DNA of 42,780 bases from Enterobacteria phage mEp043 c-1. The position numbers were made by a program, and so were the translations under genes. The notes under the pieces are model-generated. The model was given only the letters and a program-made list of their open reading frames with translations. It did not search any database and was not told where the DNA came from. How positions within the stretch are numbered: the first letter of the stretch is position 1; the number at the start of each line of letters is the position of its first letter. Where the stretch lies: sequence record NC_019706.1; one strand, 5' to 3'. Positions 1-42,780 of this stretch are shown here, piece after piece.

Positions 1-501
1 GTGTTCACCATCATGGACCAGGAAATTGCCACTTTAAAACTCAATATCAACCAGCTGGCAGGGATAACCGGCGTACACCGTCAGACGGTTGCCGCGAGAC
101 TGAAAAATGTTGAACCTGCTCCAGGCAGCAACAGCAAGTTAAAGCTCTATCTGGTGACCGACATTCTGACCGAACTGATGATCCCTACCGTTTCGGCCAA
201 CATCGACGATATGCCCCCTTCTGACAGGCTGTCCCACTGGAAAGCAGAGAACGAGAGGCTGAAGTTCGAACAGGATACGGGGCAGTTAATACCCGCAGAT
301 GAAGTGGCGCGAGAATTCTCATTGATGGCGAAAGCCGTCGTCATGGTACTTGAAACCCTCCCGGATGTGCTCGAGCGCGACTGTGCTTTAACGCCTGCTG
401 CGGTAGTTCGTGTGCAAAGCGTTATCGATGATCTGCGCGACCAGATGGCGGAGAAGGTGCAGGACGCTGGAAAAGAGGAGGAGCAGCCTGAGGAGGACTG
501 A
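1..501 (+). CDS. Terminase small subunit (Nu1-position, HTH DNA-binding)
   Basis: 166-aa ORF immediately upstream of and overlapping the large terminase start (ATGA-type junction at 499-503); N-terminal helix-turn-helix-like segment; acidic C-terminus. Window begins at a GTG; an in-frame ATG at 13 is an alternative start. Confidence 0.6.
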   Translation: MFTIMDQEIATLKLNINQLAGITGVHRQTVAARLKNVEPAPGSNSKLKLYLVTDILTELMIPTVSANIDDMPPSDRLSHWKAENERLKFEQDTGQLIPADEVAREFSLMAKAVVMVLETLPDVLERDCALTPAAVVRVQSVIDDLRDQMAEKVQDAGKEEEQPEED

Positions 502-2603
502 TGGCAAAGCGGGCATCCGCCAGGGACATCCGCCGCGATGTTTCCGGTATTTTACGAGCCCCGCGTCGTATGCCGGTGGCCGATGCGGTCAGTACTTATA
601 TGCGCGTGCCAATGGGGGCGGGAAACTCAGTTCCGTGGGATCCGGATCTGGCACCCTATGTGATTGAGCCGATGAACTGTCTGGCATCGCGTGAATACGA
701 TGCGGTGGTGTTTGTGGGCCCAGCGCGAACGGGTAAAACCATCGGGCTGATTGACGGCTGGATCGTTTATAACATTGTCTGCGATCCGGCAGATATGCTT
801 GTAATTCAGGTATCTGAGGAAAAAGCGCGCGAGCATTCCAAAAAACGCCTGGACCGTACTTTTCGCTGTAGCCCTGAAGTTAAAACCCGGCTAAGCCCAA
901 GACGTAACGATAACAACGTCTACGACCGTACATTCCGCGCCGGTAACTATCTGAAGCTGGGCTGGCCATCCGTCAATATCATGTCGTCCTCGGACTATAA
1001 AAGTGTGGCGCTGACGGATTATGACCGCTTTCCGGAAGATATCGACGGGGAGGGGGATGCTTTTTCACTGGCATCGAAACGAACCACGACATTCATGTCC
1101 TCCGGGATGACGCTGGTTGAGAGCTCGCCCGGGAGGGATATCAGAGACACAAAATGGCGGCGCTCCACGCCCCATGAAGCCCCTCCGACCACCGGAATTT
1201 TATCGCTCTATAACCGTGGTGACCGCCGTCGTCTTTACTGGCCATGCCCGCATTGCGGCGAATATTTCCAGCCGGAAATGGACAATATGACCGGATACCG
1301 CGACAGCAGCGATCCTGTGCTTGCCAGCGAAGCGGCGTTTCTTCAGTGCCCTGCCTGTAAAGGCAGGATCACACCGGACATGAAGCGTGCGCTTAACATG
1401 AAATGTGTCTGGCTCCGGGACGGGCAAACCATCGACAGGAAAGGCCTGGTTAGCGGTGATGGCCGTCGTTCCCGTATTGCCTCCTTCTGGATGGAAGGTC
1501 CGGCAGCTGCTTACCAGACCTGGGCGCAGCTTATTTATAAGTTTCTGACCGCCGAGCAGGAATATGAATCCACGCGCAGCGAAGAAACCCTGAAGACGGT
1601 GATCAACACCGATTTCGGCAGGCCCTATTTGCCGCGGGCCAGCATGGAGCAGCGTAAAAGTGAATTGCTCGAGCAGCGTGCCGAAGAAGTCCCAAAACGT
1701 TCGGTACCCGATGGCGTGCAGTTTCTCACTGCGACCGTGGACGTGCAGGCCGGGCGCAACCGGCGCTTTGTTGTGCAGATTACGGGTTATGGAAGTATGG
1801 GTGAGCGCTGGATAGTTGACCGTTACAACATCCGGCATTCGCTGCGCTGCGACGGCAACGGGGAAAGCATTCAGGTGGATCCGGCGAGCTATCCGGAGGA
1901 CTGGGATCTTTTACTCACCGACGTCTTTGATAAAACGTGGCCACTCGCAGCTGACCCGTCAAAGGGCATGCGGCTGATGTCGATGGCCGTGGACTCAGGG
2001 GGTGAAGATGGCGTGACGGATAATGCCTACAAATTCTGGCGCAGATGTCGCCGTGAGGGGCTGGGTAAGCGTATCTATCTCTTCAAGGGGGACAGCGTCA
2101 GGCGCAGCAAACTTATCCAGCGAACGTTTCCCGACAACACGGGCAGATCAACGCGCCGCGCACAGGCGACGGGTGATGTGCCTCTTTATCTTCTCCAGAC
2201 CGATGCCCTTAAAGACCGGGTGAATAATGCGCTGTGGCGTGATTCACCCGGCCCTGGCTATGTGCATTTCCCCGCCTGGCTGGGCAGCTGGTTCTATGAC
2301 GAACTGACGTATGAGGAACGCTCGAATGAAGGGAAATGGAGTAAGCCCGGCCGGGGCGCAAACGAAGCATTTGACCTGCTCGTTTATGCCGACGCGCTCG
2401 CCATCCTTAGTGGTTACGAAAAAATCAAATGGCCGTCAGCTCCTGAGTGGGCACGGCGGGAAACGTGGATCGAGGACACGCAGACGGAAACTGGCGAAAT
2501 GCCATCCCCGCCGCCTGCGCCGAAATCTAAATCAAAACCAAAACGTGAGAAGCCCGTAACCGAGCAGGCTAATCCGTGGTCTTCGTCAGGAGGTTGGGTG
2601 TGA
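501..2603 (+). CDS. Terminase large subunit (lambda gpA family)
   Basis: 700-aa ORF, first large gene after the small terminase and directly upstream of the portal gene; size and position typical of gpA-type terminase. Confidence 0.85.
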   Translation: MAKRASARDIRRDVSGILRAPRRMPVADAVSTYMRVPMGAGNSVPWDPDLAPYVIEPMNCLASREYDAVVFVGPARTGKTIGLIDGWIVYNIVCDPADMLVIQVSEEKAREHSKKRLDRTFRCSPEVKTRLSPRRNDNNVYDRTFRAGNYLKLGWPSVNIMSSSDYKSVALTDYDRFPEDIDGEGDAFSLASKRTTTFMSSGMTLVESSPGRDIRDTKWRRSTPHEAPPTTGILSLYNRGDRRRLYWPCPHCGEYFQPEMDNMTGYRDSSDPVLASEAAFLQCPACKGRITPDMKRALNMKCVWLRDGQTIDRKGLVSGDGRRSRIASFWMEGPAAAYQTWAQLIYKFLTAEQEYESTRSEETLKTVINTDFGRPYLPRASMEQRKSELLEQRAEEVPKRSVPDGVQFLTATVDVQAGRNRRFVVQITGYGSMGERWIVDRYNIRHSLRCDGNGESIQVDPASYPEDWDLLLTDVFDKTWPLAADPSKGMRLMSMAVDSGGEDGVTDNAYKFWRRCRREGLGKRIYLFKGDSVRRSKLIQRTFPDNTGRSTRRAQATGDVPLYLLQTDALKDRVNNALWRDSPGPGYVHFPAWLGSWFYDELTYEERSNEGKWSKPGRGANEAFDLLVYADALAILSGYEKIKWPSAPEWARRETWIEDTQTETGEMPSPPPAPKSKSKPKREKPVTEQANPWSSSGGWV

Positions 2604-2815
2604 ATCCAGCAGATATTCAAAACATGATCGACAGCTACGCTGCAGCCGAGCTGTCTGTTCTGGAGGGGAAATCAATCACTTTCAACGGGCAGCAGATGAC
2701 GCTCGAAAACCTGTCGGAAATCAGAAAAGGCCGTCAGGAATGGGAGCGACGACTGGCTACGCTCAATAACAAACGCCGCGGGCGACCCGGCTACAGGCTG
2801 GCGAGGTTTGGATGA
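2600..2815 (+). CDS. Head-tail joining protein (gpW-position)
   Basis: Small ORF between terminase and portal; GTG at 2600 preceded by AGGAGG (2588-2593); stop overlaps portal ATG (ATGA at 2812-2815). Alternative starts at 2576 (GTG) and 2624 (ATG). Confidence 0.45.
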   Translation: MNPADIQNMIDSYAAAELSVLEGKSITFNGQQMTLENLSEIRKGRQEWERRLATLNNKRRGRPGYRLARFG

Positions 2816-4311
2816 GTTTTTTAGATGATGCGATAGGCCTGTTTTCACCAGGCTGGAAAGCCTCACGCCTGCGTGCCCGCGCAGTTATTAAGGCGTATGA
2901 GGCGGTAAAGCAAACGCGTACCCACAAAGCCCAGAAGGAAAATCGTTCAGCCGATCAGCTCAGCCAGATGGGGGCGGTTTCACTGAGGCAGCAGGCGCGC
3001 TGGCTGGACAACAACCACGATCTGGTGATTGGCGTTTTCGACAAGCTGGAAGAAAGGGTGGTGGGTGCGAAGGGCATCATAGTTGAACCGCATCCGATGC
3101 TGACTAACGGGAAGATAGCTAAAAAGCTGGCCACTGACATCCGCAGAAAGTGGGGCGAATGGTCCGTAAGACCCGATGTTACAACCCAGTTTACCCGCCC
3201 CATGCTGGAGCGGCTGATGCTGCGAACGTGGCTCCGGGACGGTGAGGTATTTGCTCAGCTGGTTCGCGGTACCGGAAATGGTCTTCAGCCGGTTGCTGGC
3301 GTGCCGTTCTGGCTGGAAGCGCTGGAGCCGGACTTCGTGCCGATGAACAGCGATGCCGCCACCCAGCTCAATCAGGGCGTTTTTGTCGATAACTGGGGGC
3401 GCCCGAAAAAATATCAGGTCTATAAAAGCCTGCCAGTATCCGGGCGTCAGTTCGATACCAAAGAGATAGATGCAGAAAACATGCTGCATCTCAAATTCAC
3501 ACGACGCCTGCACCAGACCCGCGGAACGTCTCTATTGTCAGGTGTTCTGATGCGTCTGAGCGCGCTGAAAGAGTACGAGGACTCGGAGCTTACTGCTGCC
3601 AGAATTGCTGCGGCACTCGGCATGTATATCAAAAAAGGCGACGGACAGAGCTTCGATTCTGATTCAAGCAGCGATGACCGCGAGCTGATGATTCAGCCCG
3701 GTATGCTCTATGACGAACTGCAGGCCGGGGAAGAAATCGGGATGATTAAATCCGATCGCCCGAACCCTAACCTCGAATCTTTTCGTAACGGACAGCTGCG
3801 TGCCGTGTCCGCCGGCAGTCGCCTCAGCTTTTCCAGCACATCCAGAAACTACAACGGAACGTACAGTGCCCAGCGGCAGGAGCTTGTCGAGTCAACCGAC
3901 GGATATCTGATTCTTCAGGACTGGTTCATCGGTTCAGTGACCCGGCCCATGTACCGGGCCTGGCTGAAGATGGCTATTGCTGCCGGAGAAATCAAGCTGC
4001 CGAGAGGCATCGATATGGACTCGCTTTATAACGCGGTTTATTCGGGGCCCGTTATGCCGTGGATTGATCCCGTTAAAGAAGCGAATGCCTGGAAAACGCA
4101 GATCCGCGGCGGTGCTGCTACTGAATCCGACTGGATACGTGCCAGCGGTCGCAACCCGGATGATGTTAAGTCACGCCGTAAAGCGGAGGTTGACGAGAAC
4201 CGTGAACAGGGACTGGTGTTTGACACCGACCCCGCCAATGATAAAGGAGGCACCAGTGCCGAAGCCAAAGAACCGGGCGCGCCACCGTCCGAAAGCCAGC
4301 GCAAAAAGTAA
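2812..4311 (+). CDS. Portal protein (gpB-like)
   Basis: 499-aa ORF following terminase and W in conserved head-gene order; acidic C-terminal tail. Confidence 0.85.
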   Translation: MSFLDDAIGLFSPGWKASRLRARAVIKAYEAVKQTRTHKAQKENRSADQLSQMGAVSLRQQARWLDNNHDLVIGVFDKLEERVVGAKGIIVEPHPMLTNGKIAKKLATDIRRKWGEWSVRPDVTTQFTRPMLERLMLRTWLRDGEVFAQLVRGTGNGLQPVAGVPFWLEALEPDFVPMNSDAATQLNQGVFVDNWGRPKKYQVYKSLPVSGRQFDTKEIDAENMLHLKFTRRLHQTRGTSLLSGVLMRLSALKEYEDSELTAARIAAALGMYIKKGDGQSFDSDSSSDDRELMIQPGMLYDELQAGEEIGMIKSDRPNPNLESFRNGQLRAVSAGSRLSFSSTSRNYNGTYSAQRQELVESTDGYLILQDWFIGSVTRPMYRAWLKMAIAAGEIKLPRGIDMDSLYNAVYSGPVMPWIDPVKEANAWKTQIRGGAATESDWIRASGRNPDDVKSRRKAEVDENREQGLVFDTDPANDKGGTSAEAKEPGAPPSESQRKK

Positions 4312-4324
4312 TTCGTGGTTCCGC

Positions 4325-6271
4325 ATGCAGGCCAGCAATAACAGCGAGGCCGACATTTTTATCTATGACGAAATCGGGTACTGGGGCGTAACGGCGAAAC
4401 AGTTCGTCAATGATCTCCGGGCACTTGGGGACGTCACCCACATCAACCTTTATATCAACTCGCCAGGTGGTGATGTCTTCGACGGTATTGCTATTTATAA
4501 CGCGCTGAAGCACCACGGCGCGGCGATTACCGTGCATATCGACGGTCTCGCGGCCTCCATGGCCTCGGTGATTGCGATGGTAGGCAATCCGGTCATCATG
4601 CCTGAAAACACGATGATGATGATCCATAAGCCCTGGGGGTTTGCTGGTGGTGACGCGAGCGATATGCGCGACTATGCAGATCTTCTCGACAAGGTTGAAT
4701 CCGTTCTTATCCCGGCTTATGCGCAGAAAACCGGAAAATCCACCGAAGAAATTGCGGCAATGCTGGAGGACGAAACCTGGATGAACGGCAGCGAGTGCCT
4801 TGAACTGGGTTTTGCCGACCAGGTGACACCATCCCTTCAGGCTATGGCCTGTATTCATTCAAAACGTATTGAGGAATTTGAAAAAATGCCAAAAAGCATT
4901 CGCAACATGATCACCCCGCCGCGCAACACTACCCAGCGTGACCCGGTTATTACCCAGCCTCAGGAACCGCAGGCAAAAACAGACCCGGCACCGGATGAAA
5001 ATGTGATCCGCGCGCAGGTGTTGGCTGAGCAGAAAGCCCGTGTTAACGCTATCGGCGATCTCTTTGCCATGTTCGGCAATAAGCACATGGAACTGCAGAA
5101 TCAGTGTGTGGCCGACCCTGATTGTTCCGTCGATAAGGCGAAAGATTTGCTGCTGGCAGAACTCGGTAAAACGGCCACGCCGTCCAATAAAACCACCCAG
5201 CCGCATATTCATGCGGGCAATGGTAACTTCGTCGCGGATGGTATTCGCCAGGCACTGATGGCGCGTGCCGGGTTCGAAGGTCAGGAGCGGGATAACGTTT
5301 ATAACGGTATGACGCTGCGCGAGTATGCGCGTATGGCCCTGACTGAAAAAGGTATCGGCGTGGCCAGCTACAACCCGATGCAGATGGTTGGCCTGGCGCT
5401 GACCCACAGCACCTCTGACTTTGGCAACATTCTGCTTGATGTTGCGAACAAAGCGCTGATTCAGGGCTGGGACGAGGCGCAGGAAACCTTCGAACAGTGG
5501 ACCAAAAAAGGCCAGCTGTCGGACTTCAAAACGGCGCATCGTGTCGGCATGGGTGGTTTCCCTTCTCTGCGACAGGTTCGCGAAGGGGCTGAGTACAAGT
5601 ACATCACTACCAGTGACAAAGGCGAAACCATCGCGCTTGCCACGTATGGTGAAATCTTCTCAGTAACCCGCCAGGCGATCATCAACGACGATCTGAACCA
5701 GCTTACCGACGTACCGATGAAGATGGGGCGCGCGGCGAAAGCAACGATTGGCGATCTGGTTTACGCCATTCTGACCAAAAACCCGAAACTCTCAGACGGA
5801 AAGGCGCTGTTCCATGCCGATCACAAGAACCTGAGCTCGGGCGCAATTTCTGTGGCCAGCCTGGACGAATCGCGCAAGCTGATGCGTCTGCAGAAGGAGA
5901 GGGAGCGAACCCTGAATATCCGTCCGGCCTACATGCTGGTGCCCGTCGCCCTGGAAACTCTGGCAAATCAGACCATCAAGTCGGCCAGTGTTAAAGGTGC
6001 AGACATCAATGCCGGGATCGTTAACCCTATCCAGAACTTTGCAGAAGTCATTGCCGAACCACGCCTGGATGAAGCTGATGCGAAAGCCTGGTATCTGGCT
6101 GCCGCGAAGGGCACCGACACCATCGAGGTCGCTTATCTCAACGGCGTCGACACGCCATACATCGATCAGCAGGAAGGCTTCACCACTGATGGTATCGCCA
6201 CGAAAGTGCGTATTGATGCCGGTGTGGCGCCGCTGGACTATCGCGGCATGACCAAATCCTCTGGTCAGTAA
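4325..6271 (+). CDS. Prohead protease (ClpP/S14-like) fused to a major capsid protein domain
   Basis: First in-frame ATG after the portal stop. N-terminal region has ClpP-like motifs (INSPGGDV, GLAASMAS, MIHKPWG); C-terminal about 330 aa resemble Mu gpT-type major head subunit. The track ORF 3977-6271 has a 5' extension overlapping the portal that is probably not translated. Confidence 0.8.
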   Translation: MQASNNSEADIFIYDEIGYWGVTAKQFVNDLRALGDVTHINLYINSPGGDVFDGIAIYNALKHHGAAITVHIDGLAASMASVIAMVGNPVIMPENTMMMIHKPWGFAGGDASDMRDYADLLDKVESVLIPAYAQKTGKSTEEIAAMLEDETWMNGSECLELGFADQVTPSLQAMACIHSKRIEEFEKMPKSIRNMITPPRNTTQRDPVITQPQEPQAKTDPAPDENVIRAQVLAEQKARVNAIGDLFAMFGNKHMELQNQCVADPDCSVDKAKDLLLAELGKTATPSNKTTQPHIHAGNGNFVADGIRQALMARAGFEGQERDNVYNGMTLREYARMALTEKGIGVASYNPMQMVGLALTHSTSDFGNILLDVANKALIQGWDEAQETFEQWTKKGQLSDFKTAHRVGMGGFPSLRQVREGAEYKYITTSDKGETIALATYGEIFSVTRQAIINDDLNQLTDVPMKMGRAAKATIGDLVYAILTKNPKLSDGKALFHADHKNLSSGAISVASLDESRKLMRLQKERERTLNIRPAYMLVPVALETLANQTIKSASVKGADINAGIVNPIQNFAEVIAEPRLDEADAKAWYLAAAKGTDTIEVAYLNGVDTPYIDQQEGFTTDGIATKVRIDAGVAPLDYRGMTKSSGQ

Positions 6272-6293
6272 AAAACAGTCCTGACAAACAGAC

Positions 6294-6312
6294 GCCCGTA
6301 AGGGCTTTTTTT
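6294..6312 (+). terminator. Rho-independent terminator/attenuator after the capsid gene
   Basis: GCCC-GTAA-GGGC hairpin followed by a T7 run, 23 nt after the capsid stop. A second stem-loop (CAGCCCC-GCAA-GGGGCTG, 6324-6341) sits just before the next RBS. Confidence 0.5.
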
Positions 6313-6353
6313 ATACCTGAAACCAGCCCCGCAAGGGGCTGAATGGAGAAGTT

Positions 6354-6680
6354 ATGGCTAAGAACTATGCGCAGGACGGGAAAACGATCCCTCTGGTAAA
6401 CGGCGGTGCAACCGATGTTCACAGCGGCGACCCGGTTGTTGTTGGAAAACTTATCGCGGTGGCAATTACCGATATCCCGGCTGGCGATACCGGGGACGGT
6501 TTTACTGAGGGTGTTTTCCTTCTGCCAAAAGTATCCGCAGATGCGGTTAATGCCGGGGCGCAGGTGTATCTGAAGGACGGCAAAATCACGATCGAAGAAA
6601 CGGACGCCGTTGCCGCGGGCATCGCCTGGGAAGATGCAGGGGCAAACACCACCGTTGTTGAAGTTAAGATCAATGCCTAA
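6354..6680 (+). CDS. Head decoration-like protein
   Basis: 108-aa Gly/Ala/Val-rich ORF with GGAG RBS, directly after the major capsid gene. Confidence 0.5.
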   Translation: MAKNYAQDGKTIPLVNGGATDVHSGDPVVVGKLIAVAITDIPAGDTGDGFTEGVFLLPKVSADAVNAGAQVYLKDGKITIEETDAVAAGIAWEDAGANTTVVEVKINA

Positions 6681-6948
6681 CCCCTTTGACCGGATGGCGG
6701 CGCGCATGGACGCGGCCACCATAAAAAAGATGGGAAAGACAGCGATCATCAATGGCAGCAGCTATGACGTTGTTCCAGCCGATCAACTCGAGGAAATGGG
6801 ACCATTGTCGGGAACAGGTACTTCGCTGGTGGTTTTCTCTGAGCTTTACCAGCCACGCCGAAACGACAGCGTCGACTACGACGGTAAGAACCTGACCGTT
6901 ACCCGCTATGACATGTTCAACGGAAAACCCCACATCCATCTCGAATGA
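6673..6948 (+). CDS. Head-tail attachment protein (FII-position)
   Basis: 91-aa ORF starting at an ATG that overlaps the upstream stop (6673-6680); lies between head and tail-completion genes. Confidence 0.45.
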   Translation: MPNPFDRMAARMDAATIKKMGKTAIINGSSYDVVPADQLEEMGPLSGTGTSLVVFSELYQPRRNDSVDYDGKNLTVTRYDMFNGKPHIHLE

Positions 6949-6957
6949 GGAGGCGCT

Positions 6958-7536
6958 ATGTCTGTGAAAGGACTGGAAAGGGCTATTCAGAACCTGAACA
7001 GCCTCAGCCGGTTAATCGTTCCTGAGGCAACCGCAAAAGCACTAAACCGGGTGGCCAGCAGAACGATAAGCCAGGGGAGCAAAGCTGTAGCGAAAGAAGC
7101 AACAGTTGATGATAACCGGAAAAAGGGACTTCCGGTTCGTCTGGTCCGCCAGCGTTCCCGTCTGCGCAAGGCTCGTCACGATCGCCAGGTCGCGTCGATA
7201 AAAATCAACCGCGGTAATCTTCCTGCGATAAAGCTCGGCACGGCGCGCGTCCGGCTCTCGCGTAAAAAAGGGGCCAGAAACGGAGCGGGCAGCGTCCTTA
7301 AAATCGGGCCCTATACCTTTCGTAACGCTTTTATCCAACAGCTCTCGAACGGGCGCTGGCAGGTCATGCGGCGCGTAGGTCAGGCCCGTTATCCGATTGA
7401 TGTGGTCAAAGTTCCTCTTGAGACACCGCTCACCGTGGCCTTCACCGCTATTTCAAAGCGCCTTATTGAAAGCGATATGCCCAAAGAACTTTCCGCAGCC
7501 CTGAAAAACCAACTGAGGATCCACCTGAAGCGATGA
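6958..7536 (+). CDS. Z: Tail completion protein Z
   Basis: 192 aa; strong RBS GAGGAGG; sequence resembles recalled lambda gpZ (AINRVAS, KRYPIDVVK, C-terminal PKEL...QLR motifs). Confidence 0.8.
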   Translation: MSVKGLERAIQNLNSLSRLIVPEATAKALNRVASRTISQGSKAVAKEATVDDNRKKGLPVRLVRQRSRLRKARHDRQVASIKINRGNLPAIKLGTARVRLSRKKGARNGAGSVLKIGPYTFRNAFIQQLSNGRWQVMRRVGQARYPIDVVKVPLETPLTVAFTAISKRLIESDMPKELSAALKNQLRIHLKR

Positions 7537-7934
7537 ACAGACACAGCGCAATTCGTGCAGCCATTCTGGCAAAACTGAAAGCCGAGATCACCGACACGGT
7601 CACCTGGTTTGACGGGCGCCCTGTTTTTCTTGAAGAGCAGGATCTCCCTGCCGTGGCTGTATACCTTTCTGACGCGGAGTACACCGGCGACTCGCTTGAC
7701 GAAGATTCGTGGCAGGCGGTTGTTCACATCGAGGTATTTCTTAAAGCCTCCAGCCCCGACAGCGCGCTTGATTCCTGGATGGAAGAGAAAGTGTATCCGG
7801 CAATGGCCTTCATCCCGGGTCTGACCGAACTGGTCGAGACGTTCACCCCGCAGGGTTATGACTATCAGCGGGATGATGAAATGGCCACCTGGGGTTCAGT
7901 CGATTTCACGTACTTAATCACCTATTCAATTTAA
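7533..7934 (+). CDS. U: Tail terminator protein U
   Basis: 133 aa; ATGA overlap with Z; resembles recalled lambda gpU (FDGRP, PAVAVYL..AEYTG, GYDY..DD, DFTY.ITY). Confidence 0.85.
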   Translation: MNRHSAIRAAILAKLKAEITDTVTWFDGRPVFLEEQDLPAVAVYLSDAEYTGDSLDEDSWQAVVHIEVFLKASSPDSALDSWMEEKVYPAMAFIPGLTELVETFTPQGYDYQRDDEMATWGSVDFTYLITYSI

Positions 7935-7943
7935 GAGGTACTT

Positions 7944-8687
7944 ATGCCTACTCCAAACCCGCTGGCCCCCGTGAAAGGTGCCGGTACCACACTCTGGCTT
8001 TACACCGGAACGGGCAACGCTTTCGCTAACCCACTCTCGGATATCGACTGGAACCGCCTGGCGAAAATTAAAGAGCTGACGCCGGGCGAAATGACCGCAG
8101 AATCGTATGACGACACTTACCTCGACGACGAGGATGCCGACTGGAACGCGACGGCCCAGGGGGCAAAATCTGCTGGCGATACCTCGTTCACCCTCGCCTG
8201 GAAGCCGGGCGAAGAAGGGCAAAAAGACCTTGTCGCATGGTTTATTGATGGCTCAGTACGTTATTACAAAATCAAATACCCGAACGGTACCGTCGACGTT
8301 TTCTGTGGCTGGTGCAGCAGCCTGGGTAAAGCCATTCCGGCAAAAGAGGTCATTACCCGTACAGCGAAAATCACCAATACCGGCAAGCCGGAACTGGCAG
8401 AAGAAAGCGGGACCCCGAATATCCCCGTGACCGGCGTTACGCTCGATAAAGCCACGGCAAGCGTGGTCGTCGGCGCAACCACAACGCTCAATGTGACGGT
8501 TAACCCTGCCAGTGCCTCAGATACCTCGTTCCGCGTGGCAACCTCCGACGGGGCAAAAGCAACGGTCACCGTTAGCGGCAACGCGATCACCGTCACCGGC
8601 GTGGCGGCAGGCACCGCTGACGTTATTGTTATGACCAGCGACGGTAATTTCGTTGCGGTCTGCAAAGTCACCGTAACTGCAGCGTAA
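7944..8687 (+). CDS. V: Major tail protein V with C-terminal Ig-like domain
   Basis: 247 aa; N-terminal half closely matches recalled lambda gpV ([18 protein letters not shown]); C-terminal Thr/Val-rich segment typical of an Ig-like fold. Confidence 0.9.
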
Positions 8688-8697
8688 GGAAGGACGC

Positions 8698-9138
8698 ATG
8701 TTTCTGAAAAAAGAGAAGTTCACCTGGCAAACAGAGTCCCTGACCATCTTCGAGCTGTCGGCCCTTCAGCGTATTGAGTTCCTCACGTTTATGGCAAATG
8801 AGGAGAAGGCCGTCAGCGCTGACAGCGATGGCATAAGCGATCAGGAAGTCACGACCCGGCTGATAGGTTCAAATATTCGCTGCGGTGCGCGCTTGATCGC
8901 GATGTCTTTGTGGCATAACGAGCCGGCCGGCACGGATGTGGAAACGTTGTATCAGCAGGTCCTGAGCAGCTGGCCGCCGGAGGCTATCGGCAAAGCCGAA
9001 ATGCAGGTCAAGCTACTATCAGGCATGTTATTCCCCGTTGAAGATGAGAAAGTTGATCATCAGGACGTGGAGGGTTTAACTGACTCCTCTGCTAACGAAG
9101 AATCCGTTACCGCGGAAAAGCCCTTGCCAGCGAGCTGA
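8698..9138 (+). CDS. G: Tail assembly chaperone G
   Basis: 146 aa; resembles recalled lambda gpG (ELSALQRIE, AMSLWHN); directly upstream of the tape measure gene. Confidence 0.85.
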   Translation: MFLKKEKFTWQTESLTIFELSALQRIEFLTFMANEEKAVSADSDGISDQEVTTRLIGSNIRCGARLIAMSLWHNEPAGTDVETLYQQVLSSWPPEAIGKAEMQVKLLSGMLFPVEDEKVDHQDVEGLTDSSANEESVTAEKPLPAS

Positions 9139-9461
9139 AGTTTGTCCTGAATCTGGCGCGCGAGTTCGGTCGACCCGACTGGCGCGCCATGCTGGCTGGG
9201 ATGACTTCCAGTGAACTGGGCGACTGGCACCTGTTCTACCGGGAGCATTATTTTCAGGACGCGCAGCTCGATGCGCATTTCTCCGGGCTGCTTTATTCCA
9301 TCTCCACTCTTTTCTTCCGCGATCCGGAACTTACCCCCGCACATTTCAGCCTGCTTTCTCCTTCGGAAAGCGTCATCAGCGATGACGAGCCGGATGATGA
9401 TACGCTGATGACCGCCGCTGAGGGGATAACAGGAGGTATCCGATATGGCCCAGCAGATTAG
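8698..9461 (+). CDS. T: Tail assembly chaperone GT, predicted product of a -1 ribosomal frameshift near 9112-9120
   Basis: The -1 frame is open from 9084 and continues to 9461 encoding a gpT-like segment (GDWHLFYREHYF, FSGLLYS, GGIRYGP); conserved G/T arrangement before the tape measure gene. Exact slip site not resolved. Confidence 0.65.
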
Positions 9462-12400
9462 CGACCTGGTCATCAACCTTGATGTCGACAGTGCTACTTT
9501 TAGCGAGCAGGTTGCCCGTATAAAGGGGCAGCTAACCGGAATGGGGGACGAATCCGAAAAAGTCCGCACACGTATGCAGCAGGCCGCAGAATTGCAGGCC
9601 TCGGCGCTTGCTAAAGCAGCGGCAGGCAGCGGTGCGGCCATGTCGGATATGTTGGCTCAGCAGTCAACGGCTGCAGCTGGTCTTAGCGCTGACATGCAAA
9701 AAGTCGGCGAGTCCGTTGAACAAACCTACCAGCGAGTGGCTGGATTAAGTGAGCAACTCAGGGAGAACGCATCCCGGGCATCAGCGCTTGCGCAGCAACA
9801 GGATGCGCTGGCGGCGTCGTTCTATCGACAGATTGACGGCGTGAGGTCGCTGACCGGAGAAACGGACTCTCTGTCGTCGGTTCAGGAGCAATTCCGGAAG
9901 GCCCGTGCGCAGGGGAATATCACGCAGCAGGATTATCTTGCGCTGATATCCCAGACCACAGCCCGGCAAAAAGAACTACAACAGGCCGAAGAAAAAGCCA
10001 GTCAGGCTCGATCCCGGTTTCTTCAACAGCTCAAAACCCAGGTTGAAGAACAAAAATTATCCAGAACCGAATTACTGAATCTGAAGGCCGCGCAACTGGG
10101 TGTAAGTGAAGAAGCTGCACCACTTATTGCAAGACTTCAGGAACAGGAAAATGCATGGAGAAAAGGAACGCTCAGTGCCGGGCAGTATCGCCAGGCGATC
10201 CGTATGTTACCCGCTCAGTTTACGGATATTGCAACCTCGATAGCAGGTGGAATGCCGCTGTGGATGGTCCTGATGCAGCAGGGCGGGCAAATCAGCGATT
10301 CATTTGGTGGAGTCGGTAATCTTTTCCAGATTATCAAAGAAGAATTACTGGGGATTAAATCATCCGCAGATGAATCTGAGGAATCACTTTCTGAAAACGC
10401 CAATGCACTGGCGGAGAATGCAGAACACAGCAGAGGTTTTCTGAGGGCTCTGACTCCAGTACGTCTTGCTATGGGTGGACTTGTCGGGGGGCTGGCACTA
10501 TTGGCCTTTGCCTGGTACAAAGGCAGCAGTGAAGCATCTGAATTTAATAAACAGCTTATTCTGACGGGGAATTATGCCGGTAAGACAACCGGACAGCTGA
10601 GCGATTTAGCTCGCAAAATTTCAGAAACGGCAGGTGTCACCACCGGAAATGCAGCTGCCACTCTTGCGAAGGTTGTTGGTAGCGGGCAGTTCCGGGGAAA
10701 CCAGCTGGAATACATCACCACGGCGGCTGCAGCAATGGAGGACGCGGTCGGGCAGTCGGTTGATAAAACGCTCGCGAACTTTAAGAAATTATATGATTCG
10801 CCAACACAGGCGTCAGAAGAGCTTAACAGTCAGCTACATTACCTCTCGGCAGCTCAGTTCCAATATATTTCCGAGCTTGAGCGCAGGGGGGATAAAGAGG
10901 CGGCAGGAGAAAAGGCCGCGCAGGCTTACAGTGCTGCTGAGCAACAGCGAAGCCAGCAGATACTTGATAACCTGGGTTTGATAGATCGCTTTGTTCGTGG
11001 TGTAACGGATACCTGGGGTGCTTACTGGGATGCCGCCCTGGGTATTGGTCGCCAGCAAACGGCCAGCGATCAGCTGGAGTCTGTCAGGGCGCGGATAAAA
11101 ACACTGACGGATAACACCCGGCCGGGTGTTTTTGGAATGGGCAATACTGGTGATGGGGGGGCCGCAGAAAAAGAGTTGGCCTCATTACGTCAGAAGGAAA
11201 GTGAACTTACTTTTGTAATTCGTTCACAGGAGGGGTACAACCAGGCACAGGCCAAATCGCAGCAGTTGAATACTGAAGGAGTGAAAGCCCAGGGGATACT
11301 GAACAAGTTCCTGGACGCAGGCGCGAGCAAAGCACAGAAAAGGGCAGACGCGGAAAGGGAACTCAATAAAGCCATCACAACCAATGCTGAACTGGTCAAA
11401 AAAACGCAATTTCTTCCTGAGGGCCAGCGCGTTAAGCCTCTCAGTAAGGCAGAAATTGCTCAGGCCAGAAAGGGAATAGAGGAACTCTATAAAGATCCAA
11501 AAGTCCCTAAATCAAAAGGATATACCGCCCCTGCTGGTGACAAAGCCGAGGAAAAGGCGCAGGCCGAACTTCTCACCCTTCAGGCCCAGCTTAAAACGCT
11601 CGAGCAGCATATCAGCGTAAACGACGTTATCAGCAAACAGCGTCAGGATCTCTGGCAGACTGAAAATCAGTTCACCGTTCTGCAGGAGGCCGCGGGGCGT
11701 CGTCAGCTTACGGCGCAGGAAAAATCACTGCTGGCGCACAAGGAAGAAACGCTCGAGTACAAGCGGCAGCTGGCCGACCTGGGAGATAAGGTTGCTCAAC
11801 AGCAAAAGCTCAACCAACTGGCCGATCAGGCCGTGAAGTTTGAGCAGCAGCAAAAAGCCGCCAGGGCGGGCCTGCAGGCTCAGTCTGAGGGGGTATCCAC
11901 CCGGGAAGCAGGGCGACAAACTACGCTGCAGCGCCTCAGCGAAAGCTATTCGTACAACCCTCAGGCGCAGCAAAAGGTTCTCGAAGAGCAAAGGGCGACG
12001 TTCGAGGCTGAAGATGCCCTGCGTGCAAACTGGCTGGCCGGAGCGAAACAGGGCTGGGCCGAATATCAGGATTCAGCGACAAACGTTTTCAGCTCTGTTC
12101 AGCAGATTTCGCAGGCAACGTTCAGCGGGCTGGCGGGCCAGCTTACCAGCCTGACGACAACCGGGAAGGCGAGCTTCAGGGAATTCACCAGCTCGATCCT
12201 TAAAATGATTGTGTCCGTTATCAACCAGCTGCTGGTGGCTTACACCATCCAGAGTGCAATGGGCTGGGTTAGCGGCGGGGCGAAAACCTCCTCTGCCGGT
12301 CAGTCATTCGCGGTCCCGTCATACCGGCCACAGGGTTTTGACGTGGGCGGTTTTACCGGGCACGGCGGCAAGTACGAGCCAGCCGGTATCGTTCACCGCG

Positions 12401-12705
12401 GGGAATTCGTCTTCACCAAAGAATCAACCAGCCGCATCGGCGTGGCTAATCTCTATCGCCTGATGCGCGGGTATGCCTCGGGTGGTCTGGTCGGCGGCGG
12501 GAGCGCAGTCGGTGCTGGTATGGGGGGGATAAGTGTTTATGCCCCAGTCAGCATCAGCCAGCAGGGGGGAGACGGAAACATAAATCAGGCGAACGCCACG
12601 GGGACGGCGAAACAGCTGCAGGCGATTGTTCAGCAGACAATCACCGAGCGACTGAAAAAAGAAATGTCCGCAGGCGGCGTGCTTTATTCGAGGAGGACAC
12701 AGTGA
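9445..12705 (+). CDS. H: Tail tape measure protein H
   Basis: 1086-aa ORF, Ala/Gln-rich coiled-coil composition, located after G/T and before M. Confidence 0.9.
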   Translation: MAQQISDLVINLDVDSATFSEQVARIKGQLTGMGDESEKVRTRMQQAAELQASALAKAAAGSGAAMSDMLAQQSTAAAGLSADMQKVGESVEQTYQRVAGLSEQLRENASRASALAQQQDALAASFYRQIDGVRSLTGETDSLSSVQEQFRKARAQGNITQQDYLALISQTTARQKELQQAEEKASQARSRFLQQLKTQVEEQKLSRTELLNLKAAQLGVSEEAAPLIARLQEQENAWRKGTLSAGQYRQAIRMLPAQFTDIATSIAGGMPLWMVLMQQGGQISDSFGGVGNLFQIIKEELLGIKSSADESEESLSENANALAENAEHSRGFLRALTPVRLAMGGLVGGLALLAFAWYKGSSEASEFNKQLILTGNYAGKTTGQLSDLARKISETAGVTTGNAAATLAKVVGSGQFRGNQLEYITTAAAAMEDAVGQSVDKTLANFKKLYDSPTQASEELNSQLHYLSAAQFQYISELERRGDKEAAGEKAAQAYSAAEQQRSQQILDNLGLIDRFVRGVTDTWGAYWDAALGIGRQQTASDQLESVRARIKTLTDNTRPGVFGMGNTGDGGAAEKELASLRQKESELTFVIRSQEGYNQAQAKSQQLNTEGVKAQGILNKFLDAGASKAQKRADAERELNKAITTNAELVKKTQFLPEGQRVKPLSKAEIAQARKGIEELYKDPKVPKSKGYTAPAGDKAEEKAQAELLTLQAQLKTLEQHISVNDVISKQRQDLWQTENQFTVLQEAAGRRQLTAQEKSLLAHKEETLEYKRQLADLGDKVAQQQKLNQLADQAVKFEQQQKAARAGLQAQSEGVSTREAGRQTTLQRLSESYSYNPQAQQKVLEEQRATFEAEDALRANWLAGAKQGWAEYQDSATNVFSSVQQISQATFSGLAGQLTSLTTTGKASFREFTSSILKMIVSVINQLLVAYTIQSAMGWVSGGAKTSSAGQSFAVPSYRPQGFDVGGFTGHGGKYEPAGIVHRGEFVFTKESTSRIGVANLYRLMRGYASGGLVGGGSAVGAGMGGISVYAPVSISQQGGDGNINQANATGTAKQLQAIVQQTITERLKKEMSAGGVLYSRRTQ

Positions 12706-13040
12706 CGGACACATTTACCTGGCGCACGCGCAAAACCGCGCAGGGCACTGAAACAGCCCGAACGCTGCAGGCCCAGTTCGGGGATGGCTACAAACAGATA
12801 GCAGGGATGGGAATCAACGACAAACAGGAAACGTGGAATCTGGACTGGACTGGAACCAGACAGGAGGCGGCTGCGCTGCGTGCTTTTCTGATGTCTCACG
12901 TTACTAAATCGTTCTGGTGGACCACGCCATGGGGTGAAAAAAAGTTGTTCAGAATGAAGGCCGATTCGTTCAGCGTTTCTTTCCCTACCGGGAAAAAAGC
13001 CACTGTGGCCTTCACTTTTGAACAGGCGTTCGCGCCCTGA
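12702..13040 (+). CDS. M: Minor tail protein M
   Basis: 112 aa; overlaps the H stop (start codon GTG at 12702); resembles recalled lambda gpM. Confidence 0.85.
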   Translation: MTDTFTWRTRKTAQGTETARTLQAQFGDGYKQIAGMGINDKQETWNLDWTGTRQEAAALRAFLMSHVTKSFWWTTPWGEKKLFRMKADSFSVSFPTGKKATVAFTFEQAFAP

Positions 13041-13056
13041 TTTTCTCGACAAACAC

Positions 13057-13086
13057 TGAAAGCTGCCTCCGGGCGGCTTTTTTTTA
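13057..13086 (+). terminator. Possible weak terminator or pause site between M and L
   Basis: Short GC stem (GCC...GGC) followed by 8 consecutive T (13078-13085); stem is weak. Confidence 0.3.
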
Positions 13087-13096
13087 TGGGGGGAGT

Positions 13097-13834
13097 ATGA
13101 GTTTTACGGCAGACATACAACAGCTTGAGCCCGGCAGCGTTATTCAGCTGATTGAGATCGACGGCACTGAATTCGGTATGGATCAGGTGCTGCGTTTTCA
13201 TGCGCACAATATTCAGGAAGAGGGGTGGGCAGCCTTCGCCGCAGAAAATCTGCCCGCCATTATCTGGCAGGGAAACCAGTACGATCCCCATCCCTACGAA
13301 CTTAAGGGGATGGAGTTATCGAGTACAGGTTCCCAGCCAACGCCCACGCTGTCCGTCGGGAACGTCGGAAACTATGTCACCGCGCTGTGTCTTGAATATG
13401 ACGATATGGTCAGGGCTAAGGTCAAAATCCACACCACGCTTTCGAAGTATCTCGATGCCGCCAACTGGAAAAACGGTAACCCGGGTGCCAGCCCGGCCGA
13501 TGAGCGCGTACAGCTCTTTTACGTCAATGCTAAAACCGCAGAGACGCGGGTACAGGTTGATTTCGAGCTGTGTTCTCCTTTCGATATTCAGAGCCTGCAG
13601 CTGCCGACACGGCAGATTACGCCTGTCTGCACCTGGTGTATGCGGGGCTGGTACCGAAGCGGGACCGGATGCGATTACAACGGCACGAAATACTTTACCA
13701 AAGACGGTACACCGACCGATGACCCGTCGAAAGATGTATGTGGCGGCCGCCGGCAGGATTGTCAGGATCGTCACGGCCCGGACGCGCCGCTGCCGTTCGG
13801 CGGTTTTCCGGCTGCAAACCTGCAGGGGAAATAA
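13097..13834 (+). CDS. L: Minor tail protein L (Cys-rich, putative Fe-S)
   Basis: 245 aa; RBS GGGGGGAG; resembles recalled lambda gpL, with a C-terminal cysteine cluster. Confidence 0.9.
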   Translation: MSFTADIQQLEPGSVIQLIEIDGTEFGMDQVLRFHAHNIQEEGWAAFAAENLPAIIWQGNQYDPHPYELKGMELSSTGSQPTPTLSVGNVGNYVTALCLEYDDMVRAKVKIHTTLSKYLDAANWKNGNPGASPADERVQLFYVNAKTAETRVQVDFELCSPFDIQSLQLPTRQITPVCTWCMRGWYRSGTGCDYNGTKYFTKDGTPTDDPSKDVCGGRRQDCQDRHGPDAPLPFGGFPAANLQGK

Positions 13835-13835
13835 A

Positions 13836-14555
13836 ATGCGTGAAAAATTGCTGGATGCTATCCGTCAGCACGTCGCTGCTGAATACCCCAAAGAAGCCTG
13901 CGGCCTGATTGTTCAGTCAGGCCAGCAACAAATCTTTATTCCCTGCCGCAACATTGCCGATAAGCCCGAGGAGACATTCACGCTCTCCCCGGAAGACCAG
14001 CTCGCTGCCCGCGCGCGCGGTGAGATCATCATGCTCATTCATTCCCATCCGGATGTGGTTCGGCTGGTGCCATCGGAGCTGGACCGGATCCAGTGCGACT
14101 GGTCGGGGATTGAGTGGGGGATCATGTCCTGGCCGGACGGGGATTTTTGTACGATTTCCCCGCGTGAAGACCGGGATTATGCCGGGCGGCAGTGGGTGCT
14201 GGGTTACGCCGACTGCTGGTCGCTTATCCGTGAATTTTATCTGCGCGAATACGGCATTGTTCTCGGCAATTATTCAGTACCTTACGAATGGTGGGAAAGC
14301 GGCGAGGAGCGGCTCTACGACGACAACTGGGAGCGTGAGGGATTTGTTGAGGTTGCCGCTGGTGCAATGCAGCCAGGGGACATCATCATGATGAGTGTGC
14401 AGGCATCGGTGACTAATCACGCCGCGGTATATGTGGGTGACAACATCATTCTCCATCATCTTTTCGGGCACCTTTCTTCGCGAACGCCTTATGGAAAATA
14501 TTATCGCGACAGAACGGTCCGGGTGGTCAGGCATAAGGACAGAATGCATGGTTAA
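13836..14555 (+). CDS. K: Tail tip assembly protein K (JAB/MPN plus NlpC/P60-like)
   Basis: ATG at 13836 just after the L stop; HSHP motif (JAB-type) and Cys/His residues typical of gpK. The track ORF 13152-14555 is an out-of-frame-overlap extension through L. Confidence 0.85.
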   Translation: MREKLLDAIRQHVAAEYPKEACGLIVQSGQQQIFIPCRNIADKPEETFTLSPEDQLAARARGEIIMLIHSHPDVVRLVPSELDRIQCDWSGIEWGIMSWPDGDFCTISPREDRDYAGRQWVLGYADCWSLIREFYLREYGIVLGNYSVPYEWWESGEERLYDDNWEREGFVEVAAGAMQPGDIIMMSVQASVTNHAAVYVGDNIILHHLFGHLSSRTPYGKYYRDRTVRVVRHKDRMHG

Positions 14556-15165
14556 GACGCTAATTCTCGAAGGGAAAATGGCTAAAAAATTCGGTAAACG
14601 CGTTCAGTTTGATGTTGCCGATCTGCGCGAAATGCTCAGGGCCATGTGTTCACAGGTTCCCGGATTCAAAAAATATATGTCGGAAGCTCATATGAAGGGG
14701 ATCCGTTTCGCCTTTTTTAACGGTGACAACAATATCGGGCTGGAAGAGTTTGATATGACCCGCGGTGGAAGCGTGTACCGGATCGTGCCCGTTTATGAGG
14801 GGGCCAAAAATTCAGGCGTCCTGCAGATAGTTGTCGGGGCTGTTGCGCTGGTCGCTGCATTCTTTACCGCTGGTGCGAGCATGGCAGCCTGGGGCGCGGC
14901 GATGAGTGCAACAGCTATCAGCGCCACGTCAATTCTGACAGGGGTCGGAGTGTCGATGATGCTGGGGGGCGTTGTCCAGATGCTCACGCCCCAGCCATCC
15001 TTCGGCGCGGGTAAATCCTCCAGCACGGACAACACGCCTAACTACGCCTTCGGGGCGCCGGTCAATACCGTCGCTATGGGGCATCCTGTCCCCCTGGCCT
15101 ACGGTCTGACTGAGGCAGGGGGAGCGATAGTCAGCGCCGGTATGTACTCGAGCGATCAGCAGTAG
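14548..15165 (+). CDS. I: Tail assembly protein I
   Basis: ATG at 14548 overlapping the K stop; hydrophobic Gly/Ala-rich C-terminal half typical of gpI. Confidence 0.85.
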   Translation: MVKTLILEGKMAKKFGKRVQFDVADLREMLRAMCSQVPGFKKYMSEAHMKGIRFAFFNGDNNIGLEEFDMTRGGSVYRIVPVYEGAKNSGVLQIVVGAVALVAAFFTAGASMAAWGAAMSATAISATSILTGVGVSMMLGGVVQMLTPQPSFGAGKSSSTDNTPNYAFGAPVNTVAMGHPVPLAYGLTEAGGAIVSAGMYSSDQQ

Positions 15166-15206
15166 GCCTGTGGCCACTAACTTAAAGGTGCTTCGGCACT
15201 TTTTTT

Positions 15207-18200
15207 ATGGGTGAAAAAATGCAGCTTCTTAAACAAGAAACCATCCTGCAGGGTGCCAAAGGGGGAGGTGGCAGTTCACATACTCCTGTTGAGCAGCCTG
15301 ACGATCTGTTGTCGGTCGCAAAATTAAAAATGCTCATTGCCGTTTCTGAGGGGGAAATACAGGGCGACCTGACCGCTCAGAATATTTTTCTCAACGATAC
15401 GCCGCTGGCAAACGACAGCGGGGAATACAACTTCAGCGGCGTGAAATGGGAGTTCCGCAAGGGCACACAGGACCAGACCTATATTGCCGGGATGCCCCAG
15501 GTCGACAACGAGCTGGCCGTGGGCACAACTGTCACCACCACCGCGCCCTGGACGCGCCAGTTTACAAACCTTTCCCTGGATGCCATCCGTATCAAGCTCA
15601 GCCTTCCGGTCCAGTATCTCTATAAAGATAATGGCGATATGGTGGGCACGGTCACCGAGTATGCGATCGATTTATCAACGGACGGCGGCGCCTGGAAAAC
15701 GGTTGTAAACGGCAAGTTTGACGGAAAGACCAAGACGGAATATCAGCGTGACCACCGTATCGATCTGCCAAAATCCACGTCCGGCTGGTCTGTCAGGGTC
15801 AGGCGTATTACGGCTGATGCCAGCGGATCAAATTCGAAACTGGTTAACGCCTTCAAGGTGTTTTCGTATGCGGAAGTCATCGACAGCAAGCTTCGTTATC
15901 CTTTAACAGCGCTCCTGTATGTCGAAGTGGACAGCAGCCAATTCAACGGCAGCGCGCCGAAAGTGACCTGTAAGATAAAAGGCAAGCTGATTAAGGTTCC
16001 GGATAATTACGATCCGAAAACCCGAACCTATTCTGGTTCATGGTCCGGCGGGTTCAAAATGGCATGGTCCAATAACCCTGCCTGGATCTTTTACGATCTG
16101 GTTCTGGATGAAATTTACGGCATGGGCACGCGCGTGGATGCGTCCATGGTGGATAAGTGGGCGCTGTATTCAATCGCCCAGTACTGTGACGAAATGGTTT
16201 CCGACGGGGCCGGTGGCACCGAACCGCGTTTCACCTGCAACGTTTTCATTCAGAGCCAGGAGGACGCCTGGCAGGTACTTAACGATCTCGCCGCGGTATT
16301 TCGTGGAATAACGTTCTGGGGCAACGATCAGATTTATGTCCAGGCAGACGTCCCGCAGGACGATGTTGACTGGGTTTATAACGTCTCAAACGTTATCGAT
16401 GGGCTGTTTACTTATGCGGGCGGCTCATACAAGAATCGCTACAGCTCCTGCCTGGTGTCCTGGTCCGATCCGCAGAATCATTACAGCGATACCGTTGAGG
16501 GGGTCTACGATTCGGCGCTGGTAGAGCGTTACGACGTCCGGCAGACGTCCCTGACCGCAATCGGCTGCACCTCGCAAAGTGAAGCGCACCGGCGCGGTCG
16601 CTGGGTATTACTCTCCAATGCCAAAGACGGCACCGTATCGTTTGGCGTGGGGTTGGACGGTTATATCCCTTTGCCCGCTGAAATTATCGGTGTCGCCGAT
16701 CCTTTCCGTTCTGGTAAGGAGAACGGGGGCCGCATAAGCGCGGTCAACGGCCGCCAGATTACCCTTGATCGAGAAATAGACTACGCGGCGAAAGACCGGC
16801 TGGTGGTTAACCTTCCCGACGGAAAAGCCCAGACGCGGACAATCAGCGCGGTGAGCGCCGATAAAAAAACGGTGACGGTGGCTACGGCATTCAGTCAGGT
16901 TCCTGTGGCTGGCGCTGTCTGGGCGATAGACAGTGATAACCTCGCAATACAGTACTTCAGGGTCACCTCAATCGCGGCTAACGACGACAGCACAGGCGGT
17001 TTCACTATTACGGCCGTTCAGCACGATCCAAACAAATATCGTTACATCGATGACGGCGTTCGGGTCGAGTCTCCCCCGATCACCGTCACGCCGATAAGCG
17101 TCCTGTCTGCTCCGAAGAATATCGTGGTGACTGAGAGCGATCATGTGTCTCAGGGGCTGACTGTAGCAAGCCTGGACGTGTCATGGGATAAGGTAGAGGG
17201 CGCAATCCGGTATGTTGCCCAGTGGCGTAAGGACAACGGGGACTGGATAAACGTTCCGGTTACCAGCGCGCAGGGTTTCTCGGTTCAGGGCATTTATTCG
17301 GGCAGCTATGACGTGCGCGTACGGGCACTGAATGCGCAGGATACGTCGTCACCATGGGGATACGGTGAAACAACTTATCTCTCCGGTAAAACGGGAAAAC
17401 CGGGTACTCCGCTCAACTTCCTGGCGACCGAAGATGTGGTCTGGCATATCGACCTGACATGGAAATTTCCGGATGGCTCAGGCGACACGGCCTATACAGA
17501 GATTCAGCGCGCCACAACTGCCGACTACGCCAATCCTGAACTGCTGGTCCTGGTGCCGTACCCGGCTGCAGATTATCAGCATGGCCCCATGCCTGCCGGC
17601 GTTCGCCAGTGGTACCGCGCGCGCCTGATTGACCGTATCGGTAACGCCGGGGACTGGACCGACTGGATCATGGGCACGTCCTCGATAGATGTCAGCGAAA
17701 TAACCAATGACATTCTGGAGGATATGAAAGAGTCGGAAACGTTCAAAGACCTGATCGAGAACGCGGTGGACAGCAACGAAAAAATTGCTGGCATGGCTAA
17801 CGATATCAAACAGGCTAACGACGAACTGGAGCAGCAAGCGAAAGATATCGCCAAAAATGCCCAGGACGTAGGGAAGGTTCAGACCAGCGTTAATGAGCTT
17901 TCCAGCACGGTCGGGAATGTTTCGTCTTCACTCAGTCAGCTTGAGCAGACCGTTGCGACGGCTGATACCGCCCTGGGCCAGCGAATCGACAACATCAGCG
18001 TTTCTATGGACGGCATGACGGGCGGGGTGAAGAACTCTGCAATTGCGATAATCCAGGCCAACCTCGCTCAGGTGGCCACGCGTAAAACCCTTTCTGCATC
18101 GGTCGCCGGCAACAGCGCGAATCTGGACCGTATTGATGAGGTGATTGTCAACGACAGGGAGGCAACGGCGCGCTCGCTGCTGAGCCTGCAGACGGACGTT

Positions 18201-18887
18201 AACGGCAACAAGGCATCCATAAACAGCCTGAATCAGACGTTCTCCGACTATCAGCAGGCAACGGCGCGCTCGCTGCTGAGCCTGCAGACGGACGTTAACG
18301 GCAACAAGGCATCCATAAACAGCCTGAATCAGACGTTCTCCGACTATCAGCAGGCAACGGCCACGCAGATAAACGGCATCACGGCGACCGTGAACGGGCA
18401 TACCTCAGCCATCACCACTAATGCTCAGGCGATAGCCAACGTTAATGGCGACCTCAGCGCGATGTATAACATCAAGGTTGGCGTAACCAGTAACGGGCAG
18501 TATTACGCTGCCGGGATGGGGATTGGGGTTCAGAATACACCCTCCGGCATGCAGTCACAGGTAATATTCCTGGCCGACCGATTTGCTGTTACCACTGCTG
18601 CCGGAAACAGCGTGGCGTTACCATTTGTGATCCAGAATGGTCAGACGTTCATCAGGGCCAGCTTCATTCAGGACGGTACCATTGAGAACGCCAAAATCGG
18701 TAACTATATCCAGTCGAATAACTATGTGGCTGGCTCTGCAGGCTGGAAACTTGATAAGGGGGGCACCTGGGAAAACTGCGGCAGCGACGGTCAGGGAGCA
18801 AGAAAATCCACCAATGTCACTGACAGTATCAGGGATTCAAATGGCGTGCTCCGCGTGCAAATCGGCAAACTTACAGGGGTGTTTTGA
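15207..18887 (+). CDS. J: Tail tip / host specificity protein J
   Basis: 1226-aa ORF; N-terminal and central regions resemble recalled lambda gpJ; C-terminal region divergent. Confidence 0.9.
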   Translation: MGEKMQLLKQETILQGAKGGGGSSHTPVEQPDDLLSVAKLKMLIAVSEGEIQGDLTAQNIFLNDTPLANDSGEYNFSGVKWEFRKGTQDQTYIAGMPQVDNELAVGTTVTTTAPWTRQFTNLSLDAIRIKLSLPVQYLYKDNGDMVGTVTEYAIDLSTDGGAWKTVVNGKFDGKTKTEYQRDHRIDLPKSTSGWSVRVRRITADASGSNSKLVNAFKVFSYAEVIDSKLRYPLTALLYVEVDSSQFNGSAPKVTCKIKGKLIKVPDNYDPKTRTYSGSWSGGFKMAWSNNPAWIFYDLVLDEIYGMGTRVDASMVDKWALYSIAQYCDEMVSDGAGGTEPRFTCNVFIQSQEDAWQVLNDLAAVFRGITFWGNDQIYVQADVPQDDVDWVYNVSNVIDGLFTYAGGSYKNRYSSCLVSWSDPQNHYSDTVEGVYDSALVERYDVRQTSLTAIGCTSQSEAHRRGRWVLLSNAKDGTVSFGVGLDGYIPLPAEIIGVADPFRSGKENGGRISAVNGRQITLDREIDYAAKDRLVVNLPDGKAQTRTISAVSADKKTVTVATAFSQVPVAGAVWAIDSDNLAIQYFRVTSIAANDDSTGGFTITAVQHDPNKYRYIDDGVRVESPPITVTPISVLSAPKNIVVTESDHVSQGLTVASLDVSWDKVEGAIRYVAQWRKDNGDWINVPVTSAQGFSVQGIYSGSYDVRVRALNAQDTSSPWGYGETTYLSGKTGKPGTPLNFLATEDVVWHIDLTWKFPDGSGDTAYTEIQRATTADYANPELLVLVPYPAADYQHGPMPAGVRQWYRARLIDRIGNAGDWTDWIMGTSSIDVSEITNDILEDMKESETFKDLIENAVDSNEKIAGMANDIKQANDELEQQAKDIAKNAQDVGKVQTSVNELSSTVGNVSSSLSQLEQTVATADTALGQRIDNISVSMDGMTGGVKNSAIAIIQANLAQVATRKTLSASVAGNSANLDRIDEVIVNDREATARSLLSLQTDVNGNKASINSLNQTFSDYQQATARSLLSLQTDVNGNKASINSLNQTFSDYQQATATQINGITATVNGHTSAITTNAQAIANVNGDLSAMYNIKVGVTSNGQYYAAGMGIGVQNTPSGMQSQVIFLADRFAVTTAAGNSVALPFVIQNGQTFIRASFIQDGTIENAKIGNYIQSNNYVAGSAGWKLDKGGTWENCGSDGQGARKSTNVTDSIRDSNGVLRVQIGKLTGVF
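18162..18353 (+). repeat. Perfect in-frame 96-bp tandem duplication (2 copies) within J
   Basis: 18162-18257 and 18258-18353 are identical, encoding ATARSLLSLQTDVNGNKASINSLNQTFSDYQQ twice; the next 8 nt also match before divergence. Confidence 0.95.
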
Positions 18888-19189
18888 TGTCATGGGGTAT
18901 ACAAACATGGGATGCGTCGGGTAAACCCAACAACTACGGTATCAAGCCAGTTTCAGTTGTTGGGCGTATACAGCTGGCTGCCGGACAAAACTCCGGCAGT
19001 TGGTCTTTCGCGATGCCCTCAGGAATGAAGGTCGGCTTTGTGCTCTCACTTGATGAAGGTGGAAACAGCGTAGGGAGGCGCATTGTCGCGTCAGGGAACA
19101 CAATAACCGTAACCGCTGCCTCTTCTGTAGGCCTAGGTAATTACCCGGCCTCTAAGTGTGAGGTGATCGTTTTCATGGAGAAAGTATAG
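18887..19189 (+). CDS. Hypothetical protein downstream of J
   Basis: 100 aa; ATG overlaps the J stop (TGATG); contains a WDASGK motif shared with the next ORF. Confidence 0.5.
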   Translation: MSWGIQTWDASGKPNNYGIKPVSVVGRIQLAAGQNSGSWSFAMPSGMKVGFVLSLDEGGNSVGRRIVASGNTITVTAASSVGLGNYPASKCEVIVFMEKV

Positions 19190-19863
19190 TGTCTGACTTT
19201 GGCGCAATGATATTAATGGAGAACGGCAATCCCTTTGTTACACCACAATCAACGCCTTTCTGCCTCTACGGAAAATACTCCTTCAATTCCTCAGCTAATG
19301 GCAGCTCTCAGCAGGTGGCGCAATATCTTTCGGTTCCTGACGATTATCCGGCAATGGTCTTCATAAAAACGACTAATACTGCGCAGCCGACCCCGGTCAT
19401 TTCATATCGGATTGGAGGAAATGTCTATATTAGTGGCGTAAATCCCTATAACCAGGGCTTTACGCTGACAGCATATGTATTTGCAATTTTTCCGCAAACA
19501 CTTCCCGCGTGGGGATTTGCTATCTGGGATGCCTCCGGGAAGCTTGTTCTGACGAACGAATCAAGGGTGCTTTCTGATCTGCAAACAGTGGGCACGCCAG
19601 GTGCAAGCGGCGGGATTAATATTGACCAGACGCTGAGCGGGTCATGGGCTGTTGCGCCTGCTCAGTTGGGTCAGACCATCATTGTGAATAATTCAACCAA
19701 GCCTCCGACTATCTACACGATAAATGCTTATTCTTCATGCAGGTTTGACGGGGCCAATACGAGGATAAACGCAGGGGGGACCTCCACTGGGGCAGGTTCA
19801 CCTGGAGGGGGAACGAATACTGGCATTTCATTAACCGCCATAAATACAGCGGCCTATGATTGA
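19189..19863 (+). CDS. Hypothetical protein (tail-associated?)
   Basis: 224 aa; GTG start overlapping the upstream stop, GGAG RBS at 19177-19180; internal WDASGK motif; Gly/Thr-rich C-terminus. Confidence 0.5.
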   Translation: MSDFGAMILMENGNPFVTPQSTPFCLYGKYSFNSSANGSSQQVAQYLSVPDDYPAMVFIKTTNTAQPTPVISYRIGGNVYISGVNPYNQGFTLTAYVFAIFPQTLPAWGFAIWDASGKLVLTNESRVLSDLQTVGTPGASGGINIDQTLSGSWAVAPAQLGQTIIVNNSTKPPTIYTINAYSSCRFDGANTRINAGGTSTGAGSPGGGTNTGISLTAINTAAYD

Positions 19864-19900
19864 TTGATCGTTTTTAGCGATCAATAACATAATATTGATC
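19864..19900. promoter_or_regulatory. GATC-dense inverted repeat upstream of the lipoprotein gene
   Basis: TTGATCG-TTTTTAG-CGATCAA inverted repeat (19864-19884) plus a third GATC at 19897-19900; three Dam sites in 37 bp of AT-rich intergenic DNA. Confidence 0.3.
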
Positions 19901-19974
19901 TATCCAATCAATTATACCCACCAGAATTGTATTGGTATCGTCTAAGATACTGAATTCCTCTGGATACTATCAAA

Positions 19975-20208
19975 ATGAGAAAACTGATTATCTGCATGGC
20001 AGGCGCTGTCATGCTTACAGGATGCGCTGGCGTAATTGAGAAACAGGAACCAGTTTGCAGCGGCACTGCAATCGTTGGCGGTCAGGAAACTACGGTTCAG
20101 ATTTACGGTGTGCGTAAACAAAACAACCAGACGCAGTACCGGGCTGGATATCCTTTCAGCTGGCGCTGGGTAAGTGCGAATACATTTACCGAAACAACCT
20201 GCAAATAA
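19975..20208 (+). CDS. Small secreted lipoprotein (Cor-like superinfection-exclusion candidate)
   Basis: 77 aa; signal peptide with lipobox (LTGC); AT-rich moron immediately downstream of the J cluster, followed by its own terminator. Confidence 0.55.
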   Translation: MRKLIICMAGAVMLTGCAGVIEKQEPVCSGTAIVGGQETTVQIYGVRKQNNQTQYRAGYPFSWRWVSANTFTETTCK

Positions 20209-20230
20209 CCCACTACGCTTAAACATAAAC

Positions 20231-20252
20231 CTCGCTCCGGCGGGGTTTTTTT
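20231..20252 (+). terminator. Rho-independent terminator after the lipoprotein gene
   Basis: CTCGC-TCCG-GCGGG hairpin followed by a T7 run. Confidence 0.5.
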
Positions 20253-20268
20253 ATTGCCTGGAGAAAAT

Positions 20269-21201
20269 ATGCTTTATAACACCGGCACCATCGCCATTAA
20301 TGGAAATACCGCCACCGGGACGGGTACAAACTGGACGGAACCGGCCAGCCAGGTCCGCGCTGGCCAGACGATTATCGTGATGTCTAACCCGGTGCAGCTG
20401 TTTCAGATTTCATCCGTGAACAGCGCCACGTCAATGACGGTTACGCCTGCTGCATCACCGGCGCTGAGCGGCCAGAAGTACGGCATTCTGGTATCAGACA
20501 ATATCTCGGTTGATGGGCTGGCGCTGGCCATGTCGCAGCTTATCAAGGAGTATGACGAGAATATTGGTGCGTGGGAGACGTTCGCCACAACCTCAGCCAA
20601 CCAGAACATTACCGTTACGATCAATGGCACCAGTTTATCAATCCCGGCTCTTGGGAAATTACTGCAGAAGGGGAGCAACGGAGCTTTGCCGGTTAATCAA
20701 GGTGGTACCGGCGCAACGAATGCCGCAGGCGCTCGCACAAACCTTGGTTTGGGAGAAGGTTCTCCAGCTATTGGCGTTCCGTTCTTCTGGCCGTCCGCTG
20801 CAATGCCAAATACTGTAATCGACAGCTGGTCCAGTATGGTGTTTTTGAAGTTCAACGGCGCGAAATTCTCTGCCACTGATTATCCTGTGCTGGCGAAAGT
20901 GTTTCCTTCGCTGGTATTACCTGAAGCCCGCGGTGATTTCATTCGTGTCTGGGATGACGGGCGAGGTGCAGATGGTGGTCGCGAATTATTAAGCTGGCAG
21001 GAAGCTACAAACTTTTCTCAGTTTGCCGGGAATATAGGCGTAGGTGCTGGACACGCAATTAACTTTCATGATGGCATCGTCGGAAATCAGCCAGGATTTT
21101 CACGATTTAATTTCACCAGTAACCCTGCGGGTGGTGGTGTGAATTTTGTTGCTGTCAGACCGCGAAATATTGCATTCAACTTTCTTGTAAGGGCTAAATA
21201 A
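20269..21201 (+). CDS. stf: Side tail fibre protein
   Basis: 311 aa; GGAG RBS; contains the tail-fibre motif LPVNQGGTGATNAAGARTNLGLG. Confidence 0.8.
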   Translation: MLYNTGTIAINGNTATGTGTNWTEPASQVRAGQTIIVMSNPVQLFQISSVNSATSMTVTPAASPALSGQKYGILVSDNISVDGLALAMSQLIKEYDENIGAWETFATTSANQNITVTINGTSLSIPALGKLLQKGSNGALPVNQGGTGATNAAGARTNLGLGEGSPAIGVPFFWPSAAMPNTVIDSWSSMVFLKFNGAKFSATDYPVLAKVFPSLVLPEARGDFIRVWDDGRGADGGRELLSWQEATNFSQFAGNIGVGAGHAINFHDGIVGNQPGFSRFNFTSNPAGGGVNFVAVRPRNIAFNFLVRAK

Positions 21202-21806
21202 TGAAACCTGTTTTCGATGTAAACGGACTGGCAACAGAACCGGGTGAAATCCGCTGTTATTACTACGACGCTGTGACTTCTGAATATATGGGATGGTCTG
21301 ACGAGTTTATTAACATCGGTGTCAGTATGCCCGGATGCTCTACGGCGATAGAACCAGGGGCCGAAGCAGGAGGGAAGGTATTTATTTTTTCTGGATCTGA
21401 GTGGGTGCTTAAAGAAGACCATCGTGGAGAAACAGCATACACCACCAGTAACGGGAAGCCGGTGACTATCGAATATATTGGACCGTTGCGTGAAGGCTTT
21501 ACTTTTGAAGCACCAACTACAAAGTTTGATAAATGGGATGGTAATAAATGGGTTGCCGATCCAGAAGCTCAGCGCGCATATGATATTTCTGTGGCGGCAA
21601 CAAAACTACAGGCGCTGATTAGCCAGGCCAATGACTTTATGAATGGTAAGCAATGGCCTGGTAAAGCAGCAATGGGTCGCCTGAAGGACGCAGAAAAAGA
21701 ACAATATAATGCCTGGCTTGATTATCTGGATGCGCTGGAGGGCGTTGATACCGCCAGCGCACCGGATATTGAATGGCCTACGCCTCCGGAAGTTCAGGCC
21801 AGATGA
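21201..21806 (+). CDS. tfa: Tail fibre assembly chaperone
   Basis: 201 aa; start overlaps the fibre gene stop (TAATG); Tfa-like sequence features, conserved position after the fibre gene. Confidence 0.8.
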   Translation: MKPVFDVNGLATEPGEIRCYYYDAVTSEYMGWSDEFINIGVSMPGCSTAIEPGAEAGGKVFIFSGSEWVLKEDHRGETAYTTSNGKPVTIEYIGPLREGFTFEAPTTKFDKWDGNKWVADPEAQRAYDISVAATKLQALISQANDFMNGKQWPGKAAMGRLKDAEKEQYNAWLDYLDALEGVDTASAPDIEWPTPPEVQAR

Positions 21807-21837
21807 CATCCGGCGCACAGGACAAAACTGATACGCA

Positions 21838-21866
21838 CAAAGCCTTGCACTGGATTGCAAGGCTTT
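21838..21866. terminator. Stem-loop terminator candidate after the tail fibre assembly gene
   Basis: AAAGCCTTGCA-CTGGAT-TGCAAGGCTTT perfect 11-bp stem, 32 nt after the stop. Confidence 0.45.
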
Positions 21867-21906
21867 GTGCTCTTCTGTGAATGTGTGGCTATATGTTTGA
21901 AGATCG

Positions 21907-21922
21907 TTGTGCCGTATTTGTG
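21907..21922 (+). repeat. Arm-type repeat (copy 1) flanking the att core
   Basis: TTGTGCCGTATTTGTG; identical copy at 22125-22140; related TTGTGCCATCAACT at 21958. Confidence 0.4.
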
Positions 21923-22031
21923 ACATATATATGGCAACATCATGCATCAACTTTCTGTTTGTGCCATCAACTATAGCTTAGTGAATGCGGTTAATGCTTG
22001 CTAAAACAGATAGTTATGATTGGTGCTACAG

Positions 22032-22077
22032 ATTCGTAATGCGAAGGTCGTAGGTTCGACTCCTATTATCGGCACCA
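22032..22077 (+). other. attP core: 3' 46 nt of a tRNA-Thr(CGU) gene (thrW-like), not a complete tRNA
   Basis: ATTCGTAATGCGAAGGTCGTAGGTTCGACTCCTATTATCGGCACCA matches recalled thrW from the anticodon loop to the CCA end; no complementary 5' acceptor strand upstream; integrase gene lies 15 nt away. Confidence 0.75.
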
Positions 22078-22091
22078 TTTAAATCAATGAG

Positions 22092-23252
22092 TTACCTCGC
22101 ATTTAAGTAAACCACGTTCTCCTCTTGTGCCGTATTTGTGCCATTGCGACTTATAATCGCATCGATTTTGCTCGCGTGCTCGGTGAGATGCCCGGCTGAA
22201 AGGTGGGCGTATCTTTGAACCATTTCGAGAGTTTCCCATCCTCCCATCTCTTTAAGTGCAAGAAGAGAGACACCGGACTGAACCAGCCAGCTTGCCCAAG
22301 TATGCCTCAGGTCATGGAAGCGGAAGTTGCTAATGCCTGCCCGCTTTAACGCTCCCTTCCATGCCTTGTTGCTGTCGGTTCTCATCTTCCTTATCGCTGC
22401 TGTTTTTGTTCCGTCGCTTCGGTAGGCAGGTTTGGTGTGGACAAACACCCATCTCTTATGGAGCCCCTGCTGTTTTCTTAATATCTGGCATGCGGTTTCG
22501 TTAAGAGGAACTCCGATCGCATTGCCAGCTTTTGTTTCATCAGGGTGCATCCATGCCATTTTCTTATCCAGATCGACCTGTGACCACTCAAGGTCTGTAA
22601 CGTTGGAACGGCGAAGGCCTGTCGTGATTGCAAACATGACCACAGGGAAGAAATGAGGAGCAATTTCTGCAAACAGGCGCTTCGATTCCTCCTCTGTAAG
22701 CCATCTGATTCGTCCATTCTTAACGCGTGGTGTTGATATTTTGGGCGCCCTGTCAAGCCATCCCCATTCAACAGCCATATTGAGAATAGCGCGAAGTATT
22801 GCCAGATGCCGCGTCTTCGTTCCTTTGCTTGCCAGCTTTGGTTTATACTCCGGCACTGGCTTGCCAAGCCGCAAACACCTGTCCCGGCTCATTTCCCAGT
22901 TCAGGCGATGGCGGCGGTTTTCCATCCCGTCTACCGCCTCCATTATTTTTTCTGTTGTTATGTCAGAGAGAATGGTTTCTCTGAAGTGCAACATCCAGAA
23001 CGATATAATGCTCTTGTCATCATCAATGGACTTCTTATCCGATTTCTCACGCAGCCACCGTATACAGGCTTCCTTGAATAGCTTTTTCGGTGATTCCCCG
23101 AGATTTTTTACTCTCCACGCTTCTGCTTTCAGACGATCGTGAAGTTCTTGCGCTTGCCTTTTGTCCGATGTTTCAAGAGAGCGTCTAACTCTTGATCCAT
23201 CTGGCGCGACGAAATCACAGTGCCACGTGCCACCGCGTAGTTTGATTGACAT
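22092..23252 (-). CDS. int: Tyrosine integrase (P22-like, thrW-targeting)
   Basis: 386 aa; closely resembles recalled P22 Int (DKRQA.ELHD.LKAEAWR, FRFHDLRHTWASWLVQ.GV, MGGWE..EMV.RYAHL); adjacent to the tRNA-Thr core. Confidence 0.95.
   Translation of the reverse strand: MSIKLRGGTWHCDFVAPDGSRVRRSLETSDKRQAQELHDRLKAEAWRVKNLGESPKKLFKEACIRWLREKSDKKSIDDDKSIISFWMLHFRETILSDITTEKIMEAVDGMENRRHRLNWEMSRDRCLRLGKPVPEYKPKLASKGTKTRHLAILRAILNMAVEWGWLDRAPKISTPRVKNGRIRWLTEEESKRLFAEIAPHFFPVVMFAITTGLRRSNVTDLEWSQVDLDKKMAWMHPDETKAGNAIGVPLNETACQILRKQQGLHKRWVFVHTKPAYRSDGTKTAAIRKMRTDSNKAWKGALKRAGISNFRFHDLRHTWASWLVQSGVSLLALKEMGGWETLEMVQRYAHLSAGHLTEHASKIDAIISRNGTNTAQEENVVYLNAR
22125..22140 (+). repeat. Arm-type repeat (copy 2), inside the 3' end of int
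   Basis: Identical 16-mer to 21907-21922. Confidence 0.4.
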
Positions 23253-23476
23253 GCTTTAACCTCCTGCACATCAACCGCATTCACCGCGCTATTGTGTCTT
23301 ACAGACTTAAGCGCCGCAATGCAGTCTGACTTGCAAATGCGATATGGACTTTTAGGTTTATCTGGATTTATCTTTGCGGCCTGAAGTCGTCCACTTCGTA
23401 TCCACTGCGTGATAGTGCCTTTGTCTACCTTCAGATACGATGCTGCCTCTTCACGAGTGAAGATTTCTTCTTCCAC
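23129..23476 (-). CDS. xis: Excisionase
   Basis: 115 aa; GTG start with GGAG RBS; P22 Xis-like (KINPDKPKSPYRICK); 3' end overlaps int start as in P22. Confidence 0.75.
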   Translation of the reverse strand: MEEEIFTREEAASYLKVDKGTITQWIRSGRLQAAKINPDKPKSPYRICKSDCIAALKSVRHNSAVNAVDVQEVKACQSNYAVARGTVISSRQMDQELDALLKHRTKGKRKNFTIV

Positions 23477-23565
23477 TTGGAATCTCCATTTATTGAGTTG
23501 GTATTATTGCGGTAGGTCTGGATATCTTGAGAAATGAACAGGCCTCATCGAGTGTGAGGCTGTGG

Positions 23566-23910
23566 TTAGTCCTTGCGTAACTCGCTGATTCTTCTGTAAG
23601 TCTCTGGTGCTTTGTTTCCGTGTATCTTCATTTCAGACTTCAACAGAGCAACGAGAGAATCCCATTCGTTGAGGATGCCTTTGAATGCCGGAACGCGCTT
23701 TGCAACCTTGTCGAATGAATCCCTGATTTCTGGAATCTGCTCAACAAGTGCAACGCATCGTCGGAAATCGGCTGCATCATGTGGAGCGCCGAAGTGATGA
23801 CCATAGATATTCTTTTTCAGTCCACATGCGATTGAGGCAAGAGTTGCGCTACTGATGCCGACATCGCCAGTCGATTGCCATTTCAAAACCTTCATAGCCA
23901 AATCTGACAT
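23566..23910 (-). CDS. Hypothetical protein
   Basis: 114-aa ORF between a terminator and xis on the early-left strand. Confidence 0.5.
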   Translation of the reverse strand: MSDLAMKVLKWQSTGDVGISSATLASIACGLKKNIYGHHFGAPHDAADFRRCVALVEQIPEIRDSFDKVAKRVPAFKGILNEWDSLVALLKSEMKIHGNKAPETYRRISELRKD

Positions 23911-23923
23911 TTCTTGTCTCCAA

Positions 23924-23946
23924 TAAAAAAACCGCCATCAGGCGGT
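23924..23946 (-). terminator. Rho-independent terminator within the early-left operon
   Basis: ACCGCC-ATCA-GGCGGT hairpin followed on the minus strand by a U7 run; overlaps the stop of the upstream small ORF; also terminator-like on the + strand. Confidence 0.6.
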
Positions 23947-24105
23947 TTTGTGTTCTTTCAGTTCTTCAATTCGAATATTGGTTACGTCTGCATGTGCTAT
24001 CTGCGCCCATATCATCCAGTGGTCATAGCAGTCGTTGAAGTCCTCTGCTTCGATAACCCTGTTGAATGGTTCTCCATTCCATTCACCTGTGACTCGAAAG
24101 TGCAT
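23938..24105 (-). CDS. Small hypothetical protein (55 aa)
   Basis: ATG with GGAG RBS; MHFRVTGEWNGEPFNRVIEAEDFNDCYDHWMIWAQIAHADVTNIRIEELKEHKTA; below the 60-aa track cutoff. Confidence 0.45.
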   Translation of the reverse strand: MHFRVTGEWNGEPFNRVIEAEDFNDCYDHWMIWAQIAHADVTNIRIEELKEHKTA

Positions 24106-24263
24106 TTATCATCTCCATAAAACAAAACCCGCCGTAGCGAGTTCAGATAAAAGAAATCCCCGCGAGTGCGAGGATTGTTATTGTCTTTGCTTCGTGCATT
24201 TGTCGCACTTTCGGCACCATCCAGATAGGCACATCCGTCCGCAATTAACACATATAGGCCACA

Positions 24264-24542
24264 TCATTTTTCCTCTTTTGGTTTATGAATCTGAATGGTC
24301 ATGCCGCTTTGAGTGGTGACTACAATGACAGAACCAGGCTGAAGGCTGTTAAGATTGAATGCTTCGTAAAACGAATCCAATGCCAGTGCTTTTTTATTCT
24401 TTCGGTTCCACCAACGCCATCCCCTGCTACAGGCCATGTTGACAATCCACTGCCCACTCCTGTAAGCCATATAAAACCAGATGAGCAAAACCTGAAGGAA
24501 TGCTATCCAGTCAATGATCGTATATTTCGCGAAGGAGTCCAT
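24264..24542 (-). CDS. Small membrane protein
   Basis: 92 aa from the ATG that overlaps the upstream stop (ATGA at 24540-24544); one predicted TM helix (IIDWIAFLQVLLIWFYMAY). Confidence 0.5.
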   Translation of the reverse strand: MDSFAKYTIIDWIAFLQVLLIWFYMAYRSGQWIVNMACSRGWRWWNRKNKKALALDSFYEAFNLNSLQPGSVIVVTTQSGMTIQIHKPKEEK

Positions 24543-24754
24543 CACTTCACCACCTGCGCCGTTTTGATGATTGCTGCCAGACAATTCTTGCAAGGAACAA
24601 GCAGCGTTCCCTGCTCAATGCTCAATAGCGCATGCTGAGCATCCTGAAAAAGCCATTCGAATGACCCTGGCCGATGACCGCACCATGTCTCAATCTCGTG
24701 CTTAGGGAGTTTAACTCCCTCTCGATAGTCATATTTGATGATGTGCTTGCTCAC
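24542..24754 (-). CDS. Hypothetical protein (Cys/His-containing)
   Basis: 70 aa; translationally coupled on both sides. Confidence 0.5.
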   Translation of the reverse strand: MSKHIIKYDYREGVKLPKHEIETWCGHRPGSFEWLFQDAQHALLSIEQGTLLVPCKNCLAAIIKTAQVVK

Positions 24755-24942
24755 GACTTCACCTCCTGTTGAGCAGAAACCTGATTTTTGAGTGATTCAG
24801 AAATATTCCTGCAATACCTAGCGGATTCATCGTCGAAAATGCTTTCGAAATACTCAGCAATCCAGCCGAACACAACAACCTGCTCATTGCTTGGATTTGC
24901 ACTTTGATTGAAGGCGGTTATAAGTGATGCACTCATACTCAC
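24751..24942 (-). CDS. Hypothetical protein
   Basis: 63 aa; start and stop overlap neighbours. Confidence 0.45.
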   Translation of the reverse strand: MSMSASLITAFNQSANPSNEQVVVFGWIAEYFESIFDDESARYCRNISESLKNQVSAQQEVKS

Positions 24943-25739
24943 TTCACCTCCTGCTGCGGTGCTGCTGCGAGCATGGACTCGGTTTCTGCAATCAGGTGGC
25001 GAGGTAACTGACTGCCAGAACTTTGCATTGCGCGACCAAATGCTAACCAGCGCCGCAATATGTTAGCTGAACCATCCGGAGTTACCGGAGAGTTGCCAGC
25101 CTGAACAGTAGGCATATCCGGACCTTTGCGAATCGCCCTGGCAAGATCGATTGGGTCGTCGTATAACCAGTCACCTGTTTGCGGATGATTGGCCTCTGCC
25201 AGTTGCGCCGCCCATTCAAGGCCGTCTTTGTGACCTTGCAGATAGTCCAACGGCAACTCATCACGATTACTTACGGGTTCGATTTGTTCGGAATTACCGG
25301 ACAACTGCATGGTACCTTCATTGGTGAGGGTACCATCGGACTGAAGCATGGCGGCGCGGCAGGCGTTCACATCACCGTAAATCGGACCGATTAGATTAAA
25401 TCCTTTCATGGGGCAGCCAGCAGGAGAATAAGCAACTGCGCCATCATCGGACACGAATAAAAAGCCAACTGGTTTCAAATCAGGCACAGATGCCGGCGCT
25501 GGCGGGGCGGTGTAGAGAGTACGAGTGTCCTCACCGTCGCTGCTAAGGCGAATCATTTCATCCTCGTCTACGTCAGACCAGGTATCATCGCTGTTGCCGT
25601 AGACTTGATGCACAGCCTCCGCTTCGAGCGATGCCAGCGCGATACGCGCCAGCGCCGAAGCCTCACCACATTGAACGTGGTCAGTTTCGATAATTTGCTG
25701 TAACTGCTCTTTGGTGAATTCTTTGATAATAGTGCTCAT
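24939..25739 (-). CDS. Hypothetical protein (266 aa)
   Basis: Largest gene of the coupled early-left chain; acidic; no motif recognised. Confidence 0.6.
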   Translation of the reverse strand: MSTIIKEFTKEQLQQIIETDHVQCGEASALARIALASLEAEAVHQVYGNSDDTWSDVDEDEMIRLSSDGEDTRTLYTAPPAPASVPDLKPVGFLFVSDDGAVAYSPAGCPMKGFNLIGPIYGDVNACRAAMLQSDGTLTNEGTMQLSGNSEQIEPVSNRDELPLDYLQGHKDGLEWAAQLAEANHPQTGDWLYDDPIDLARAIRKGPDMPTVQAGNSPVTPDGSANILRRWLAFGRAMQSSGSQLPRHLIAETESMLAAAPQQEVK

Positions 25740-26014
25740 GGGCGAATCTCCGTCCTGCCACCAAGTAAGCGGATTGCCACTCGTTCCCGGAAGGTAAGCG
25801 GTCGATGGTGTCCGCGGGCATTAACAATTTCAGGCTTTCCATTAGGCGGATAATTGACCCTGACCGATTGACCATCTAGCGCGTGAGAAGCCTCGAGTAG
25901 TGCTGACTTTAAGTGCGCAGGGCACTCTTTCTGCACCCGCTCGCCGTCTGAAATGACACCTGCAATCCCCTGAAGCATGCTGGCTAAATTGCTGAGATAA
26001 TTTTTCACATTCAC
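25736..26014 (-). CDS. Hypothetical protein
   Basis: 92 aa; overlaps neighbours by 4 nt at each end. Confidence 0.5.
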   Translation of the reverse strand: MNVKNYLSNLASMLQGIAGVISDGERVQKECPAHLKSALLEASHALDGQSVRVNYPPNGKPEIVNARGHHRPLTFRERVAIRLLGGRTEIRP

Positions 26015-26451
26015 TCTCCTTTACCGGTGCCATAGGCAGATAAGCACTCTTCAAATCCAGCCTGATTATCCGTTTGACCTAAACTGAAGCCATGCTGAAG
26101 ACCATGACGAAATGCGCTATCTTGCAATTTATCTGCGCTATCGAGCTTCGCTTCCAGTTTAGCAATACGCTCCTCATACCGAGCGCCAACGGAAACGGCT
26201 TTATGGAAGGCTTCGCACCATTTTGACGATTGCGCCTGCATCTTCTCCAGCTCATCCAGAAGCGCCAGCACGGTAGTGGGGTTTGCTGCGGAGTTCAGCG
26301 CGTTCAAGGCAGTGATATCTGCATCAAGCTGAGTTCCTTCTGCCAGTGAGATATCGAAAATGTCATCAGGCGGCATAACACTAAGGCGCTCATGTGCGCC
26401 AACTGCTGCCGCTGCGATTTCACGCAGCGCCTGTTTGTCGATGTTGCTCAT
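26011..26451 (-). CDS. Ea22/Ead-like protein (paralog 1)
   Basis: 146 aa; N-terminus ([15 protein letters not shown]...VLALLDE) shared with the next ORF and reminiscent of lambda Ea22-family proteins. Confidence 0.55.
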   Translation of the reverse strand: MSNIDKQALREIAAAAVGAHERLSVMPPDDIFDISLAEGTQLDADITALNALNSAANPTTVLALLDELEKMQAQSSKWCEAFHKAVSVGARYEERIAKLEAKLDSADKLQDSAFRHGLQHGFSLGQTDNQAGFEECLSAYGTGKGE

Positions 26452-27113
26452 TGGGCTGCCTCCTTGCGAATCTGCTCCCTGAACAAGCGGGCTGAGACGA
26501 TGATGTCTCTGATGCGTACTGATTTTTCGTCGAACTGCTCACCACCGTTTTTAATATGCGCATCCAGTTCTGCACTGTGATGCCGAATGAAAGCGTTGAG
26601 GTCATGCGCCCGCGCTTCAGCCAGGAAAGCGTCGGTGGCTGGGGTTTTGTTATCTGACTCCAGCCACTGGTTGTAGTAATAATAGAACATGCCAGTAGGA
26701 TAACCACATCCGCTGTGCACGTGGTCTTTCATAGCAGAACCACACATGCAGTAGTCATTGTCAGTATTACTAATGATGTCGATAAGTTGCTGTGTCCGTT
26801 GCTTCAACATCGCATTCTCCGCCGCCAGCGCCGAAAACTTCTCGTGTGCCAACTTAACAGCTGCATCAGCCTGCTTAATTGACTCAGTCGCTTTCTGGTG
26901 GTCTTCGGCCAGCCCTGCTAAATCAGCCTCCAGTTCGGCTAGGCGTTCATTTAATGCATCTCGTTCATCCAGTAGAGCCAGCACAACCTGAGGTGTGACT
27001 TTCATACGAAATGCCAGCAATTTTTGAGGTGTTGCTACTGTTTCAATTGCTACTGCTGCCTCACGCAGTACCTGATAGTCAATCTTGCTCACTGGTTGCC
27101 TCCTTTGCGCCAC
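26448..27113 (-). CDS. Ea22/Ead-like protein (paralog 2)
   Basis: 221 aa; N-terminus ([14 protein letters not shown]...VLALLDE) paralogous to 26011-26451; distinct Cys-containing C-terminus. Confidence 0.55.
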
Positions 27114-27274
27114 ATCGCATTCAGATATTTGTTGTCATTAACAGAACCGAAACTATTTCTCTTAAGCAATTCCTCTCTCGATGGCATTGGCTTTACGCGT
27201 TGGCGAATAATCATTTCTGCCGGAAGAATGCCGGGATTGTATGCAAGTCCTCTCATGGTAAATTCCTCAGTCAT
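27089..27274 (-). CDS. Small hypothetical protein
   Basis: 61 aa from the ATG overlapping the upstream stop (ATGACTGA); start choice uncertain. Confidence 0.35.
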
Positions 27275-27560
27275 TACTGATAGCGCCATAGCGTGAGCGG
27301 TAATTACGCAGGCGCGGGTCAATTTCAGGGAAGTGGGTATATGTGGCTTTGCGGAATGGTCGGATTGATGTCTGGTAAATTCGCTCGCGTTCTTCTTTCT
27401 CTGCAAGCCATATACAATGGCGAAATTCCTTTTCATCTTTCGTTTCCTGCGGTAGAGACATTATCTGGTCGTAGTTTTTCCTGAATTTATCCAGCACCTC
27501 CGATACGGATTTGCCGGAACAGCGGCGCGGGTCATCCGCACCATACAGAGGCGCTGGCAT
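27267..27560 (-). CDS. Hypothetical protein (position equivalent to P22 anti-RecBCD genes)
   Basis: 97 aa; AAGGA RBS; directly downstream of the SSB/Erf recombination genes. Function inferred from position only. Confidence 0.45.
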
Positions 27561-27583
27561 AATGGAATCCTTATTTTGCTACT

Positions 27584-27967
27584 TTAGAAGGGAATTGAAT
27601 CGTCGTATTCAGGATGATTTTGATGATTGCTACTTTGCTGCTGTTGGCTGTTTCCTGAAGTTGCAAATCCAATCTTTGCATTCAGTAATTCAAGAGTGAT
27701 TGATTGACCATTTTGCCCCTGATAAACATCAACCCTGATGTTTTCTCCGGTAATTTCCACAATGCCACCTTCAACAAGAACACTACGGTAGTAATCCGCT
27801 TGCGCTCCTGGCTTGGCAAATACAACGGCGCTGTAGTTTGTCCATTCTTTCTTTTTTGTCTGGCGATCGTAATACTGAACGCCAGCACGGATGTTGAATC
27901 CGATATTTTCCCCGGCCTGAAACTCTCTTGCGGGTTTGTTTAGTCTTACAGTAATCGAATGTGCCAT
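27584..27967 (-). CDS. Single-stranded DNA-binding protein (phage SSB-like)
   Basis: 127 aa from the ATG overlapping the erf stop (TAATG); Gln-rich linker and C-terminal acidic tail ending DDSIPF. Confidence 0.65.
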   Translation of the reverse strand: MAHSITVRLNKPAREFQAGENIGFNIRAGVQYYDRQTKKKEWTNYSAVVFAKPGAQADYYRSVLVEGGIVEITGENIRVDVYQGQNGQSITLELLNAKIGFATSGNSQQQQSSNHQNHPEYDDSIPF

Positions 27968-28572
27968 TAAGCAGCCGCTCCTTCTAATTCGTCTCGTCTG
28001 ATGTTGTAAACGTCCTGCGCTTTGTGCTGCTCCGGTGTTCCTTCGAGCATCTTCCACGCTTTGGCGAACGCCTGTTTAAGCTCTTCCACGGTGTTTTTCT
28101 GCATTGCTGCGTCAGTGAATGCTTTTAGAACCTGTTCAGGTGTAGGTGATGGTTTTGATTGCTTTGCTACTGCGTTCTGCTGATGTTTATGCTCGTCTGT
28201 ATCTGCATCTTTCGCATCATCAATGCCGAACAAACCATTGAGGCAATACTTGCGTGCATAAGAGCTTGTAGCTCCCGTAACTTGTGCAGAATCCATCCCT
28301 TTCTTGCTTTCTTCCTCTCGTGCAAGAGCGGTTGCCGTATGACTGTTTTCGCCATCGGTAATAGTTGCCGTGGCTTTCACGTAATACCGATCACCAATCA
28401 ACACAACTTCATCGCTGATTGATAAAAACAGGCCATTCAGTAACGGCTTAACGCCTTCAAGAATGTCTTCGCAGCTTCTGTATTTATATTTTCCGAATGA
28501 GTTGTACTGATTCTTTGGCGCGTTCAGATTTTCCTGAATAGCTGCCAGTCTTGCGTAAAATTCTTTGCTCAT
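27967..28572 (-). CDS. erf: Erf single-strand annealing recombination protein
   Basis: Closely matches recalled P22 Erf (MSKEFYARLA.IQE.LNAPKNQYNSFGKYKYRSCEDILEGVKPLL); start taken at the Met matching the P22 N-terminus. Confidence 0.9.
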   Translation of the reverse strand: MSKEFYARLAAIQENLNAPKNQYNSFGKYKYRSCEDILEGVKPLLNGLFLSISDEVVLIGDRYYVKATATITDGENSHTATALAREEESKKGMDSAQVTGATSSYARKYCLNGLFGIDDAKDADTDEHKHQQNAVAKQSKPSPTPEQVLKAFTDAAMQKNTVEELKQAFAKAWKMLEGTPEQHKAQDVYNIRRDELEGAAA

Positions 28573-28582
28573 ATGATTGTTC

Positions 28583-36486: not shown

Positions 36487-36515
36487 ATGACCATCTACAT
36501 CACTGAGCTTGTAAC

Positions 36516-36545
36516 AGGCCTGCTGGTAATCGCAGGCCTTTTTAT
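36516..36545 (+). terminator. Rho-independent terminator tR2
   Basis: AGGCCTGC-loop-GCAGGCCT hairpin followed by a T-run; matches recalled lambda sequence upstream of ninB. Confidence 0.75.
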
Positions 36546-36563
36546 TTGGGGGAGAGGGAAGTC

Positions 36564-37004
36564 ATGAAAAAACTAACCTTTGAAATTCGATCTCCAGCAC
36601 ATCAGCAAAACGCTATTCACGCAGTACAGCAAATCCTTCCAGACCCAACCAAACCAATCGTAGTAACCATTCAGGAACGCAACCGCAGCTTAGACCAGAA
36701 TCGAAAGCTTTGGGCTTGCCTTGGTGACGTCTCTCGTCAGGTTGAATGGCATGGTCGCTGGCTGGATGCAGAAAGCTGGAAGTGTGTGTTTACCGCAGCA
36801 TTAAAGCAGCAGGATGTTGTTCCTAACCTTGCCGGGAATGGCTTTGTGGTAATAGGCCAGTCAACCAGCAGGATGCGTGTAAGCGAATTTGCGGATCTAT
36901 TAGAGCTTATACAGGCATTCGGTACAGAGCGTGGCGTTAAGTGGTCAGACGAAGCGAGACTGGCTCTGGAGTGGAAAGCGAGATGGGGAGATCGGGCTGC
37001 ATGA
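36564..37004 (+). CDS. ninB: NinB recombination protein
   Basis: 146 aa from ATG 36564; near-identical to recalled lambda NinB (MKKLTFEIRSPAHQQNAIHAVQQILPDPTKPIVVTIQERNRSLDQNRKLWACLGDVSRQVEWHGRWLDAESWK). Confidence 0.95.
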   Translation: MKKLTFEIRSPAHQQNAIHAVQQILPDPTKPIVVTIQERNRSLDQNRKLWACLGDVSRQVEWHGRWLDAESWKCVFTAALKQQDVVPNLAGNGFVVIGQSTSRMRVSEFADLLELIQAFGTERGVKWSDEARLALEWKARWGDRAA

Positions 37005-37528
37005 CTATCAAATCAAATACGCCAGCACACGACAAGGACTGCTGGCAAACGCCGCTTTGGCTTTTTGATGCACTGGATATTGAGTTTGGATTCTGGCTGG
37101 ATTCGGCAGCGAGCGACAAAAATGCTCTGTGCGCTCACTGGCTAACTGAGGCTGACGACGCGCTAAATTCTGAGTGGATAAGCCACGGTGCAATCTGGAA
37201 TAACCCACCGTACAGCAATATCAGGCCGTGGGTGGAAAAAGCCGCTGAGCAGTGCATACAACAGCGACAGACGGTAGTGATGCTTGTGCCAGAGGATATG
37301 TCTGTCGGATGGTTCAGCAAGGCTCTGGAGAGTATTGACGAAGTTCGCATCATCACTGATGGACGGATTAATTTTATCGAACCATCGACAGGGCTGGAGA
37401 AGAAGGGAAACAGCAAAGGTTCCATGCTGCTGATTTGGCGACCGTTCATCAGTCCTCGACGGATGTTTACTACCGTATCCAAAGCGGCATTGATGGCGAT
37501 CGGGCAGGGCGTCAGGAGGGCAGCATGA
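37001..37528 (+). CDS. DNA N6-adenine methyltransferase (phage Dam-like)
   Basis: 175 aa from the ATG overlapping the ninB stop; catalytic NPPY motif (WNNPPYSN). Confidence 0.8.
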
Positions 37529-37707
37529 GACGACAGCGACGAAGTATCACCGACATCATCTGCGAAAACTGCAAATACCTTCCAACGAAACGCTCCAGAA
37601 ATAAACGCAAGCCAATCCCAAAAGAATCTGACGTAAAAACCTTCAATTACACGGCTCACCTGTGGGATATCCGGTGGCTTAGAGAACGTGCGAGGAAAAC
37701 AAGGTGA
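37525..37707 (+). CDS. ninE: NinE
   Basis: 60 aa; [23 protein letters not shown]...[14 protein letters not shown] matches recalled lambda NinE. Confidence 0.9.
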
Positions 37708-37874
37708 TTGACCCAAATCGAAGTTACGAACAAGGAAGTGTCGAGCGGGCTTTAACGTGCGCTCACTGCGGTCAGAAGCTGCATGTGCTGGAAGTTCACG
37801 TGTGCTCCGATTGCTGCGCAGAACTGATGAGCGATCCGAATAGCTCAATGTACGAGGAAGAAGACGATGAGTGA
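37704..37874 (+). CDS. ninF: NinF
   Basis: 56 aa with GTG start overlapping the ninE stop; [40 protein letters not shown] matches recalled lambda NinF. Confidence 0.8.
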
Positions 37875-38079
37875 TTACCTGAAATGGTATCTCTGCCACC
37901 GCTGGTTAATTAAGTTTGCTGTAAAAGACTGGATGACAGCGGATGCCAACAAGCTTAAACAACGAAAGGACTATTACTACGCCAGAATGAAGGAAAACTA
38001 CTGCTCAATCCGCACTCGCATATTTATTAAAAAAGACCTTCAGTCAATTCTTCAATTGCGAGGGAAGGTAAATGGCTAA
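37867..38079 (+). CDS. Hypothetical protein (70 aa, AT-rich)
   Basis: ORF overlapping the ninF stop and the next gene's start; Trp/Tyr-rich. Confidence 0.45.
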   Translation: MSDYLKWYLCHRWLIKFAVKDWMTADANKLKQRKDYYYARMKENYCSIRTRIFIKKDLQSILQLRGKVNG

Positions 38080-38362
38080 TCTACGCAAAGAAGCGCGCGG
38101 CAGAGAATGCCAGGTACGTATTTACGGCGTATGCAATGGCAATCCTGAAACTACAGTTCTGGCACATTACCGGATGGCTGGAATTTGCGGAACGGGAATG
38201 AAGCCTGACGACCTGATCGGTGCATGGGCTTGTAGTGCGTGTCACGATGAAATCGACCGACGCACCCATAATCTCGACAACAAAGACGCCAGACTTTACC
38301 ACCTCGAAGGCGTGATCAGGACGCAGGCGATACTGCTGAAGGAGGGGAAGATTAAGCCATGA
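38072..38362 (+). CDS. Cys/His-rich zinc-binding protein (nin region, DUF1364-like)
   Basis: 96 aa; RBS GAGGGAAGG; multiple Cys/His residues (C.VR.YGVC, C.TG, CSACHDEID); upstream of rusA. Confidence 0.55.
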   Translation: MANLRKEARGRECQVRIYGVCNGNPETTVLAHYRMAGICGTGMKPDDLIGAWACSACHDEIDRRTHNLDNKDARLYHLEGVIRTQAILLKEGKIKP

Positions 38363-38721
38363 ACGAATATCAGTTTGTGCTTCCATACCCGCCGTCGGTG
38401 AACACCTACTGGCGAAGACGGGGAAGCCAATACTACATCAGCGCTAAAGGCCAGAAATACCGAAAAGATGTACAGCAAATAATCCGCCAACTCAAGTTAG
38501 ACATTTTCACCAAATCACGACTCCGCATCAAAGTCATCGCAGACGTTCCAGACTCCCGCCGCCGCGACCTCGACAACATCCTGAAAGGTTTACTCGACTC
38601 CCTTATCCACGCCGGATTTGCGGAAGACGACGAGCAATTCGATGACATTCGTGTAATTCGTGGTGTGAAAGTACCAGGCGGAAGGCTTGGAATAAAAATC
38701 ACCGAACTGGAGAACGCATGA
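38359..38721 (+). CDS. rusA: Holliday junction resolvase RusA
   Basis: 120 aa; LPYPPS.N.YWR, RRRDLDN, GGRL..KITE resemble recalled RusA. Confidence 0.9.
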   Translation: MNEYQFVLPYPPSVNTYWRRRGSQYYISAKGQKYRKDVQQIIRQLKLDIFTKSRLRIKVIADVPDSRRRDLDNILKGLLDSLIHAGFAEDDEQFDDIRVIRGVKVPGGRLGIKITELENA

Positions 38722-38906
38722 ACGCCACAATTCAAACGATACCAGAGCTTCTTATCCAGACACGAGGCAATCAGACCGAAGTGGCGAGGATGCTTTCCTG
38801 CGCAAGAGGAACAGTGCTCAAGTACAACCGAGACAGCAAAGGCGAGCGTCACGTAATAGTTAACGGCGTCCTGATGGTCAAACAGGGCAAGAGGGGAAGA
38901 CCATGA
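38718..38906 (+). CDS. ninH: NinH
   Basis: 62 aa; KTIPE.L....GNQTEVAR.L.C.RGTV.KY resembles recalled lambda NinH. Confidence 0.8.
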   Translation: MNATIQTIPELLIQTRGNQTEVARMLSCARGTVLKYNRDSKGERHVIVNGVLMVKQGKRGRP

Positions 38907-39526
38907 GACTCGAAAGCGTAGCTAAATTTCATTCGCCAAAAAGCCCGATGATGAGCGACTCACCACGGGCTACGGCTTCTGACTCTCTTTCCGGTACTGA
39001 TGTGATGGCTGCTATGGGGATGGCGCAATCACAAGCCGGATTCGGAATGGCTGCATTCTGTGGCAAGCACGAACTCAGCCAGAACGACAAACAAAAGGCT
39101 ATCAACTATCTGATGCAATTTGCACACAAGGTATCGGGGAAATACCGAGGTGTGGCAAAGCTCGAAGGAAATACTAAGGCAAAGGTACTGCAAGTGCTCG
39201 CAACATTCGCTTATGCGGATTATTGCCGTAGTGCCGCGACGCCGGGGGCAAGATGCAGAGATTGCCATGGTACAGGCCGTGCGGTTGATATTGCCAAAAC
39301 AGAGCTGTGGGGGAGAGTTGTCGAGAAAGAGTGCGGAAGATGCAAAGGCGTCGGCTATTCAAGGATGCCAGCAAGCGCAGCATATCGCGCTGTAACGATG
39401 CTAATCCCAAACCTTACTCAACCAACCTGGTCACGCACTGTTAAGCCGCTGTATGACGCTCTGGTGGTGCAATGCCACAAAGAAGAGTCAATCGCAGACA
39501 ACATTTTGAATGCGGTCACACGTTAG
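38903..39526 (+). CDS. Q: Late antiterminator Q
   Basis: 207 aa; appears identical or nearly so to recalled lambda Q (MRLESVAKFHSPKSPMMSDSPRATASDSLSGTDVMAAMGMAQSQAGFGMAAFCGKHELSQNDKQKAINYLMQFAHK...). Confidence 0.95.
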   Translation: MRLESVAKFHSPKSPMMSDSPRATASDSLSGTDVMAAMGMAQSQAGFGMAAFCGKHELSQNDKQKAINYLMQFAHKVSGKYRGVAKLEGNTKAKVLQVLATFAYADYCRSAATPGARCRDCHGTGRAVDIAKTELWGRVVEKECGRCKGVGYSRMPASAAYRAVTMLIPNLTQPTWSRTVKPLYDALVVQCHKEESIADNILNAVTR

Positions 39527-39568
39527 CAGCATGATTGCCACGGATGGCAACATATTAACGGCATGATA

Positions 39569-39597
39569 TTGACTTATTGAATAAAATTGGGTAAATT
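39569..39597 (+). promoter_or_regulatory. Late promoter pR-prime with qut region
   Basis: -35 TTGACT (39569-39574), 17-bp spacer, -10 TAAATT (39592-39597); TTGACTTATTGAATAAAATTGGGTAAATTTGACTCAACGATGG matches recalled lambda pR-prime/qut. Confidence 0.8.
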
Positions 39598-39632
39598 TGA
39601 CTCAACGATGGATAAATGCACTAGTTAAATAA

Positions 39633-39661
39633 AGCCCTGAGTTAATAGCTCGGGGCTTTTT
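39633..39661 (+). terminator. Terminator in the pR-prime leader (tR-prime candidate)
   Basis: AGCCCTGAG-TTAATAG-CTCGGGGCT hairpin followed by a T5 run, about 55 nt downstream of the predicted start. Confidence 0.5.
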
Positions 39662-39811
39662 GCGTTTTAAGCACGGCCTTTCTGAAAGCACATCAAACCA
39701 AATACCAGACAGACAAAAATAATCACCTTATCCGCTGTGGCTACGGTGCGGTGTGCTTTGCTTTGCATAAAAGAAAACTAGCTCAATGTCTGGCTTCGTG
39801 AAAGCTGGTGA

Positions 39812-39845
39812 CAGGAGGTTGCGCTAACAACCTCCTGCCGTTTTG
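39812..39845 (+). terminator. Second terminator-like hairpin upstream of S
   Basis: CAGGAGGTTG-CGCTAA-CAACCTCCTG 10-bp stem followed by CCGTTTTG; matches recalled lambda sequence upstream of S. Confidence 0.5.
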
Positions 39846-39964
39846 CCCGTGCATATCGGTCACGAACAAATCTGATTACTAAACACAGTAGCCTGGATTT
39901 GTTCTATCAGTAATCGACCTTATTCCTAATTAAATAGAGCAAATCCCCTTATTGGGGGTAAGAC

Positions 39965-40288
39965 ATGAAGATGCCAGAAAAACATGACCTGTTAGCCGCC
40001 ATTCTCGCGGCAAAGGAACAAGGCATCGGGGCAATCCTTGCGTTTGCAATGGCGTACCTTCGCGGCAGATATAATGGCGGTGCGTTTACAAAAACAGTAA
40101 TCGACGCAACGATGTGCGCCATTATCGCCTGGTTCATTCGTGACCTTCTCGACTTCGCCGGACTAAGTAGCAATCTCGCTTATATAACGAGCGTGTTCAT
40201 CGGCTACATCGGTACTGACTCGATTGGTTCGCTTATCAAACGCTTCGCTGCTAAAAAAGCCGGAGTAGAAGATGGTGGAAATCAATAA
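39965..40288 (+). CDS. S: Holin S (dual-start holin/antiholin)
   Basis: 107 aa; appears identical to recalled lambda S except the penultimate residue; starts ATG-AAG-ATG giving Met1 and Met3. Confidence 0.95.
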
Positions 40289-40748
40289 TCAACGTAAGGC
40301 GTTCCTCGATATGCTGGCGTGGTCAGAGGGAACTGATAACGGACGTCAGAAAACCAGAAATCATGGTTATGACGTCATTGTAGGAGGAGAGCTATTCACT
40401 GATTACTCCGATCACCCTCGCAAACTTGTCACGCTAAACCCCAAACTCAAATCAACAGCCGCCGGACGTTACCAGCTTCTTTCCCGTTGGTGGGATGCCT
40501 ACCGTAAGCAGCTTGGCCTGAAAGACTTCTCTCCGAAAAGCCAGGACGCTGTGGCACTGCAACAGATTAAAGAGCGTGGCGCTTTACCGATGATTGATCG
40601 CGGTGATATCCGTCAGGCAATCGACCGTTGCAGCAATATCTGGGCTTCGTTGCCCGGGGCTGGTTATGGACAGTTCGAGCATAAGGCTGACAGCCTGATT
40701 GCAAAATTCAAAGAAGCAGGCGGAACGGTCAGAGAGATTGAGGTATGA
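40272..40748 (+). CDS. R: Endolysin R (lytic transglycosylase)
   Basis: 158 aa; near-identical to recalled lambda R. Confidence 0.95.
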
Positions 40749-41182
40749 GCAGAGTAACCGCGATTATCTCCGCTCTGGTTATCTGCATCATCGTCAGCCT
40801 GTCATGGGCGGTTAATCATTACCGTGATAACGCCATTACCTATAAAGAACAGCGCGATAAGGCCGCATTCATTATCGCTGACATGCAGAAACGTCAACGC
40901 AATGTAGCAGAACTCGACGCCAGATATACAAAGGAGCTTGCTGATGCTAACGCGACTATCGAAAGTCTCCGTGCTGATGTTTCTGCTGGTCGTAAGCGCA
41001 TGCAAGTCGCCGCCACCTGTGCAAAGTCAACGACCGGAGCCAGCAGCATGGGCGATGGAGAAAGCCCAAGACTTACAGCAGATGCTGAACTCAATTATTA
41101 CCGTCTACGAAGTGGAATCGACAGGATAACCGCGCAGGTTAACTACCTGCAGGAGTACATCAGGACGCAATGCCTTCGATGA
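40745..41182 (+). CDS. Rz: Spanin inner-membrane subunit Rz
   Basis: 145 aa; N-terminal about 35 aa match recalled lambda Rz ([33 protein letters not shown]), rest divergent. Confidence 0.9.
40938..41129 (+). CDS. Rz1: Spanin outer-membrane lipoprotein Rz1 (embedded in Rz, +1 frame)
   Basis: 63-aa ORF inside Rz; hydrophobic N-terminus with lipobox VSAC followed by a Pro-rich segment; exact start uncertain. Confidence 0.7.
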
Positions 41183-41475
41183 TAGCGATAATTCTACTCA
41201 TCATCCTTCACATCTGGCTCTGTAGACAGGGTGGTGATCACTTCTGGAGTGAATCCAGATTAAACATCTCATTGCTGATGCTTGAAGTTAAGCATATGGC
41301 GCGCGGCAAGGGGCTGCGTTGAGATAAGAGCCAGTTCATTACAAAGCCTATCTACGGGTGGGCTTGATAATGGATATCCCCGCAAGCGGATAATATGGTT
41401 TTTATCCCCTGCGGGGTATAAATAGGACTTGCAAATGCGTGGTTTATCATTTTGAAGCCAATGACAGGAGTGGGT

Positions 41476-41634
41476 ATGACACTTGAAGAACGAATTACAG
41501 CTTTAGAAAAGGCAGTCACATGCATTGTGAATGAAAAGCAAGAGGACACAACTGCCTTTGTTGATAAAATTATTCAGGAGATGCGTCAGTCCTCAGTATT
41601 TTCGCAGCTTCTAGAAAGGCCTCGTGAAGATTAG
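41476..41634 (+). CDS. Small hypothetical protein (52 aa)
   Basis: ATG with AGGAG RBS at 6-nt spacing; 3' end overlaps the convergent minus-strand ORF by 65 nt. Confidence 0.4.
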   Translation: MTLEERITALEKAVTCIVNEKQEDTTAFVDKIIQEMRQSSVFSQLLERPRED

Positions 41635-41830
41635 GGATGTTTTTAACACGTTCAGGATCAAGTTTTTCCTGGACAAATTTTGTCAACCCATCATATAAAT
41701 CTTTGTTCGGGTACAGCTCATTAACTGCTTTAATTAGTGCTCCAAAAGCAAGCTGATTTGCTATTTTTTGTACGGCTAATTCTTTTTCTAACTGCTCAAC
41801 CTTTTCTTTTAAACCAAAACCTTCTGACAT
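41570..41830 (-). CDS. Hypothetical protein (86 aa)
   Basis: ATG with AAGGAA RBS at 6-nt spacing; convergent with and overlapping 41476-41634. Confidence 0.5.
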   Translation of the reverse strand: MSEGFGLKEKVEQLEKELAVQKIANQLAFGALIKAVNELYPNKDLYDGLTKFVQEKLDPERVKNIPNLHEAFLEAAKILRTDASPE

Positions 41831-41959
41831 TTTTGATTCCTTATTCTGAGGTAATCAGCCATTACTCTTTATTAAGTGCGCCAGTGTCCCACCACCGACG
41901 GGCTGAATGCCTACATTAACCAGGGTTAAGACGAAACAACACCCTGATATTCAAACAGT

Positions 41960-41982
41960 AGCCGCCATCACGCGGCTTTTTT
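41960..41982 (+). terminator. Rho-independent terminator
   Basis: GCCGC-CATCAC-GCGGC hairpin followed by T6. Confidence 0.55.
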
Positions 41983-42022
41983 ATGCGCATCGCACGCGCA
42001 CATCGTAGAAAGTCTTTCAGCT

Positions 42023-42076
42023 GTGAGCCTGGGCAAACCGTTAACTTTCGGCGGCTTTGCCGTGCGACAGGCTCAC
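42023..42076 (+). promoter_or_regulatory. Long imperfect hairpin in the leader of the cos-proximal gene
   Basis: GTGAGCCTG-GGCAAA-CCG...CGG-C-TTTGCC-GTGCGA-CAGGCTCAC; about 18 paired bases with a 6-nt bulge; ends 20 nt before the ATG at 42096. Confidence 0.3.
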
Positions 42077-42095
42077 GCCTAAAAGGAAATAAATC

Positions 42096-42563
42096 ATGGG
42101 TCATAAAATTATCACGTTGTCCGGCGCGGCGACGGATGTTCTGTATGCGCTGTTTTTCCGTGGCGCGCTTCAGTCTGGTGATCTGCCAGCCAAATCTGGT
42201 GCTGCTGAGCTTCTAGAGCTGGGATTCGCTGAAACACGCCATACCGCGACGGAGTATCAAAAGGAAAATTATTACACCTTCCTGACCGCTGAAGGGCAGG
42301 AGTTCGCCATTAAGCACCTGGTGAATACGCGCTTTGGTGTTCCTGCTGGTGGTTATATTGGTGGCTCTGTAAATATTCAGTTTGGCCGGATAGAGAACGA
42401 CCCACGAAAAGGCTATGCCATCAATGTTGGCATCTGTCCCGAAATTAAGACCGGCGTGAAGCTATCCCCTGAAATGGTAAAAGCGATCTCAGATGTTGTG
42501 TCCGAGGAACTGAAGAAGAGTCTTCGGCCAGGTGGCACGATATGGTCAGCGCTGTCGCGATGA
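42096..42563 (+). CDS. Hypothetical protein (155 aa), cos-proximal
   Basis: ATG with AAGGAA RBS; last gene before the cos site; no motif recognised. Confidence 0.6.
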   Translation: MGHKIITLSGAATDVLYALFFRGALQSGDLPAKSGAAELLELGFAETRHTATEYQKENYYTFLTAEGQEFAIKHLVNTRFGVPAGGYIGGSVNIQFGRIENDPRKGYAINVGICPEIKTGVKLSPEMVKAISDVVSEELKKSLRPGGTIWSALSR

Positions 42564-42663
42564 ATGGACGTTTAGACGTCCAAATTGGTGCGAATCAAGT
42601 CGCATTCACGCAAATGATAATCATTATCATTTGCGGGTCCTCCCGGCAGGGTGGCCTGCCACG

Positions 42664-42675
42664 GGGCGGCGCGCT
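42664..42675 (+). other. cosN-like cohesive-end site
   Basis: GGGCGGCGCGCT flanked by ACG and CGCGGG, differing at 2 positions from recalled lambda cosN (GGGCGGCGACCT); upstream ATGATAATCATTATCA matches recalled lambda cosQ region. Confidence 0.7.
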
Positions 42676-42780
42676 CGCGGGAAACGGCTAGTTTTTCGGA
42701 TCCAGGGTCATCATCATCAAGTGCGCAGGTCTTTGATTTAATTAGAGGCCATTTTCGCAAGATGTCGAATCGTTCAAAAA

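Follow-up and report, generated by a model that had tools for sequence, protein, structure and literature searches.

The window analysed here, a stretch of DNA running from position 1 to 42,780, has the appearance of a phage genome pieced together from modules of several phages, and this raises the question of whether such a phage is new and which known phages its modules resemble. In the initial annotation it was described as a mosaic with lambda-like regulatory and lysis modules, P22-like integration and recombination genes, and head and immunity modules of other types. The mosaic pattern is present in the sequence far beyond chance, and that description was correct in substance. This patchwork is genuine but is no novelty and nothing out of the ordinary; the phage has already been sequenced and described. 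All 42,780 bp of the window make up, with a probability of about 0.97, the complete genome of mEp043, a temperate lambdoid coliphage whose mosaic is an ordinary one, with the gene order and logic of lambda.

The identification was based on GenBank record PV340537.1 (Escherichia phage mEp043), to which the window is 100% identical as a circular permutation. Three collinear blocks, all at 100%, take in every base from 1 to 42780, the window end joins its start, and the intergenomic similarity obtained with a VIRIDIC-like calculation was 100%. The two sequences differ only in the number of 96-bp repeat units in J, three in PV340537.1 and two in the window, and in a 4-bp duplication at the att-opened ends of that record, which was opened at window 22058-22061. 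The record analysed here begins with the terS start codon rather than with cos. In the automatic annotation of PV340537.1 some genes are mislabelled, the protease-capsid fusion as 'terminase protein' and Erf as 'Bet'. The published mEp043 cI qPCR primers match 32446-32465 and 32511-32531 and give an 86-bp product, as published (PMC3442831). Phage mEp043 was assigned experimentally to a separate immunity group (PMC3442831), and mEp043 c-1 (NC_019706), publicly available since about 2012, is named among the sequenced lambdoid phages (PMC4159516, PMC9836094) and was annotated by hand as a model genome in work on lambdoid mosaicism (PMC9836094). The original lambdoid classification is that of Kameyama et al. 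1999. On the basis of PV340537.1, the literature, and the primers, the window very probably represents mEp043 c-1, the clear-plaque derivative. No clear-plaque lesion was identified in cI, Cro, cII, or cIII; the first two are identical to prophage copies and the last two to Sf101 proteins.

A close relative of mEp043 is Enterobacteria phage mEp213 (species Aguilavirus mEp213, JQ182733), which matches 1-30190 at 99.93% (late arm, att-int-xis, and early-left region up to PreS) and 38893-42780 at 99.8% (Q and lysis, to cos). These figures could suggest that the window is merely a strain of mEp213. The intergenomic similarity of the two phages, however, is 83.8% (VIRIDIC-like calculation), which is below the species threshold of 95% nucleotide similarity over genome length and above the ICTV genus criterion of at least 70%. 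The immunity and replication regions and part of the nin region are different or unrelated: mEp213 has another immunity cassette, a different O, a DnaB-type helicase, NinG, NinI, a lambda-type NinH, and an extra N-like segment, and there is no counterpart in mEp213 of the cI, cro, and primase-helicase of mEp043. The two phages were also placed in different immunity groups (PMC3442831), and identity with mEp213 at the strain level is extremely improbable. Phage mEp043 is a member of the genus Aguilavirus (type mEp213) and a species distinct from Aguilavirus mEp213. It could be argued instead that the window belongs to a mosaic phage not described before, one that has no more than modules in common with known phages, since its immunity cassette (31590-33070) was matched full-length by just one of 50,697 phage records and its intergenomic similarity is only about 12% to lambda and 11% to P22. 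That one record is PV340537.1, which corresponds to the whole window at 100%, and the isolation, naming, immunity typing, and sequencing of mEp043 are already on record. The initial annotation had itself set near-identity over the full length to one described phage as the outcome that would refute it; this full-length match is that outcome, and next to no weight is left to the novelty which the annotation implied.

On a further reading the sequence would not be a single real replicon but a product of chimeric assembly or a prophage region flanked by host DNA. What speaks for this is that the best-matching phage changes abruptly along it and that the GC content, about 55% in the late arm, drops to 39-50% in the early one. 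Lambdoid phages typically show such a GC pattern with two levels. The independent deposit has every junction identical and the circle closed across the window ends, the separately isolated mEp213 carries the first 30,190 bp at the identity given above, host genes are absent, and a complete lambda-like gene set extends from cos to cos, all of which makes an artefact of this kind scarcely credible. The mEp043 genome has the order cos-head-tail-att-int-rec-N-imm-replication-nin-Q-lysis, as in lambda, together with predicted N/nut and Q/qut antitermination circuits, and is lambdoid on both counts. From left to right its modules are cos/terminase, a Gifsy-2-type head, a phi80-type tail with cor (FhuA-type), HK97-like side fibres, P22/thrW-type att-int-xis, HK97/Sf101-type Erf-Abc2-Kil-CIII, the PreS sRNA, lambda-type N/nut, a private immunity cassette (OL, orf104, cI, OR, cro), Sf101-type cII-O-primase/helicase, HK97-type nin, lambda-type Q/pR'/qut, and lambda/HK97-type S-R-Rz/Rz1.

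The terminase and head genes are located on the + strand. The small subunit gene terS (1-501; Pfam DUF1441) encodes a protein with 48% amino acid identity to Gifsy-2 TerS, and the product of terL (501-2603) has 71% identity to Gifsy-2 TerL and 24% to lambda A; both genes are identical to genes 001 and 002 of mEp213. The portal protein (2812-4311) belongs to the lambda family (Pfam Phage_portal_2, E=5e-82) and is 64% identical to that of Gifsy-2. The gene at 4256-6271, whose true start may be at 4325, is a single ORF of the Gifsy-2 'tripartite' head gene type, in which a ClpP-like prohead protease (aa 19-191), a linker/scaffold-like middle, and the major capsid protein (aa 361-668) are predicted. 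The ORF matched Pfam CLP_protease (2e-40) and Phage_capsid_4 (6e-60), scored 994.7 bits against NCBIfam NF045540 (ClpP-like prohead protease/major capsid protein fusion; cutoff 475), and was 62% identical to Gifsy-2 STM1034.3n over 97% of its length. An uninterrupted frame with a ClpP-fold protease predicted at its N terminus and an HK97-fold capsid domain at its C terminus places it in the fusion family, and the initial claim of a protease/capsid fusion in place of lambda C/Nu3/E was borne out. The Salmonella prophage Gifsy-2 has the same head order (terS, terL, small ORF, lambda-family portal, ClpP-protease/scaffold/MCP fusion, two small ORFs), but its head proteins are only moderately similar (44-71% identity), it has no DNA match of at least 85%, and the remainder of its genome is unrelated. 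The tripartite capsid gene of Gifsy-2 is the subject of Effantin et al. 2010; mEp213's head proteins are yet to be investigated (PMC12315714). A putative cos cohesive end, GGGCGGCGCGCT, was located at 42664-42675 (+) as an exact match to the overhang of 12 nt that was deduced for mEp213 and LLS (PMC12315714).

The tail genes, omitted from the earlier description, are also on the + strand. The shaft and tip genes Z, U, V, G, T, H, M, L, K, and I (6958-15165) are of phi80 type from V on, with amino acid identities to phi80 of 95% (V), 81% (G), 96% (T), 59% (H), 99% (M), 100% (L), 98% (K), and 99% (I), and the DNA from 11491 to 15165 matches phi80 at 96.7% identity. The reading frame of T, which is open from 9096, is offset by -1 from that of G, and an A-AAG motif lies near 9118. 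The central tail fibre J (15207-18887) is 87% identical to phi80 J and contains a perfect 96-bp tandem repeat (18160-18361, 2.1 copies). The cor gene (19975-20208), annotated as encoding FhuA-blocking superinfection exclusion, specifies a protein 100% identical to phi80 Cor. The literature describes mEp phages that are cor+ and FhuA-dependent. The side tail fibre and fibre assembly genes stf and tfa (20269-21806) were assigned by homology to HK97 and phi80; Stf shares 64% identity with HK97 Stf and, over half its length, 94% with phi80, and Tfa is 38% identical to HK97 Tfa. The likeness to phi80 is 81-100% for most tail proteins from V to Cor, and stretches of stf and of the sequence upstream of cos match as well. 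The phi80 heads are of lambda type (S49 protease, D, E), and phi80 also differs in int/att, in its Red-type recombination genes, and in its immunity, its replication genes, and Q.

The attP core (22032-22077, +) corresponds to the 3' part of tRNA-Thr (thrW) and is identical to P22 attP at 46/46 bp. In the annotation of mEp213, att is called a 'prophage attachment site (type CP4-6), similar to thrW'. On the - strand are a tyrosine integrase (22092-23252; Pfam Phage_integrase, 3e-34), 54% identical to P22 Int over 98% of its length, and an excisionase (23129-23476) with 42% identity to P22 Xis. The attP core and the adjoining P22-like integrase gene mark a predicted P22/thrW-type integration module, in agreement with the initial annotation. 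The recombination and early-left genes are abc2, orf127, erf, orf56, kil, and cIII (27267-29097, -). Erf (Pfam ERF, 6e-44), which the initial annotation likened to P22, is indeed 74% identical to the P22 protein but is actually of HK97 type, with 100% identity to HK97 and 99% to Sf101. Abc2 is 92% identical to P22 and 94% to HK97, Kil is 98% identical to HK97, and cIII is 100% identical to Sf101. P22 differs from mEp043 in its podovirus morphogenesis genes, its immC/immI immunity, gene 24 in place of lambda N, and its gene 12 helicase.

A junction placed by the initial annotation at tL1 proved to be something else. The 88 nt at 30103-30190 (-), aligned with lambda, HK97, Sf101, and mEp213, are identical to lambda 33924-34011 at 84/88 nt, and they lie between orf322 and orf53, which corresponds to the lambda ea10-ral gap in the early-left operon, the tL2a/PreS locus. 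The segment folds at -30.5 kcal/mol (z = -4.9) and ends in a predicted hairpin with a U7 tail, terminator tL2a. Homology, hairpin and U-tail, and location together assign this segment to the PreS/LPR1 sRNA of lambda, as judged from sequence. In lambda, LPR1/PreS is an Hfq-dependent sRNA, and its expression, Hfq binding, and dnaN activation have been shown for lambda only (bioRxiv 10.1101/2024.10.31.621285). Homology to all four phages stops at 30190, making this a four-way junction.

The N antiterminator gene (30926-31252, -) is of lambda type, as claimed, with 92% amino acid (92.9% nucleotide) identity to lambda N and 99% amino acid identity to Sf101 N. The nut sites had been called near-identical to those of lambda, which is accurate for both boxB elements and the nutR boxA. 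In nutL (31521-31551, -) boxB GCCCTGAAGAAGGGC is identical to lambda, but boxA TGCTCTTAA has one change; the region is 97.9% identical to lambda 35489-35583. In nutR (33075-33106, +) boxA CGCTCTTA and boxB GCCCTGAAAAAGGGC are both as in lambda, but the surroundings are only about 65% identical.

The immunity cassette is centred on cI (32041-32727, -), which has a predicted C-terminal S24 (LexA-like) autocleavage domain. Peptidase_S24 was its only Pfam match (aa 104-204, 63.9 bits against a cutoff of 23.3), its N-terminal helical domain being unrecognised by Pfam, and PHROGs 4 ('transcriptional repressor', 2e-31), 5736, and 27486 were also matched; the domain content places cI among the predicted LexA/cI-type S24 self-cleaving repressors. 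An identical cI protein was found in E. coli prophages. The cro gene (32836-33066, +) is specific to the mEp043 immunity type, with a PHROG 35 match (E=8e-16), a weak Pfam YdaS match, and none in lambda, P22, phi80, HK97, Sf101, or mEp213. Neither cI nor Cro showed similarity to lambda or P22 proteins by tblastn, and no PDB chain was found for cI at E<=0.05 or, likewise, for Cro. The PDB includes the N-terminal domains of lambda cI, 434 cI, and P22 C2. Downstream of cI, in the rex position, is orf104 (31730-32044, -), predicted to encode a small membrane-anchored protein (PHROG 10450, unknown function, E=1e-53) with no Pfam, NCBIfam, or PADLOC match; it is followed by an intrinsic terminator (31702-31718).

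The sequence TTACCnnnnGGTAA, proposed initially as the operator, occurs exactly at 32747 and 32787 and with one mismatch at 31595 and 31620. Allowing at most one mismatch, 5 matches were counted against 0.56 expected, and 0 of 100 shuffles reached 5. The putative operator consensus was refined to TTACCT-N2-AGGTAA. The pL and OL region (31592-31676, -) contains OL1 (31595-31608), OL2 (31620-31633), a 'split' site with half-sites TTACCT (31653) and AGGTAA (31671) separated by 12 bp, and a candidate pL, TAGACA-17-TATATT. The OR region (32734-32803) contains OR3 (32747-32760), a degenerate OR2 (32762-32775), and OR1 (32787-32800); candidate promoters are TTTACC-16-TAGAAT for pRM, with a leaderless cI, and TTGATT-17-TAAACT for pR. 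By analogy with lambda, cI dimers would bind the 14-bp palindromes overlapping pL and pR, OR2 would adjoin the -35 of pRM, and induction would proceed through RecA-stimulated self-cleavage of the S24 domain. The putative operators are absent from lambda, P22, phi80, HK97, Sf101, and mEp213 and co-occur only with mEp043-type cI, as they do in two prophages of E. coli. Direct reading of the lambda operators and of the P22 OR region showed no relation to the consensus. The 434 operators have the form ACAA-N6-TTGT. Neither the repressor N-terminal domain nor the operator family points to the lambda, 434, or P22 immunity types, and the separate immunity proposed initially was upheld.

Homology to Sf101 and mEp213 starts again at 33058. 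The genes for cII, orf48, an O-type initiator, and a Toprim/DnaB-like primase-helicase (33183-36486, +) encode proteins that are all 100% identical to Sf101, and the Sf101 replication module has been reported as >90% identical to that of mEp043c-1 (PMC4159516). The primase-helicase (Pfam Toprim_2, AAA_25, DnaB_C) occupies the place of lambda P, and four 19-bp iterons (33992-34077) followed by an AT-rich stretch mark a putative origin inside the initiator gene. Sf101 itself is a podovirus of P22-like type whose int and cI are not those of mEp043. At 36487 homology to lambda and P22 sets in, right after the helicase stop codon and 29 bp upstream of a predicted tR2-like intrinsic terminator hairpin (36516-36539, +). 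The nin region (36564-38906, +) has the HK97-type arrangement ninB, dam methylase, ninE, ninF, orf70b, ybcO-like (Pfam YbcO), rusA, and ninH, with identities to HK97 of 99% (NinB), 99% (Dam), 98% (NinE), 95% (NinF), 98% (orf96), 97% (RusA), and 100% (NinH). Assignment of the nin genes to lambda was sound for NinB (98.6%) and NinE (94.8%), borderline for NinF (87%), and wrong for NinH (56%). HK97 differs in having its own heads, tails, and immunity and a lambda-type int.

The late control and lysis genes are on the + strand. Q (38903-39526) is 100% identical to lambda Q, pR'/qut (39569-39611) is identical to lambda up to 39611, and the tR' terminator (39631-39659) differs. In the lysis cassette (39965-41182), S holin and R transglycosylase are 99% and 98.7% identical to lambda, as had been recognised for Q, pR', S, and R alike, and Rz shares 57% identity with lambda, 92% with P22, and 95% with HK97 and has an embedded Rz1 (40944-41129, lipobox VVSAC). 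The likeness to lambda lies in gene order, regulatory logic, N, nut boxes, PreS, NinB, NinE, Q, pR'/qut, S, and R; the heads, tail tip, int/att, recombination genes (Erf versus Red), immunity, helicase loader, NinH, Rz, and tR' differ, and only 15% of the window DNA aligned to lambda.

Most of the original module assignments stood, the exceptions being the lambda-like NinH and the tL1 junction. As to donors, ninH, erf, and the rest of the recombination module are of HK97 type. The initial annotation also left out that the recombination and nin modules are closest to HK97/Sf101 and that the replication module is that of Sf101. Compared with lambda, P22, HK97, Sf101, and mEp213, homology breakpoints pile up at gene or site boundaries: attP (22032), the 5' edge of PreS/tL2a (30190), the N end (about 30900-30950), nutL/pL (31585-31594), the cro end/nutR (33058), the helicase stop before tR2 (36487), the ninF end (37869), and the Q start (38893). 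Among the conserved boundaries named initially, tR2 and att were retained and tL1 was replaced by tL2a/PreS. The immunity cassette was found in 52 of 5426 E. coli genomes; in E. coli PA45B it lies inside a P22-like prophage with quite different flanks, orf104 being kept with one amino acid change, which indicates that the cassette moves as a unit. Under the established model, the modules of mEp043 would have been swapped between co-infecting phages and resident prophages by recombination at short conserved sequences flanking functionally self-contained units.

Both halves of the window were searched with megablast against 50,697 phage records, and 100% matches were returned to PV340537.1, another GenBank deposit (Escherichia phage mEp043); the left arm also matched Aguilavirus mEp213. 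Alignment with blastn resolved the identity to PV340537.1 into three collinear blocks, each at 100%, in which window positions 1-18361, 18160-22061, and 22058-42780 correspond to record positions 20724-39084, 38979-42880, and 1-20723, respectively. In that record base 1 of the window comes directly after base 42780, and because the end is thus joined to the start, the window is a complete, circularly permuted genome. Two differences were found between the deposits, namely an extra copy of a 96-bp repeat in J and a 4-bp duplication at the att-opened ends of PV340537.1. An assembly chimera or prophage fragment was rejected, since an independent deposit is 100% identical and closes the circle. 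Intergenomic similarity of the window was 100% with mEp043 (PV340537.1), 83.8% with mEp213, 26.3% with phi80, 12.1% with lambda, and 11.3% with P22. With the usual nucleotide similarity thresholds of 70% for genus and 95% for species, the window and mEp213 are different species of one genus, Aguilavirus. Published mEp043-specific cI qPCR primers (PMC3442831) match the window at 32446 and 32511, with an 86-bp product as published. The genome is therefore that of the known phage mEp043, and all of its features are within known kinds; near-identity along the whole length to a single described phage was the outcome that the initial annotation had named as contradicting its proposal, and the 100% identity to a deposited genome is that outcome. 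The sequenced lambdoid phages cited in PMC4159516 include mEp043 c-1 (NC_019706), which is also among the nine manually annotated model genomes of a lambdoid mosaicism study (PMC9836094). For this phage, the genome, the mosaicism, the distinct immunity group, and a head gene like that of Gifsy-2 were all on record beforehand. In the automatic annotation of PV340537.1, the protease-capsid fusion is mislabelled 'terminase protein', Erf is mislabelled 'Bet', orf322 (an accessory ORF beside the PreS locus) is mislabelled 'TolA', and the integrase is given as a 98-aa fragment though its 386-aa ORF is intact.

The head module (1-6948) shares 44-71% amino acid identity with Gifsy-2. Its protease-capsid fusion gene (4256-6271) carries the Pfam domains CLP_protease and Phage_capsid_4 and scored 995 bits, against a cutoff of 475, with the curated NCBIfam family 'ClpP-like prohead protease/major capsid protein fusion', which confirmed a head of this type as proposed from the sequence. 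The head module of mEp213 is identical to that of the window, and PMC12315714 describes mEp213 heads as resembling those of Gifsy-2, the protease and coat genes being fused. The tail genes from V to cor are phi80-type (81-100% amino acid identity; J, 87%), with H lower at 59%. Within J, a perfect 96-bp (32-codon) tandem repeat (18160-18361) is present in 2.1 copies in the window and mEp213 and in 3.1 copies in PV340537.1. Copy number is polymorphic here, in the C-terminal portion of the host-specificity protein, although the two deposits could also differ in assembly. In the G/T tail-chaperone frameshift region (9096-9138), T can be read from 9096 onward, in the -1 frame relative to G. With GCG-GAA-AAG in place of the lambda heptamer G-GGA-AAG, the slippery site is non-canonical (an A-AAG lysine slip). 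A putative cos, GGGCGGCGCGCT, was located at 42664-42675.

At the integration end, 46 bp of attP are identical to P22 attP and represent the 3' end of the tRNA-Thr gene thrW; a tRNA scan of the window found none, the thrW fragment being too short for calling. The P22 resemblance held for Int (54%), Xis (42%), and Abc2 (92%), whereas Erf, at 74% to P22, is 100% identical to HK97 Erf, and the rec module is HK97-type. Near-identity to lambda had been proposed for a set of early and lysis genes, and a lambda-like sequence was confirmed for N (92% amino acid identity), NinB (98.6%), NinE (94.8%), NinF (87%), Q (100%), S (99%), and R (98.7%), but not for NinH, which is 56% identical to lambda and 100% to HK97; the nin region, ninH included, is HK97-type. 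Rz is P22/HK97-type (92-95%, compared with 57% to lambda Rz). Both nutR boxes and nutL boxB are identical to lambda, with one change in nutL boxA, and pR'/qut matches lambda up to 39611, beyond which tR' differs. A hairpin with a perfect 15-bp stem was noted at 21835-21870, between tfa and attP and approximately 170 bp to the left of the att core. It may serve as a terminator of the late operon and, when read leftward, could also be a sib-like retroregulator of int. PADLOC detected no credible defence gene in ten accessory ORFs (orf104 and orf322 among them), and Pfam and NCBIfam searches of the accessory ORFs returned Ead/Ea22 and YbcO domains and nothing else.

The replication genes cII, O, and a Toprim/DnaB-like primase-helicase are 100% identical to Sf101 at the protein level. 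The primase-helicase (34606-36486; 626 aa; Toprim and DnaB-like/AAA_25 domains) stands where lambda has the P helicase loader. It is adjoined by an O-type initiator whose N-terminal half is approximately 49% identical to lambda O, and inside O lies an origin of four 19-bp iterons with an AT-rich stretch.

The immunity cassette (31590-33070; OL, orf104, cI, OR, and cro) had no full-length match in the phage records except mEp043 itself, the next-best match covering 24% at 71.5% identity in the S24 domain. Among 5426 complete E. coli genomes, 52 contain it at 95-99.5% identity. The operator pattern noticed on first reading is real, with five matches at one mismatch or fewer against 0.56 expected, and is better written as the unusually short, perfect palindrome TTACCT-N2-AGGTAA. 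Sites start at 32787 (OR1, no mismatch), 32747 (OR3), 31595 (OL1), and 31620 (OL2), the last three with one mismatch each, and at 32762 (OR2, degenerate with three mismatches). The pattern is absent from lambda, P22, phi80, HK97, Sf101, and mEp213, and it co-occurs with the same cI in two prophages, where the OL2 central dinucleotide is the sole variation. Its absence from lambda and P22 agrees with the proposed immunity type unlike either. By experiment, mEp043 had already been placed in an immunity group of its own (PMC3442831). OR (32747-32800) is asymmetric, as the centres of OR3 and OR2 are 15 bp apart and the sites nearly abut, compared with 25 bp for OR2-OR1 and for OL1-OL2. Judged from promoter-like hexamers, OL1 and OR1 would lie over the -10 regions of candidate pL and pR promoters, and OR2 would adjoin the -35 of a candidate leaderless pRM, suggesting a lambda-like architecture. 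At the expected OL3 position (31653-31676), the half-sites TTACCT and AGGTAA are 12 bp apart rather than 2 bp, a spacing longer by one helical turn.

The C-terminal part of cI is a Peptidase_S24 domain (Pfam). For the N-terminal part no Pfam domain was detected, and a PDB sequence search with cI gave chance-level matches only. PHROG families of phage repressors cover this part, and a single-sequence AlphaFold2 model of cI (mean pLDDT 40, too poor for a fold search) hints at four helices in residues 3-63. The N-terminal domain lacking a Pfam or PDB match, the unusually short palindromes, the nearly abutting OR3 and OR2, and the split OL3 site raise the possibility that operators are recognised in a way not yet characterised, which we regard as very improbable. 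Should the N-terminal domain prove to be other than a conventional helix-turn-helix, or should binding at the split site be of a new kind, the cassette would represent a lambdoid switch of a new type. Directly downstream of cI, in the position of rex, lies orf104 (31730-32044, minus strand), with a strong terminator after it. Its product is small, has a hydrophobic segment at the N-terminal end, and falls in PHROG 10450, a family with no assigned function. It gave no match in Pfam, NCBIfam, or PADLOC, and PGAP leaves the gene unannotated in E. coli prophages carrying the cassette; orf104 may act in exclusion, with expression from the prophage.

The sequenced stock is reported to be a clear-plaque mutant (c-1). 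No change accounting for the lesion was found in the proteins, as cI and Cro equal the prophage copies and cII and cIII those of Sf101. Window-unique substitutions at 31626 (centre of OL2), 32782 (between OR2 and OR1), and 33166 (cII leader, near the predicted pRE start) were the only candidates seen, and these are indistinguishable from ordinary divergence.

Homology breakpoints with independent phages coincide along the window. They were located at 22032 (P22; start of the attP core), 27108-27114 (HK97, Sf101, and P22; start of the common rec module), 30190 (lambda, HK97, Sf101, and mEp213; exact 5' edge of PreS), 31585-31594 (lambda, mEp213, and Sf101; pL/OL edge), 33058 (Sf101 and mEp213; end of cro, before nutR), 36487 (lambda and P22; helicase stop codon, 29 bp before a tR2-like hairpin at 36516-36539), 37869 (lambda, P22, Sf101, and mEp213; end of ninF), and 38893 (lambda, Sf101, and mEp213; start of Q). 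Joining of modules at conserved boundaries was thereby supported for tR2 and att. The proposed tL1 junction was rejected, as the conserved block matches lambda between ea10 and ral, which is the tL2a/PreS locus. In lambda this locus encodes an Hfq-dependent sRNA of about 88 nt, LPR1/PreS, whose 3' end is the terminator tL2a and which activates translation of host dnaN (preprint, bioRxiv 10.1101/2024.10.31.621285). The homologue in the window (30103-30190, minus strand; 88 nt) is identical to lambda 33924-34011 at 84 of 88 positions and has a strong fold (z = -4.9) with a terminal hairpin and a U7 tail. It is unannotated in the mEp043 and mEp213 records, and an Rfam search of the whole window at gathering thresholds gave no match, leaving PreS, oop-like, and 6S-like RNAs unrecognised by curated families.

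The initial annotation was thus largely correct and its mosaic interpretation right, with the map corrected to phi80-type tails, HK97-type rec and nin regions, Sf101-type replication, and PreS/tL2a in place of tL1. The analysis establishes how the modules are arranged, that breakpoints coincide, that conserved elements flank them, and that the immunity cassette occurs independently in an unrelated prophage backbone. Following the established modular-exchange model of lambdoid evolution, exchange would proceed by homologous or homeologous recombination at short conserved linkers, with subsequent selection for functional units, and cI and cro would travel together with their operators, as also described in PMC9836094. 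A prophage of E. coli PA45B (NZ_CP021288.1, locus 5100-25481), among the 52 genomes with the cassette, shares with the window both the cI/cro/operator cassette and the module of O and primase-helicase. This prophage is P22-like, with flanks different from those of the window; it has a PBSX-type terminase, a torI-type excisionase adjoining dsdC, and two tRNA genes that separate Q from the holin gene. It is a clear case of immunity and replication modules entering a different virion type. That breakpoints against five independent phages coincide at small conserved functional elements (attP, the PreS sRNA, nut sites, tR2, and gene ends) is in keeping with the classical view that lambdoid phages evolve by modular exchange.

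Follow-up and report, generated by a model that had tools for sequence, protein, structure and literature searches.

The window analysed here, that is, the whole 42,780-nt stretch of DNA from Enterobacteria phage mEp043 c-1 (NC_019706.1), carries gene J in the tail cluster after homologues of M, L, K and I, as judged from the gene neighbourhood and from JQ182733, whose left arm is identical and annotated (Table 1). The J sequence is that of mEp213_018, annotated as 'central tail fiber'. Pfam searches found, in this order and all above curated cut-offs, FNIII-A_GpJ (PF24801, J 99-226, E = 1.3e-40), Phage-tail_3 (PF13550, J 350-513, E = 5.8e-13) and Phage_Tail_Tip, and J matched the solved tip proteins T1 gp33 (E = 1.5e-292), F2-pyocin fibre (5.9e-284) and lambda gpJ (2.2e-125). 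By its domain order, homology to solved tips and position in the tail cluster, J is a member of the TipJ / lambda gpJ family. Megablast matches to the J genes of HK97, HK022 and HK106 stopped at query position 964 (window 18763), and the alignment with T1 gp33 extended to the C-terminus. Two small genes that follow J probably also take part in receptor recognition.

Table 1. Features of gene J and its surroundings (positions in the window)
Feature	Position	Strand	Evidence or remark
Gene J, central tail fibre (tip attachment protein), 1226 aa	15207..18887	+	ORF, translation, Pfam, PDB homologues
Helical shaft, J ~830-1085	17694..18461	+	AF2 monomer, periodicity, F2-pyocin fibre alignment
Diverged, older 32-residue module 5' of the repeat, J 954-985	18066..18161	+	AQVATRKTLSA (F954) and ANLDRIDEVIV (R971), both 5/5
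10-bp microhomology AGGCAACGGC flanking each unit	18160..18169, 18256..18265, 18352..18361	+	Encodes module start (E/Q)-A-T-A
Repeat copy 1, ATARSLLSLQTDVNGNKASINSLNQTFSDYQQ, codons 986-1017	18162..18257	+	TRF, repeat search, translation; motifs F986 and R1003
Repeat copy 2, 100% identical to copy 1, codons 1018-1049	18258..18353	+	TRF, repeat search, translation; motifs F1018 and R1035
Diverged, older 32-residue module 3' of the repeat, J 1050-1081	18354..18449	+	ATATQINGITA...SAITTNAQAIA; F1050 5/5, R1067 4/5
Phage_Tail_Tip domain (PF09327, J 1068-1205), conserved, distal	18408..18821	+	Pfam, E = 5.9e-49
Divergent last ~40 J residues	18764..18887	+	Megablast end-point; resembles T1 gp33 C-terminus
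100-aa ORF immediately 3' of J, phrog_557	18887..19189	+	Same gene after J in T1, HK022, N15
224-aa ORF, phrog_425, second gene of the conserved post-J module	19189..19863	+	mEp213 record start = 19207
cor, superinfection-exclusion lipoprotein, marker of FhuA-dependent phages	19975..20208	+	phrog_1119, E = 7e-37; annotation

Within J lie two identical 96-bp (32-codon) units at 18162-18353 on the plus strand, in frame with the gene; position 18162 opens codon 986, and codons 986-1049 translate to ATARSLLSLQTDVNGNKASINSLNQTFSDYQQ twice over. Tandem Repeats Finder (TRF) reported the array at 18160-18361 (period 96, 2.1 copies, 100% matches, 0 indels, score 404), a repeat search paired 18160-18255 with 18256-18351 at 100% identity, and a script check placed the limits of period-96 identity at exactly 18160 and 18361. 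In a second TRF row the array continued as far as 18384, with 90% identity. The perfect in-frame tandem duplication described in the first-pass annotation was therefore confirmed by TRF, repeat search, script and translation. No other repeat with a period above 21 bp was found by TRF in the window, and a perfect 96-bp tandem copy within 42.8 kb cannot have arisen by chance. Because the 10-mer AGGCAACGGC starts at 18160, 18256 and 18352, the breakpoints are uncertain within 10 bp.

The first-pass annotation had also placed the repeat between the conserved body of J and its divergent receptor-binding end. By the Pfam layout and the PDB homologues, the repeat does lie in the helical shaft, with the hub and FNIII body before it and the C-terminal end after it; the boundary with the divergent ~40 residues had to be corrected, as the Phage_Tail_Tip domain intervenes.

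Periodicity and strand motif of the J shaft

A 32-residue period underlies the C-terminal ~180 residues of the shaft. BLOSUM autocorrelation of the single-copy shaft gave its highest value at lag 32 (z = 5.3), followed by lags 25, 64, 39, 57 and 7, and the hydrophobic Fourier peak lay at 3.56 residues, which equals 32/9. Such a period corresponds to nine helical turns, or to four heptads plus a four-residue stutter. The duplicated unit is exactly one period of this older architecture. Since each period begins with (E/Q)-A-T-A, near-identical AGGCAACGGC 10-mers recur 96 bp apart.

We then modelled J 827-1226 as an AF2 monomer from a 55-sequence alignment (mean pLDDT 55.6, pTM 0.22). The model contained long helices at J 830-929 and 983-1030 with low to moderate confidence, pLDDT being 74-81 over J 983-1016 and low elsewhere. 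Copy 1 was helical, but the helix was broken within the identical copy 2, and the model was dropped as a fold-search query for this reason and for its low pLDDT. The 3.56-residue hydrophobic period and the predicted helices are nevertheless consistent with a resting-state shaft folded as a trimeric coiled coil.

[quoted passage not shown] 2026 preprint, PMC12874032; bioRxiv 10.64898/2026.02.24.707460), and it has been proposed to power envelope penetration by non-contractile tails (PMC12874032). Experimental proof concerns F7 pyocin only; lambda and T5 are stated to be without the switch, and HK639 and mEp390 are among the phages predicted to switch fold (PMC12874032). We searched J for this motif, with residue classes taken from the percentages in PMC12874032 and a scoring scheme of our own. 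The results showed that each 32-residue unit contains one forward and one reverse motif. Matches of 5/5 were found at F954, R971, F986, R1003, F1018, R1035 and F1050, alternating in orientation with a strict 17/15 spacing. The 163-residue shaft held eight motifs against six in the other ~1030 residues of J, and at least eight were reached in 3 of 2000 shuffles. The same forward/reverse alternation was present in T1 gp33, the J protein of the E. coli ET245 prophage and the F2-pyocin fibre, and HK639 J was 69% identical to the C-terminal region of this J over 98% of it. If the J shaft switches fold as F7 pyocin does, a prediction drawn from motif and homology, each repeat unit would be one switch module.

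The closest known system is the central fibre of F-type pyocins (F7 PyoF10; F2 PA0641, PDB 25vf), to which J aligned over nearly its full length (J 14-1196 to 5-1194, E = 5.9e-284). Shaft and distal domain are in register (J 979-1196 to F2-pyocin fibre 980-1194, 25vf_A, E = 7.7e-29), residues 907-1084 of that fibre form a coiled coil by cryo-EM, and both proteins carry forward and reverse motifs at 17/15 spacing. A gene for a small protein lies downstream, with side fibre genes nearby, as in the phage. However, the pyocin is a Pseudomonas tailocin whereas J belongs to an E. coli phage, and its modules are diverged whereas those of J include identical tandem copies; the switch, moreover, is only predicted for J.

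T1 gp33 (PDB 9l9p) shares the gene module of J, ~100-aa ORF, ~225-aa ORF and cor, and a homologous C-terminal end; cryo-EM did not resolve the C-terminus of T1 gp33 (821-1172). It also carries, at the homologous position, a tandem duplication of one forward-plus-reverse module (99 bp x 2.2). Unlike the unit in J, that of T1 is 33 aa long; the two proteins are only ~35% identical, and the T1 duplication arose independently. It is also older, because its units are 97% identical at the nucleotide level. Lambda gpJ binds LamB via its own C-terminal domain. It is homologous to J in the hub at the N-terminus, in the FNIII body and in part of Phage_Tail_Tip (PDB 8iyk and others), but is without the long coiled-coil shaft and, according to PMC12874032, undergoes no large fold switch.

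Copy number in relatives and in records of the lineage

We compared J with its relatives, as the first-pass annotation had proposed, and found one copy in ~200 of them, two in mEp213 and three in PV340537.1. The single-copy relatives included 33 other phage records, 37 complete E. coli genomes and 80 IMG/VR loci. The unit was present once in 74 of 76 unit-bearing protein matches; alignment gave one copy in HK106 and in Eeyore, and the 37 E. coli genomes matched over 505 nt of a 601-nt query, again one copy. None of the 80 IMG/VR loci had a tandem repeat in the shaft. The sequence of the duplication junction had 0 matches in metagenome contigs and 0 in genome contigs, and among viral contigs it matched mEp213 only. 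By these junction searches the duplication appears confined to the mEp043/mEp213 lineage. With perfect units and ~200 single-copy relatives, the claim that it is very recent was upheld.

Independent duplications were found in three homologues: that of T1 (99 bp x 2.2, 97%), a 288-bp unit (3 x 32 aa) repeated 4.0 times at 96% in the ET245 prophage J, and a 32-aa duplication in shifted register in homologue P0115. Match length had suggested ET245 as a two-copy allele; this was rejected, since the repeat is a different and larger one. We also rejected the idea that tandem repeats are common in the J family: a survey found one in 1 of 120 protein homologues (P0115), which together with the IMG/VR result indicates that they are recurrent but rare. 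Shaft regions of relatives grouped by length at 336, 369 and 400 aa, and longer ones exist too.

Within the lineage, the J gene of JQ182733.1 (mEp213) differed from that of the window at 0 of 3681 nt, and the same two-copy array was present in PV340538.1 (mEp213), a separate deposit whose length and start point are unlike those of JQ182733.1. The exact two-copy protein was recovered as AFM76358.1, AFM76432.1 and WP_016063066.1. Whole-genome comparison showed that mEp213 and the window have an identical left arm and a different immunity region. PV340537.1 (mEp043) was 100.000% identical to all 42,780 bases of the window with 0 mismatches, the sole difference being a third perfect unit; otherwise identical genomes thus have copy numbers of 3 and 2, a difference in which an assembly miscount is possible. 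It supports the suggestion that the copy number is open to change. mEp043 c-1 is a clear-plaque mutant, and its sequence is otherwise the same as the mEp043 record. The PV records begin at the att/int region; we considered that they may derive from lysogens and hence have passed a clonal bottleneck. The J repeat was not discussed in the literature mentioning mEp213 or mEp043, and the PV3405xx accessions gave no literature match.

It is highly improbable that assembly alone created the duplication, by over-expanding a repeat-like region of a phage that really has one copy. Tandem repeats are generally error-prone in assemblies, and many database homologues of the shaft region are tagged 'partial' and lie at contig ends. 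However, the two-copy J is identical in JQ182733.1, PV340538.1 and the window, and the exact protein occurs on three contigs, one of them 1.29 Mb long; a single-copy sequence, moreover, offers an assembler no repeat to expand, and a 192-bp array would fit in one Sanger or 454 read if such a platform was used. The recurrence of the array in several independent records thus makes the artefact that the first-pass annotation had named as its refutation unlikely. A real duplication of fixed copy number, in which 2 versus 3 is a miscount (the older record collapsed or the newer one expanded) and nothing is unstable at present, has a better claim, though we regard it as rather unlikely. The near-complete identity of the window and PV340537.1 fits two sequencings of one stock no less well than a real change in copy number, the 288-bp array is longer than a 150-bp short read, and the three-copy protein was not found in a 15-billion-protein collection. 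Against a miscount, the PV3405xx series gives three copies for mEp043 and two for mEp213, so that the states were told apart if one pipeline was used, as the consecutive accessions suggest; both older records have two copies, and the duplications in T1, ET245 and P0115 indicate that the region expands in nature. Since two records of one phage disagree on the copy number in J, assemblies of such J genes need a check with spanning reads.

Origin and possible consequences of the duplication

On the reading that we favour, with a probability of about 0.75, the helical shaft of J, a trimer, has very recently gained a tandem, in-frame second copy of one of its 32-residue structural periods; later gains and losses of copies would be altering fibre length stepwise at present. 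The first duplication may have arisen by replication slippage or unequal exchange between AGGCAACGGC 10-mers. Among 82 single-copy relatives, the perfect 10-mer stands on both sides in just two and is off by 1-3 bases in the other 80, which counts against initial slippage at the 10-mers. Once present, the 96-bp perfect homology could let the array grow and shrink later, through RecA-independent slippage or through the Erf annealing protein of the phage. Each copy would add ~4.7 nm of coiled coil (32 x 0.148 nm) to the stretch that separates the hub of the tail tip from the distal receptor-binding assembly; as the unit matches one native period exactly, shaft register and distal domain would be preserved. 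We infer that a change in copy number would alter tail-tip length or geometry, as the first-pass annotation had suggested. If J switches, each face of the post-ejection prism would gain one beta-hairpin (two strands, ~1 nm) per copy, and the contraction stroke would therefore lengthen by ~3.7 nm. Katsura and Hendrix reportedly showed in 1984 that the tape-measure protein gpH sets the tail length of lambda. There too an in-frame change of residue number in an extended helical protein shifts a virion length proportionally; gpH, in contrast, is a ruler of the tail tube altered by engineering, whereas J is a tail-tip fibre with a natural perfect repeat and a copy-number polymorphism.

It is quite possible, at somewhat below even odds, that the duplication is real and of the same origin but functionally neutral, a hitch-hiker tolerated by a shaft that may vary in length without consequence. 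Its rarity, limited to one lineage among ~200 relatives, and the lack of a junction match in metagenomes fit neutrality, and the existence of relatives whose shaft regions measure 336, 369, 400 or more residues suggests that length is not tightly constrained. On the other hand, older duplications have been kept at 3-4% divergence in T1, which is fully viable, and in ET245; all events retain whole modules (32, 33 or 96 aa), pointing to structural selection on the changes that are tolerated; and if the shaft stores ejection energy (PMC12874032), its length should matter. A far bolder proposal, and in our judgement a long shot, is that module number is a fast-changing quantised tuner of a fold-switching fibre that would set reach at ~4.7 nm per unit, and stroke and stored energy at one hairpin per chain, in lysates mixed for one, two, three or more copies and selected by the host. 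In that case the selecting hosts could differ in the thickness of O-antigen or capsule above FhuA.

In the mEp043/mEp213 lineage there are natural (near-)isogenic variants that carry one candidate switch module, a forward plus a reverse strand, in two or three copies. Together with the single-copy relatives and the four-fold three-module array of the E. coli prophage, the two- and three-copy phages form a length series in a K-12 phage amenable to genetics, which could be used to test shaft length against reach, stroke and ejection efficiency.

A perfect 96-bp tandem duplication and its distribution

Tandem Repeats Finder, applied to the window, returned a perfect tandem repeat in the gene for the central tail fibre protein J (period 96, 2.1 copies, 100% matches, 0 indels), and the same 96-bp repeat was seen by a second repeat search and by direct base-by-base comparison. 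Codon 986 of J begins at 18162, and positions 18162-18353 encode the 32-residue peptide ATARSLLSLQTDVNGNKASINSLNQTFSDYQQ twice, confirming the perfect in-frame duplication proposed in the first-pass annotation. A run of 96 identical bases repeated in tandem is not attributable to chance, and tandem duplication that keeps the reading frame is a known type of event in fibrous phage proteins. The 10-mer AGGCAACGGC occurs at 18160, 18256 and 18352, which are the start of each copy and the position directly after copy 2; the exact breakpoints can therefore be placed only to within 10 bp.

Positions of the features discussed in the text
Feature	Position in window	Strand	Description
Repeat array	18160-18361		in J; period-96 identity
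J ORF	15207-18887	+	1226 codons
Erf-type annealing protein gene	27967-28572
322-aa ORF	29122-30090	-	annotated 'TolA' in PV340537.1

We then compared copy number across records. PV340537.1 ('Escherichia phage mEp043') is 100.000% identical to the window over all 42,780 bases and differs only by one additional 96-bp unit and a 4-bp overlap at the permutation point; it has three perfect copies and a J of 1258 aa. Copy number, which had been predicted to change, is thus three versus two in two sequencings of one otherwise identical genome. Two copies were found in the window, in JQ182733.1 (mEp213) and in PV340538.1, a separate deposit of mEp213 with a length and start point unlike those of JQ182733.1. 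The exact two-copy J protein (AFM76358.1 from mEp213; AFM76432.1, by numbering the 18th protein of the record that follows in the batch) was present on three contigs, one of them 1.29 Mb in length, and is held by UniProt under two species of Aguilavirus, a genus of mEp043 and mEp213 only.

Comparison with related J genes revealed a single copy in HK106, Eeyore and every other matching phage record (record span 95-96 nt below the query), in 37 complete E. coli genomes (505 nt versus the 601-nt query) and in the 80 closest IMG/VR loci. Among database proteins with the first 12 residues of the unit, 74 of 76 had one copy. The junction-specific sequence was not found in the genome and metagenome collections, and mEp213 was its sole match in the viral collection. 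These results indicate that the duplication is real, limited to the mEp043/mEp213 lineage and very recent, as had been claimed; the two-copy state, present in several records and three contigs, is unlikely to be an assembly artefact. The difference between two and three copies may be either a biological change or an assembler miscount; the accession series that gives three copies for mEp043 gives two for mEp213, which argues against systematic error. Most of the top-ranking database homologues of the C-terminal region of J were labelled 'partial', and many lay on 2-5 kb contigs; short-read assemblies could often break in or near J-type genes.

The J shaft and its 32-residue period

The domain order of J (FNIII-A_GpJ, Phage-tail_3, Phage_Tail_Tip) is that of lambda-type tip proteins. 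J is homologous along its length to T1 gp33 and the F2-pyocin central fibre, and its N-terminal part is homologous to lambda gpJ as well. The repeat lies in a long shaft that runs from the FNIII body to the Phage_Tail_Tip domain (J 1068-1205), which supports its earlier placement in a C-terminal coiled region past the conserved body. J 979-1196 aligns with F2-pyocin fibre residues 980-1194. Residues 907-1084 of that fibre, homologous to the repeat segment, were resolved by cryo-EM as a trimeric coiled coil, which bears side fibres and whose distal end is bound by a small downstream-encoded protein. An AF2 monomer of the J C-terminal region (55 aligned homologues; mean pLDDT 55.6, poor) placed helix at J 830-929 and 983-1030, with a break within the second, identical copy, and weakly suggests a helical resting state.

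With one copy removed, the shaft gave a maximum BLOSUM62 autocorrelation at lag 32 (z = 5.3), and the next lags (25, 64, 39, 57 and 7) equal 32 and 64 plus or minus a heptad. Its top hydrophobic periodicity was 3.56 residues, or 32/9. The autocorrelation and hydrophobic period together show that the shaft follows an old 32-residue period made up of four heptads and a stutter of four residues. The new repeat covers precisely one of these periods, from the (E/Q)-A-T-A that opens each of them.

[quoted passage not shown] We scanned J for this motif in both orientations and found full matches, named by forward (F) or reverse (R) orientation and residue number, at F954, R971, F986, R1003, F1018, R1035 and F1050, which alternate strictly and lie 17 and 15 residues apart. 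The 163-residue shaft (one copy removed) contained 8 full matches versus 6 in the other ~1030 residues, a count that only 3 of 2000 shuffles of the shaft residues attained. In beta-prism terms, the unit would correspond to a single hairpin made of a forward and a reverse strand, and the native period of J matches the hairpin module of this recently described fold-switching fibre. Of 24 phage central fibres, 21 were predicted to switch in a similar way, those of HK639 and mEp390 among them (He et al., PMC12874032). The J of HK639 is 69% identical to this C-terminal region.

Origin of the unit and its recurrence in other fibres

The first duplication probably arose by slippage or unequal exchange between the 10-mers, a microhomology available because every period opens with (E/Q)-A-T-A. 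In single-copy relatives the paired 10-mers usually differ by 1-3 bases, mainly at the alanine-codon wobble base, and a perfect pair occurs in 2 of 82. Subsequent copy change would proceed through misaligned pairing of the 96-bp copies. In E. coli, recombination between tandem repeats of ~100 bp does not require RecA, and the phage itself encodes an Erf-type annealing protein. The duplication is probably tolerated because a whole-period unit keeps register in either conformation. Each copy would add ~4.7 nm of shaft and, should the shaft change its fold, a hairpin on every face together with ~3.7 nm of stroke. The sequence fact itself is ordinary, but the natural length series that this tractable phage offers in a putative fold-switch element opens a current question to experiment. 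Our literature search found no paper on the mEp043/mEp213 J repeat.

Comparable units were found elsewhere. Phage T1 (NC_005833.1) gp33 carries a 99-bp unit (x2.2, 97% identity, 27809-28029) at the homologous place, and its 33-residue unit is likewise one forward and one reverse motif. The 1613-aa J of the E. coli ET245 prophage (NZ_CP100978.1, 3345-4702) has a 288-bp unit (3 x 32 residues; x4.0, 96% identity) containing a homologue of the mEp unit and, further upstream, a 126-bp (6-heptad) unit (x1.8, 99% identity). P0115, a 431-aa partial J homologue, carries a tandem duplication of 32 residues in the corresponding region (residues 75-169; unit NGNKASINSLNQT[F/L]SDYQQATATQINGITATV), with breakpoints about half a unit off the J register. 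The three amplifications are independent events on the same kind of unit. The ET245 96-residue unit contains the glycine-rich stretch SVSMDGMTGGVKNS. Non-coiled breaks have been suggested as possible side-fibre attachment sites (He et al., PMC12874032), so the ET245 array might multiply docking sites.

Such tandem repeats are rare, occurring in 1 of 120 protein matches (P0115) and in 0 of 80 IMG/VR loci. Close relatives fall into length classes of 336, 369 and 400 residues in this region. Three IMG/VR loci (L078, L080 and L082; match 1501-2508) have just 336 residues in place of the C-terminal 400 and are missing a block of ~33 residues (TSVNELSSTVGNVSSSLSQLEQTVATADTALGQ) that lies upstream of the repeat position. 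Shaft length in the family varies in ~32-residue steps.

The receptor-binding end and genome context

Similarity of J to the HK97-, HK022- and HK106-type genes stops at 18763, and the final ~40 residues resemble the end of T1 gp33. Directly downstream of J come a 100-aa ORF, a 224-aa ORF and cor, a module common to T1, HK022 and N15; Cor is described as a marker of FhuA-dependent phages. The divergent receptor-binding end expected beyond the repeat therefore exists but is short, confined to the last ~40 residues, and by likeness to F2-pyocin PA0642 it probably acts jointly with the downstream-encoded proteins.

The repeat region is 100% identical to that of mEp213, at equal coordinates. The left ~30 kb of the window is 99.93% identical to mEp213 (JQ182733.1), with 0 differences in the first 22 kb including J, and whole-genome comparison revealed an unlike immunity and replication region. 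The two Aguilavirus 'species' therefore share one identical virion module. The window is not mEp213 and is probably the older mEp043 c-1 record, for which a clear-plaque mutant was sequenced (PMC9836094).

The 2025 records PV340537.1 and PV340538.1 are both permuted, starting at the attP/integrase region, and may stem either from prophages or from circular assemblies that had been rotated. Repeat unit aside, they exceed the older records in length by 4 bp (window 22058-22061) because of a 4-bp overlap at the record ends. The 322-aa 'TolA' ORF contains a long Glu/Ala/Lys/Arg-rich run (e.g. AEEKARSEAEAKAKAEIEAAARREAEAKAAAERAERE), and a loose, imperfect 6-bp repeat reported by Tandem Repeats Finder at 29495-29553 reflects this low-complexity helix.

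Follow-up and report, generated by a model that had tools for sequence, protein, structure and literature searches.

The two genes directly downstream of the tail fibre gene J of phage mEp213 probably encode a detachable receptor-recognition module of the tail tip, the same as the gp22–gp23 pair of phi80, T1 and N15. Both products carry a hairpin element built around the motif WDASGK. Judged from the sequences, this element is real and conserved rather than a chance match, and it occurs in three copies in the pair, one in gp22 and two in gp23. The locus itself is known already; the architecture of repeated hairpins adds a small new detail. The analysis covered a stretch of 42,780 nucleotides from Enterobacteria phage mEp043 c-1 (sequence record NC_019706.1), in the following called the window; phage mEp213 is 100% identical to it.

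J (15207–18887) encodes the central tail fibre or tail tip protein of 1226 aa, which is the presumed docking partner of the pair. It is followed by mEp213_019 (18887–19189), the gp22 homologue, and by mEp213_020 (19189–19863), the gp23 homologue; both open reading frames were found where the original prediction had placed them. The first has an ATG start and codes for 100 aa, consisting of a leader and a small predicted beta-sandwich (aa 24–99). The second has a GTG start and codes for 224 aa, predicted to form an all-beta protein of two modules; in the GenBank record of mEp213 the second gene starts six codons later than in phi80. Further downstream lies cor (19975–20208), the gene for the FhuA superinfection-exclusion lipoprotein (NCBIfam NF047972, E 9e-42, above the cut-off of this family), which has its own promoter and its own terminator (20227–20248). 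All four genes are on the plus strand. The stop codon of J and the start codon of the gp22 gene overlap by one base (TGATG), and so do the stop codon of the gp22 gene and the start codon of the gp23 gene (TAGTG). Because of these one-base overlaps both genes are coupled to J, as had been proposed. Between J and the two genes no promoter-like site was found, and terminator-like matches were weak only (stems of five pairs). The genes for gp22 and gp23 are translated together with J as part of the late tail operon.

By sequence, the pair after J is the already catalogued gp22/gp23 pair of phi80. The first protein matched PHROG 557 over its full length (E 9.7e-36) and aligns with the product of phi80 gene 22, likewise of 100 aa. 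The second matched PHROG 425 with residues 1–224 (E 5.1e-78) and is the homologue of phi80 gene 23; on clustering at 90% identity its exact 224-aa sequence falls together with phi80 AFV29163.1. At the DNA level phi80 genes 22, 23 and cor have 83% identity to this region. The gp22-gp23-cor cassette of phi80, N15, T1 and HK022 (PHROG 557 and PHROG 425) agrees with the mEp213 pair in the protein lengths (100 and 224 aa), in the order after J and in the cor neighbour, and no essential difference was seen. For gp22, 157 homologue clusters were found. gp23 is 59% identical to a protein of the FhuA-dependent phage Teewinot, and the 90%-identity cluster of the latter includes the protein of phage JLBYU60 and proteins of two BASEL phages. 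No Pfam or NCBIfam family was found for gp22 or gp23, sequence and profile searches of the PDB with both proteins returned no matches, and a second homologue search from the gp23 alignment gave no more distant members among the matches listed.

The order J-gp22-gp23 was found in all 80 close loci; cor is present as well in 78 of these, and the other two end at a contig edge. At about 100 further loci with a gp22 of only 35–45% identity, which bring the related loci to about 180, a gp23-like gene adjoins, and each of the ten that were inspected in full has the order J, gp22-like, gp23-like and Cor-like lipoprotein. Linkage of cor to the pair was seen at every untruncated related locus examined. 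Phages of Burkholderia and Ralstonia and further E. coli phages also have small-then-large pairs with comparable leaders, and a Pseudomonas phage has a weaker form of such a pair. In three phages the pair occurs without a Cor-type gene: in Jahat it adjoins a different lipoprotein, in NBD2 a signal-peptide protein, and in Dina there is no adjacent lipoprotein. A related-locus search starting from one distant protein found no loci.

The original prediction that the two proteins are tail-tip accessory or receptor-binding components stands as the best-supported reading of the locus. It is based on the homology to phi80 gp22/gp23, on the coupling to a J protein that lacks a receptor-binding domain, on cor downstream and on the published assignment to FhuA. 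J contains the Pfam domains FNIII-A_GpJ, Phage-tail_3 and PF09327 (Phage_Tail_Tip, aa 1068–1205 of 1226) and matches the NCBIfam profile lambda_TipJ at profile positions 4–880 of 1163 only. With the Pfam and NCBIfam profiles no lambda-type receptor-binding domain was found downstream of the Phage_Tail_Tip domain, past which 21 residues remain. In lambda the C-terminal receptor-binding domain of gpJ, which has the same task and the same place in the virion, is a covalent part of J; in mEp213 the receptor task appears to be handed from J to separate gene products.

The locus has been assigned to FhuA recognition by genome–receptor correlation and AlphaFold modelling (PMC8594841; PMC12309495; bioRxiv 10.64898/2026.04.02.716166). 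The allele of the gp22/gp23 locus matches the receptor specificity (PMC8594841; bioRxiv 10.64898/2026.04.02.716166), and all ten BASEL phages with both proteins use FhuA (PMC13164509, section 2.5). AF2-Multimer placed a gp23-like protein on the tip of the J trimer and on FhuA (PMC12309495). FhuA dependence has been reported for phi80, T1, JLBYU60, Teewinot and, as a group, many mEp phages (PMC10373560; references cited in PMC9836094); for mEp213 itself no such statement was found. A literature search for virion proteomics of gp22/gp23 found nothing, and no direct experiment on their presence in virions or on their binding to FhuA was found there, the functional assignments in the papers considered being by correlation or modelling.

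We considered whether one or both proteins could instead be assembly chaperones of the J tip which are not kept in the particle, the C-terminus of J itself binding FhuA. Small genes directly after a fibre gene are in the typical position for chaperones, and there is an analogy to Tfa, which serves the side fibre, or to factors of the T4 gp57/gp38 type. A chaperone that templates folding would also explain the likeness between the gp22 leader and the end of J described below, and the sequence of the J tip has itself been associated with specificity (bioRxiv 10.64898/2026.04.02.716166). Nevertheless, we regard this explanation as unlikely. Profiles of the known tail-fibre chaperone families (Pfam Caudo_TAP and relatives) matched neither gp22 nor gp23; in the same search the true Tfa of the phage (21201–21806) scored E 7e-28. 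The 21 residues of J past the tip domain leave little room for a receptor-binding surface, and AlphaFold modelled a J tip with FhuA poorly but a gp23-like protein with FhuA well (PMC12309495). The sole virion gel, of a related Pseudomonas phage, has a right-sized band of 21 kDa, obtained without mass spectrometry (PMC12309495). Finally, gp23 has the size, the good predicted folding and the variability that one would expect of a receptor-binding protein. For gp22 taken by itself, a chaperone function with absence from the particles could apply.

The AF2 models of gp22 (pLDDT 80.9) and gp23 (pLDDT 90.4, pTM 0.86) were used for Foldseek searches. For gp23 no similar solved fold was found in the PDB (best E 0.03, TM <0.27). 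The gp22 model gave weak matches only in BFVD and the PDB; these were small phage proteins and distal fibre or spike domains. Its best PDB match was 2vbm_A, the Sf6 tailspike (32% identity over 80 columns, E 0.22, TM 0.39), and the profile of the Sf6-type tailspike C-terminal domain, PF21519, scored 16.5 bits with residues 28–83 (E 0.0085; cut-off 27 bits). [quoted passage not shown] Nor did Foldseek clearly connect the structure of gp22 with that of any gp23-like protein.

The motif WDASGK comprises residues 8–13 of gp22 (nt 18908–18925) and residues 113–118 of gp23 (nt 19525–19542). Within a context of 12 residues, SWGIQTWDASGK in gp22 and AWGFAIWDASGK in gp23, 8 of the 12 are identical; the BLASTP E of 6e-4 holds for this single pair and is too weak after correction over all pairs of open reading frames of the window. 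Pairwise and profile alignment, the check proposed with the original prediction, showed that the similarity goes past the hexapeptide and takes in a leader some 21 residues long, so that the similar local context that had been noticed in both open reading frames was confirmed by the 12-residue match and by a leader match of 21 columns. gp22 has one leader (aa 2–22, SWGIQTWDASGKPNNYGIKPV, 18890–18952, plus strand), which contains WDASGK; no other stretch of its family is as conserved. gp23 has two. The middle leader (aa 107–127, AWGFAIWDASGKLVLTNESRV, 19507–19569, plus strand) contains WDASGK and is predicted to form a strand–turn–strand hairpin at the junction between the modules, with DSSP strands at residues 111–113 and 119–122 of the AF2 model. 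The N-terminal leader (aa 2–22, SDFGAMILMENGNPFVTPQST, 19192–19254, plus strand) is degenerate. The common pattern, hydrophobic-x-hydrophobic-aromatic-D-x-x-G-x-L, reads as a hairpin and opens each module. In the monomer models the confidence is low for the gp22 leader (pLDDT <50 for residues 1–21) and for the N-terminal leader of gp23 (pLDDT 52–59). Tail-proximal parts of low confidence or disorder are likewise found in T5 pb5 and in the receptor-binding protein of Oekolampad (bioRxiv 10.1101/2025.07.07.663478).

There are two ways in which such a motif could be shared by unrelated proteins. First, the match could be due to chance; second, it could be a convergent beta-turn. D-x-x-G hairpins are common, the BLASTP similarity is confined to the 12 residues, the C-terminal body of gp23 is unlike gp22, and an exhaustive gp22 profile search brought up no gp23-like protein. 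We conclude that the WDASGK match is not due to chance because it coincides with the best-conserved positions in each family, because the leader match exceeded every shuffle, because it is unique in the window and because it is retained in distant pairs. In the gp22 family the 12-residue window of highest information content is 7–18 (score 3.03 compared with a family mean of 2.13), and some 50 distant representatives, each about 100 aa long, retain the leader. In the gp23 family the most conserved block, residues 95–130, includes WDASGK, the motif's own window (107–118) ranking fifth, and the N-terminal leader is the second most conserved window. Profile–profile comparison with hhalign aligned the gp22 leader with the middle leader of gp23 over 21 columns (E 6.5e-9, z 12.8, reached by 0 of 150 column shuffles). 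The N-terminal leader of gp23 matched the middle leader with E 4e-4 (z 4.5, 1 of 150 shuffles) and the gp22 leader with E 1.4e-3 (z 3.2, 2 of 150 shuffles). When the leader HMM was run on the whole window translated in six frames, gp22 and gp23 only were found, the next best match having an E of 3.1. The motif is kept in both partners of distant phages' pairs that are only 25–45% identical to the mEp213 pair. Co-variation of the two leaders within phages is weakly supported (permutation P 0.04, calculated on sequences that are not independent).

The comparison of the modules likewise makes it quite improbable that gp22 and gp23 are unrelated. gp23 consists of a predicted N-terminal beta-sandwich (aa 20–104, 19246–19500) and a predicted C-terminal beta domain (aa 128–224, 19570–19860), both on the plus strand. 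A direct comparison of the whole-family profiles aligned 12 columns only; the wider relationships emerged after gp23 had been halved, the gp22 alignment had been widened by exhaustive search and shuffle controls had been added. The gp22 body then gave a weak but significant match to the N-terminal half of gp23 (hhalign E about 1e-3, precisely 9e-4; z 5.4; 1 of 150 shuffles), which at scores as weak as these suggests homology of the two. Along this alignment 32 of the 37 strand residues of gp22 fall on strands of gp23, the folds being compared here by the agreement of strand patterns between predicted structures. The gp23 HMM gave collinear weak matches on many small, independent proteins, and a small Burkholderia protein matched the gp23 profile over 57 positions (E 4e-8). 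In profile comparisons with shuffle controls the C-terminal body of gp23 was significantly similar neither to the gp22 body (z 0.7–1.0) nor to the N-terminal body of gp23 (z -0.6). The proposal of paralogous domains thus holds in part: it applies to the leaders and, at a weak level, to the gp22 body and the N-terminal half of gp23, but no sequence similarity to the 100-aa protein was detectable in the domain behind the WDASGK of the 224-aa protein. gp23 may have originated by tandem duplication of a gp22-like module, the second copy then diverging.

A hairpin-like segment at the C-terminus of J (aa 1203–1218, NVTDSIRDSNGVLRVQ, 18813–18860, plus strand) is in register with the leaders of gp22 and gp23. 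hhalign matched it to the middle leader of gp23 with E 4.9e-4 (z 5.0, 0 of 200 column shuffles), to the gp22 leader with E 1.3e-3 (z 4.3, 1 of 200) and to the N-terminal leader of gp23 with E 0.032 (z 2.3, 6 of 200). The conservation of the J end holds over 53 distinct sequences. This segment is a possible, and probably a true, fourth copy of the WDASGK-type hairpin element. The likeness of the J end to the leaders is short, and beta-turn hairpins of this kind can converge.

The names "outer membrane" and "membrane associated" given to these proteins in PHROGs and RefSeq are unsupported, because both sequences lack a signal peptide and a membrane helix. The highest Kyte–Doolittle means over 19 residues are 1.14 for gp22 and 1.15 for gp23, compared with 2.02 for Cor, and those of the first 20 residues are -0.86 and 0.13; both proteins are predicted here to be soluble all-beta proteins without export signal. 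It is very improbable that the pair acts at the membrane together with Cor in superinfection exclusion, as the PHROG annotation and the KanT1 paper suggest: the strict linkage to cor and the exclusion link proposed in PMC13164509 (section 2.5) are in its favour, but Cor has the signal peptide, lipobox (LTGC) and hydrophobic helix that gp22 and gp23 lack, the pair is coupled to J in the late operon whereas cor has its own promoter and terminator, homologues have estimated membrane affinities much lower than that of Lom (PMC12309495, Table 1), and Jahat, NBD2 and Dina have the pair without a Cor-type gene.

The reading of gp22 and gp23 as a receptor-recognition module agrees with what has been proposed for the Dhillonvirus JLBYU60. 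Its "Ig-like" (YP_010740311.1) and "hand-like" (YP_010740312.1) proteins belong to the same two families, and from modelling the larger one was likewise proposed to cap the J trimer and to bind FhuA; neither the shared leader nor an internal duplication was reported in that study (PMC12309495). T5 follows the same logic, with pb5 as a separate, non-covalent binder on the tip of the central fibre and Llp, comparable to Cor, as a lipoprotein of the periplasmic face that then blocks the same receptor (PMC9586334). However, T5 uses one protein and mEp213 two, no sequence, profile or significant Foldseek likeness to the pb5 family was found for gp23, and TonB is needed by T1 and phi80 but not by T5 (PMC10373560). 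Oekolampad (Bas18) has an LptD binder and the exclusion lipoprotein Rtp45 in the same position downstream of gpJ, the same pattern of binder plus excluder (bioRxiv 10.1101/2025.07.07.663478). This binder is described as belonging to an unrelated family specific for LptD (bioRxiv 10.64898/2026.04.02.716166), and its receptor binding was shown experimentally, whereas the FhuA-type pair is known from correlation and models.

In the mechanism that we propose, gp23 as the candidate FhuA-binding protein would cap the trimeric J tip and its variable beta surfaces would touch FhuA. gp22 would serve as an accessory subunit or an adaptor, or possibly in assembly. The leaders may be tail-proximal docking elements that are disordered in the isolated monomer models and fold against the terminal hairpins of J. 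Cor would block FhuA once infection or lysogeny has occurred, and therefore one cassette would both open and close the entry route. A further, rather doubtful idea is that the leader is a stacking beta-hairpin unit. A J trimer would present three hairpins, and gp22 with one and gp23 with two would add three more; in this way a heterodimer of gp22 and gp23 could prolong the threefold J as a pseudo-trimer and resolve the symmetry mismatch at the tail tip.

T1 and phi80 are classic phages, yet for small siphoviruses of their type and of the Dhillonvirus type the manner of FhuA recognition has never been shown directly. For cryo-EM the tail tip of phi80 or T1 proved too flexible (PMC11945409). The leader offers concrete residues for mutation, W8, D9 and G12 in gp22 and W113, D114 and G117 in gp23. 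The analysis also corrects the misleading "outer membrane" and "membrane associated" annotation which has spread through RefSeq and PHROGs and has led one paper to propose an exclusion role. Should gp23 turn out to be the binder and the leaders docking elements, the cassette would be a defined swappable unit, which would aid the retargeting of phages and the prediction of receptors from genomes. If the stacking of hairpins should prove true, the threefold tail would be converted into a single asymmetric surface for the monomeric FhuA, and this device would be common to the J-tip cassettes of Escherichia, Burkholderia, Ralstonia and Pseudomonas phages, whatever their receptor.

The region is 100% identical to phage mEp213 (JQ182733.1, genus Aguilavirus), with coordinates unchanged, and shares 83% identity with phi80 over a stretch spanning the J end, gene 22, gene 23 and cor. 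Downstream of the central tail fibre gene J (15207-18887) lie ORF A (18887-19189; 100 aa) and ORF B (19189-19863; 224 aa), homologues of phi80 gp22 and gp23, followed by cor (19975-20208), which encodes the FhuA superinfection-exclusion lipoprotein, the side fibre gene stf with the chaperone gene tfa, and then attP and int. The predicted coupling to J was borne out by one-base stop/start overlaps at both junctions: the A of the TGA of J is the A of the ATG of gene 22, and the G of the TAG of gene 22 is the G of the GTG of gene 23. Between the three genes no promoter-like sites and only weak terminator-like matches were found; a strong terminator is located 3' of cor (20227-20248). Genes 22 and 23 are coupled to J within the late operon, and cor is a moron with a separate promoter. 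An inverted repeat (TTGATCG-TTTTTAG-CGATCAA, 19861-19888), not called in the terminator scan, overlaps the gp23 stop codon 5' of the cor promoter.

In GenBank, gp23 (mEp213_020) starts at the ATG at 19207 (218 aa), and the phi80 protein is annotated from the overlapping start. Since the six residues upstream of 19207 (MSDFGA, with G5 invariant) are conserved at the protein level in 59 homologues, and given the phi80 annotation, the GTG at 19189 is the likelier start.

WDASGK occurs in gp22 at residues 8-13 and in gp23 at residues 113-118, and eight of the 12 residues around it match (BLASTP E 6e-4). This value refers to a single pair and would fail correction for all ORF pairs of a 43-kb phage, and therefore the motif was tested further. 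In family alignments, and then in wider sets, its positions are among the most conserved of each family; the most conserved 12-residue window of gp22 is 7-18, and the most conserved block of gp23 is 95-130. Profile-profile alignment of gp22 1-26 with gp23 105-130 extends the similarity past the hexapeptide to 21 columns (E 6.5e-9, z 12.8), a score reached by none of 150 column shuffles, bearing out the original observation of a shared motif in similar local context. We call this stretch the leader. A leader HMM run on the six-frame translation of the window found only gp22 and gp23, the next match having an E of 3.1.

Beyond the leader the similarity is fainter. A first profile comparison of gp22 and gp23 aligned only 12 columns. 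An exhaustive gp22 profile search gave 85 representatives, none of them gp23-like; about 50 were small proteins of about 100 aa, with identity down to about 25%, and the part kept by all of these is the N-terminal leader. The wider gp22 profile matches gp23 twice, both times from gp22 residue 1, at 106-203 (E 1e-5) and 2-98 (E 0.004). Positions ~20-90 of the profile also match giant proteins of 1000-4700 aa in up to 24 stretches each (for example the database proteins P0277, P0280 and P0289); these matches could stem from repeats of an Ig-like adhesin domain or be an artefact of composition.

Contributions of the leaders and of the beta regions following them (bodies) were separated by column-shuffle controls (hhalign, 150 shuffles). 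The gp22 body (22-100) matched the N-terminal body of gp23 (20-104) with E 9e-4 (z 5.4, 1/150 shuffles), and the C-terminal body (126-224) with E 0.1 (z 1.0, 23/150); the two gp23 bodies gave E 0.49 (z -0.6, 105/150). Residues 1-26 of gp23, which hold a degenerate leader, matched the middle leader of gp23 (E 4e-4, z 4.5, 1/150) and the gp22 leader (E 1.4e-3, z 3.2, 2/150). The suggested paralogy of domains is thus partly supported, by the leader and more weakly by the gp22 body and gp23 N-terminal body; the gp23 C-terminal body shows no detectable sequence similarity to gp22. When gp22 is aligned with the N-terminal part of gp23, 32 of its 37 predicted strand residues coincide with predicted strands of gp23, and strand states agree at 74% (shifted controls 31-69%). 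Against 54 small proteins the gp23 HMM gave weak matches in two collinear classes: either the leader and up to 57 positions align with HMM 107-163, or the body aligns with HMM 1-88 in constant register.

AlphaFold2 models were built with family alignments. The gp23 model is all-beta and confident (pLDDT 90.4, pTM 0.86) except for residues 1-20; its middle leader forms a strand (111-113), a turn at DASGK and a second strand (119-122). gp22 is predicted as a six-strand sandwich (residues 24-99, pLDDT 82-95) with a leader of pLDDT <50. No similar solved fold (Foldseek best E 0.03, TM <0.27) and no PDB sequence relative of gp23 was found. The gp22 model gave weak matches only, to small phage proteins, among them a Pseudomonas phage 98PfluR60PP protein, and to distal fibre or spike domains. 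Its best PDB match was the Sf6 tailspike (E 0.22, 32% identity over 80 columns), the Pfam Tailspike_C score was below threshold, and lambda J chains were absent from the top 50 PDB matches. The conserved gp22 strand SGNTITV includes NTITV (residues 70-74, window 19094-19108), which resembles the TonB box of FhuA (DTITV). Infection by T1 and phi80 needs TonB; the likeness is probably fortuitous and due to beta-strand composition.

These signals, weak but consistent, suggest that gp22 consists of a leader and a sandwich, and gp23 of a second leader and sandwich, a third leader and a different beta domain. gp23 may thus have arisen by tandem duplication, followed by divergence of the second copy.

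The pair recurs in other phages. In all 80 close loci J, with a conserved C-terminus, gp22 and gp23 follow in order, and cor is next in 78, the other two ending at a contig boundary. In about 100 loci with gp22 at 35-45% identity the adjoining ORF is always gp23-like (222-227 aa), abutting or overlapping, and a Cor-like lipoprotein and Stf follow in 10 of the 10 loci fully inspected. The J tip domain is present in 1882 phage records, from which distant loci were sampled and five phages detailed. Burkholderia phage vB_FUBS1 has, in a 300-nt annotation gap directly 3' of its J homologue, an unannotated 102-aa ORF with GLQIWDASGRLI (locus L192, PV072773.1, 3469-3777; 57 gp23-profile positions matched, E 4e-8), followed by a 238-aa protein with GLQVFDASGSLI. 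The pairs measure 103 and 218 aa in Ralstonia phage Dina, 102 and 217 aa in E. coli phage NBD2 (DASGNLV in both), 92 and 204 aa in Warwickvirus Jahat_MG145 (gp22 HMM E 8e-5, gp23 HMM E 1e-8) and 116 and 289 aa in Pseudomonas phage PMBT3. In the first four the order is small then large, and all three leaders are legible by eye; in PMBT3 they are more degenerate and the middle copy could not be placed confidently. From its presence in these five phages, the pair is a general J-tip device, beyond the cor-bearing coliphages. In two T1-like phages, NBD2 (locus L195, 3472-4849) and Jahat_MG145 (locus L194, 3462-4626), the pair is encoded on the other strand from J, together with a lipoprotein or a signal-peptide protein, so not every such pair is coupled to J; the small gene still comes before the large one. 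In P0284, a 139-aa database protein, the final ~90 residues of a J homologue run in frame into the first ~45 of a gp22 homologue (…RLTGCSDMAYGIQTWDASGK…); a natural J-gp22 fusion, a frameshift or an error in sequencing could account for it. P0311, P0175 and P0215 are among several database chimeras in which parts of gp22 or gp23 adjoin parts of Stf, TipJ or a minor tail protein, a pattern that points to events at the cassette borders, either recombination or assembly joins.

The locus itself is not new: PHROGs lists both genes, and recognition of the cassette dates from 2006 (per PMC13164509). Published genome-receptor correlations and structural models support a putative receptor-binding role, and the predicted tail-tip accessory or receptor-binding function agrees with current opinion. 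[quoted passage not shown] T1, HK022, N15, ES18 and phi80, all FhuA-dependent, carry the cassette, and each of the 10 BASEL phages encoding both proteins also uses FhuA (KanT1 paper, PMC13164509). In models of the JLBYU60 homologues a 23-kDa 'hand-like' protein caps the J trimer and docks to FhuA more confidently than the J tip or the small protein does (Matusiak et al., PMC12309495). The JLBYU60 protein belongs to the 90%-identity cluster of the protein of FhuA-dependent phage Teewinot, to which mEp213 gp23 is 59% identical. A chaperone role, for gp22 especially, is conceivable. The membrane role tied to exclusion that the KanT1 paper suggests (PMC13164509) was rejected, because signal peptide, lipobox and hydrophobic helix are absent from gp22 and gp23 and present in Cor, and both genes are coupled to J whereas cor is promoted separately.

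The match of J itself to the lambda TipJ profile breaks off at position 880 of 1163, and its Phage_Tail_Tip domain ends 21 residues ahead of the stop codon; J therefore lacks a lambda-type receptor-binding domain. A perfect 96-bp tandem duplication in the coiled-coil part of J (18160-18361; 2.1 copies, 100% match) repeats a 32-aa segment (ATARSLLSLQTDVNGNKASINSLNQTFSDYQQ); the central fibre shaft seems to have changed length recently. Residues 1203-1218 of J (NVTDSIRDSNGVLRVQ), conserved in 53 distinct J ends, are in register with the leaders. The J end matched the middle leader of gp23 (E 4.9e-4, z 5.0, 0/200 shuffles), the gp22 leader (E 1.3e-3, z 4.3, 1/200) and the N-terminal leader of gp23 (E 0.032, z 2.3, 6/200). 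It is a possible fourth copy, in a segment so short that convergence could explain the likeness.

The modular reading, with a hairpin leader three times in the pair, a probable echo at the J terminus and gp23 as a duplicated gp22-like module, appears to be new; neither the leader repeat nor the duplication was found in the papers covered. If the copy at the J end is real, it points to leaders that pack against the hairpins ending the J trimer, or that prolong them, and they may serve in docking and in the reduction of symmetry at the tip.

Follow-up and report, generated by a model that had tools for sequence, protein, structure and literature searches.

Is the lipoprotein gene that follows the J cluster of Enterobacteria phage mEp043 c-1 simply switched on in every lysogen, or is it governed by a heritable switch written in DNA methylation? 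Here we analysed record NC_019706.1, a stretch of 42,780 nucleotides that we refer to as the window. An earlier note on the same DNA had pointed to a 77-aa lipoprotein gene at the place where phi80/N15-type phages carry the exclusion lipoprotein Cor, and had read a cluster of three GATC sites upstream of it as the mark of a Dam-dependent switch. The features on which our analysis rests are the following.

19864-19884, no strand assigned: palindrome TTGATCGTTTTTAGCGATCAA, a perfect inverted repeat with GATC1 (19866-19869) and GATC2 (19879-19882)
19867-19881, no strand assigned: half-site 1, ATCGTTTTTAGCGAT, 8/10 to the OxyR half-site consensus ATAGnTnnnAnCTAT
19889-19903, no strand assigned: alternative second half-site, ATAATATTGATCTAT, in the 7-nt-gap register as in agn43
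19898-19912, no strand assigned: half-site 2, ATCTATCCAATCAAT, with GATC3 (19897-19900), 7/10 to the OxyR half-site consensus
19913-19941, plus strand: predicted cor promoter, with a weak -35 TATACC (19913-19918) and an extended -10 TGGTATCGT (19933-19941)
19975-20208, plus strand: cor, 77 aa, FhuA-blocking superinfection-exclusion lipoprotein
19975-20022 and 20023-20025: signal peptide of Cor and codon of the lipidated Cys, boundaries after the phi80 annotation
20227-20255, plus strand: intrinsic terminator closing the moron (stem-loop 20227-20248; 9-pair stem, 4-nt loop, T-run)
37001-37528, plus strand: phage N6-adenine DNA methyltransferase of the PF05869 'Dam' family, beside ninB

The gene itself is already known. 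The open reading frame 19975-20208 is the phage exclusion gene cor: its product scores 140.9 bits against NCBIfam NF047972 (cut-off 31), matches PHROG 1119 with an E-value of 7e-37 and is 100% identical to the Cor protein of phi80, where the gene occupies the same place, after J-gp22-gp23. The suggested homology search thus shows that the gene is truly cor and does not just sit where cor usually sits. The predicted 77-aa lipoprotein was also recovered, since the N-terminus, MRKLIICMAGAVMLTG followed by the Cys, carries the lipobox L-T-G-C at residues 14-17, and the boundaries of this lipoprotein signal peptide agree with the phi80 annotation. The Cor proteins of phi80, N15 and HK022 block FhuA-dependent phages in lysogens, which are described as protected, and block or lower the uptake of ferrichrome (PMC3594210). 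Judged by its identity to phi80 Cor, the protein encoded here is a lipoprotein of the outer membrane; by inactivating the FhuA receptor it should shield lysogens against T1, phi80 and further phages that depend on FhuA, the price being ferrichrome uptake.

The phage DNA is collinear with phage mEp213, and cor has the J-gp22-gp23 genes before it and the side tail fibre gene after it: a gp23 homologue ends at 19863 and the tail fibre gene starts at 20269. The stem-loop at 20227-20248, followed by a T-run, confirms that the gene has its own terminator, and a terminator at the 3' end of cor is annotated as such in mEp213 and phi80 too; a search of the region for structured RNA gave no Rfam match above threshold, just weak terminator-like matches. 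With a predicted extended -10 at 19933-19941 and this terminator, set between conserved structural genes, the region 19864-20255 is a classic moron of an mEp213/phi80-type phage, made up of a ~110-bp regulatory cassette, cor and the terminator. Its description as AT-rich holds for the intergenic stretch (GC 0.37 at 19800-19999) and not for the cor coding sequence (GC 0.45-0.51).

The GATC sites upstream of cor start at 19866, 19879 and 19897, with spacings of 13 and 18 bp, so that the three sites previously described are present and span 35 bp, not 37 bp. As also described, GATC1 and GATC2 lie in a perfect inverted repeat, with 8-bp arms ATTGATCG and CGATCAAT (19863-19870 and 19878-19885) and 7 nt between them. 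This is the sole GATC triple within 60 bp in the whole 42.8-kb DNA, in which GATC is under-represented (132 observed vs 167-221 expected). When 132 sites are placed at random, a triple this tight arises somewhere in the 42.8 kb with P = 0.41; we therefore rejected GATC density as evidence by itself, and the cluster alone is no more than chance, its significance coming from sequence context and conservation. The proposal of a Dam switch is accordingly weaker where it leaned on density (P ~0.4), while sequence comparison appears to support it strongly. A Pap-type Lrp/Dam switch, which has two GATCs ~100 bp apart, each within Lrp sites, was rejected on the 13- and 18-bp spacing; beyond the cluster, the closest GATCs lie at 19576 and 20619, and a second, distant GATC is lacking. 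The likeliest partner protein, OxyR, had been left unnamed in the earlier note.

All three GATCs are embedded in the OxyR-type half-sites of the promoter region or border on them: GATC1 and GATC2 flank half-site 1 and GATC3 begins half-site 2, an arrangement that is conserved. The match level of the two half-sites (8/10 and 7/10, two positions of the latter being forced by the GATC) is comparable to that of validated sites. They are separated by 16 nt, or 31 bp centre to centre, one base short of the canonical 17-nt gap (32 bp), the other canonical gap being 7 nt. A half-site at the 17-nt gap, as in gtr, was tried and dropped because it scores poorly at that offset, and the 16-nt-gap register is the conserved one. 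In the 7-nt-gap register, half-site 1 and the alternative half-site together (19867-19903) reach 16/20 to the full OxyR consensus (8/10 + 8/10). This is the best match in the 42.8 kb (runner-up 13/20), attained anywhere in the phage DNA by 4/500 block shuffles, and the same scoring gives 14/20 for the validated agn43 site and 13/20 for that of Mu mom; in relatives, however, the left arm of the alternative half-site is not conserved and phi80 scores 13/20. The 16-nt gap in place of 17 nt, the lack of conservation of the 16/20 register and the match of just 7/10 at half-site 2 all speak against a switch of Dam/OxyR type.

The position of the predicted promoter follows a mapping of the annotation of phi80 record FN582354, and transcription is predicted to start near 19948-19949. 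Other cassettes and all Cor relatives carry the motif TGnTAnnnT at an identical offset (69). The half-sites would be centred at about -74 and -43, positions that are provisional because the transcription start is a prediction. Another promoter, TTGATC (19864)-18-CATAAT (19888-19893), with OxyR over the core promoter, was dropped, its -10 falling in the cassette-variable gap. By eye, the palindrome fails as an FNR site (TTGAT-N4-ATCAA) on spacing, its TTGAT/ATCAA arms being 7 and 11 nt apart, and neither IHF nor Fur, judged by eye without a scoring matrix, gave a good fit in the upstream region. Fur had been an appealing regulator because Cor affects iron uptake.

We then asked how far this layout is shared by other Cor phages. 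A 140-nt extract from 80 IMG/VR cor loci yielded 48 distinct upstream sequences, and a second extract of 125 nt, which added the phi80, N15, Kpn_R1 and ECP1 records, yielded 52. All three GATCs are retained at fixed positions in 42/52 of the latter, and in most of these 42 they stand at -109/-96/-78 from the ATG. Half-site 2 keeps a fixed position in the family, and variation is confined to loop and gap positions. One or two GATCs are lost upstream of cor in N15 and HK022; in the GATC-loss variants that have the cassette layout (the HK022 group and loci L010 and L012), the half-site consensus positions are all preserved. In front of the cor genes of T1, ES18 and phi315, the cassette is wholly absent.

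The same layout extends beyond cor. Among 120 IMG/VR matches to the palindrome, a third GATC lies 17-19 bp away, on exactly one side, in 73, and at exactly 18 bp in 70. Half-site 1, half-site 2 and the -10 stand at fixed offsets common to 47 non-redundant cassettes, in which the offset of half-site 2 gives a sharp peak (mean 7.06/10 vs ~2.5-3.5 at most other offsets), and the start codons of unrelated genes fall 103-111 nt from the palindrome. The search pattern left T6 and A10 within the N7 of half-site 1 free, yet both are conserved (Fisher p = 7e-4), and the conserved internal positions T6, A10, C12, A14 and T15 are positions of the OxyR consensus. Since the cassette scans demanded GATCs, part of the GATC conservation outside the Cor and TonB_C families reflects ascertainment; the TonB_C cargo family was found by protein similarity alone, and all three GATCs are present in 15/15 of its loci.

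A 20-base cassette pattern occurs 66 times in 596 Gb, vs ~1 expected by chance, and 60 of these 66 records are titled Enterobacterales or Orbales, which are Dam-bearing lineages. The remainder consists of four outliers without half-site 2, which fits the ~1 chance match expected, and two tiny contamination-like contigs. By record titles, the cassette is therefore found in hosts with Dam and OxyR. The cassette of the 39-aa-peptide type (L108) had no match in E. coli genomes. The element is present in 49 complete E. coli genomes; PacBio reads exist for these and for the strain XL10-Gold, and some laboratory strains already contain prophages of phi80 type. Thus the same ~110-bp cassette, comprising half-site 1, half-site 2, an extended -10 and the start codon, precedes many unrelated Enterobacterales/Orbales prophage genes, and its cargo includes Cor, a secreted protein with a TonB C-terminal domain, a number of very small membrane peptides, a methyltransferase resembling Dam and further proteins. 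Tentatively, at rather less than an even chance, we suggest that the region upstream of cor is one copy of a portable ~110-bp epigenetic switch cassette which prophages put before unrelated accessory genes. Its parts would then be two OxyR-type half-sites, three Dam sites, the extended -10 and a short leader.

Known Dam/OxyR systems provide the closest context. The P22 gtrABC operon (Broadbent et al. 2010, PMC2909390) resembles cor in being a prophage moron which modifies the cell surface and prevents superinfection. The gtr half-sites OxyR(A) and OxyR(C), each with two GATCs 13 bp apart, share the form TTGATCG-N7-CGATCAA with the palindrome of cor, and by EMSA they bind OxyR and lose it on methylation (PMC2909390). 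Both systems have a second half-site at a distance of about three helical turns, and OxyR acts at gtr independently of its redox state, as we propose for cor. The gtr region differs in its three half-sites, four GATCs and two alternative OxyR positions (AB ON, BC OFF), compared with two half-sites and three GATCs at cor, in its gap (17 nt vs 16 nt) and in the half-site centres, which lie near -102, -70 and -38, whereas those of cor would lie near -74 and -43 of the predicted start.

Salmonella opvAB (Cota et al. 2016, PMC4856963) was gained by horizontal transfer, and cells in the ON state pay for phage resistance with a loss of fitness. Here OxyR is an activator, with promoter-proximal half-sites centred at -75 and -43 (PMC4856963), which almost match the predicted -74/-43 of cor; the opvAB -43 site, with a GATC, is 7/10 to the consensus, and the four opvAB half-sites score 10, 8, 10 and 7 of 10. 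The opvAB switch differs from that proposed for cor in having four half-sites and as many GATCs, whose methylation patterns are opposite between the two states, in its gap of 17 nt (32 bp) rather than 16 nt (31 bp), and in its products, proteins of the inner membrane that alter the length of the O antigen, as opposed to a FhuA-blocking lipoprotein.

E. coli agn43 (flu), likewise on a prophage, in this case a cryptic one, has three GATCs in one OxyR site. Their placement relative to the 7-nt-gap consensus is almost equal in the two systems (GATCGTTTATATCGATC in agn43 vs GATCGTTTTTAGCGATC in cor), although the GATC spacing is 20 and 13 bp vs 18 and 13 bp at cor, and it is a different register that the cor cassette family conserves. 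In agn43 the site is downstream of the transcription start, hence OxyR represses. Mu mom (OxyR/MomR and Dam) is, like cor, a phage gene with three clustered GATCs upstream of the promoter, spaced 18 and 15 bp, and its half-site type ATCTGTATTACCGAT recurs as half-site 2 in many cassettes; site order and orientation relative to the gene are different. It is a lytic-phase gene gated by methylation, for which no phase variation is known.

Based on these comparisons, we lean, at somewhat better than even chance, towards the region upstream of cor being an epigenetic switch of Dam/OxyR type that controls cor. While cor is a known gene, the switch appears to be undescribed and is probably a further case of the Dam/OxyR switches: we found no report combining cor, FhuA, phi80, superinfection exclusion or morons with OxyR, Dam, GATC or phase variation in the literature covered, which takes in a minority of subscription journals. 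We infer OxyR as the binder, as well as the methylation sensitivity, the bistability with heritable phase variation and the ON/OFF direction at cor. In this mechanism, an OxyR tetramer would bind both half-sites only when the GATCs are unmethylated, independently of the redox state of OxyR, as in gtr, opvAB and agn43. Bound OxyR would protect the GATCs from Dam, and methylated GATCs would keep OxyR out. Competition between Dam and OxyR following every replication would then produce two heritable states, so that a population of lysogens would contain cells that are Cor-ON and others that are Cor-OFF.

The direction of the switch is not fixed by the sequence. By analogy we favour the OxyR-bound, unmethylated state as cor ON, because OxyR is an activator at the -75/-43 sites of opvAB and the -35 of cor is weak. 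The ferrichrome cost of Cor would supply a cost-benefit rationale for bet-hedging. A point against the switch is that in classical work lysogens of phi80, N15 and HK022 are reportedly simply resistant, so that any Cor-OFF fraction may be small. Host Dam would suffice for the switch in a lysogen. The phage does encode a Dam-like methyltransferase of its own, as had been claimed: 37001-37528 matches Pfam PF05869 'Dam' (E 1.8e-64, 216.9 bits, cut-off 28.1) and TIGR01712, phage N6-adenine methyltransferase (264.2 bits, cut-off 97), above threshold. The open reading frame upstream of it is NinB, and the gene belongs to the lytic nin region. Specificity of the enzyme for GATC is putative, and a link between it and the cor switch is speculative.

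Could the same switch logic be run by another protein? A LysR-type regulator such as HdfR or LrhA, or another host or phage protein, might occupy the dyads and be blocked by Dam methylation, which we consider unlikely. The ATCG-N7-CGAT palindrome is a generic LysR-type box (T-N11-A) that another regulator could bind, half-site 2 is a modest OxyR match, and the half-sites are 31 bp apart centre to centre where 32 bp is canonical. Moreover, HdfR binds a 25-bp region of std with three GATCs, the first two 13 bp apart, and methylation blocks this binding (PMC6735912). The std spacing of 13 and 9 bp nevertheless departs from the 13 and 18 bp at cor, and several observations point back to OxyR: half-site 1 shares the form of the OxyR-binding gtr half-sites, the half-site 2 type ATCTGTATnAnCGAT is present in the OxyR-bound Mu mom region, and the conserved T6, A10, C12, A14 and T15 coincide with OxyR consensus positions. 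The occurrence of the cassette across genera and phage immunity types also argues for a conserved host factor.

Two further explanations dispense with ON and OFF lineages or with Dam altogether. OxyR or a similar protein might repress cor on un- or hemimethylated GATCs, so that expression would report the methylation of the phage DNA; Mu mom, whose OxyR site ahead of the promoter holds three GATCs, is gated by methylation in this manner. Examples of such DNA would be virion DNA fully methylated by the phage's own methyltransferase, or established prophage DNA. The mom region and the cassettes share the ATCTGTAT..CGAT half-site type, a PF05869 methyltransferase is encoded in the lytic nin region, and the protected lysogens of phi80, HK022 and N15 would fit a mostly-ON, methylated state. 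We nonetheless regard gating of this kind as quite unlikely, given that the -74/-43 half-sites and weak -35 resemble the activating arrangement of opvAB, that the methyltransferase is only putatively GATC-specific, and that every studied chromosomal or prophage OxyR/Dam site (agn43, gtr, opvAB) phase-varies. Alternatively, cor may be constitutive from an ordinary promoter, with the dyads and GATCs kept for a different purpose, for example to bind SeqA or a nucleoid protein, to act as an upstream promoter element or to provide a joint at which morons are exchanged by recombination, and Dam without a role. The statistically ordinary GATC cluster, an extended -10 able to work without an activator and the Cor protection still given by the GATC-loss lineages HK022 and N15 are in line with this, and constant cassette boundaries suit a recombination module as well. 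Conservation tracks OxyR half-site positions, however, and not merely AT-rich sequence, three GATCs are kept in 42/52 distinct Cor upstream sequences and in 15/15 TonB_C loci despite GATC depletion in the phage, and the cassette is confined to Enterobacterales and Orbales, which makes a constitutive cor improbable.

Cor is a textbook case of receptor blocking by a prophage and has until now been treated as constitutive in lysogens. The block of FhuA protects against T1, T5-like and phi80-like phages, colicin M and albomycin, and it costs iron uptake through ferrichrome. If the Dam/OxyR switch is real, Cor would be a bet-hedging trait, and lysogen populations would always mix protected cells with iron-competent, sensitive ones. 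This would bear on phage-therapy escape, on plaque and efficiency-of-plating measurements on lysogens and on models of prophage benefit, and the cassette would be a compact, natural and transferable bistable promoter. If it acts alike before other genes, phase variation of prophage accessory genes would be far commoner than gtr, opvAB and agn43 suggest. Should the portable cassette prove true, natural variants that lost GATCs, such as the HK022 type, would represent the switch in a locked form, and a whole class of lysogenic-conversion and exclusion traits would be phase-variable rather than constitutive.

The gene at 19975-20208 already has a name: by sequence comparison its product is Cor itself. 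As the earlier note had claimed, a short lipoprotein gene with its own terminator lies behind J, and homology bears out its suggestion of Cor (140.9 bits to NCBIfam NF047972, cut-off 31; PHROG 1119 at E 7e-37; amino-acid sequence 100% identical to that of phi80 Cor). The features concerned are the following.

19866, 19879, 19897: starts of GATC1, GATC2 and GATC3, upstream of cor
19898-19912: half-site 2, ATCTATCCAATCAAT
19933-19941: predicted extended -10, TGGTATCGT
19975-20208, + strand: cor, 77 aa, beginning MRKLIICMAGAVMLTG-C, with a lipobox
20227-20248: terminator, 3' of cor
37001-37528: phage N6-adenine methyltransferase, PF05869/TIGR01712 family, adjoining ninB

The gene order is J, gp22 homologue, gp23 homologue, cor, side tail fibre gene and its assembly gene, and phage mEp213 is collinear with the window, with J, cor and the tail fibre gene at identical coordinates; cor is a standard moron. 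In phi80, N15 and HK022 lysogens, Cor blocks FhuA-dependent phages and lowers ferrichrome uptake (PMC3594210). The AT-rich setting described earlier holds for the intergenic stretch (GC 0.37) and not beyond it. Among 5426 complete E. coli genomes, 49 have the element, and the common laboratory cloning strain E. coli XL10-Gold carries a phi80-type prophage with cor and an intact three-GATC cassette (L279, NZ_CP081008 1857031-1862171; L-numbers denote loci retrieved in our searches).

The three upstream GATCs are as first described, GATC1 and GATC2 lying within the perfect inverted repeat ATTGATCG / CGATCAAT. They form the only triple within 60 bp in the window, but their density by itself is not statistically remarkable, as random placement yields a triple this tight with P = 0.41 (132 GATCs, 42.8 kb). 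The window is GATC-depleted, with 132 sites observed where base composition predicts 167 and a Markov estimate based on trinucleotides 221. The cluster coincides with the best OxyR match in the window: positions 19867-19903 (37 bases, ATCGTTTTTAGCGAT-CAATAAC-ATAATATTGATCTAT) agree with the consensus ATAGnTnnnAnCTAT-N7-ATAGnTnnnAnCTAT at 16/20 and rank first in the window, both strands considered, the runner-up reaching 13/20. Only 4 of 500 composition-preserving shuffles reached 16/20 anywhere. Under the same scoring, the OxyR/Dam sites validated in agn43 and in Mu mom obtain 14/20 and 13/20, respectively. Two positions separate the cor core GATCGTTTTTAGCGATC from its agn43 counterpart GATCGTTTATATCGATC. 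Both GATC-bearing half-sites of P22 gtr (TTGATCGGTAACAACGATCAA and TTGATCGCTTGTATCGATCAA, GATCs 13 bp apart in each) have the same form as the cor palindrome TTGATCGTTTTTAGCGATCAA; there, OxyR binding and its loss upon Dam methylation were demonstrated by experiment (PMC2909390).

Cor loci were collected via protein similarity, so this sample is unbiased with respect to GATC. A first set of 140-nt upstream extracts from 80 IMG/VR loci gave 48 distinct sequences, and a second of 125 nt, which also took in the records of phi80, N15, Kpn_R1 and ECP1, gave 52. All three GATCs are kept at fixed positions in 42 of these 52 (-109/-96/-78 relative to the cor ATG in most). In degree of conservation the block 19860-19918 is roughly on a par with the coding sequence, and its flanks are variable; the variation is located in the palindrome loop and the gap. 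The conservation of AATCAATTATA is explained by half-site 2. GATC1 and GATC3 are lost in the HK022 group (L061-L069), one GATC has become GATA in each of L010 and L012, N15 (L087) has one GATC left and one Klebsiella phage two, and in ECP1 (L092) and L070 a 29-bp deletion between ATCAAT repeats has removed half-site 2. The OxyR-consensus positions are intact in both half-sites of the HK022 group, L010 and L012, and L012 has half-site 1 raised to 9/10. This sparing, in four events only, is weak evidence, yet it is the pattern expected if a protein site is under selection and its sensitivity to methylation is optional. The cassettes of the HK022 group, L010, L012, N15, ECP1 and L070 are candidate locked alleles. 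T1, ES18 and phi315 carry cor, the GATC/half-site region being absent.

The exact pattern TTGATCG-N7-CGATCAA, scanned over IMG/VR, returned a sample of at least 120 loci. Among the 120 matches listed, a third GATC lies 17-19 bp past the palindrome on exactly one side in 73, at exactly 18 bp in 70, and most of the listed three-GATC loci are non-cor. Across 596 Gb, with each species represented by a single genome, a 20-base form of the pattern gave 66 matches where about 1 was expected by chance; 60 of them are titled Enterobacterales or Orbales. Four are outliers without a second half-site, and two are tiny contigs bearing the enterobacterial cassette in unrelated assemblies (L233, Kocuria sabuli, 526 bp; L221, Mucilaginibacter MAG, 1207 bp, cor type), probably contamination.

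The cassette has a definite and conserved anatomy. The consensus of 47 non-redundant cassettes (<65% identity), aTTGATCG.T...A.CGATCAAT.a.....aAttGATCtgta.aA.C.ATT.taa, has a -10-like g.tA...tt at a constant distance after it and resolves into two OxyR-type half-sites separated by 16 nt: half-site 1, ATCGnTnnnAnCGAT, and half-site 2, ATC(T/G)nTnnnAnCnAT, whose first base is the A of GATC3. The OxyR half-site score is maximal at the 16-nt-gap offset (mean 7.06/10 versus ~2.5-3.5 at most others), and T6 and A10 of half-site 1 occur together in 14/22 non-redundant cassettes versus 8/42 other matches (Fisher p = 7e-4; N7 unconstrained). Measured from the palindrome, the distance to the start codon of unrelated downstream genes is 103-111 nt; the cassette is therefore a complete promoter-plus-leader module. 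Since GATCs were imposed in the cassette scans, the unbiased test of their retention comes only from the Cor and TonB_C families; in the latter, retrieved by protein similarity only, all three GATCs are kept in 15/15 loci, a lineage with 74% protein identity among them. The products encoded behind the cassette include those listed below.

Cor
membrane peptides of 39 aa and 61 aa
a 47-aa protein
a secreted TonB C-terminal-domain protein (PF03544)
a D12-class adenine methyltransferase (PF02086)
several others, small and either secreted or in the membrane, that match no family

The TonB_C protein (115 aa, secreted, PF03544 E 3e-15; L196 2532-2990, L280-L294, L214 from Yersinia massiliensis) also matches PHROG 1267, labelled 'Rz-like spanin', and its -35/-10 (TATACCC...TGCTATCGT) closely resembles that of cor. 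The D12-class (Dam-like) gene directly follows a three-/four-GATC cassette at L100, L195 and L250 (Yersinia pekkanenii), which suggests that its own expression is governed by GATC methylation. Another cassette type (…AATCGATCTGTATAAACGTTTATAAAA…), with a half-site 2 very similar to the OxyR region of Mu mom, precedes ~100 nt ending in a strong terminator without a convincing ORF (L103 3554-3833, minus strand; also L112, L120, L124, L137, L165, L189, L219, L222, L238, L262, L266, L272); this unit may be a small RNA, and no Rfam match was found for it. At L128, L134 and L192, a cassette whose third GATC is degenerate (GATT) occupies the same J-to-tail-fibre junction, oriented away from a tail fibre gene that is a homologue of window 20269-21201 and abutting its start. 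Gilliamella (Orbales, honeybee gut; L216, L253, L259, L260, L269, L278) has a four-GATC version (…CGATCAATAAGATCTTATTGATCTGTTTAAACGAT…) in front of larger genes (394-447 aa), one of which encodes a lipoprotein.

The extended -10 TGGTATCGT is annotated in phi80 and recurs in relatives and other cassettes. With transcription predicted to start near 19948, the half-sites would provisionally be centred at about -74 and -43, beside a weak -35 (TATACC). The promoter-proximal OxyR half-sites of opvAB are centred at -75 and -43, the latter GATC-bearing with a 7/10 match; opvAB expression requires OxyR, and the 32-bp half-site spacing is that used by reduced OxyR (PMC4856963). The spacing in gtr and opvAB is one base more than the 31 bp of the cor cassette. 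Because half-site geometry and weak -35 parallel opvAB, we propose an activation-type switch for cor, in which we infer OxyR as the binder, methylation sensitivity, bistability and the direction of switching. OxyR would bind the unmethylated cassette and activate cor, Dam methylation of the GATCs would keep OxyR off, bound OxyR would keep Dam off, and their competition after replication would give heritable Cor-ON and Cor-OFF lineages. Host Dam suffices for this scheme. The Dam-like methyltransferase pointed out in the earlier note does belong to a phage adenine methyltransferase family; its gene lies in the lytic nin region, and the enzyme might pre-set virion DNA to the methylated state.

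The polarity may be reversed, with OxyR repressing cor as at agn43 and mom. Another LysR-type regulator could be the binder, which we consider unlikely: the cor dyad fits the general T-N11-A pattern, and at std HdfR binds a region with three GATCs (PMC6735912). It is similarly doubtful that cor is gated in the manner of mom without phase variation, and we give little credence to a constitutive cor promoter whose dyads are conserved for a different reason.

Our literature search, with subscription journals mostly outside its reach, found no report tying cor, or any such moron cassette, to Dam, GATC or OxyR. With OxyR-dependent activation as the preferred reading, the cor element is probably a new member of the Dam/OxyR switch class. 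The layouts of gtr and opvAB are more complex than its two half-sites, three GATCs and 31-bp spacing, and the cor-type cassette is unusually portable. Among its cargo, a TonB C-terminal domain free in the periplasm could block TonB-dependent receptors, and may thus provide a second, unrelated route to excluding TonB/FhuA-dependent phages.

Follow-up and report, generated by a model that had tools for sequence, protein, structure and literature searches.

Two small convergent genes lie behind the lysis genes of Enterobacteria phage mEp043 c-1 (NC_019706.1), a lambdoid phage whose 42,780-nt stretch, analysed as a whole, is called the window here. The ORF listing gives a 52-aa ORF on the + strand and an 86-aa ORF with an ATG start on the - strand (Table 1). 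An alternative 60-aa version of the + strand ORF opens at a TTG at position 41452, and it is this longer version that the program's ORF list shows. An earlier, sequence-only reading of this DNA had described the same two ORFs, each with a good ribosome binding site, a 65-nt convergent overlap of their 3' ends, and AT-rich DNA at the position where lambda carries bor, all of which we confirmed. At 37.2% GC, the pair is poorer in G and C than the window as a whole (50.8%) or the lysis genes (50.2%), and it sits approximately 300 nt past Rz (40745-41182). Phage mEp213 carries the identical sequence here, and its GenBank record lists both genes, as gp71 (52 aa) and gp72 (86 aa).

Table 1. Genes, signals and candidate structures of the locus, with their positions in the window.
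Feature	Position	Strand	Basis or remark
Two similar palindromes, possible operator or hairpins	41374-41393 (ATATCCCC-N-GGATAA); 41402-41421 (TTATCCCC-N-GGGGTATAA)		sequence
Shine-Dalgarno AGGAG of the 52-aa gene	41466-41470	+	5 nt before ATG
Forward moron gene, 52 aa (MTLEERITALEKAVTCIVNEKQEDTTAFVDKIIQEMRQSSVFSQLLERPRED)	41476-41634	+	ORF, from ATG 41476; mEp213 gp71
Terminator-like hairpin of the reverse unit, inside the forward ORF	41500-41559	-	strand folding
Two-strand coding overlap, 3' ends of both genes	41570-41634	both	65 nt
Reverse moron gene, 86 aa	41570-41830	-	mEp213 gp72; WP_016063087.1
Non-coding leader common to reverse morons, ~150 nt	41831-41985		kept even in the most diverged copies
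Shine-Dalgarno TAAGGAAT of the reverse gene	41836-41843	-	5 nt before ATG 41830-41828; left edge of the leader
Leader candidate helix GAGGT/ACATT	41848-41852 with 41913-41917
Leader candidate helix TCAGCC/GGCTGA	41855-41860 with 41901-41906
Leader candidate hairpins	41878-41901; 41920-41947
Leader linker	41948-41960
Intrinsic terminator GCCGCC-ATCA-CGCGGC + T6, right end of the cassette	41961-41982	+	terminator scan

Homology to Sf6, HK620, CUS-3 and more than 2,000 E. coli prophages stops approximately 190 nt past Rz (query 1-193), and the pair sits on an additional segment that separates genes which are neighbours in related phages. Its base composition is unlike that of the surrounding phage genes, and it has its own transcription terminators, namely the intrinsic terminator on the + strand and a hairpin followed by a U tract on the - strand. 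The best explanation is that the pair is a horizontally acquired two-gene "moron" cassette, spanning roughly 41460-41985 and inserted into the Q-dependent late operon, with Rz on one side and the packaging region on the other. The moron concept reportedly goes back to Juhala and colleagues in 2000. The two palindromes lie 55-100 nt upstream of the forward gene; they are kept in Enterobacter copies L004-L011 and missing from L008 and L012. The segment that holds them (41374-41421) can also be found after the terminator of other cassettes, in loci L048 and L145.

Chance small ORFs are common in this region (3.3 kb hold 43 ORFs with a length of 25 aa or more), so that the presence of an ORF alone proves nothing and the case for coding is carried by comparative data. 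The 86-aa ORF is full length in every complete homologue, down to 66% identity, and its pN/pS of 0.22 is the lowest among the six frames. In an alignment of diverged copies, the 65-nt overlap is the best-conserved stretch of the coding block, with pS falling to 0.09-0.20 within it. The 86-aa protein is predicted to be soluble, acidic and all-alpha, with helices at residues 3-39, 45-55, 59-63 and 66-81. It belongs to a tiny family of eight clusters at 70% identity or more, and an exhaustive HMM search of 1.84 billion proteins returned only nine representatives, all of 72-114 aa. The word-indexed homology searches returned eight and five clusters, and neither they nor the exhaustive profile search found an annotated relative; two JGI names, "CSM-associated" and "phasin", look like automatic mislabels. 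In 50,697 phage records, tblastn with the 86-aa protein matched mEp043 and mEp213 only.

In the homology and structure searches that the sequence-only reading had suggested, neither protein had a match in Pfam, PADLOC, PDB or fold libraries. PDB sequence searches with both proteins returned nothing, and PHROGs returned only families of unknown function built from mEp records. AlphaFold2 models of the 86-aa protein reached a pLDDT of 62.9 with nine sequences and 71.6 with 13, and Foldseek gave no match below E 1 in PDB or BFVD.

The sole + strand terminator past the 52-aa ORF lies beyond the whole 86-aa gene. Its stem carries compensatory changes across copies (GC in 21 and AU in 10 at one pair), and a + strand terminator at the right end of the cassette is also annotated in HK97 and ES18. 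The hairpin of the reverse unit has arms that correspond, as reverse complements, to 41551-41559 and 41508-41516, with UUUUCU after the second arm. This AAGGCAGU...ACUGCCUU stem with its UUUUCU forms in five of the six diverged copies and is lost in L016; its z-scores range from -2.7 to -3.2 in four copies, with a weaker value in the window copy (z -0.55). Clean - strand terminators occupy the equivalent relative place in the reverse genes of HK97 and HK022, and the reverse-gene terminator of ES18 is annotated within gene 24. Given the terminator positions on the two strands, the transcripts would be complementary over approximately 480 nt, not just 65, which bears out the antisense element in the earlier proposal of mutual antisense interference.

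The conserved leader

The leader core motif is present in at least 120 IMG/VR contigs; the window matches it with one mismatch, and the chance expectation is none. The leader is 76-95% identical in HK97, HK022, ES18, HK633, SPN3UB and others. Approximately 30 of its nucleotides are nearly invariant, and a TTCCTTA beside the start codon is conserved among unrelated reverse ORFs. To the right of the terminator the DNA varies by copy and includes gpL, J, tape measure, Nu1-like, endolysin and glycosyltransferase-like genes, so any promoter common to the reverse genes must be inside the leader. No consensus sigma-70 promoter was found in the leaders of the window, HK97, HK022 and ES18, and a sigma-70 scan over 84 leader copies gave no consistent site; the best candidate is a -10-like TAA(G/A/T)GT with a poor -35. 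We rejected a sigma-54-like TGGCGC-N5-GCGCA noted by eye, because its -12 part falls in a variable linker and is absent from the window. A site at 41543-41570 that resembles a + strand promoter was also rejected, as homologues do not conserve its -10.

The key product of the locus could itself be a structured + strand RNA of approximately 130 nt (41848-41982), which would form the 3' end of the forward or late transcript, stop at the terminator and act as an IsrK-like, Hfq-type small RNA or as a stability or processing element, with the ORFs as cargo. We consider this fairly unlikely, although it and the switch proposed below are not mutually exclusive. The nearly invariant nucleotides exceed the needs of a helix, and in the candidate leader helices 89% of cells are paired, compared with 29-43% when partners are slid. 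In the paired columns there are 115 G.T against 34 A.C, a slight lean towards a + strand RNA that to this extent speaks against the proposed switch; at one pair, 31 of 36 sequences have G.U. The order of elements is hairpin, A/U-rich linker and terminator with U tract. IsrK, a small RNA of Salmonella prophage Gifsy-1, lies upstream of orf45-anrP in the same orientation and pairs with its own read-through transcript (Hershko-Shalev et al., 2016; PMC4825925). It resembles the leader as a prophage-borne hairpin, linker and terminator, and there is a weak isrK match (RF01394; E 0.33) on the terminator's strand, but the downstream partner of IsrK has no counterpart at the window locus. An Rfam scan of 41200-42150 with E up to 10 gave sub-threshold matches only: isrK scored 17.6 bits against a gathering score of 50, and a mir-2767 match is a reflection of the - strand hairpin. 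Also against an RNA product, there is almost no covariation in the leader outside the terminator, the terminator is missing from some leader copies, and no conserved + strand promoter is seen, since a variable reverse gene occupies the DNA to the left. The left edge of the leader coincides exactly with the Shine-Dalgarno sequence and start codon of the reverse genes, which points to a role on the - strand.

Cassette cargo and the forward reading frame

What defines this class of cassette is its frame and not its cargo. At least 19 unrelated reverse-gene families follow the leader, which is found at eight or more junctions of late operons. Of 115 distinct element contexts, 108 allowed a reverse ORF to be called, in 19 families, and in 106 of the 115 a forward ORF ends at or near the 3' end of the reverse gene by the criteria of our script. 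Most insertion spots are in the tail region, either between M and L or in front of J or the tape measure gene, with others after the lysis genes, as in the window, or elsewhere before endolysin or terminase genes; the window's own cassette type lies between M and L in L008 and L016. Searches of Pfam, PHROGs and PADLOC with ten reverse and ten forward proteins from other cassettes identified nothing beyond an aspartyl-protease-like domain, DUF1883 and DUF1327. A forward family is mostly inherited together with its reverse family (for example at 32 of 34, eight of eight and six of six loci), but the pairing is not strictly one-to-one, as the same forward N-terminus occurs with different reverse partners.

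We think it unlikely that only the 86-aa gene matters and that the 52-aa ORF, having no protein function, is conserved for the sake of the reverse gene's 3' end and terminator. The arms and U tract of the reverse-unit terminator do lie inside the 52-aa ORF, PGAP and the 2025 mEp043 record annotate the 86-aa ORF alone, and the pN/pS of the 52-aa ORF, 0.59 over 31 non-overlapping codons, is non-discriminating, being no better than that of an antisense frame. Yet in each of the six diverged copies the ORF is open, with its ATG and Shine-Dalgarno sequence, and a 15-nt deletion in one of them keeps the frame; an SD-like GGAG or GAGG precedes the ATG in every one of them, and gene callers place the ORF next to nearly every 86-aa homologue. 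The 52-aa protein, which is predicted to be soluble, acidic and helical with a net charge of -4, begins with a heptad motif, MTLExRVxALE, that is present in 28 distinct upstream contexts. Across 21 distinct coding sequences from cassettes with differing reverse genes and terminators, codon position 3 of the motif has an entropy of 1.14 bits, about twice that of positions 1 and 2 (0.63 and 0.47), and the invariant Leu3, Arg6 and Glu11 use four, three and two different codons, respectively. Forward ORFs elsewhere, of 50-130 aa, also run far past any reverse-gene terminator. We further rejected the idea that the forward N-terminus is a mere mirror of the reverse terminator's U tract, which holds for the window cassette but fails in cassettes where the forward ORF begins at least 300 nt from the reverse stop. 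At the level of comparative sequence evidence, both ORFs are shown to be protein-coding genes.

Known gene pairs of phages

The window pair belongs to a known kind, the moron and reverse moron pairs of HK97 and HK022, with which it shares the leader and a forward ORF that converges on the 3' end of the reverse gene. GenBank names HK97 gp22 "moron product" and gp23 "reverse moron product", and lists the corresponding pairs as HK022 gp22/gp23 "srb" and ES18 gp24/gp25. In HK97 and HK022 the two ORFs converge as here, with overlaps of 123 and 81 nt, respectively, compared with 65 nt in the window, while in ES18 the converging 3' ends are adjacent. The leaders of these three phages are 76-86% identical to the consensus and have the same + strand terminator on their right as the window, and the three pairs lie within the late operon, as the window pair does. 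Although HK97 gp23 has the same length as the window's reverse protein, 86 aa, the proteins of these pairs are unrelated in sequence to those of the window, and the insertion site differs, being after the lysis genes in the window, at I/J in HK97 and HK022, and at M/L in ES18. Our literature search found no published function for the HK97, HK022 and ES18 pairs, no paper that uses the phrase "reverse moron", and nothing on HK022 "srb".

Phage phi80 carries a defence and counter-defence pair, TaiEcA/AtiEcA, in a "noncontiguous operon" (He et al., 2024, Nat Commun; PMC11364771). Its reverse-oriented gene is expressed in the lysogen and interrupts the Q operon, its small forward late gene encodes the counter-defence protein, and Q expression lowers the level of the reverse protein (PMC11364771). 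The phi80 pair occupies the same slot as that of the window, between the lysis genes and the x171.28/N15 gp59-like gene before cos; the locus retains a remnant of the right part of the leader, and its downstream flank is identical to that of the window. In both phages a reverse gene in the Q operon adjoins a small forward late gene. The phi80 genes, however, are divergent with overlapping 5' ends, whereas those of the window are convergent, and TaiEcA and AtiEcA (204 and 76 aa) are larger than the window proteins of 86 and 52 aa. BLASTP of Tai against all collected reverse and forward ORFs gave no match at E up to 1, and the best match of Ati to the collected ORFs (E 0.32 over 29 residues) does not indicate homology. 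Inhibition of tail assembly is the activity of TaiEcA and is not implied for the 86-aa protein.

Single-gene morons offer another comparison. Lambda bor and lom are expressed from the prophage. The bor gene lies after Rz in reverse orientation to late transcription; it is accessory, horizontally acquired and expressed independently of the lytic programme, and its product is a lipoprotein with a signal sequence. The 86-aa reverse gene resembles bor in its position after Rz and its orientation, but its protein has no hydrophobic N-terminus, unlike Bor. We know of no forward partner ORF or shared leader element for lambda bor.

A proposed switch and the place of the cassette in phage biology

With moderate confidence, we propose from this analysis that the reverse gene is on in the lysogen and is silenced by Q-driven late transcription, which makes the forward protein, and that the reverse protein may act in defence or exclusion. 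In the lysogen, a promoter within the leader, weak or non-consensus, would drive transcription of the reverse gene alone, and the 86-aa protein would work for the prophage or its host, most probably in the exclusion of other phages or in defence against them. Once the prophage is induced, late transcription antiterminated by Q would cross the cassette, ignoring the terminator. Such read-through would allow translation of the 52-aa forward protein and would turn the reverse gene off by polymerase collision, antisense RNA, or both. The forward protein may also neutralise reverse protein that is already present, thereby sparing the phage's own lytic cycle. The logic of this mechanism is that shown experimentally for phi80 TaiEcA/AtiEcA; as the proteins match nothing of known function, the defence role is proposed by analogy only. 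A literature search found no transcript data for mEp043 or its relatives. The fact that forward and reverse families are not strictly one-to-one and that a forward N-terminus is shared among cassettes fits poorly with a purely cognate inhibitor.

It is possible, though doubtful, that temperate phages of enterobacteria share a large and so far undescribed exchange system of which the pair is one allele, and in which a fixed frame surrounds a hypervariable middle and cargo swapping is combined with a lysogeny-ON/lysis-OFF switch. The left end of the frame would be the Shine-Dalgarno sequence and the conserved N-terminal peptide of the forward protein, which would form a coiled coil; the right end would be the nearly invariant, probably structured leader of approximately 150 nt and the terminator; and the middle would hold the forward C-terminus and the reverse gene. 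Such a frame would supply homology for moving cargo between phages and between junctions, and could act as a switch in which leader-driven expression of the reverse gene is silenced by late read-through via antisense. The cargo would then comprise small proteins for defence or exclusion, new and numbering in the dozens, and each would have a partner that is expressed late.

We consider it very unlikely that both proteins act in the lytic cycle or in virion assembly, in a role such as that of an accessory tail or assembly factor, with the reverse orientation incidental. Most cassettes do lie among tail genes, and the 52-aa protein weakly matches a family of tail-assembly chaperones, below threshold (E 0.014; 16 bits, where the cut-off is 26). 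A gene that opposes Q-driven late transcription is nevertheless badly placed for late expression, closely related phages produce normal virions and lack the cassette, cassettes are also inserted away from tail genes, beside lysis, endolysin and terminase genes, and the reverse families are highly diverse and appear non-essential.

The sequence-only reading had likened the pair to toxin-antitoxin or addiction modules, in which one product or RNA would be toxic and its convergent partner would counteract it by antisense, stabilising the prophage or aborting infection. The units converge and overlap with extensive potential antisense RNA, the cassette is mobile and AT-rich, and prophages carry such modules; hokD, relE and hicAB have been counted among morons (PMC9928086). 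The hok/sok system, too, has overlapping antisense units in mobile DNA, but it pairs a small hydrophobic membrane toxin with an untranslated RNA antidote, whereas the window pair encodes two hydrophilic proteins. We regard such a module as highly improbable here, because neither protein has a hydrophobic or membrane-active segment as in type I toxins (the maximum 19-residue Kyte-Doolittle mean is 1.15 for the 86-aa and 0.45 for the 52-aa protein, and both are acidic), the antisense partner is a translated protein under protein-level selection with a motif conserved across cassettes, the genes are convergent instead of forming a co-directional operon with recognisable toxin and DNA-binding antitoxin domains as in type II, neither protein matched any toxin-antitoxin or defence model in Pfam or PADLOC, and the leader fronts very different reverse proteins (aspartyl-protease-like, DUF1883), unlike a single toxin family. 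The context argues for a phage accessory cassette that is switched between lysogeny and lytic growth, since the same leader fronts so many unrelated reverse genes and the HK97, HK022 and ES18 pairs are annotated as moron and reverse moron.

Taken alone, the pair adds two more hypothetical phage proteins; the cassette type to which it belongs was annotated 25 years ago and never explained. As no fewer than 120 phage contigs and 19 reverse families are marked by the leader, one motif can be used to harvest candidate prophage-expressed functions together with their late partners. Since mEp043, mEp213, HK97 and HK022 grow on E. coli K-12, the proposed switch is directly testable, as it was for phi80 Tai/Ati. 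If the leader is a true portable promoter and RNA element, it would explain how these cassettes move among unrelated late-operon junctions.

A conserved convergent gene pair

The 52-aa forward ORF and the 86-aa reverse ORF are real, conserved genes; they form a convergent pair, as the sequence-only reading had proposed. Their 65-nt overlap at the 3′ ends, the good ribosome-binding sites located 5 nt ahead of each ATG (AGGAG for the forward and TAAGGAAT for the reverse gene), and the AT-rich composition (37% GC in the pair, 51% in the genome) all agree with that reading, as does the position of the pair in this lambdoid phage, where it separates the lysis genes from the packaging region, at the place where lambda carries bor. 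Window 41180-42100 (921 bases) is 100% identical to mEp213 and mEp043. Both ORFs are annotated in the mEp213 RefSeq record (gp71, gp72), while PGAP and the 2025 mEp043 record annotate the 86-aa gene only.

Features of the gene pair and its surroundings in the window
Feature	Coordinates	Strand	Remark
Q antiterminator	38903-39526		upstream of pair
Holin S	39965-40288		upstream of pair
Lysozyme R	40272-40748		upstream of pair
Rz	40745-41182		upstream of pair
50-aa ORF	41170-41322	+	overlaps last 13 nt of Rz
Two similar palindromes	41374-41393, 41402-41421		upstream of forward gene
Forward ORF, 52 aa	41476-41634	+	ATG at 41476
Hairpin arms, then UUUUCU	41551-41559, 41508-41516	-	just after 86-aa stop, inside 52-aa ORF
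Shared coding bases, 65 nt	41570-41634		
Reverse ORF, 86 aa	41570-41830	-	
Leader	41831-41985		
Terminator	41961-41982	+	
155-aa protein	42096-42563	+	precedes cos

On codon evidence, the 86-aa ORF is clearly coding, with a pN/pS of 0.22 in its non-overlapping codons, the lowest of six frames across six diverged copies. Its family is very small (8 clusters in a 5.8-billion-protein index), and every complete index member is 86 aa long, at identities down to 70%. When 1.84 billion representatives were searched exhaustively with a profile, only nine members were recovered, in two subfamilies with the starts MSEGFGL... and MGSMxELE...; a Phytobacter copy shares 66% identity.

For the 52-aa ORF, a pN/pS of 0.59 over 31 private codons in six diverged copies does not discriminate, but further lines of evidence do. 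Its ATG, Shine-Dalgarno (SD) sequence and open frame are retained in all six, including the copy with a 15-nt deletion that preserves the frame, and independent gene callers predict it beside almost every homologue. In 28 distinct upstream contexts, the forward ORF opens with the peptide M-T-L-E-x-R-V-x-A-L-E (window 41476-41517); across these contexts the rest of the forward sequence and the partner genes differ. ORFs with this common start, MTLE(E/Q)RV(E/T)ALE(K), are 50-130 aa long, and Pfam holds no family for the motif. Among 21 distinct forward coding sequences, the invariant Leu3, Arg6 and Glu11 are encoded by four, three and two different codons, respectively, and third codon positions carry the most entropy (1.14 bits, compared with 0.63 at first and 0.47 at second positions), the mark of protein-level selection on the N-terminus. 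It would fit a coiled-coil heptad with hydrophobic residues 3, 7, 10 and 14.

Other features flank the pair. The 50-aa ORF has a strongly hydrophobic N-terminus and matches phrog_11822 (unknown function); this stretch also occurs in Sf6, HK620 and many E. coli prophages, in which the neighbour of Rz is annotated as a "hypothetical protein". The palindromes (TATCCCC-N-GGGGATA type, ~28 bp apart) could be an operator or hairpins, and the same segment is also found 3′ of the terminator in other cassettes (loci L048 and L145), as if cassettes could be chained. The 155-aa protein lacks a Pfam domain. Only its N-terminal ~80 residues are common to phi80 x171.28 (88% identity), and these are ~39-43% identical in large Vi1/Cba120-like phages of Salmonella, Klebsiella and E. 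coli; since the C-terminal half differs, the protein is a mosaic.

A shared leader beside variable cargo

In aligned homologous loci, conservation runs ~150 nt past the 86-aa start codon, through non-coding DNA, to the + strand terminator. When IMG/VR contigs were scanned, a 26-nt leader motif (CAGTGNNCNNNCACTGNCGGGCTGAA) was found in at least 120, and a motif from the gene overlap in only 11. The leader contains a nearly invariant core of ~30 nt, GCCAGTGTCCCACCACTGACGGGCTGAA (retrieved loci L033-L152, HK97, HK022, ES18), which suggests a sequence-specific partner, either protein or RNA. In nearly all contigs a - strand ORF, which varies from contig to contig, has its SD sequence and start codon exactly where the leader begins; the leader usually ends at a + strand terminator. 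Reverse ORFs could be called in 108 of 115 distinct contexts and comprise 19 families of 65-210 aa, most of them unknown, with one aspartyl-protease-like and one DUF1883. By the script criteria, 106 of the 115 have a forward ORF whose end coincides with, or lies near, the 3′ end of the reverse gene; in the sample analysed, forward and reverse families are mostly, not strictly, co-inherited. Because different late genes lie right of the terminator in different copies (gpL, J, tape measure, Nu1-like terminase subunit, endolysin, glycosyltransferase-like, and the 155-aa gene here), the unit is a portable cassette.

Two leader-bearing cassettes occur in one genome in locus L038 (copies at 2299 and 4351) and in SPN3UB (two places). 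One of the L038 cassettes encodes a retropepsin-like aspartyl protease of 154 aa (Pfam Asp_protease_2, E 1e-5), whose forward partner is a 53-aa MTLAERV... ORF. Within the IMG/VR sample, cassettes are most often found between a 396-aa and a 196-aa gene (many loci, e.g., L036, L039, L128, L134), which look like glycosyltransferases from DxD-like motifs seen by eye ("LWDDDA", "LEDDA"). Out of 5,426 complete E. coli genomes, only 4 contain the exact cassette, and the leader consensus matches only six genomes by megablast; from this rarity, the cassette class seems far commoner in other Enterobacterales (Enterobacter, Salmonella, Phytobacter) than in E. coli. In an E. coli O68:H12 chromosome (L003, 5001-5764), the exact cassette lies downstream of a KilA-N gene.

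Leader structure and transcript anatomy

The leader can be folded as a nested stem (GAGGT/ACATT, TCAGCC/GGCTGA, hairpin 41878-41901) followed by a further hairpin at 41920-41947, then a linker rich in A and U, and the terminator. In a 36-sequence alignment, 89% of cells are paired, compared with 29-43% with partners slid; covariation support is thin, since most pairs outside the terminator never vary. An alternative hairpin adjoining the SD sequence (CAGAGG...CCTCTG) shows some compensatory change. Paired columns contain 115 G.T and 34 A.C, an excess that slightly favours a + strand leader RNA. Rfam returned nothing above threshold for the leader, with only a sub-threshold isrK match. No consensus sigma-70 promoter was found on the - strand of the leader in any copy examined; a conserved TAA(G/A/T)GT is the strongest candidate, and by exclusion the promoter for the reverse genes would lie inside the leader.

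Five of the six diverged copies form the - strand hairpin with UUUUCU (z-score ~-3 in four, weaker in the window), and the reverse transcript would span the greater part of the 52-aa ORF. In the + direction, no terminator-like element was found 3′ of that ORF before the leader's terminator, so the forward transcript must cross the whole reverse gene and leader. The antisense anatomy proposed from the short coding overlap is real and larger than was proposed, with a predicted transcript overlap of ~480 nt.

Relationship to known morons and possible function

The leader is present in HK97, HK022, ES18, HK633, SPN3UB and others. In HK97, gp22 (+, "moron product") and gp23 (-, "reverse moron product", likewise 86 aa) overlap by 123 nt; in HK022, the overlap between gp22 and gp23 ("srb") is 81 nt. 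The ES18 record labels gp24 and gp25 "possible moron" and places the terminator of the reverse gene within the forward one. Clean - strand terminators lie at the stops of the reverse genes in HK97 and HK022. The pair in the window has the frame of these loci, but not the proteins; it is a new addition to the HK97/HK022 moron/reverse-moron class, whose architecture is already annotated in the classical records.

The analogy with toxin-antitoxin or addiction modules fails on every defining feature tested: neither protein has a membrane segment or a Pfam or PADLOC match, and both are acidic. The 86-aa protein, predicted with modest confidence to be all-alpha, matched no known fold or solved structure.

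The best functional guide, by analogy, is phi80. There, the reverse-oriented TaiEcA is expressed in lysogens and prevents incoming phages from assembling their tails; the adjoining small forward gene, AtiEcA, is expressed along with the late genes and shields phi80 from this effect; and Q expression lowers TaiEcA (PMC11364771). Just after atiEcA, phi80 (NC_021190, 45190-45260) retains a vestige of the right-hand part of the leader (CAGG...CCTGATATAAAGACAG), and next to it the downstream flank seen in the window (GCGCATCGCACGCGCAC...), which places the Tai/Ati pair in the same slot. The Tai/Ati proteins are unrelated to those of the window, and the phi80 genes are divergent rather than convergent. 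A lysogeny/lysis switch is the most likely mechanism; from expression in the lysogen onward, we infer that the reverse gene would be on in the prophage, and that late read-through would silence it and make the forward protein, possibly an antagonist of the reverse protein.

More widely, the conserved leader and forward N-terminus bracket hypervariable cargo in many phages. No description of this pattern was found in the literature searched, the key 2000 paper being outside that search. This wider pattern is a more interesting lead than the window's own pair.

Follow-up and report, generated by a model that had tools for sequence, protein, structure and literature searches.

A pseudoknotted leader RNA shared by unrelated accessory genes of temperate enterobacterial phages, and its probable role as a translational gate

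The last gene ahead of cos in Enterobacteria phage mEp043 c-1 is preceded by a terminator-like hairpin and then by a much longer, imperfect one, and the question is what such an arrangement may be for. The window, that is, the whole stretch of 42,780 nucleotides under analysis (NC_019706.1), is at its right end 100% identical over 931 nt to phages mEp213 and mEp043. There, the open reading frame 42096-42563 is the last one ahead of the cohesive end that can be credited as a gene, and a gap of about 100 nt separates the two; cos was located by aligning this end with position 1 of phage LLS, where GGGCGGCGCGCT is annotated as the cos overhang. The first-pass annotation had seen in this locus an independently regulated moron, with the hairpin as an RNA switch, a processing site or a palindromic operator. 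All three of its elements, a terminator at 41960-41982, a long hairpin at 42023-42076 and a gene for an unrecognised protein of 155 aa, were correctly placed, and its idea of a structured RNA leader in front of an unrecognised product has stood; the independent moron and the palindromic operator have not. The structured element is also larger than had been noted: it covers 41984-42095, contains a pseudoknot, another hairpin and, over the Shine-Dalgarno (SD) sequence, a basal helix, and belongs to a widespread family. The features of the locus, with the helices as predicted, are these:

41960-41983, + strand: predicted intrinsic terminator (consensus scan match), stem 41960-41977, U-tract 41978-41983
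41984-42095, + strand: whole conserved leader RNA, from P1 through the SD to the base preceding the ATG
41984-42000, + strand: P1, small hairpin UGCGC-AUCGCAC-GCGCA (MFE fold)
42008-42013, + strand: 5' strand of the pseudoknot, GAAAGU, pairing with 42044-42049
42014-42020, + strand: 5' strand of P0, CUUUCAG, pairing with 42079-42085 (MFE fold)
42023-42076, + strand: P2, long imperfect hairpin (from its fold z-score)
42023-42031 with 42068-42076: outer stem of P2
42032-42040 with 42052-42061: inner stem of P2, C42055 bulged
42041-42051: apical loop of P2
42044-42049, + strand: 3' strand of the pseudoknot, ACUUUC, in the apical loop of P2 (register-free pairing test)
42062-42067: 6-nt bulge of P2, GUGCGA
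42079-42087, + strand: 3' strand of P0, CUAAAAG (42079-42085), overlapping the SD AAGGA (42083-42087)
42096-42563, + strand: cargo gene, 155 aa (list of open reading frames)
42664-42675: cos cohesive end, GGGCGGCGCGCT

The long hairpin is the predicted MFE structure of its segment (-30.3 kcal/mol, z = -2.9, with one shuffle in 200 as good) and ends 19 nt 5' of the ATG at 42096. A folding and covariation analysis across homologues, which had been set beforehand as the check, identified the leader as a structured RNA, conserved and covarying. Among 93 representatives, 87% of the cells are paired, against 20-52% when the partners are slid by one to three columns, and the covariation score reaches 0.158, against 0.101 in shuffles, none of 500 of which attained that value. 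Eleven divergent members, collected by BLAST and by the covariance model, behave alike, with 91% of the cells paired and compensatory changes at 13 of 29 pairs, P0 and outer-stem pairs included. Small as it is, P1 is paired in 91% of cells with compensatory changes at three of its five pairs (alignment A3), and at all five among the divergent members. The inner stem of P2 covaries strongly, one of its pairs being CG in 38 cases, GC in 28, UG in 13, AU in nine, GU in two and UA in two; covariation of the outer stem is seen only among members found independently of the search pattern. P0 is kept in 83-93 of the 93 rows; it is near-invariant, and its covariation comes from a few divergent lineages (Providencia, Stx2a, Pantoea, SPN3UB), with compensatory variants such as CUACAG/CUAUAG in a Providencia phage and CUUUCAG/CUGAAAG in Stx2a phages. 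The unpaired residues CUUUCAG and GUGCGA are highly conserved, and in the large set the search pattern itself accounts for part of the invariance of CTTTCAG, GAGCCTG and GACAGG.TCAC.

The pseudoknot was recovered by a test that assumes no register: at least five contiguous Watson-Crick pairs link the linker to its own loop in 143 of 148 unique leaders. The mean is 5.57 pairs, whereas cross-type pairs reach 4.02 and shuffled loops 3.51. At least six different helix sequences fulfil this same pairing, such as GAAAGU/ACUUUC, CGAGAG/CUCUCG, CGAUA/UAUCG, CGAGACA/UGUCUCG and AAGAG/CUCUU, and, in divergent members, CCCCGAG/CUCGGGG and CCAAGAG/CUCUUGG. Covariation thus supports four elements, P1, P2, P0 and the pseudoknot, as predicted from aligned sequences. 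The same data dispose of the palindromic operator, since covariation between the arms is that of RNA helices, G-U pairs included, their spacing varies by 13-16 nt, the upstream linker covaries with the loop, and the covariance model R1 scores 134.6 bits on the + strand against 21.6 on the - strand; G-U cells (87) exceed A-C cells (62), a modest strand asymmetry. The core of the leader is 62, 63, 64, 65, 76, 77, 78 or 79 nt long, a spread that leaves no conserved reading frame across it. Two open reading frames, one of 77 codons from the AUG that follows the U-tract (41983), the other antisense, of 62 codons (41916-42104), were accordingly discarded, on account of core lengths that are not multiples of three and of the RNA covariation.

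How far does this element spread? In the window, R1 finds a sole + strand copy, at 41978-42092. Outside it, the segment 41985-42089 recurs at 94-100% identity in HK639, mEp390, mEp237, phi80, AsXd-1, FSL SP-016, Fraca, LMessi and CharmingMan, always with different flanks on both sides and different genes following; the mosaic joints coincide exactly with both edges of the conserved block. Copies of 70-80% identity occur in Klebsiella, Enterobacter and Elizabethkingia phage records, and a pattern search matched at least 120 IMG/VR contigs together with 50 Enterobacterales species genomes. By BLAST, the window-type leader is present in 122 of 5426 complete E. coli genomes, and a Rha-type leader in 149 phage records, 77 of which are Stx-converting phages; HK620 has a Rha-type copy in front of hkbK, and phi80 has leaders at 43640-43770 and 45234-45348. 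The set collected across Enterobacterales prophages amounts to 191 instances, 151 of them unique. Rfam 15 gave no family match at gathering thresholds over the whole window, and at E <= 10 on 41800-42780 it returned only chance-level hits of 12-18 bits, none spanning the whole leader; a literature search, run on sequence strings as well as on topics, turned up no account of it. Judged from this comparison of sequences, the leader is a member of a pseudoknotted RNA family of about 110 nt; the temperate enterobacterial phages that place it before many unrelated accessory genes number in the hundreds and include phi80, HK620 and Shiga-toxin phages.

Upstream, the terminator consists of the stem AGCCGC-CATCAC-GCGGCT (6 bp, five of them G-C), followed by TTTTTT at 41978-41983; it came from a consensus scan in which a single match is not above chance, shuffles giving 2.5 +/- 1.7 per region. 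It takes its meaning from the comparative data, because 120 of 162 unique homologous loci (74%) have such a G+C hairpin and T-run at fixed spacing, the T-run ending 2-3 nt before P1 in 93 loci and 14-17 nt before it in 22. The hairpins comprise 72 different sequences. We may take the segment 41960-41983, a terminator predicted from its hairpin and U-tract, as a frequent and sequence-variable upstream partner of the leader. A scan for sigma-70-like promoters between 41983 and 42096 found none, it being understood that weak promoters or those of other sigma factors could escape it, and manual inspection disclosed no conserved -10 or -35 within the block of any leader type. The candidates TTTCAG-N19-TTAACT, TTGCCG-N17-TAAAAG and the U-tract TTTTAT as a -10 box, together with sigma-54 and sigma-E spacings, were tried by eye, and all of them depart from the consensus and lack conservation between leader types. 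The scan found no terminator-like site on the + strand 3' of the gene (42563-42780). The position of other copies is telling: in Stx2a phages the leader lies between R and Rz, inside the late operon; in HK639 and E. coli CX21 it lies between the tail-tube and tail-chaperone genes; and some leaders directly follow an upstream stop codon, without a terminator.

The genes placed behind the leader fall into 28 protein clusters, with Rha, KilA-N, Bro-N, P22_AR_N, ANT, HNH, GT2 (glycosyltransferase) and wHTH/N15-gp59 family members among them. Different genes stand behind the same leader in related phages, as is expected of morons, in a comparison that took in mEp213, mEp237, phi80, HK639, mEp390 and others. 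The cargo of the window matched nothing in Pfam, NCBIfam or the PDB sequences, in keeping with its having been called unrecognised. It is predicted to have an N-terminal winged-helix-like domain (approximately residues 10-75), common to the family of N15 gp59 and phi80 ORF x171.28, and a C-terminal ...PGGxIW motif, and its 458 homologues vary in the middle region; relatives bear a module akin to the tail-tip protein J. PHROG 16910, 17079 and 4365, to which it belongs, are all annotated as of unknown function. An AF2 model (pLDDT 62.6 overall, about 80 in the N-terminal domain) displays an H-b-H-b-b-H topology, and the best Foldseek matches are all wHTH of the MarR/PadR/HxlR type, though weak (E = 5e-3 to 4e-2, TM 0.3-0.45); searched as a profile against the PDB, the protein family gave nothing meaningful. 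The homology and structure search that had been proposed for the product has therefore provided homologues, PHROG matches and a wHTH-like N-terminus, and no function could be assigned.

What is constant in these loci is the relation of the leader to the start codon, which lies 17-21 nt 3' of P2 in 185 of the 191 instances. In folding predictions, the SD 5-mer has a mean unpaired probability of 0.25 over 155 native leaders, and shuffling the leader raises it to 0.51. The leader displays what is found in riboswitches, a conserved structured domain with covariation and, by prediction, an expression platform overlapping the SD, where CUUUCAG pairs with CUAAAAG(G). In the Rha leaders of Stx2a phages, P0 and P2 would form one continuous duplex of about 21 bp containing the SD, plus a further 10 bp; in the window type, the duplex is of 9+6+3 bp plus P0, interrupted by a 2x2 loop, a mismatch and the 6-nt bulge on the 3' side. 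The leader, if these folds are right, most likely hides the ribosome-binding site of the gene that follows. With P0 worth some -3 kcal/mol, the window-type leader might tune translation, not block it. The pseudoknot duplex has a similar predicted energy (about -4 kcal/mol) and the 5' strands of the two helices abut; the two may be mutually exclusive. A correlation between their strengths was considered as support for a switch and set aside, being weak (rho = 0.24 with non-independent sequences) and non-significant once duplicates are removed (0.17, p = 0.21 over distinct combinations).

We can therefore understand the leader, probably, as a portable cis-acting translational gate combined with a ribosome-binding site, serving the accessory genes of late operons. 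It would have no promoter of its own and would be transcribed within the late operon, a terminator-resistant polymerase reading through the terminator that is usually located 2-3 nt upstream. The default fold, P0 with P2, would keep translation of the cargo low, and much of this cargo, of the antirepressor or nuclease type, could plausibly harm a lysogen. The SD would then be freed, in response to some host factor or signal, by a switch that probably consists in the pseudoknot forming or in an RNase cutting the long helix. The RNA probably does something more specific than masking the SD, as a simple masking hairpin needs no pseudoknot, no conserved 6-nt bulge and no P1. Finally, since leaders are near-identical between phages, they would also act as a patch of homology for the exchange of cargo genes.

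Several other accounts of the same features have to be weighed against this gate. "RNA switch or processing site" is still a live description of so conserved and covarying a leader. Processing could be carried out by RNase III or another endonuclease cutting the P0 and P2 duplex in the late polycistronic transcript, so as to uncouple the mRNA of the cargo from that of the lysis genes; the cut would either start decay or, as happens in the lambda N leader, activate translation by freeing the SD. This is rather unlikely, and it overlaps with the gate, as cleavage could itself be the trigger. The Stx2a-type duplex is as long as the 20 bp or so of (quasi-)continuous double-stranded RNA that such a site calls for, the bulged helix of the window type resembles the asymmetric internal loops of T7 R-sites, and the 3' end left by cleavage would be shielded by the stable hairpin that directly precedes the leader in 74% of loci. 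On the other side, the helix of the window type has interruptions and is short for RNase III, and single-stranded segments are highly conserved, whereas sites of this enzyme as a rule keep their shape and not their sequence and can do without P1 or a pseudoknot. Alternatively, the fold, with its pseudoknot, GUGCGA bulge and CUUUCAG junction, might bind a metabolite, an ion or a protein present throughout the Enterobacterales and, in shifting the balance between pseudoknot and P0, set translation. Conserved unpaired nucleotides and a pseudoknot beside an SD-masking helix are indeed the anatomy of a translational riboswitch; the cargo genes are unrelated, so that their products cannot be the regulator, and the phages carry different regulators, which makes a signal from the host likelier; the phi80 record, moreover, links Rha, the product of a gene with this leader, to inhibition of DNA synthesis in IHF- hosts. 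Such a sensor is nevertheless unlikely: gene context points to no ligand or protein, for want of any metabolic theme among the cargo genes; Rfam offers no matching riboswitch; and the family is taxonomically narrow.

The moron originally proposed, independently transcribed and with the hairpin as operator or switch of its own promoter, has become very unlikely. It had in its favour the terminator upstream and a variable, accessory gene lying, as morons classically do, between the lysis genes and cos; it meets with a conserved block devoid of promoter-like sites in every leader type, with the lack of a terminator after the gene, with copies inside late operons or directly after a stop codon, and with a palindrome that behaves as RNA and not as a site for a dimer. 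That the block be a mere DNA boundary or linker, kept only as homology for lambdoid recombination and without function as RNA, is highly improbable. Joints placed exactly at both edges, and near-identical leaders beside unrelated cargo in distantly related phages, would be accounted for; yet diverged types keep their helices by compensatory changes, the linker pairs with the loop through at least six sequences, and the orientation is fixed, as is the distance from the start codon, none of which is required by recombination. A role in recombination is best seen as a secondary consequence. It is scarcely credible, in the end, that the leader should be a self-cleaving ribozyme or a stand-alone trans-acting small RNA merely abutting the next gene. 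The compact pseudoknotted fold, its conserved unpaired residues and its location right behind a terminator could suggest so, but no ribozyme or small RNA family of Rfam matches the leader even at E <= 10, the conserved block extends through the SD at a fixed distance from the start codon, and the element has neither a promoter nor a 3' terminator of its own.

Comparison with known systems places the gate in perspective. In the Salmonella prophage Gifsy-1, the IsrK-orf45-anrP locus has a terminator followed by a read-through mRNA with a buried ribosome-binding site, translationally silent, which controls an antirepressor-like gene (PMC4825925). That locus, related to c4-icd-ant of P1/P7, resembles ours in its terminator and, as predicted here, in a read-through mRNA with a buried ribosome-binding site; it differs in lying directly downstream of Q, in overlapping the C4/a1b1 families, and in having a promoter of its own and activation in trans by a short small RNA, none of which is seen for the leader. 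A weak isrK-like match at 41902-41982 falls on the hairpin and terminator that immediately precede the leader; it has 17.6 bits where the gathering score is 50, the true isrK of Gifsy-1 scoring 79.3 bits and adjoining Q there together with C4 and a1b1. Run on the complete Gifsy-1 genome, model R1 detected nothing, and identity with IsrK or C4 was rejected on both counts.

The lambda N leader and the T7 R-sites are instances where a cut by RNase III alters translation, while the upstream RNA keeps a hairpin that protects its 3' end. They share with the present leader a long imperfect, bulged hairpin before a ribosome-binding site in a polycistronic phage transcript, and depart from it in having no pseudoknot and little sequence conservation, and in not being common to unrelated cargo. 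The SAM-II, preQ1-II/III and guanidine-III riboswitches likewise combine a pseudoknot and conserved junction residues with an adjoining helix that controls access to the SD; unlike them, the leader pairs its loop with an upstream linker, has no similarity to them in sequence or model, precedes genes without a common metabolic function, and is confined to the late operons of temperate phages. Morons such as lambda bor and lom or HK97 gp15, by definition endowed with their own promoter and a downstream terminator, are also variable accessory genes among conserved late genes, often near terminators, whereas here what is shared is a 5' leader RNA, and neither promoter nor downstream terminator was found. 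In T4, free-standing and intron homing-endonuclease genes have a hairpin at the ribosome-binding site that silences read-through transcripts, until a late promoter inside the hairpin releases expression. These too are accessory genes within phage operons, and some of our cargo genes code for HNH endonucleases; the T4 hairpins, however, are gene-specific and form no conserved family, and no promoter was found inside this leader. "Boundary" or linker sequences have reportedly been proposed for the exchange of lambdoid modules and discussed for HK620, which carries a Rha-type copy. The likeness is that of a short conserved block at mosaic joints, and the difference is that this block is under selection for RNA structure, not for recombination homology alone.

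Other resemblances led nowhere. The M3 RNA of phi80, a classic non-tRNA, hairpin-type substrate of RNase P, was considered as the identity of the hairpin of about 55 nt, and the phi80 record puts it at 36229-36288 on the - strand, as an oop homologue. RfaH ops/JUMPstart, CRP half-sites, integron attC, the topology of HDV-like ribozymes and a k-turn at the bulge did not fit in sequence or strand order. The window-type loop UUAACUUU can be matched to the T7 "epsilon" enhancer, and complementarity to RybB is seen in many linkers of the E. coli type, ACAUCAAAGAAAG, the window linker reading ACAUCGUAGAAAG; we treat both matches as coincidences, since other leader types show variation or covariation in each of the two segments.

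Should this be confirmed, some of the best-studied temperate phages (phi80, HK620, HK639, epsilon34, Sf101 and the Stx1- and Stx2-converting phages) would prove to carry a family of structured RNAs that has not been described and that counts hundreds of members. It would provide a common post-transcriptional control point for genes of the Rha, KilA-N, Bro and Ant types, which in Stx phages may influence induction and the regulation of which is poorly understood. A recurrent lambdoid mosaic joint would likewise be explained, as a functional portable cassette of leader and ribosome-binding site, and experimenters would have at hand a compact natural translational gate to dissect. Bolder, and a speculation to which we give a minor chance, is the idea of a new class of RNA switch sensing the state of the host, be it a riboswitch or a sensor of a host protein or RNase, in temperate enterobacterial phages including Shiga-toxin phages, and acting as a shared, exchangeable module that times translation of accessory genes in late operons, whether of the antirepressor, the nuclease or another type. 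The leader could be the site where host factors such as IHF affect rha, and its presence on the rha gene of phi80 makes the long-standing IHF-rha phenotype directly testable. Annotation would also gain where open reading frames now cover the leader: spurious ones are annotated across it in phi80 (PHI80_65), LMessi (CDS0062) and CharmingMan (CDS0005).

The mRNA leader at 41984-42095 (+), ahead of a 155-aa ORF near cos, is best described as a member of a previously unrecognised, widespread family of pseudoknotted RNAs, a portable translational gate for accessory genes of late operons. We are highly confident that the family and its fold exist, and moderately confident in the gating of the Shine-Dalgarno (SD) sequence as its mechanism. 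The right end of this lambdoid genome is that of mEp213 and mEp043 (100% identity over 41850-42780), and is laid out as follows.

Features at the right end of the window
39965-41182: lysis genes S, R and Rz
between Rz and the terminator-like site: two small ORFs, one per strand
41960-41983: terminator-like site, directly before the leader
41984-42000: P1, 5-bp hairpin with compensatory changes
42014-20 with 42079-85: P0, CUUUCAG with CUAAAAG, extending the base of P2
42023-42076: P2, long bulged hairpin
42096-42563: 155-aa ORF, downstream of the leader
42664-42675: cohesive end, placed via a database match (H14)

The first-pass annotation had located the terminator, the hairpin and the 155-aa gene accurately, the hairpin being the minimum free energy structure (-30.3 kcal/mol, z = -2.9) and ending 19 nt from the ATG. 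Between Rz and the leader, in a bor-like position, an 86-aa ORF at 41570-41830 (-) is restricted to the closest relatives, and a family search with it gave no match.

When the region was submitted to megablast, matches in other phages were confined to some 115 nt (41974/41985 to 42090), at 94-97% identity, with both flanks differing. In the alignment, conservation begins at GCGCATCGCAC and ends at AAAGGAA, immediately 5' of differing start codons; because the block includes the SD, the ribosome-binding site is supplied by the leader. What follows the block depends on the phage: in HK639, where the major tail gene's terminator lies on its other side, an unrelated gene of 226 aa; in mEp390 and LMessi, a glycosyltransferase of 485 aa; and in AsXd-1, FSL SP-016, Fraca and CharmingMan, differing proteins akin to N15 gp59 or the tail tip. 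Two copies are present in phi80, before ORF x171.28 and before rha, and a more sensitive search found copies at 70-80% identity in Klebsiella, Enterobacter and Elizabethkingia phage records. Retrieval with a degenerate pattern yielded at least 120 IMG/VR contigs and 50 species genomes, the titles of the latter nearly all from Enterobacterales (including Enterobacter, Citrobacter, Klebsiella, Buttiauxella, Kluyvera, Kosakonia, Pantoea, Erwinia, Serratia and Symbiopectobacterium), with two MAG titles, Cellvibrionaceae and Collinsella, as exceptions; together with the loci fetched previously this made a set of 191 instances, 151 of them unique. Of 5426 complete E. coli genomes, 122 have the window-type leader, many of these being laboratory strains that carry phi80; the Rha-type leader occurs in 149 phage records, including HK620, HK106, Sf101, epsilon34, SPN3UB and 77 Stx-converting phages. 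The window itself has a single copy, to which the family's covariance model gives 134.6 bits for the + strand and 21.6 for the - strand. Three records bear non-enterobacterial host names, Aeromonas phage AsXd-1 (L004), Elizabethkingia phage EKP1 (L009) and Actinobacillus phage vB_Apl-pPE4 (H122); their leaders are 80-98% identical to E. coli or Enterobacter types and lambdoid lysis modules are present, so that these host assignments may deserve checking.

Folding and covariation across homologues, which the first-pass annotation had proposed as a check, bore out a structured RNA, with four pairings, P1, P2, P0 and a pseudoknot, kept across diverged types. Among 93 representatives, 87% of the whole structure is paired, as against 20-52% with partners slid by 1-3 columns, and its covariation score exceeds all 500 shuffles; covariation is strong in inner P2, where one pair appears as CG (38), GC (28), UG (13), AU (9), GU (2) and UA (2). 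The pseudoknot joins the 3' part of the P2 apical loop to the linker immediately 5' of CUUUCAG, and its strands change in concert, from GAAAGU/ACUUUC in the window to CGAGAG/CUCUCG, CGAUA/UAUCG, CGAGACA/UGUCUCG, AAGAG/CUCUU or AGAGAG/CUCUCU elsewhere. A register-free test found at least five contiguous Watson-Crick pairs between a leader's own linker and loop in 143 of 148 unique leaders; the mean was 5.57 with the own loop, 4.02 when loops came from other types and 3.51 when they were shuffled.

The retrieval pattern fixed CTTTCAG, GAGCCTG and GACAGG.TCAC, so that part of the invariance of these blocks across the large set was built in by the search; as a control we turned to members that only BLAST and the covariance model had brought up (Stx2a phages, Providencia PSTCR7lys, Pantoea PA-1 and SPN3UB). 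There the blocks vary, and do so compensatorily: the outer stem GUGAGCCUG/CAGGCUCAC becomes UGACCCUUG/CAAGGUUCA, P0 of the Providencia phage is CUACAG/CUAUAG, and the pseudoknots read CCCCGAG/CUCGGGG, CCAAGAG/CUCUUGG and CACAGAA/UUCUGUG. Over 11 true + strand divergent sequences, a count that excludes two reverse-strand artefacts, 91% of cells are paired and compensatory change is seen at 13 of 29 pairs. In the Stx2a Rha leaders P0 and P2 are fused into one duplex of about 21 bp with the SD inside. Stx2a phages have two copies, placed in Stx2_EC3283 (L190) at 1629-1763, ahead of a P22_AR_N antirepressor gene that is inserted after the endolysin gene and before Rz, and at 2995-3130, ahead of a Rha gene that immediately precedes the terminase genes; the second copy holds such a duplex over the SD.

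The link to translation comes from geometry and thermodynamics. The start codon follows P2 by 17-21 nt in 185 of the 191 instances, the 3' segment of P0, CUAAAAG, overlaps the SD AAGGA, and with nested structures the unpaired probability of the SD 5-mer is 0.25 in 155 native leaders versus 0.51 in the shuffled leader. The energies of the two pairings are similar, about -3 kcal/mol for P0 and about -4 kcal/mol for the duplex of the pseudoknot, their 5' strands are adjacent, and pseudoknot formation would need a 9-nt junction stretched along the roughly 18-bp P2; we therefore infer from these calculations that the two may compete, which would make the leader a two-state gate. Their strengths correlate weakly.

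Other readings of the region have to be weighed against this one. A conserved reading frame is excluded by core lengths of 62-65 and 76-79 nt. ORFs do cross the leader, at 41916-42104 (-) and 41983-42216 (+), and at 45229-45528 (-) in phi80; some records list hypothetical proteins for such ORFs (PHI80_65, LMessi CDS0062, CharmingMan CDS0005), which are probably artefacts of the structured RNA. The first-pass annotation suggested an independently regulated moron, its hairpin an RNA switch, processing site or palindromic operator. The structured regulatory RNA stands; the independent transcription unit and the operator do not. Scanning and manual checks found no promoter-like site between the terminator and the gene, nor in the conserved block, and no terminator was found after the gene. 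Some copies directly follow an upstream stop codon, and others lie between R and Rz (Stx2a phage) or between tail genes; these positions, with no promoter, indicate an intra-operon leader rather than a self-contained moron, one that would be read by antitermination-competent late transcription. Among 162 unique loci, 120 have an intrinsic terminator upstream of the leader, with a T-run that stops 2-3 nt before P1 in 93 loci and 14-17 nt before it in 22; since these terminators comprise 72 different hairpin sequences at set spacing, their presence there is selected and their sequence is not.

Among known systems, Rfam gave no match to the leader, and searching the literature by sequence and topic turned up no account of it, which does not prove that none exists. 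The phi80 annotation refutes identity with phi80 M3 RNA. Part of the leader's logic, but not its anatomy, recurs in RNase III leaders, in pseudoknot riboswitches and in the hairpins of T4 homing-endonuclease genes. The nearest functional precedent is Gifsy-1 IsrK-orf45-anrP (PMC4825925), where a terminator is followed by a leader that is translationally silent and belongs to an antirepressor-like gene; it is related to the present leader neither in sequence nor in location. At 41902-41982 a weak isrK-like match in Rfam (17.6 bits, E = 0.34, gathering score 50) covers a hairpin and the terminator 5' of the conserved leader, outside it; this segment is limited to mEp213 and mEp043, and no promoter was seen upstream of it.

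The genes directly downstream fall into 28 protein clusters, the biggest (73 instances) being the family of the 155-aa product, related to N15 gp59 and phi80 x171.28, besides Rha (42 instances), glycosyltransferase (12), antirepressor-type proteins (KilA-N, Bro-N, P22_AR_N, ANT), HNH endonucleases and small ORFs. Many are regulators or nucleases that would plausibly harm a lysogen if their expression leaked, which fits a terminator combined with a translational lock. In mEp390 (L003, 2122-4116) and three further loci (L005, L007, L008), the 485-aa GT2 glycosyltransferase is followed by further transferase genes, and might belong to a virion- or cell-surface glycosylation module; according to the mEp390 record, the gene after it resembles gp56 of mycobacteriophage Corndog.

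For the 155-aa protein, Pfam, NCBIfam and PDB sequence searches gave no match. In its 458 homologues about 85 conserved N-terminal residues and a ...PGGxIW motif at the C-terminus enclose a variable middle, often a DUF1983/tail-tip module related to the phage's own J protein. Comparison of the J-like ORF at 15186-18884 (central tail-fibre protein) with two retrieved loci (L001, 2623-3303; L005, 2111-2884) belongs here: members from HK639, FSL SP-016 and phi80 have a segment 43-45% identical to J residues ~1087-1151 (Pfam Phage_Tail_Tip/DUF1983), a module absent from the window's version. AlphaFold gives the N-terminal domain a winged-helix topology with moderate confidence (pLDDT ~80), and the top Foldseek matches are MarR/PadR-type regulators with weak E-values; DNA binding is a reasonable guess from this model.

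Between this gene and cos lies a perfect 13+13 palindrome, CGCAAATGATAAT-C-ATTATCATTTGCG, at 42609-42635 (core 42613-42631), which reads as a near-perfect, putative Fur box. Its phi80 equivalent, ATTGATAATTATTATCATT at 46087-46105, is within the annotated cosQ/R4 region. This probably explains why the N15 gp59-like family (the phi80 'ORF x171' names) is labelled 'Fur-regulated protein', the putative box being downstream, not upstream, of the gene so labelled; candidate ligands may be Fur, terminase or both.
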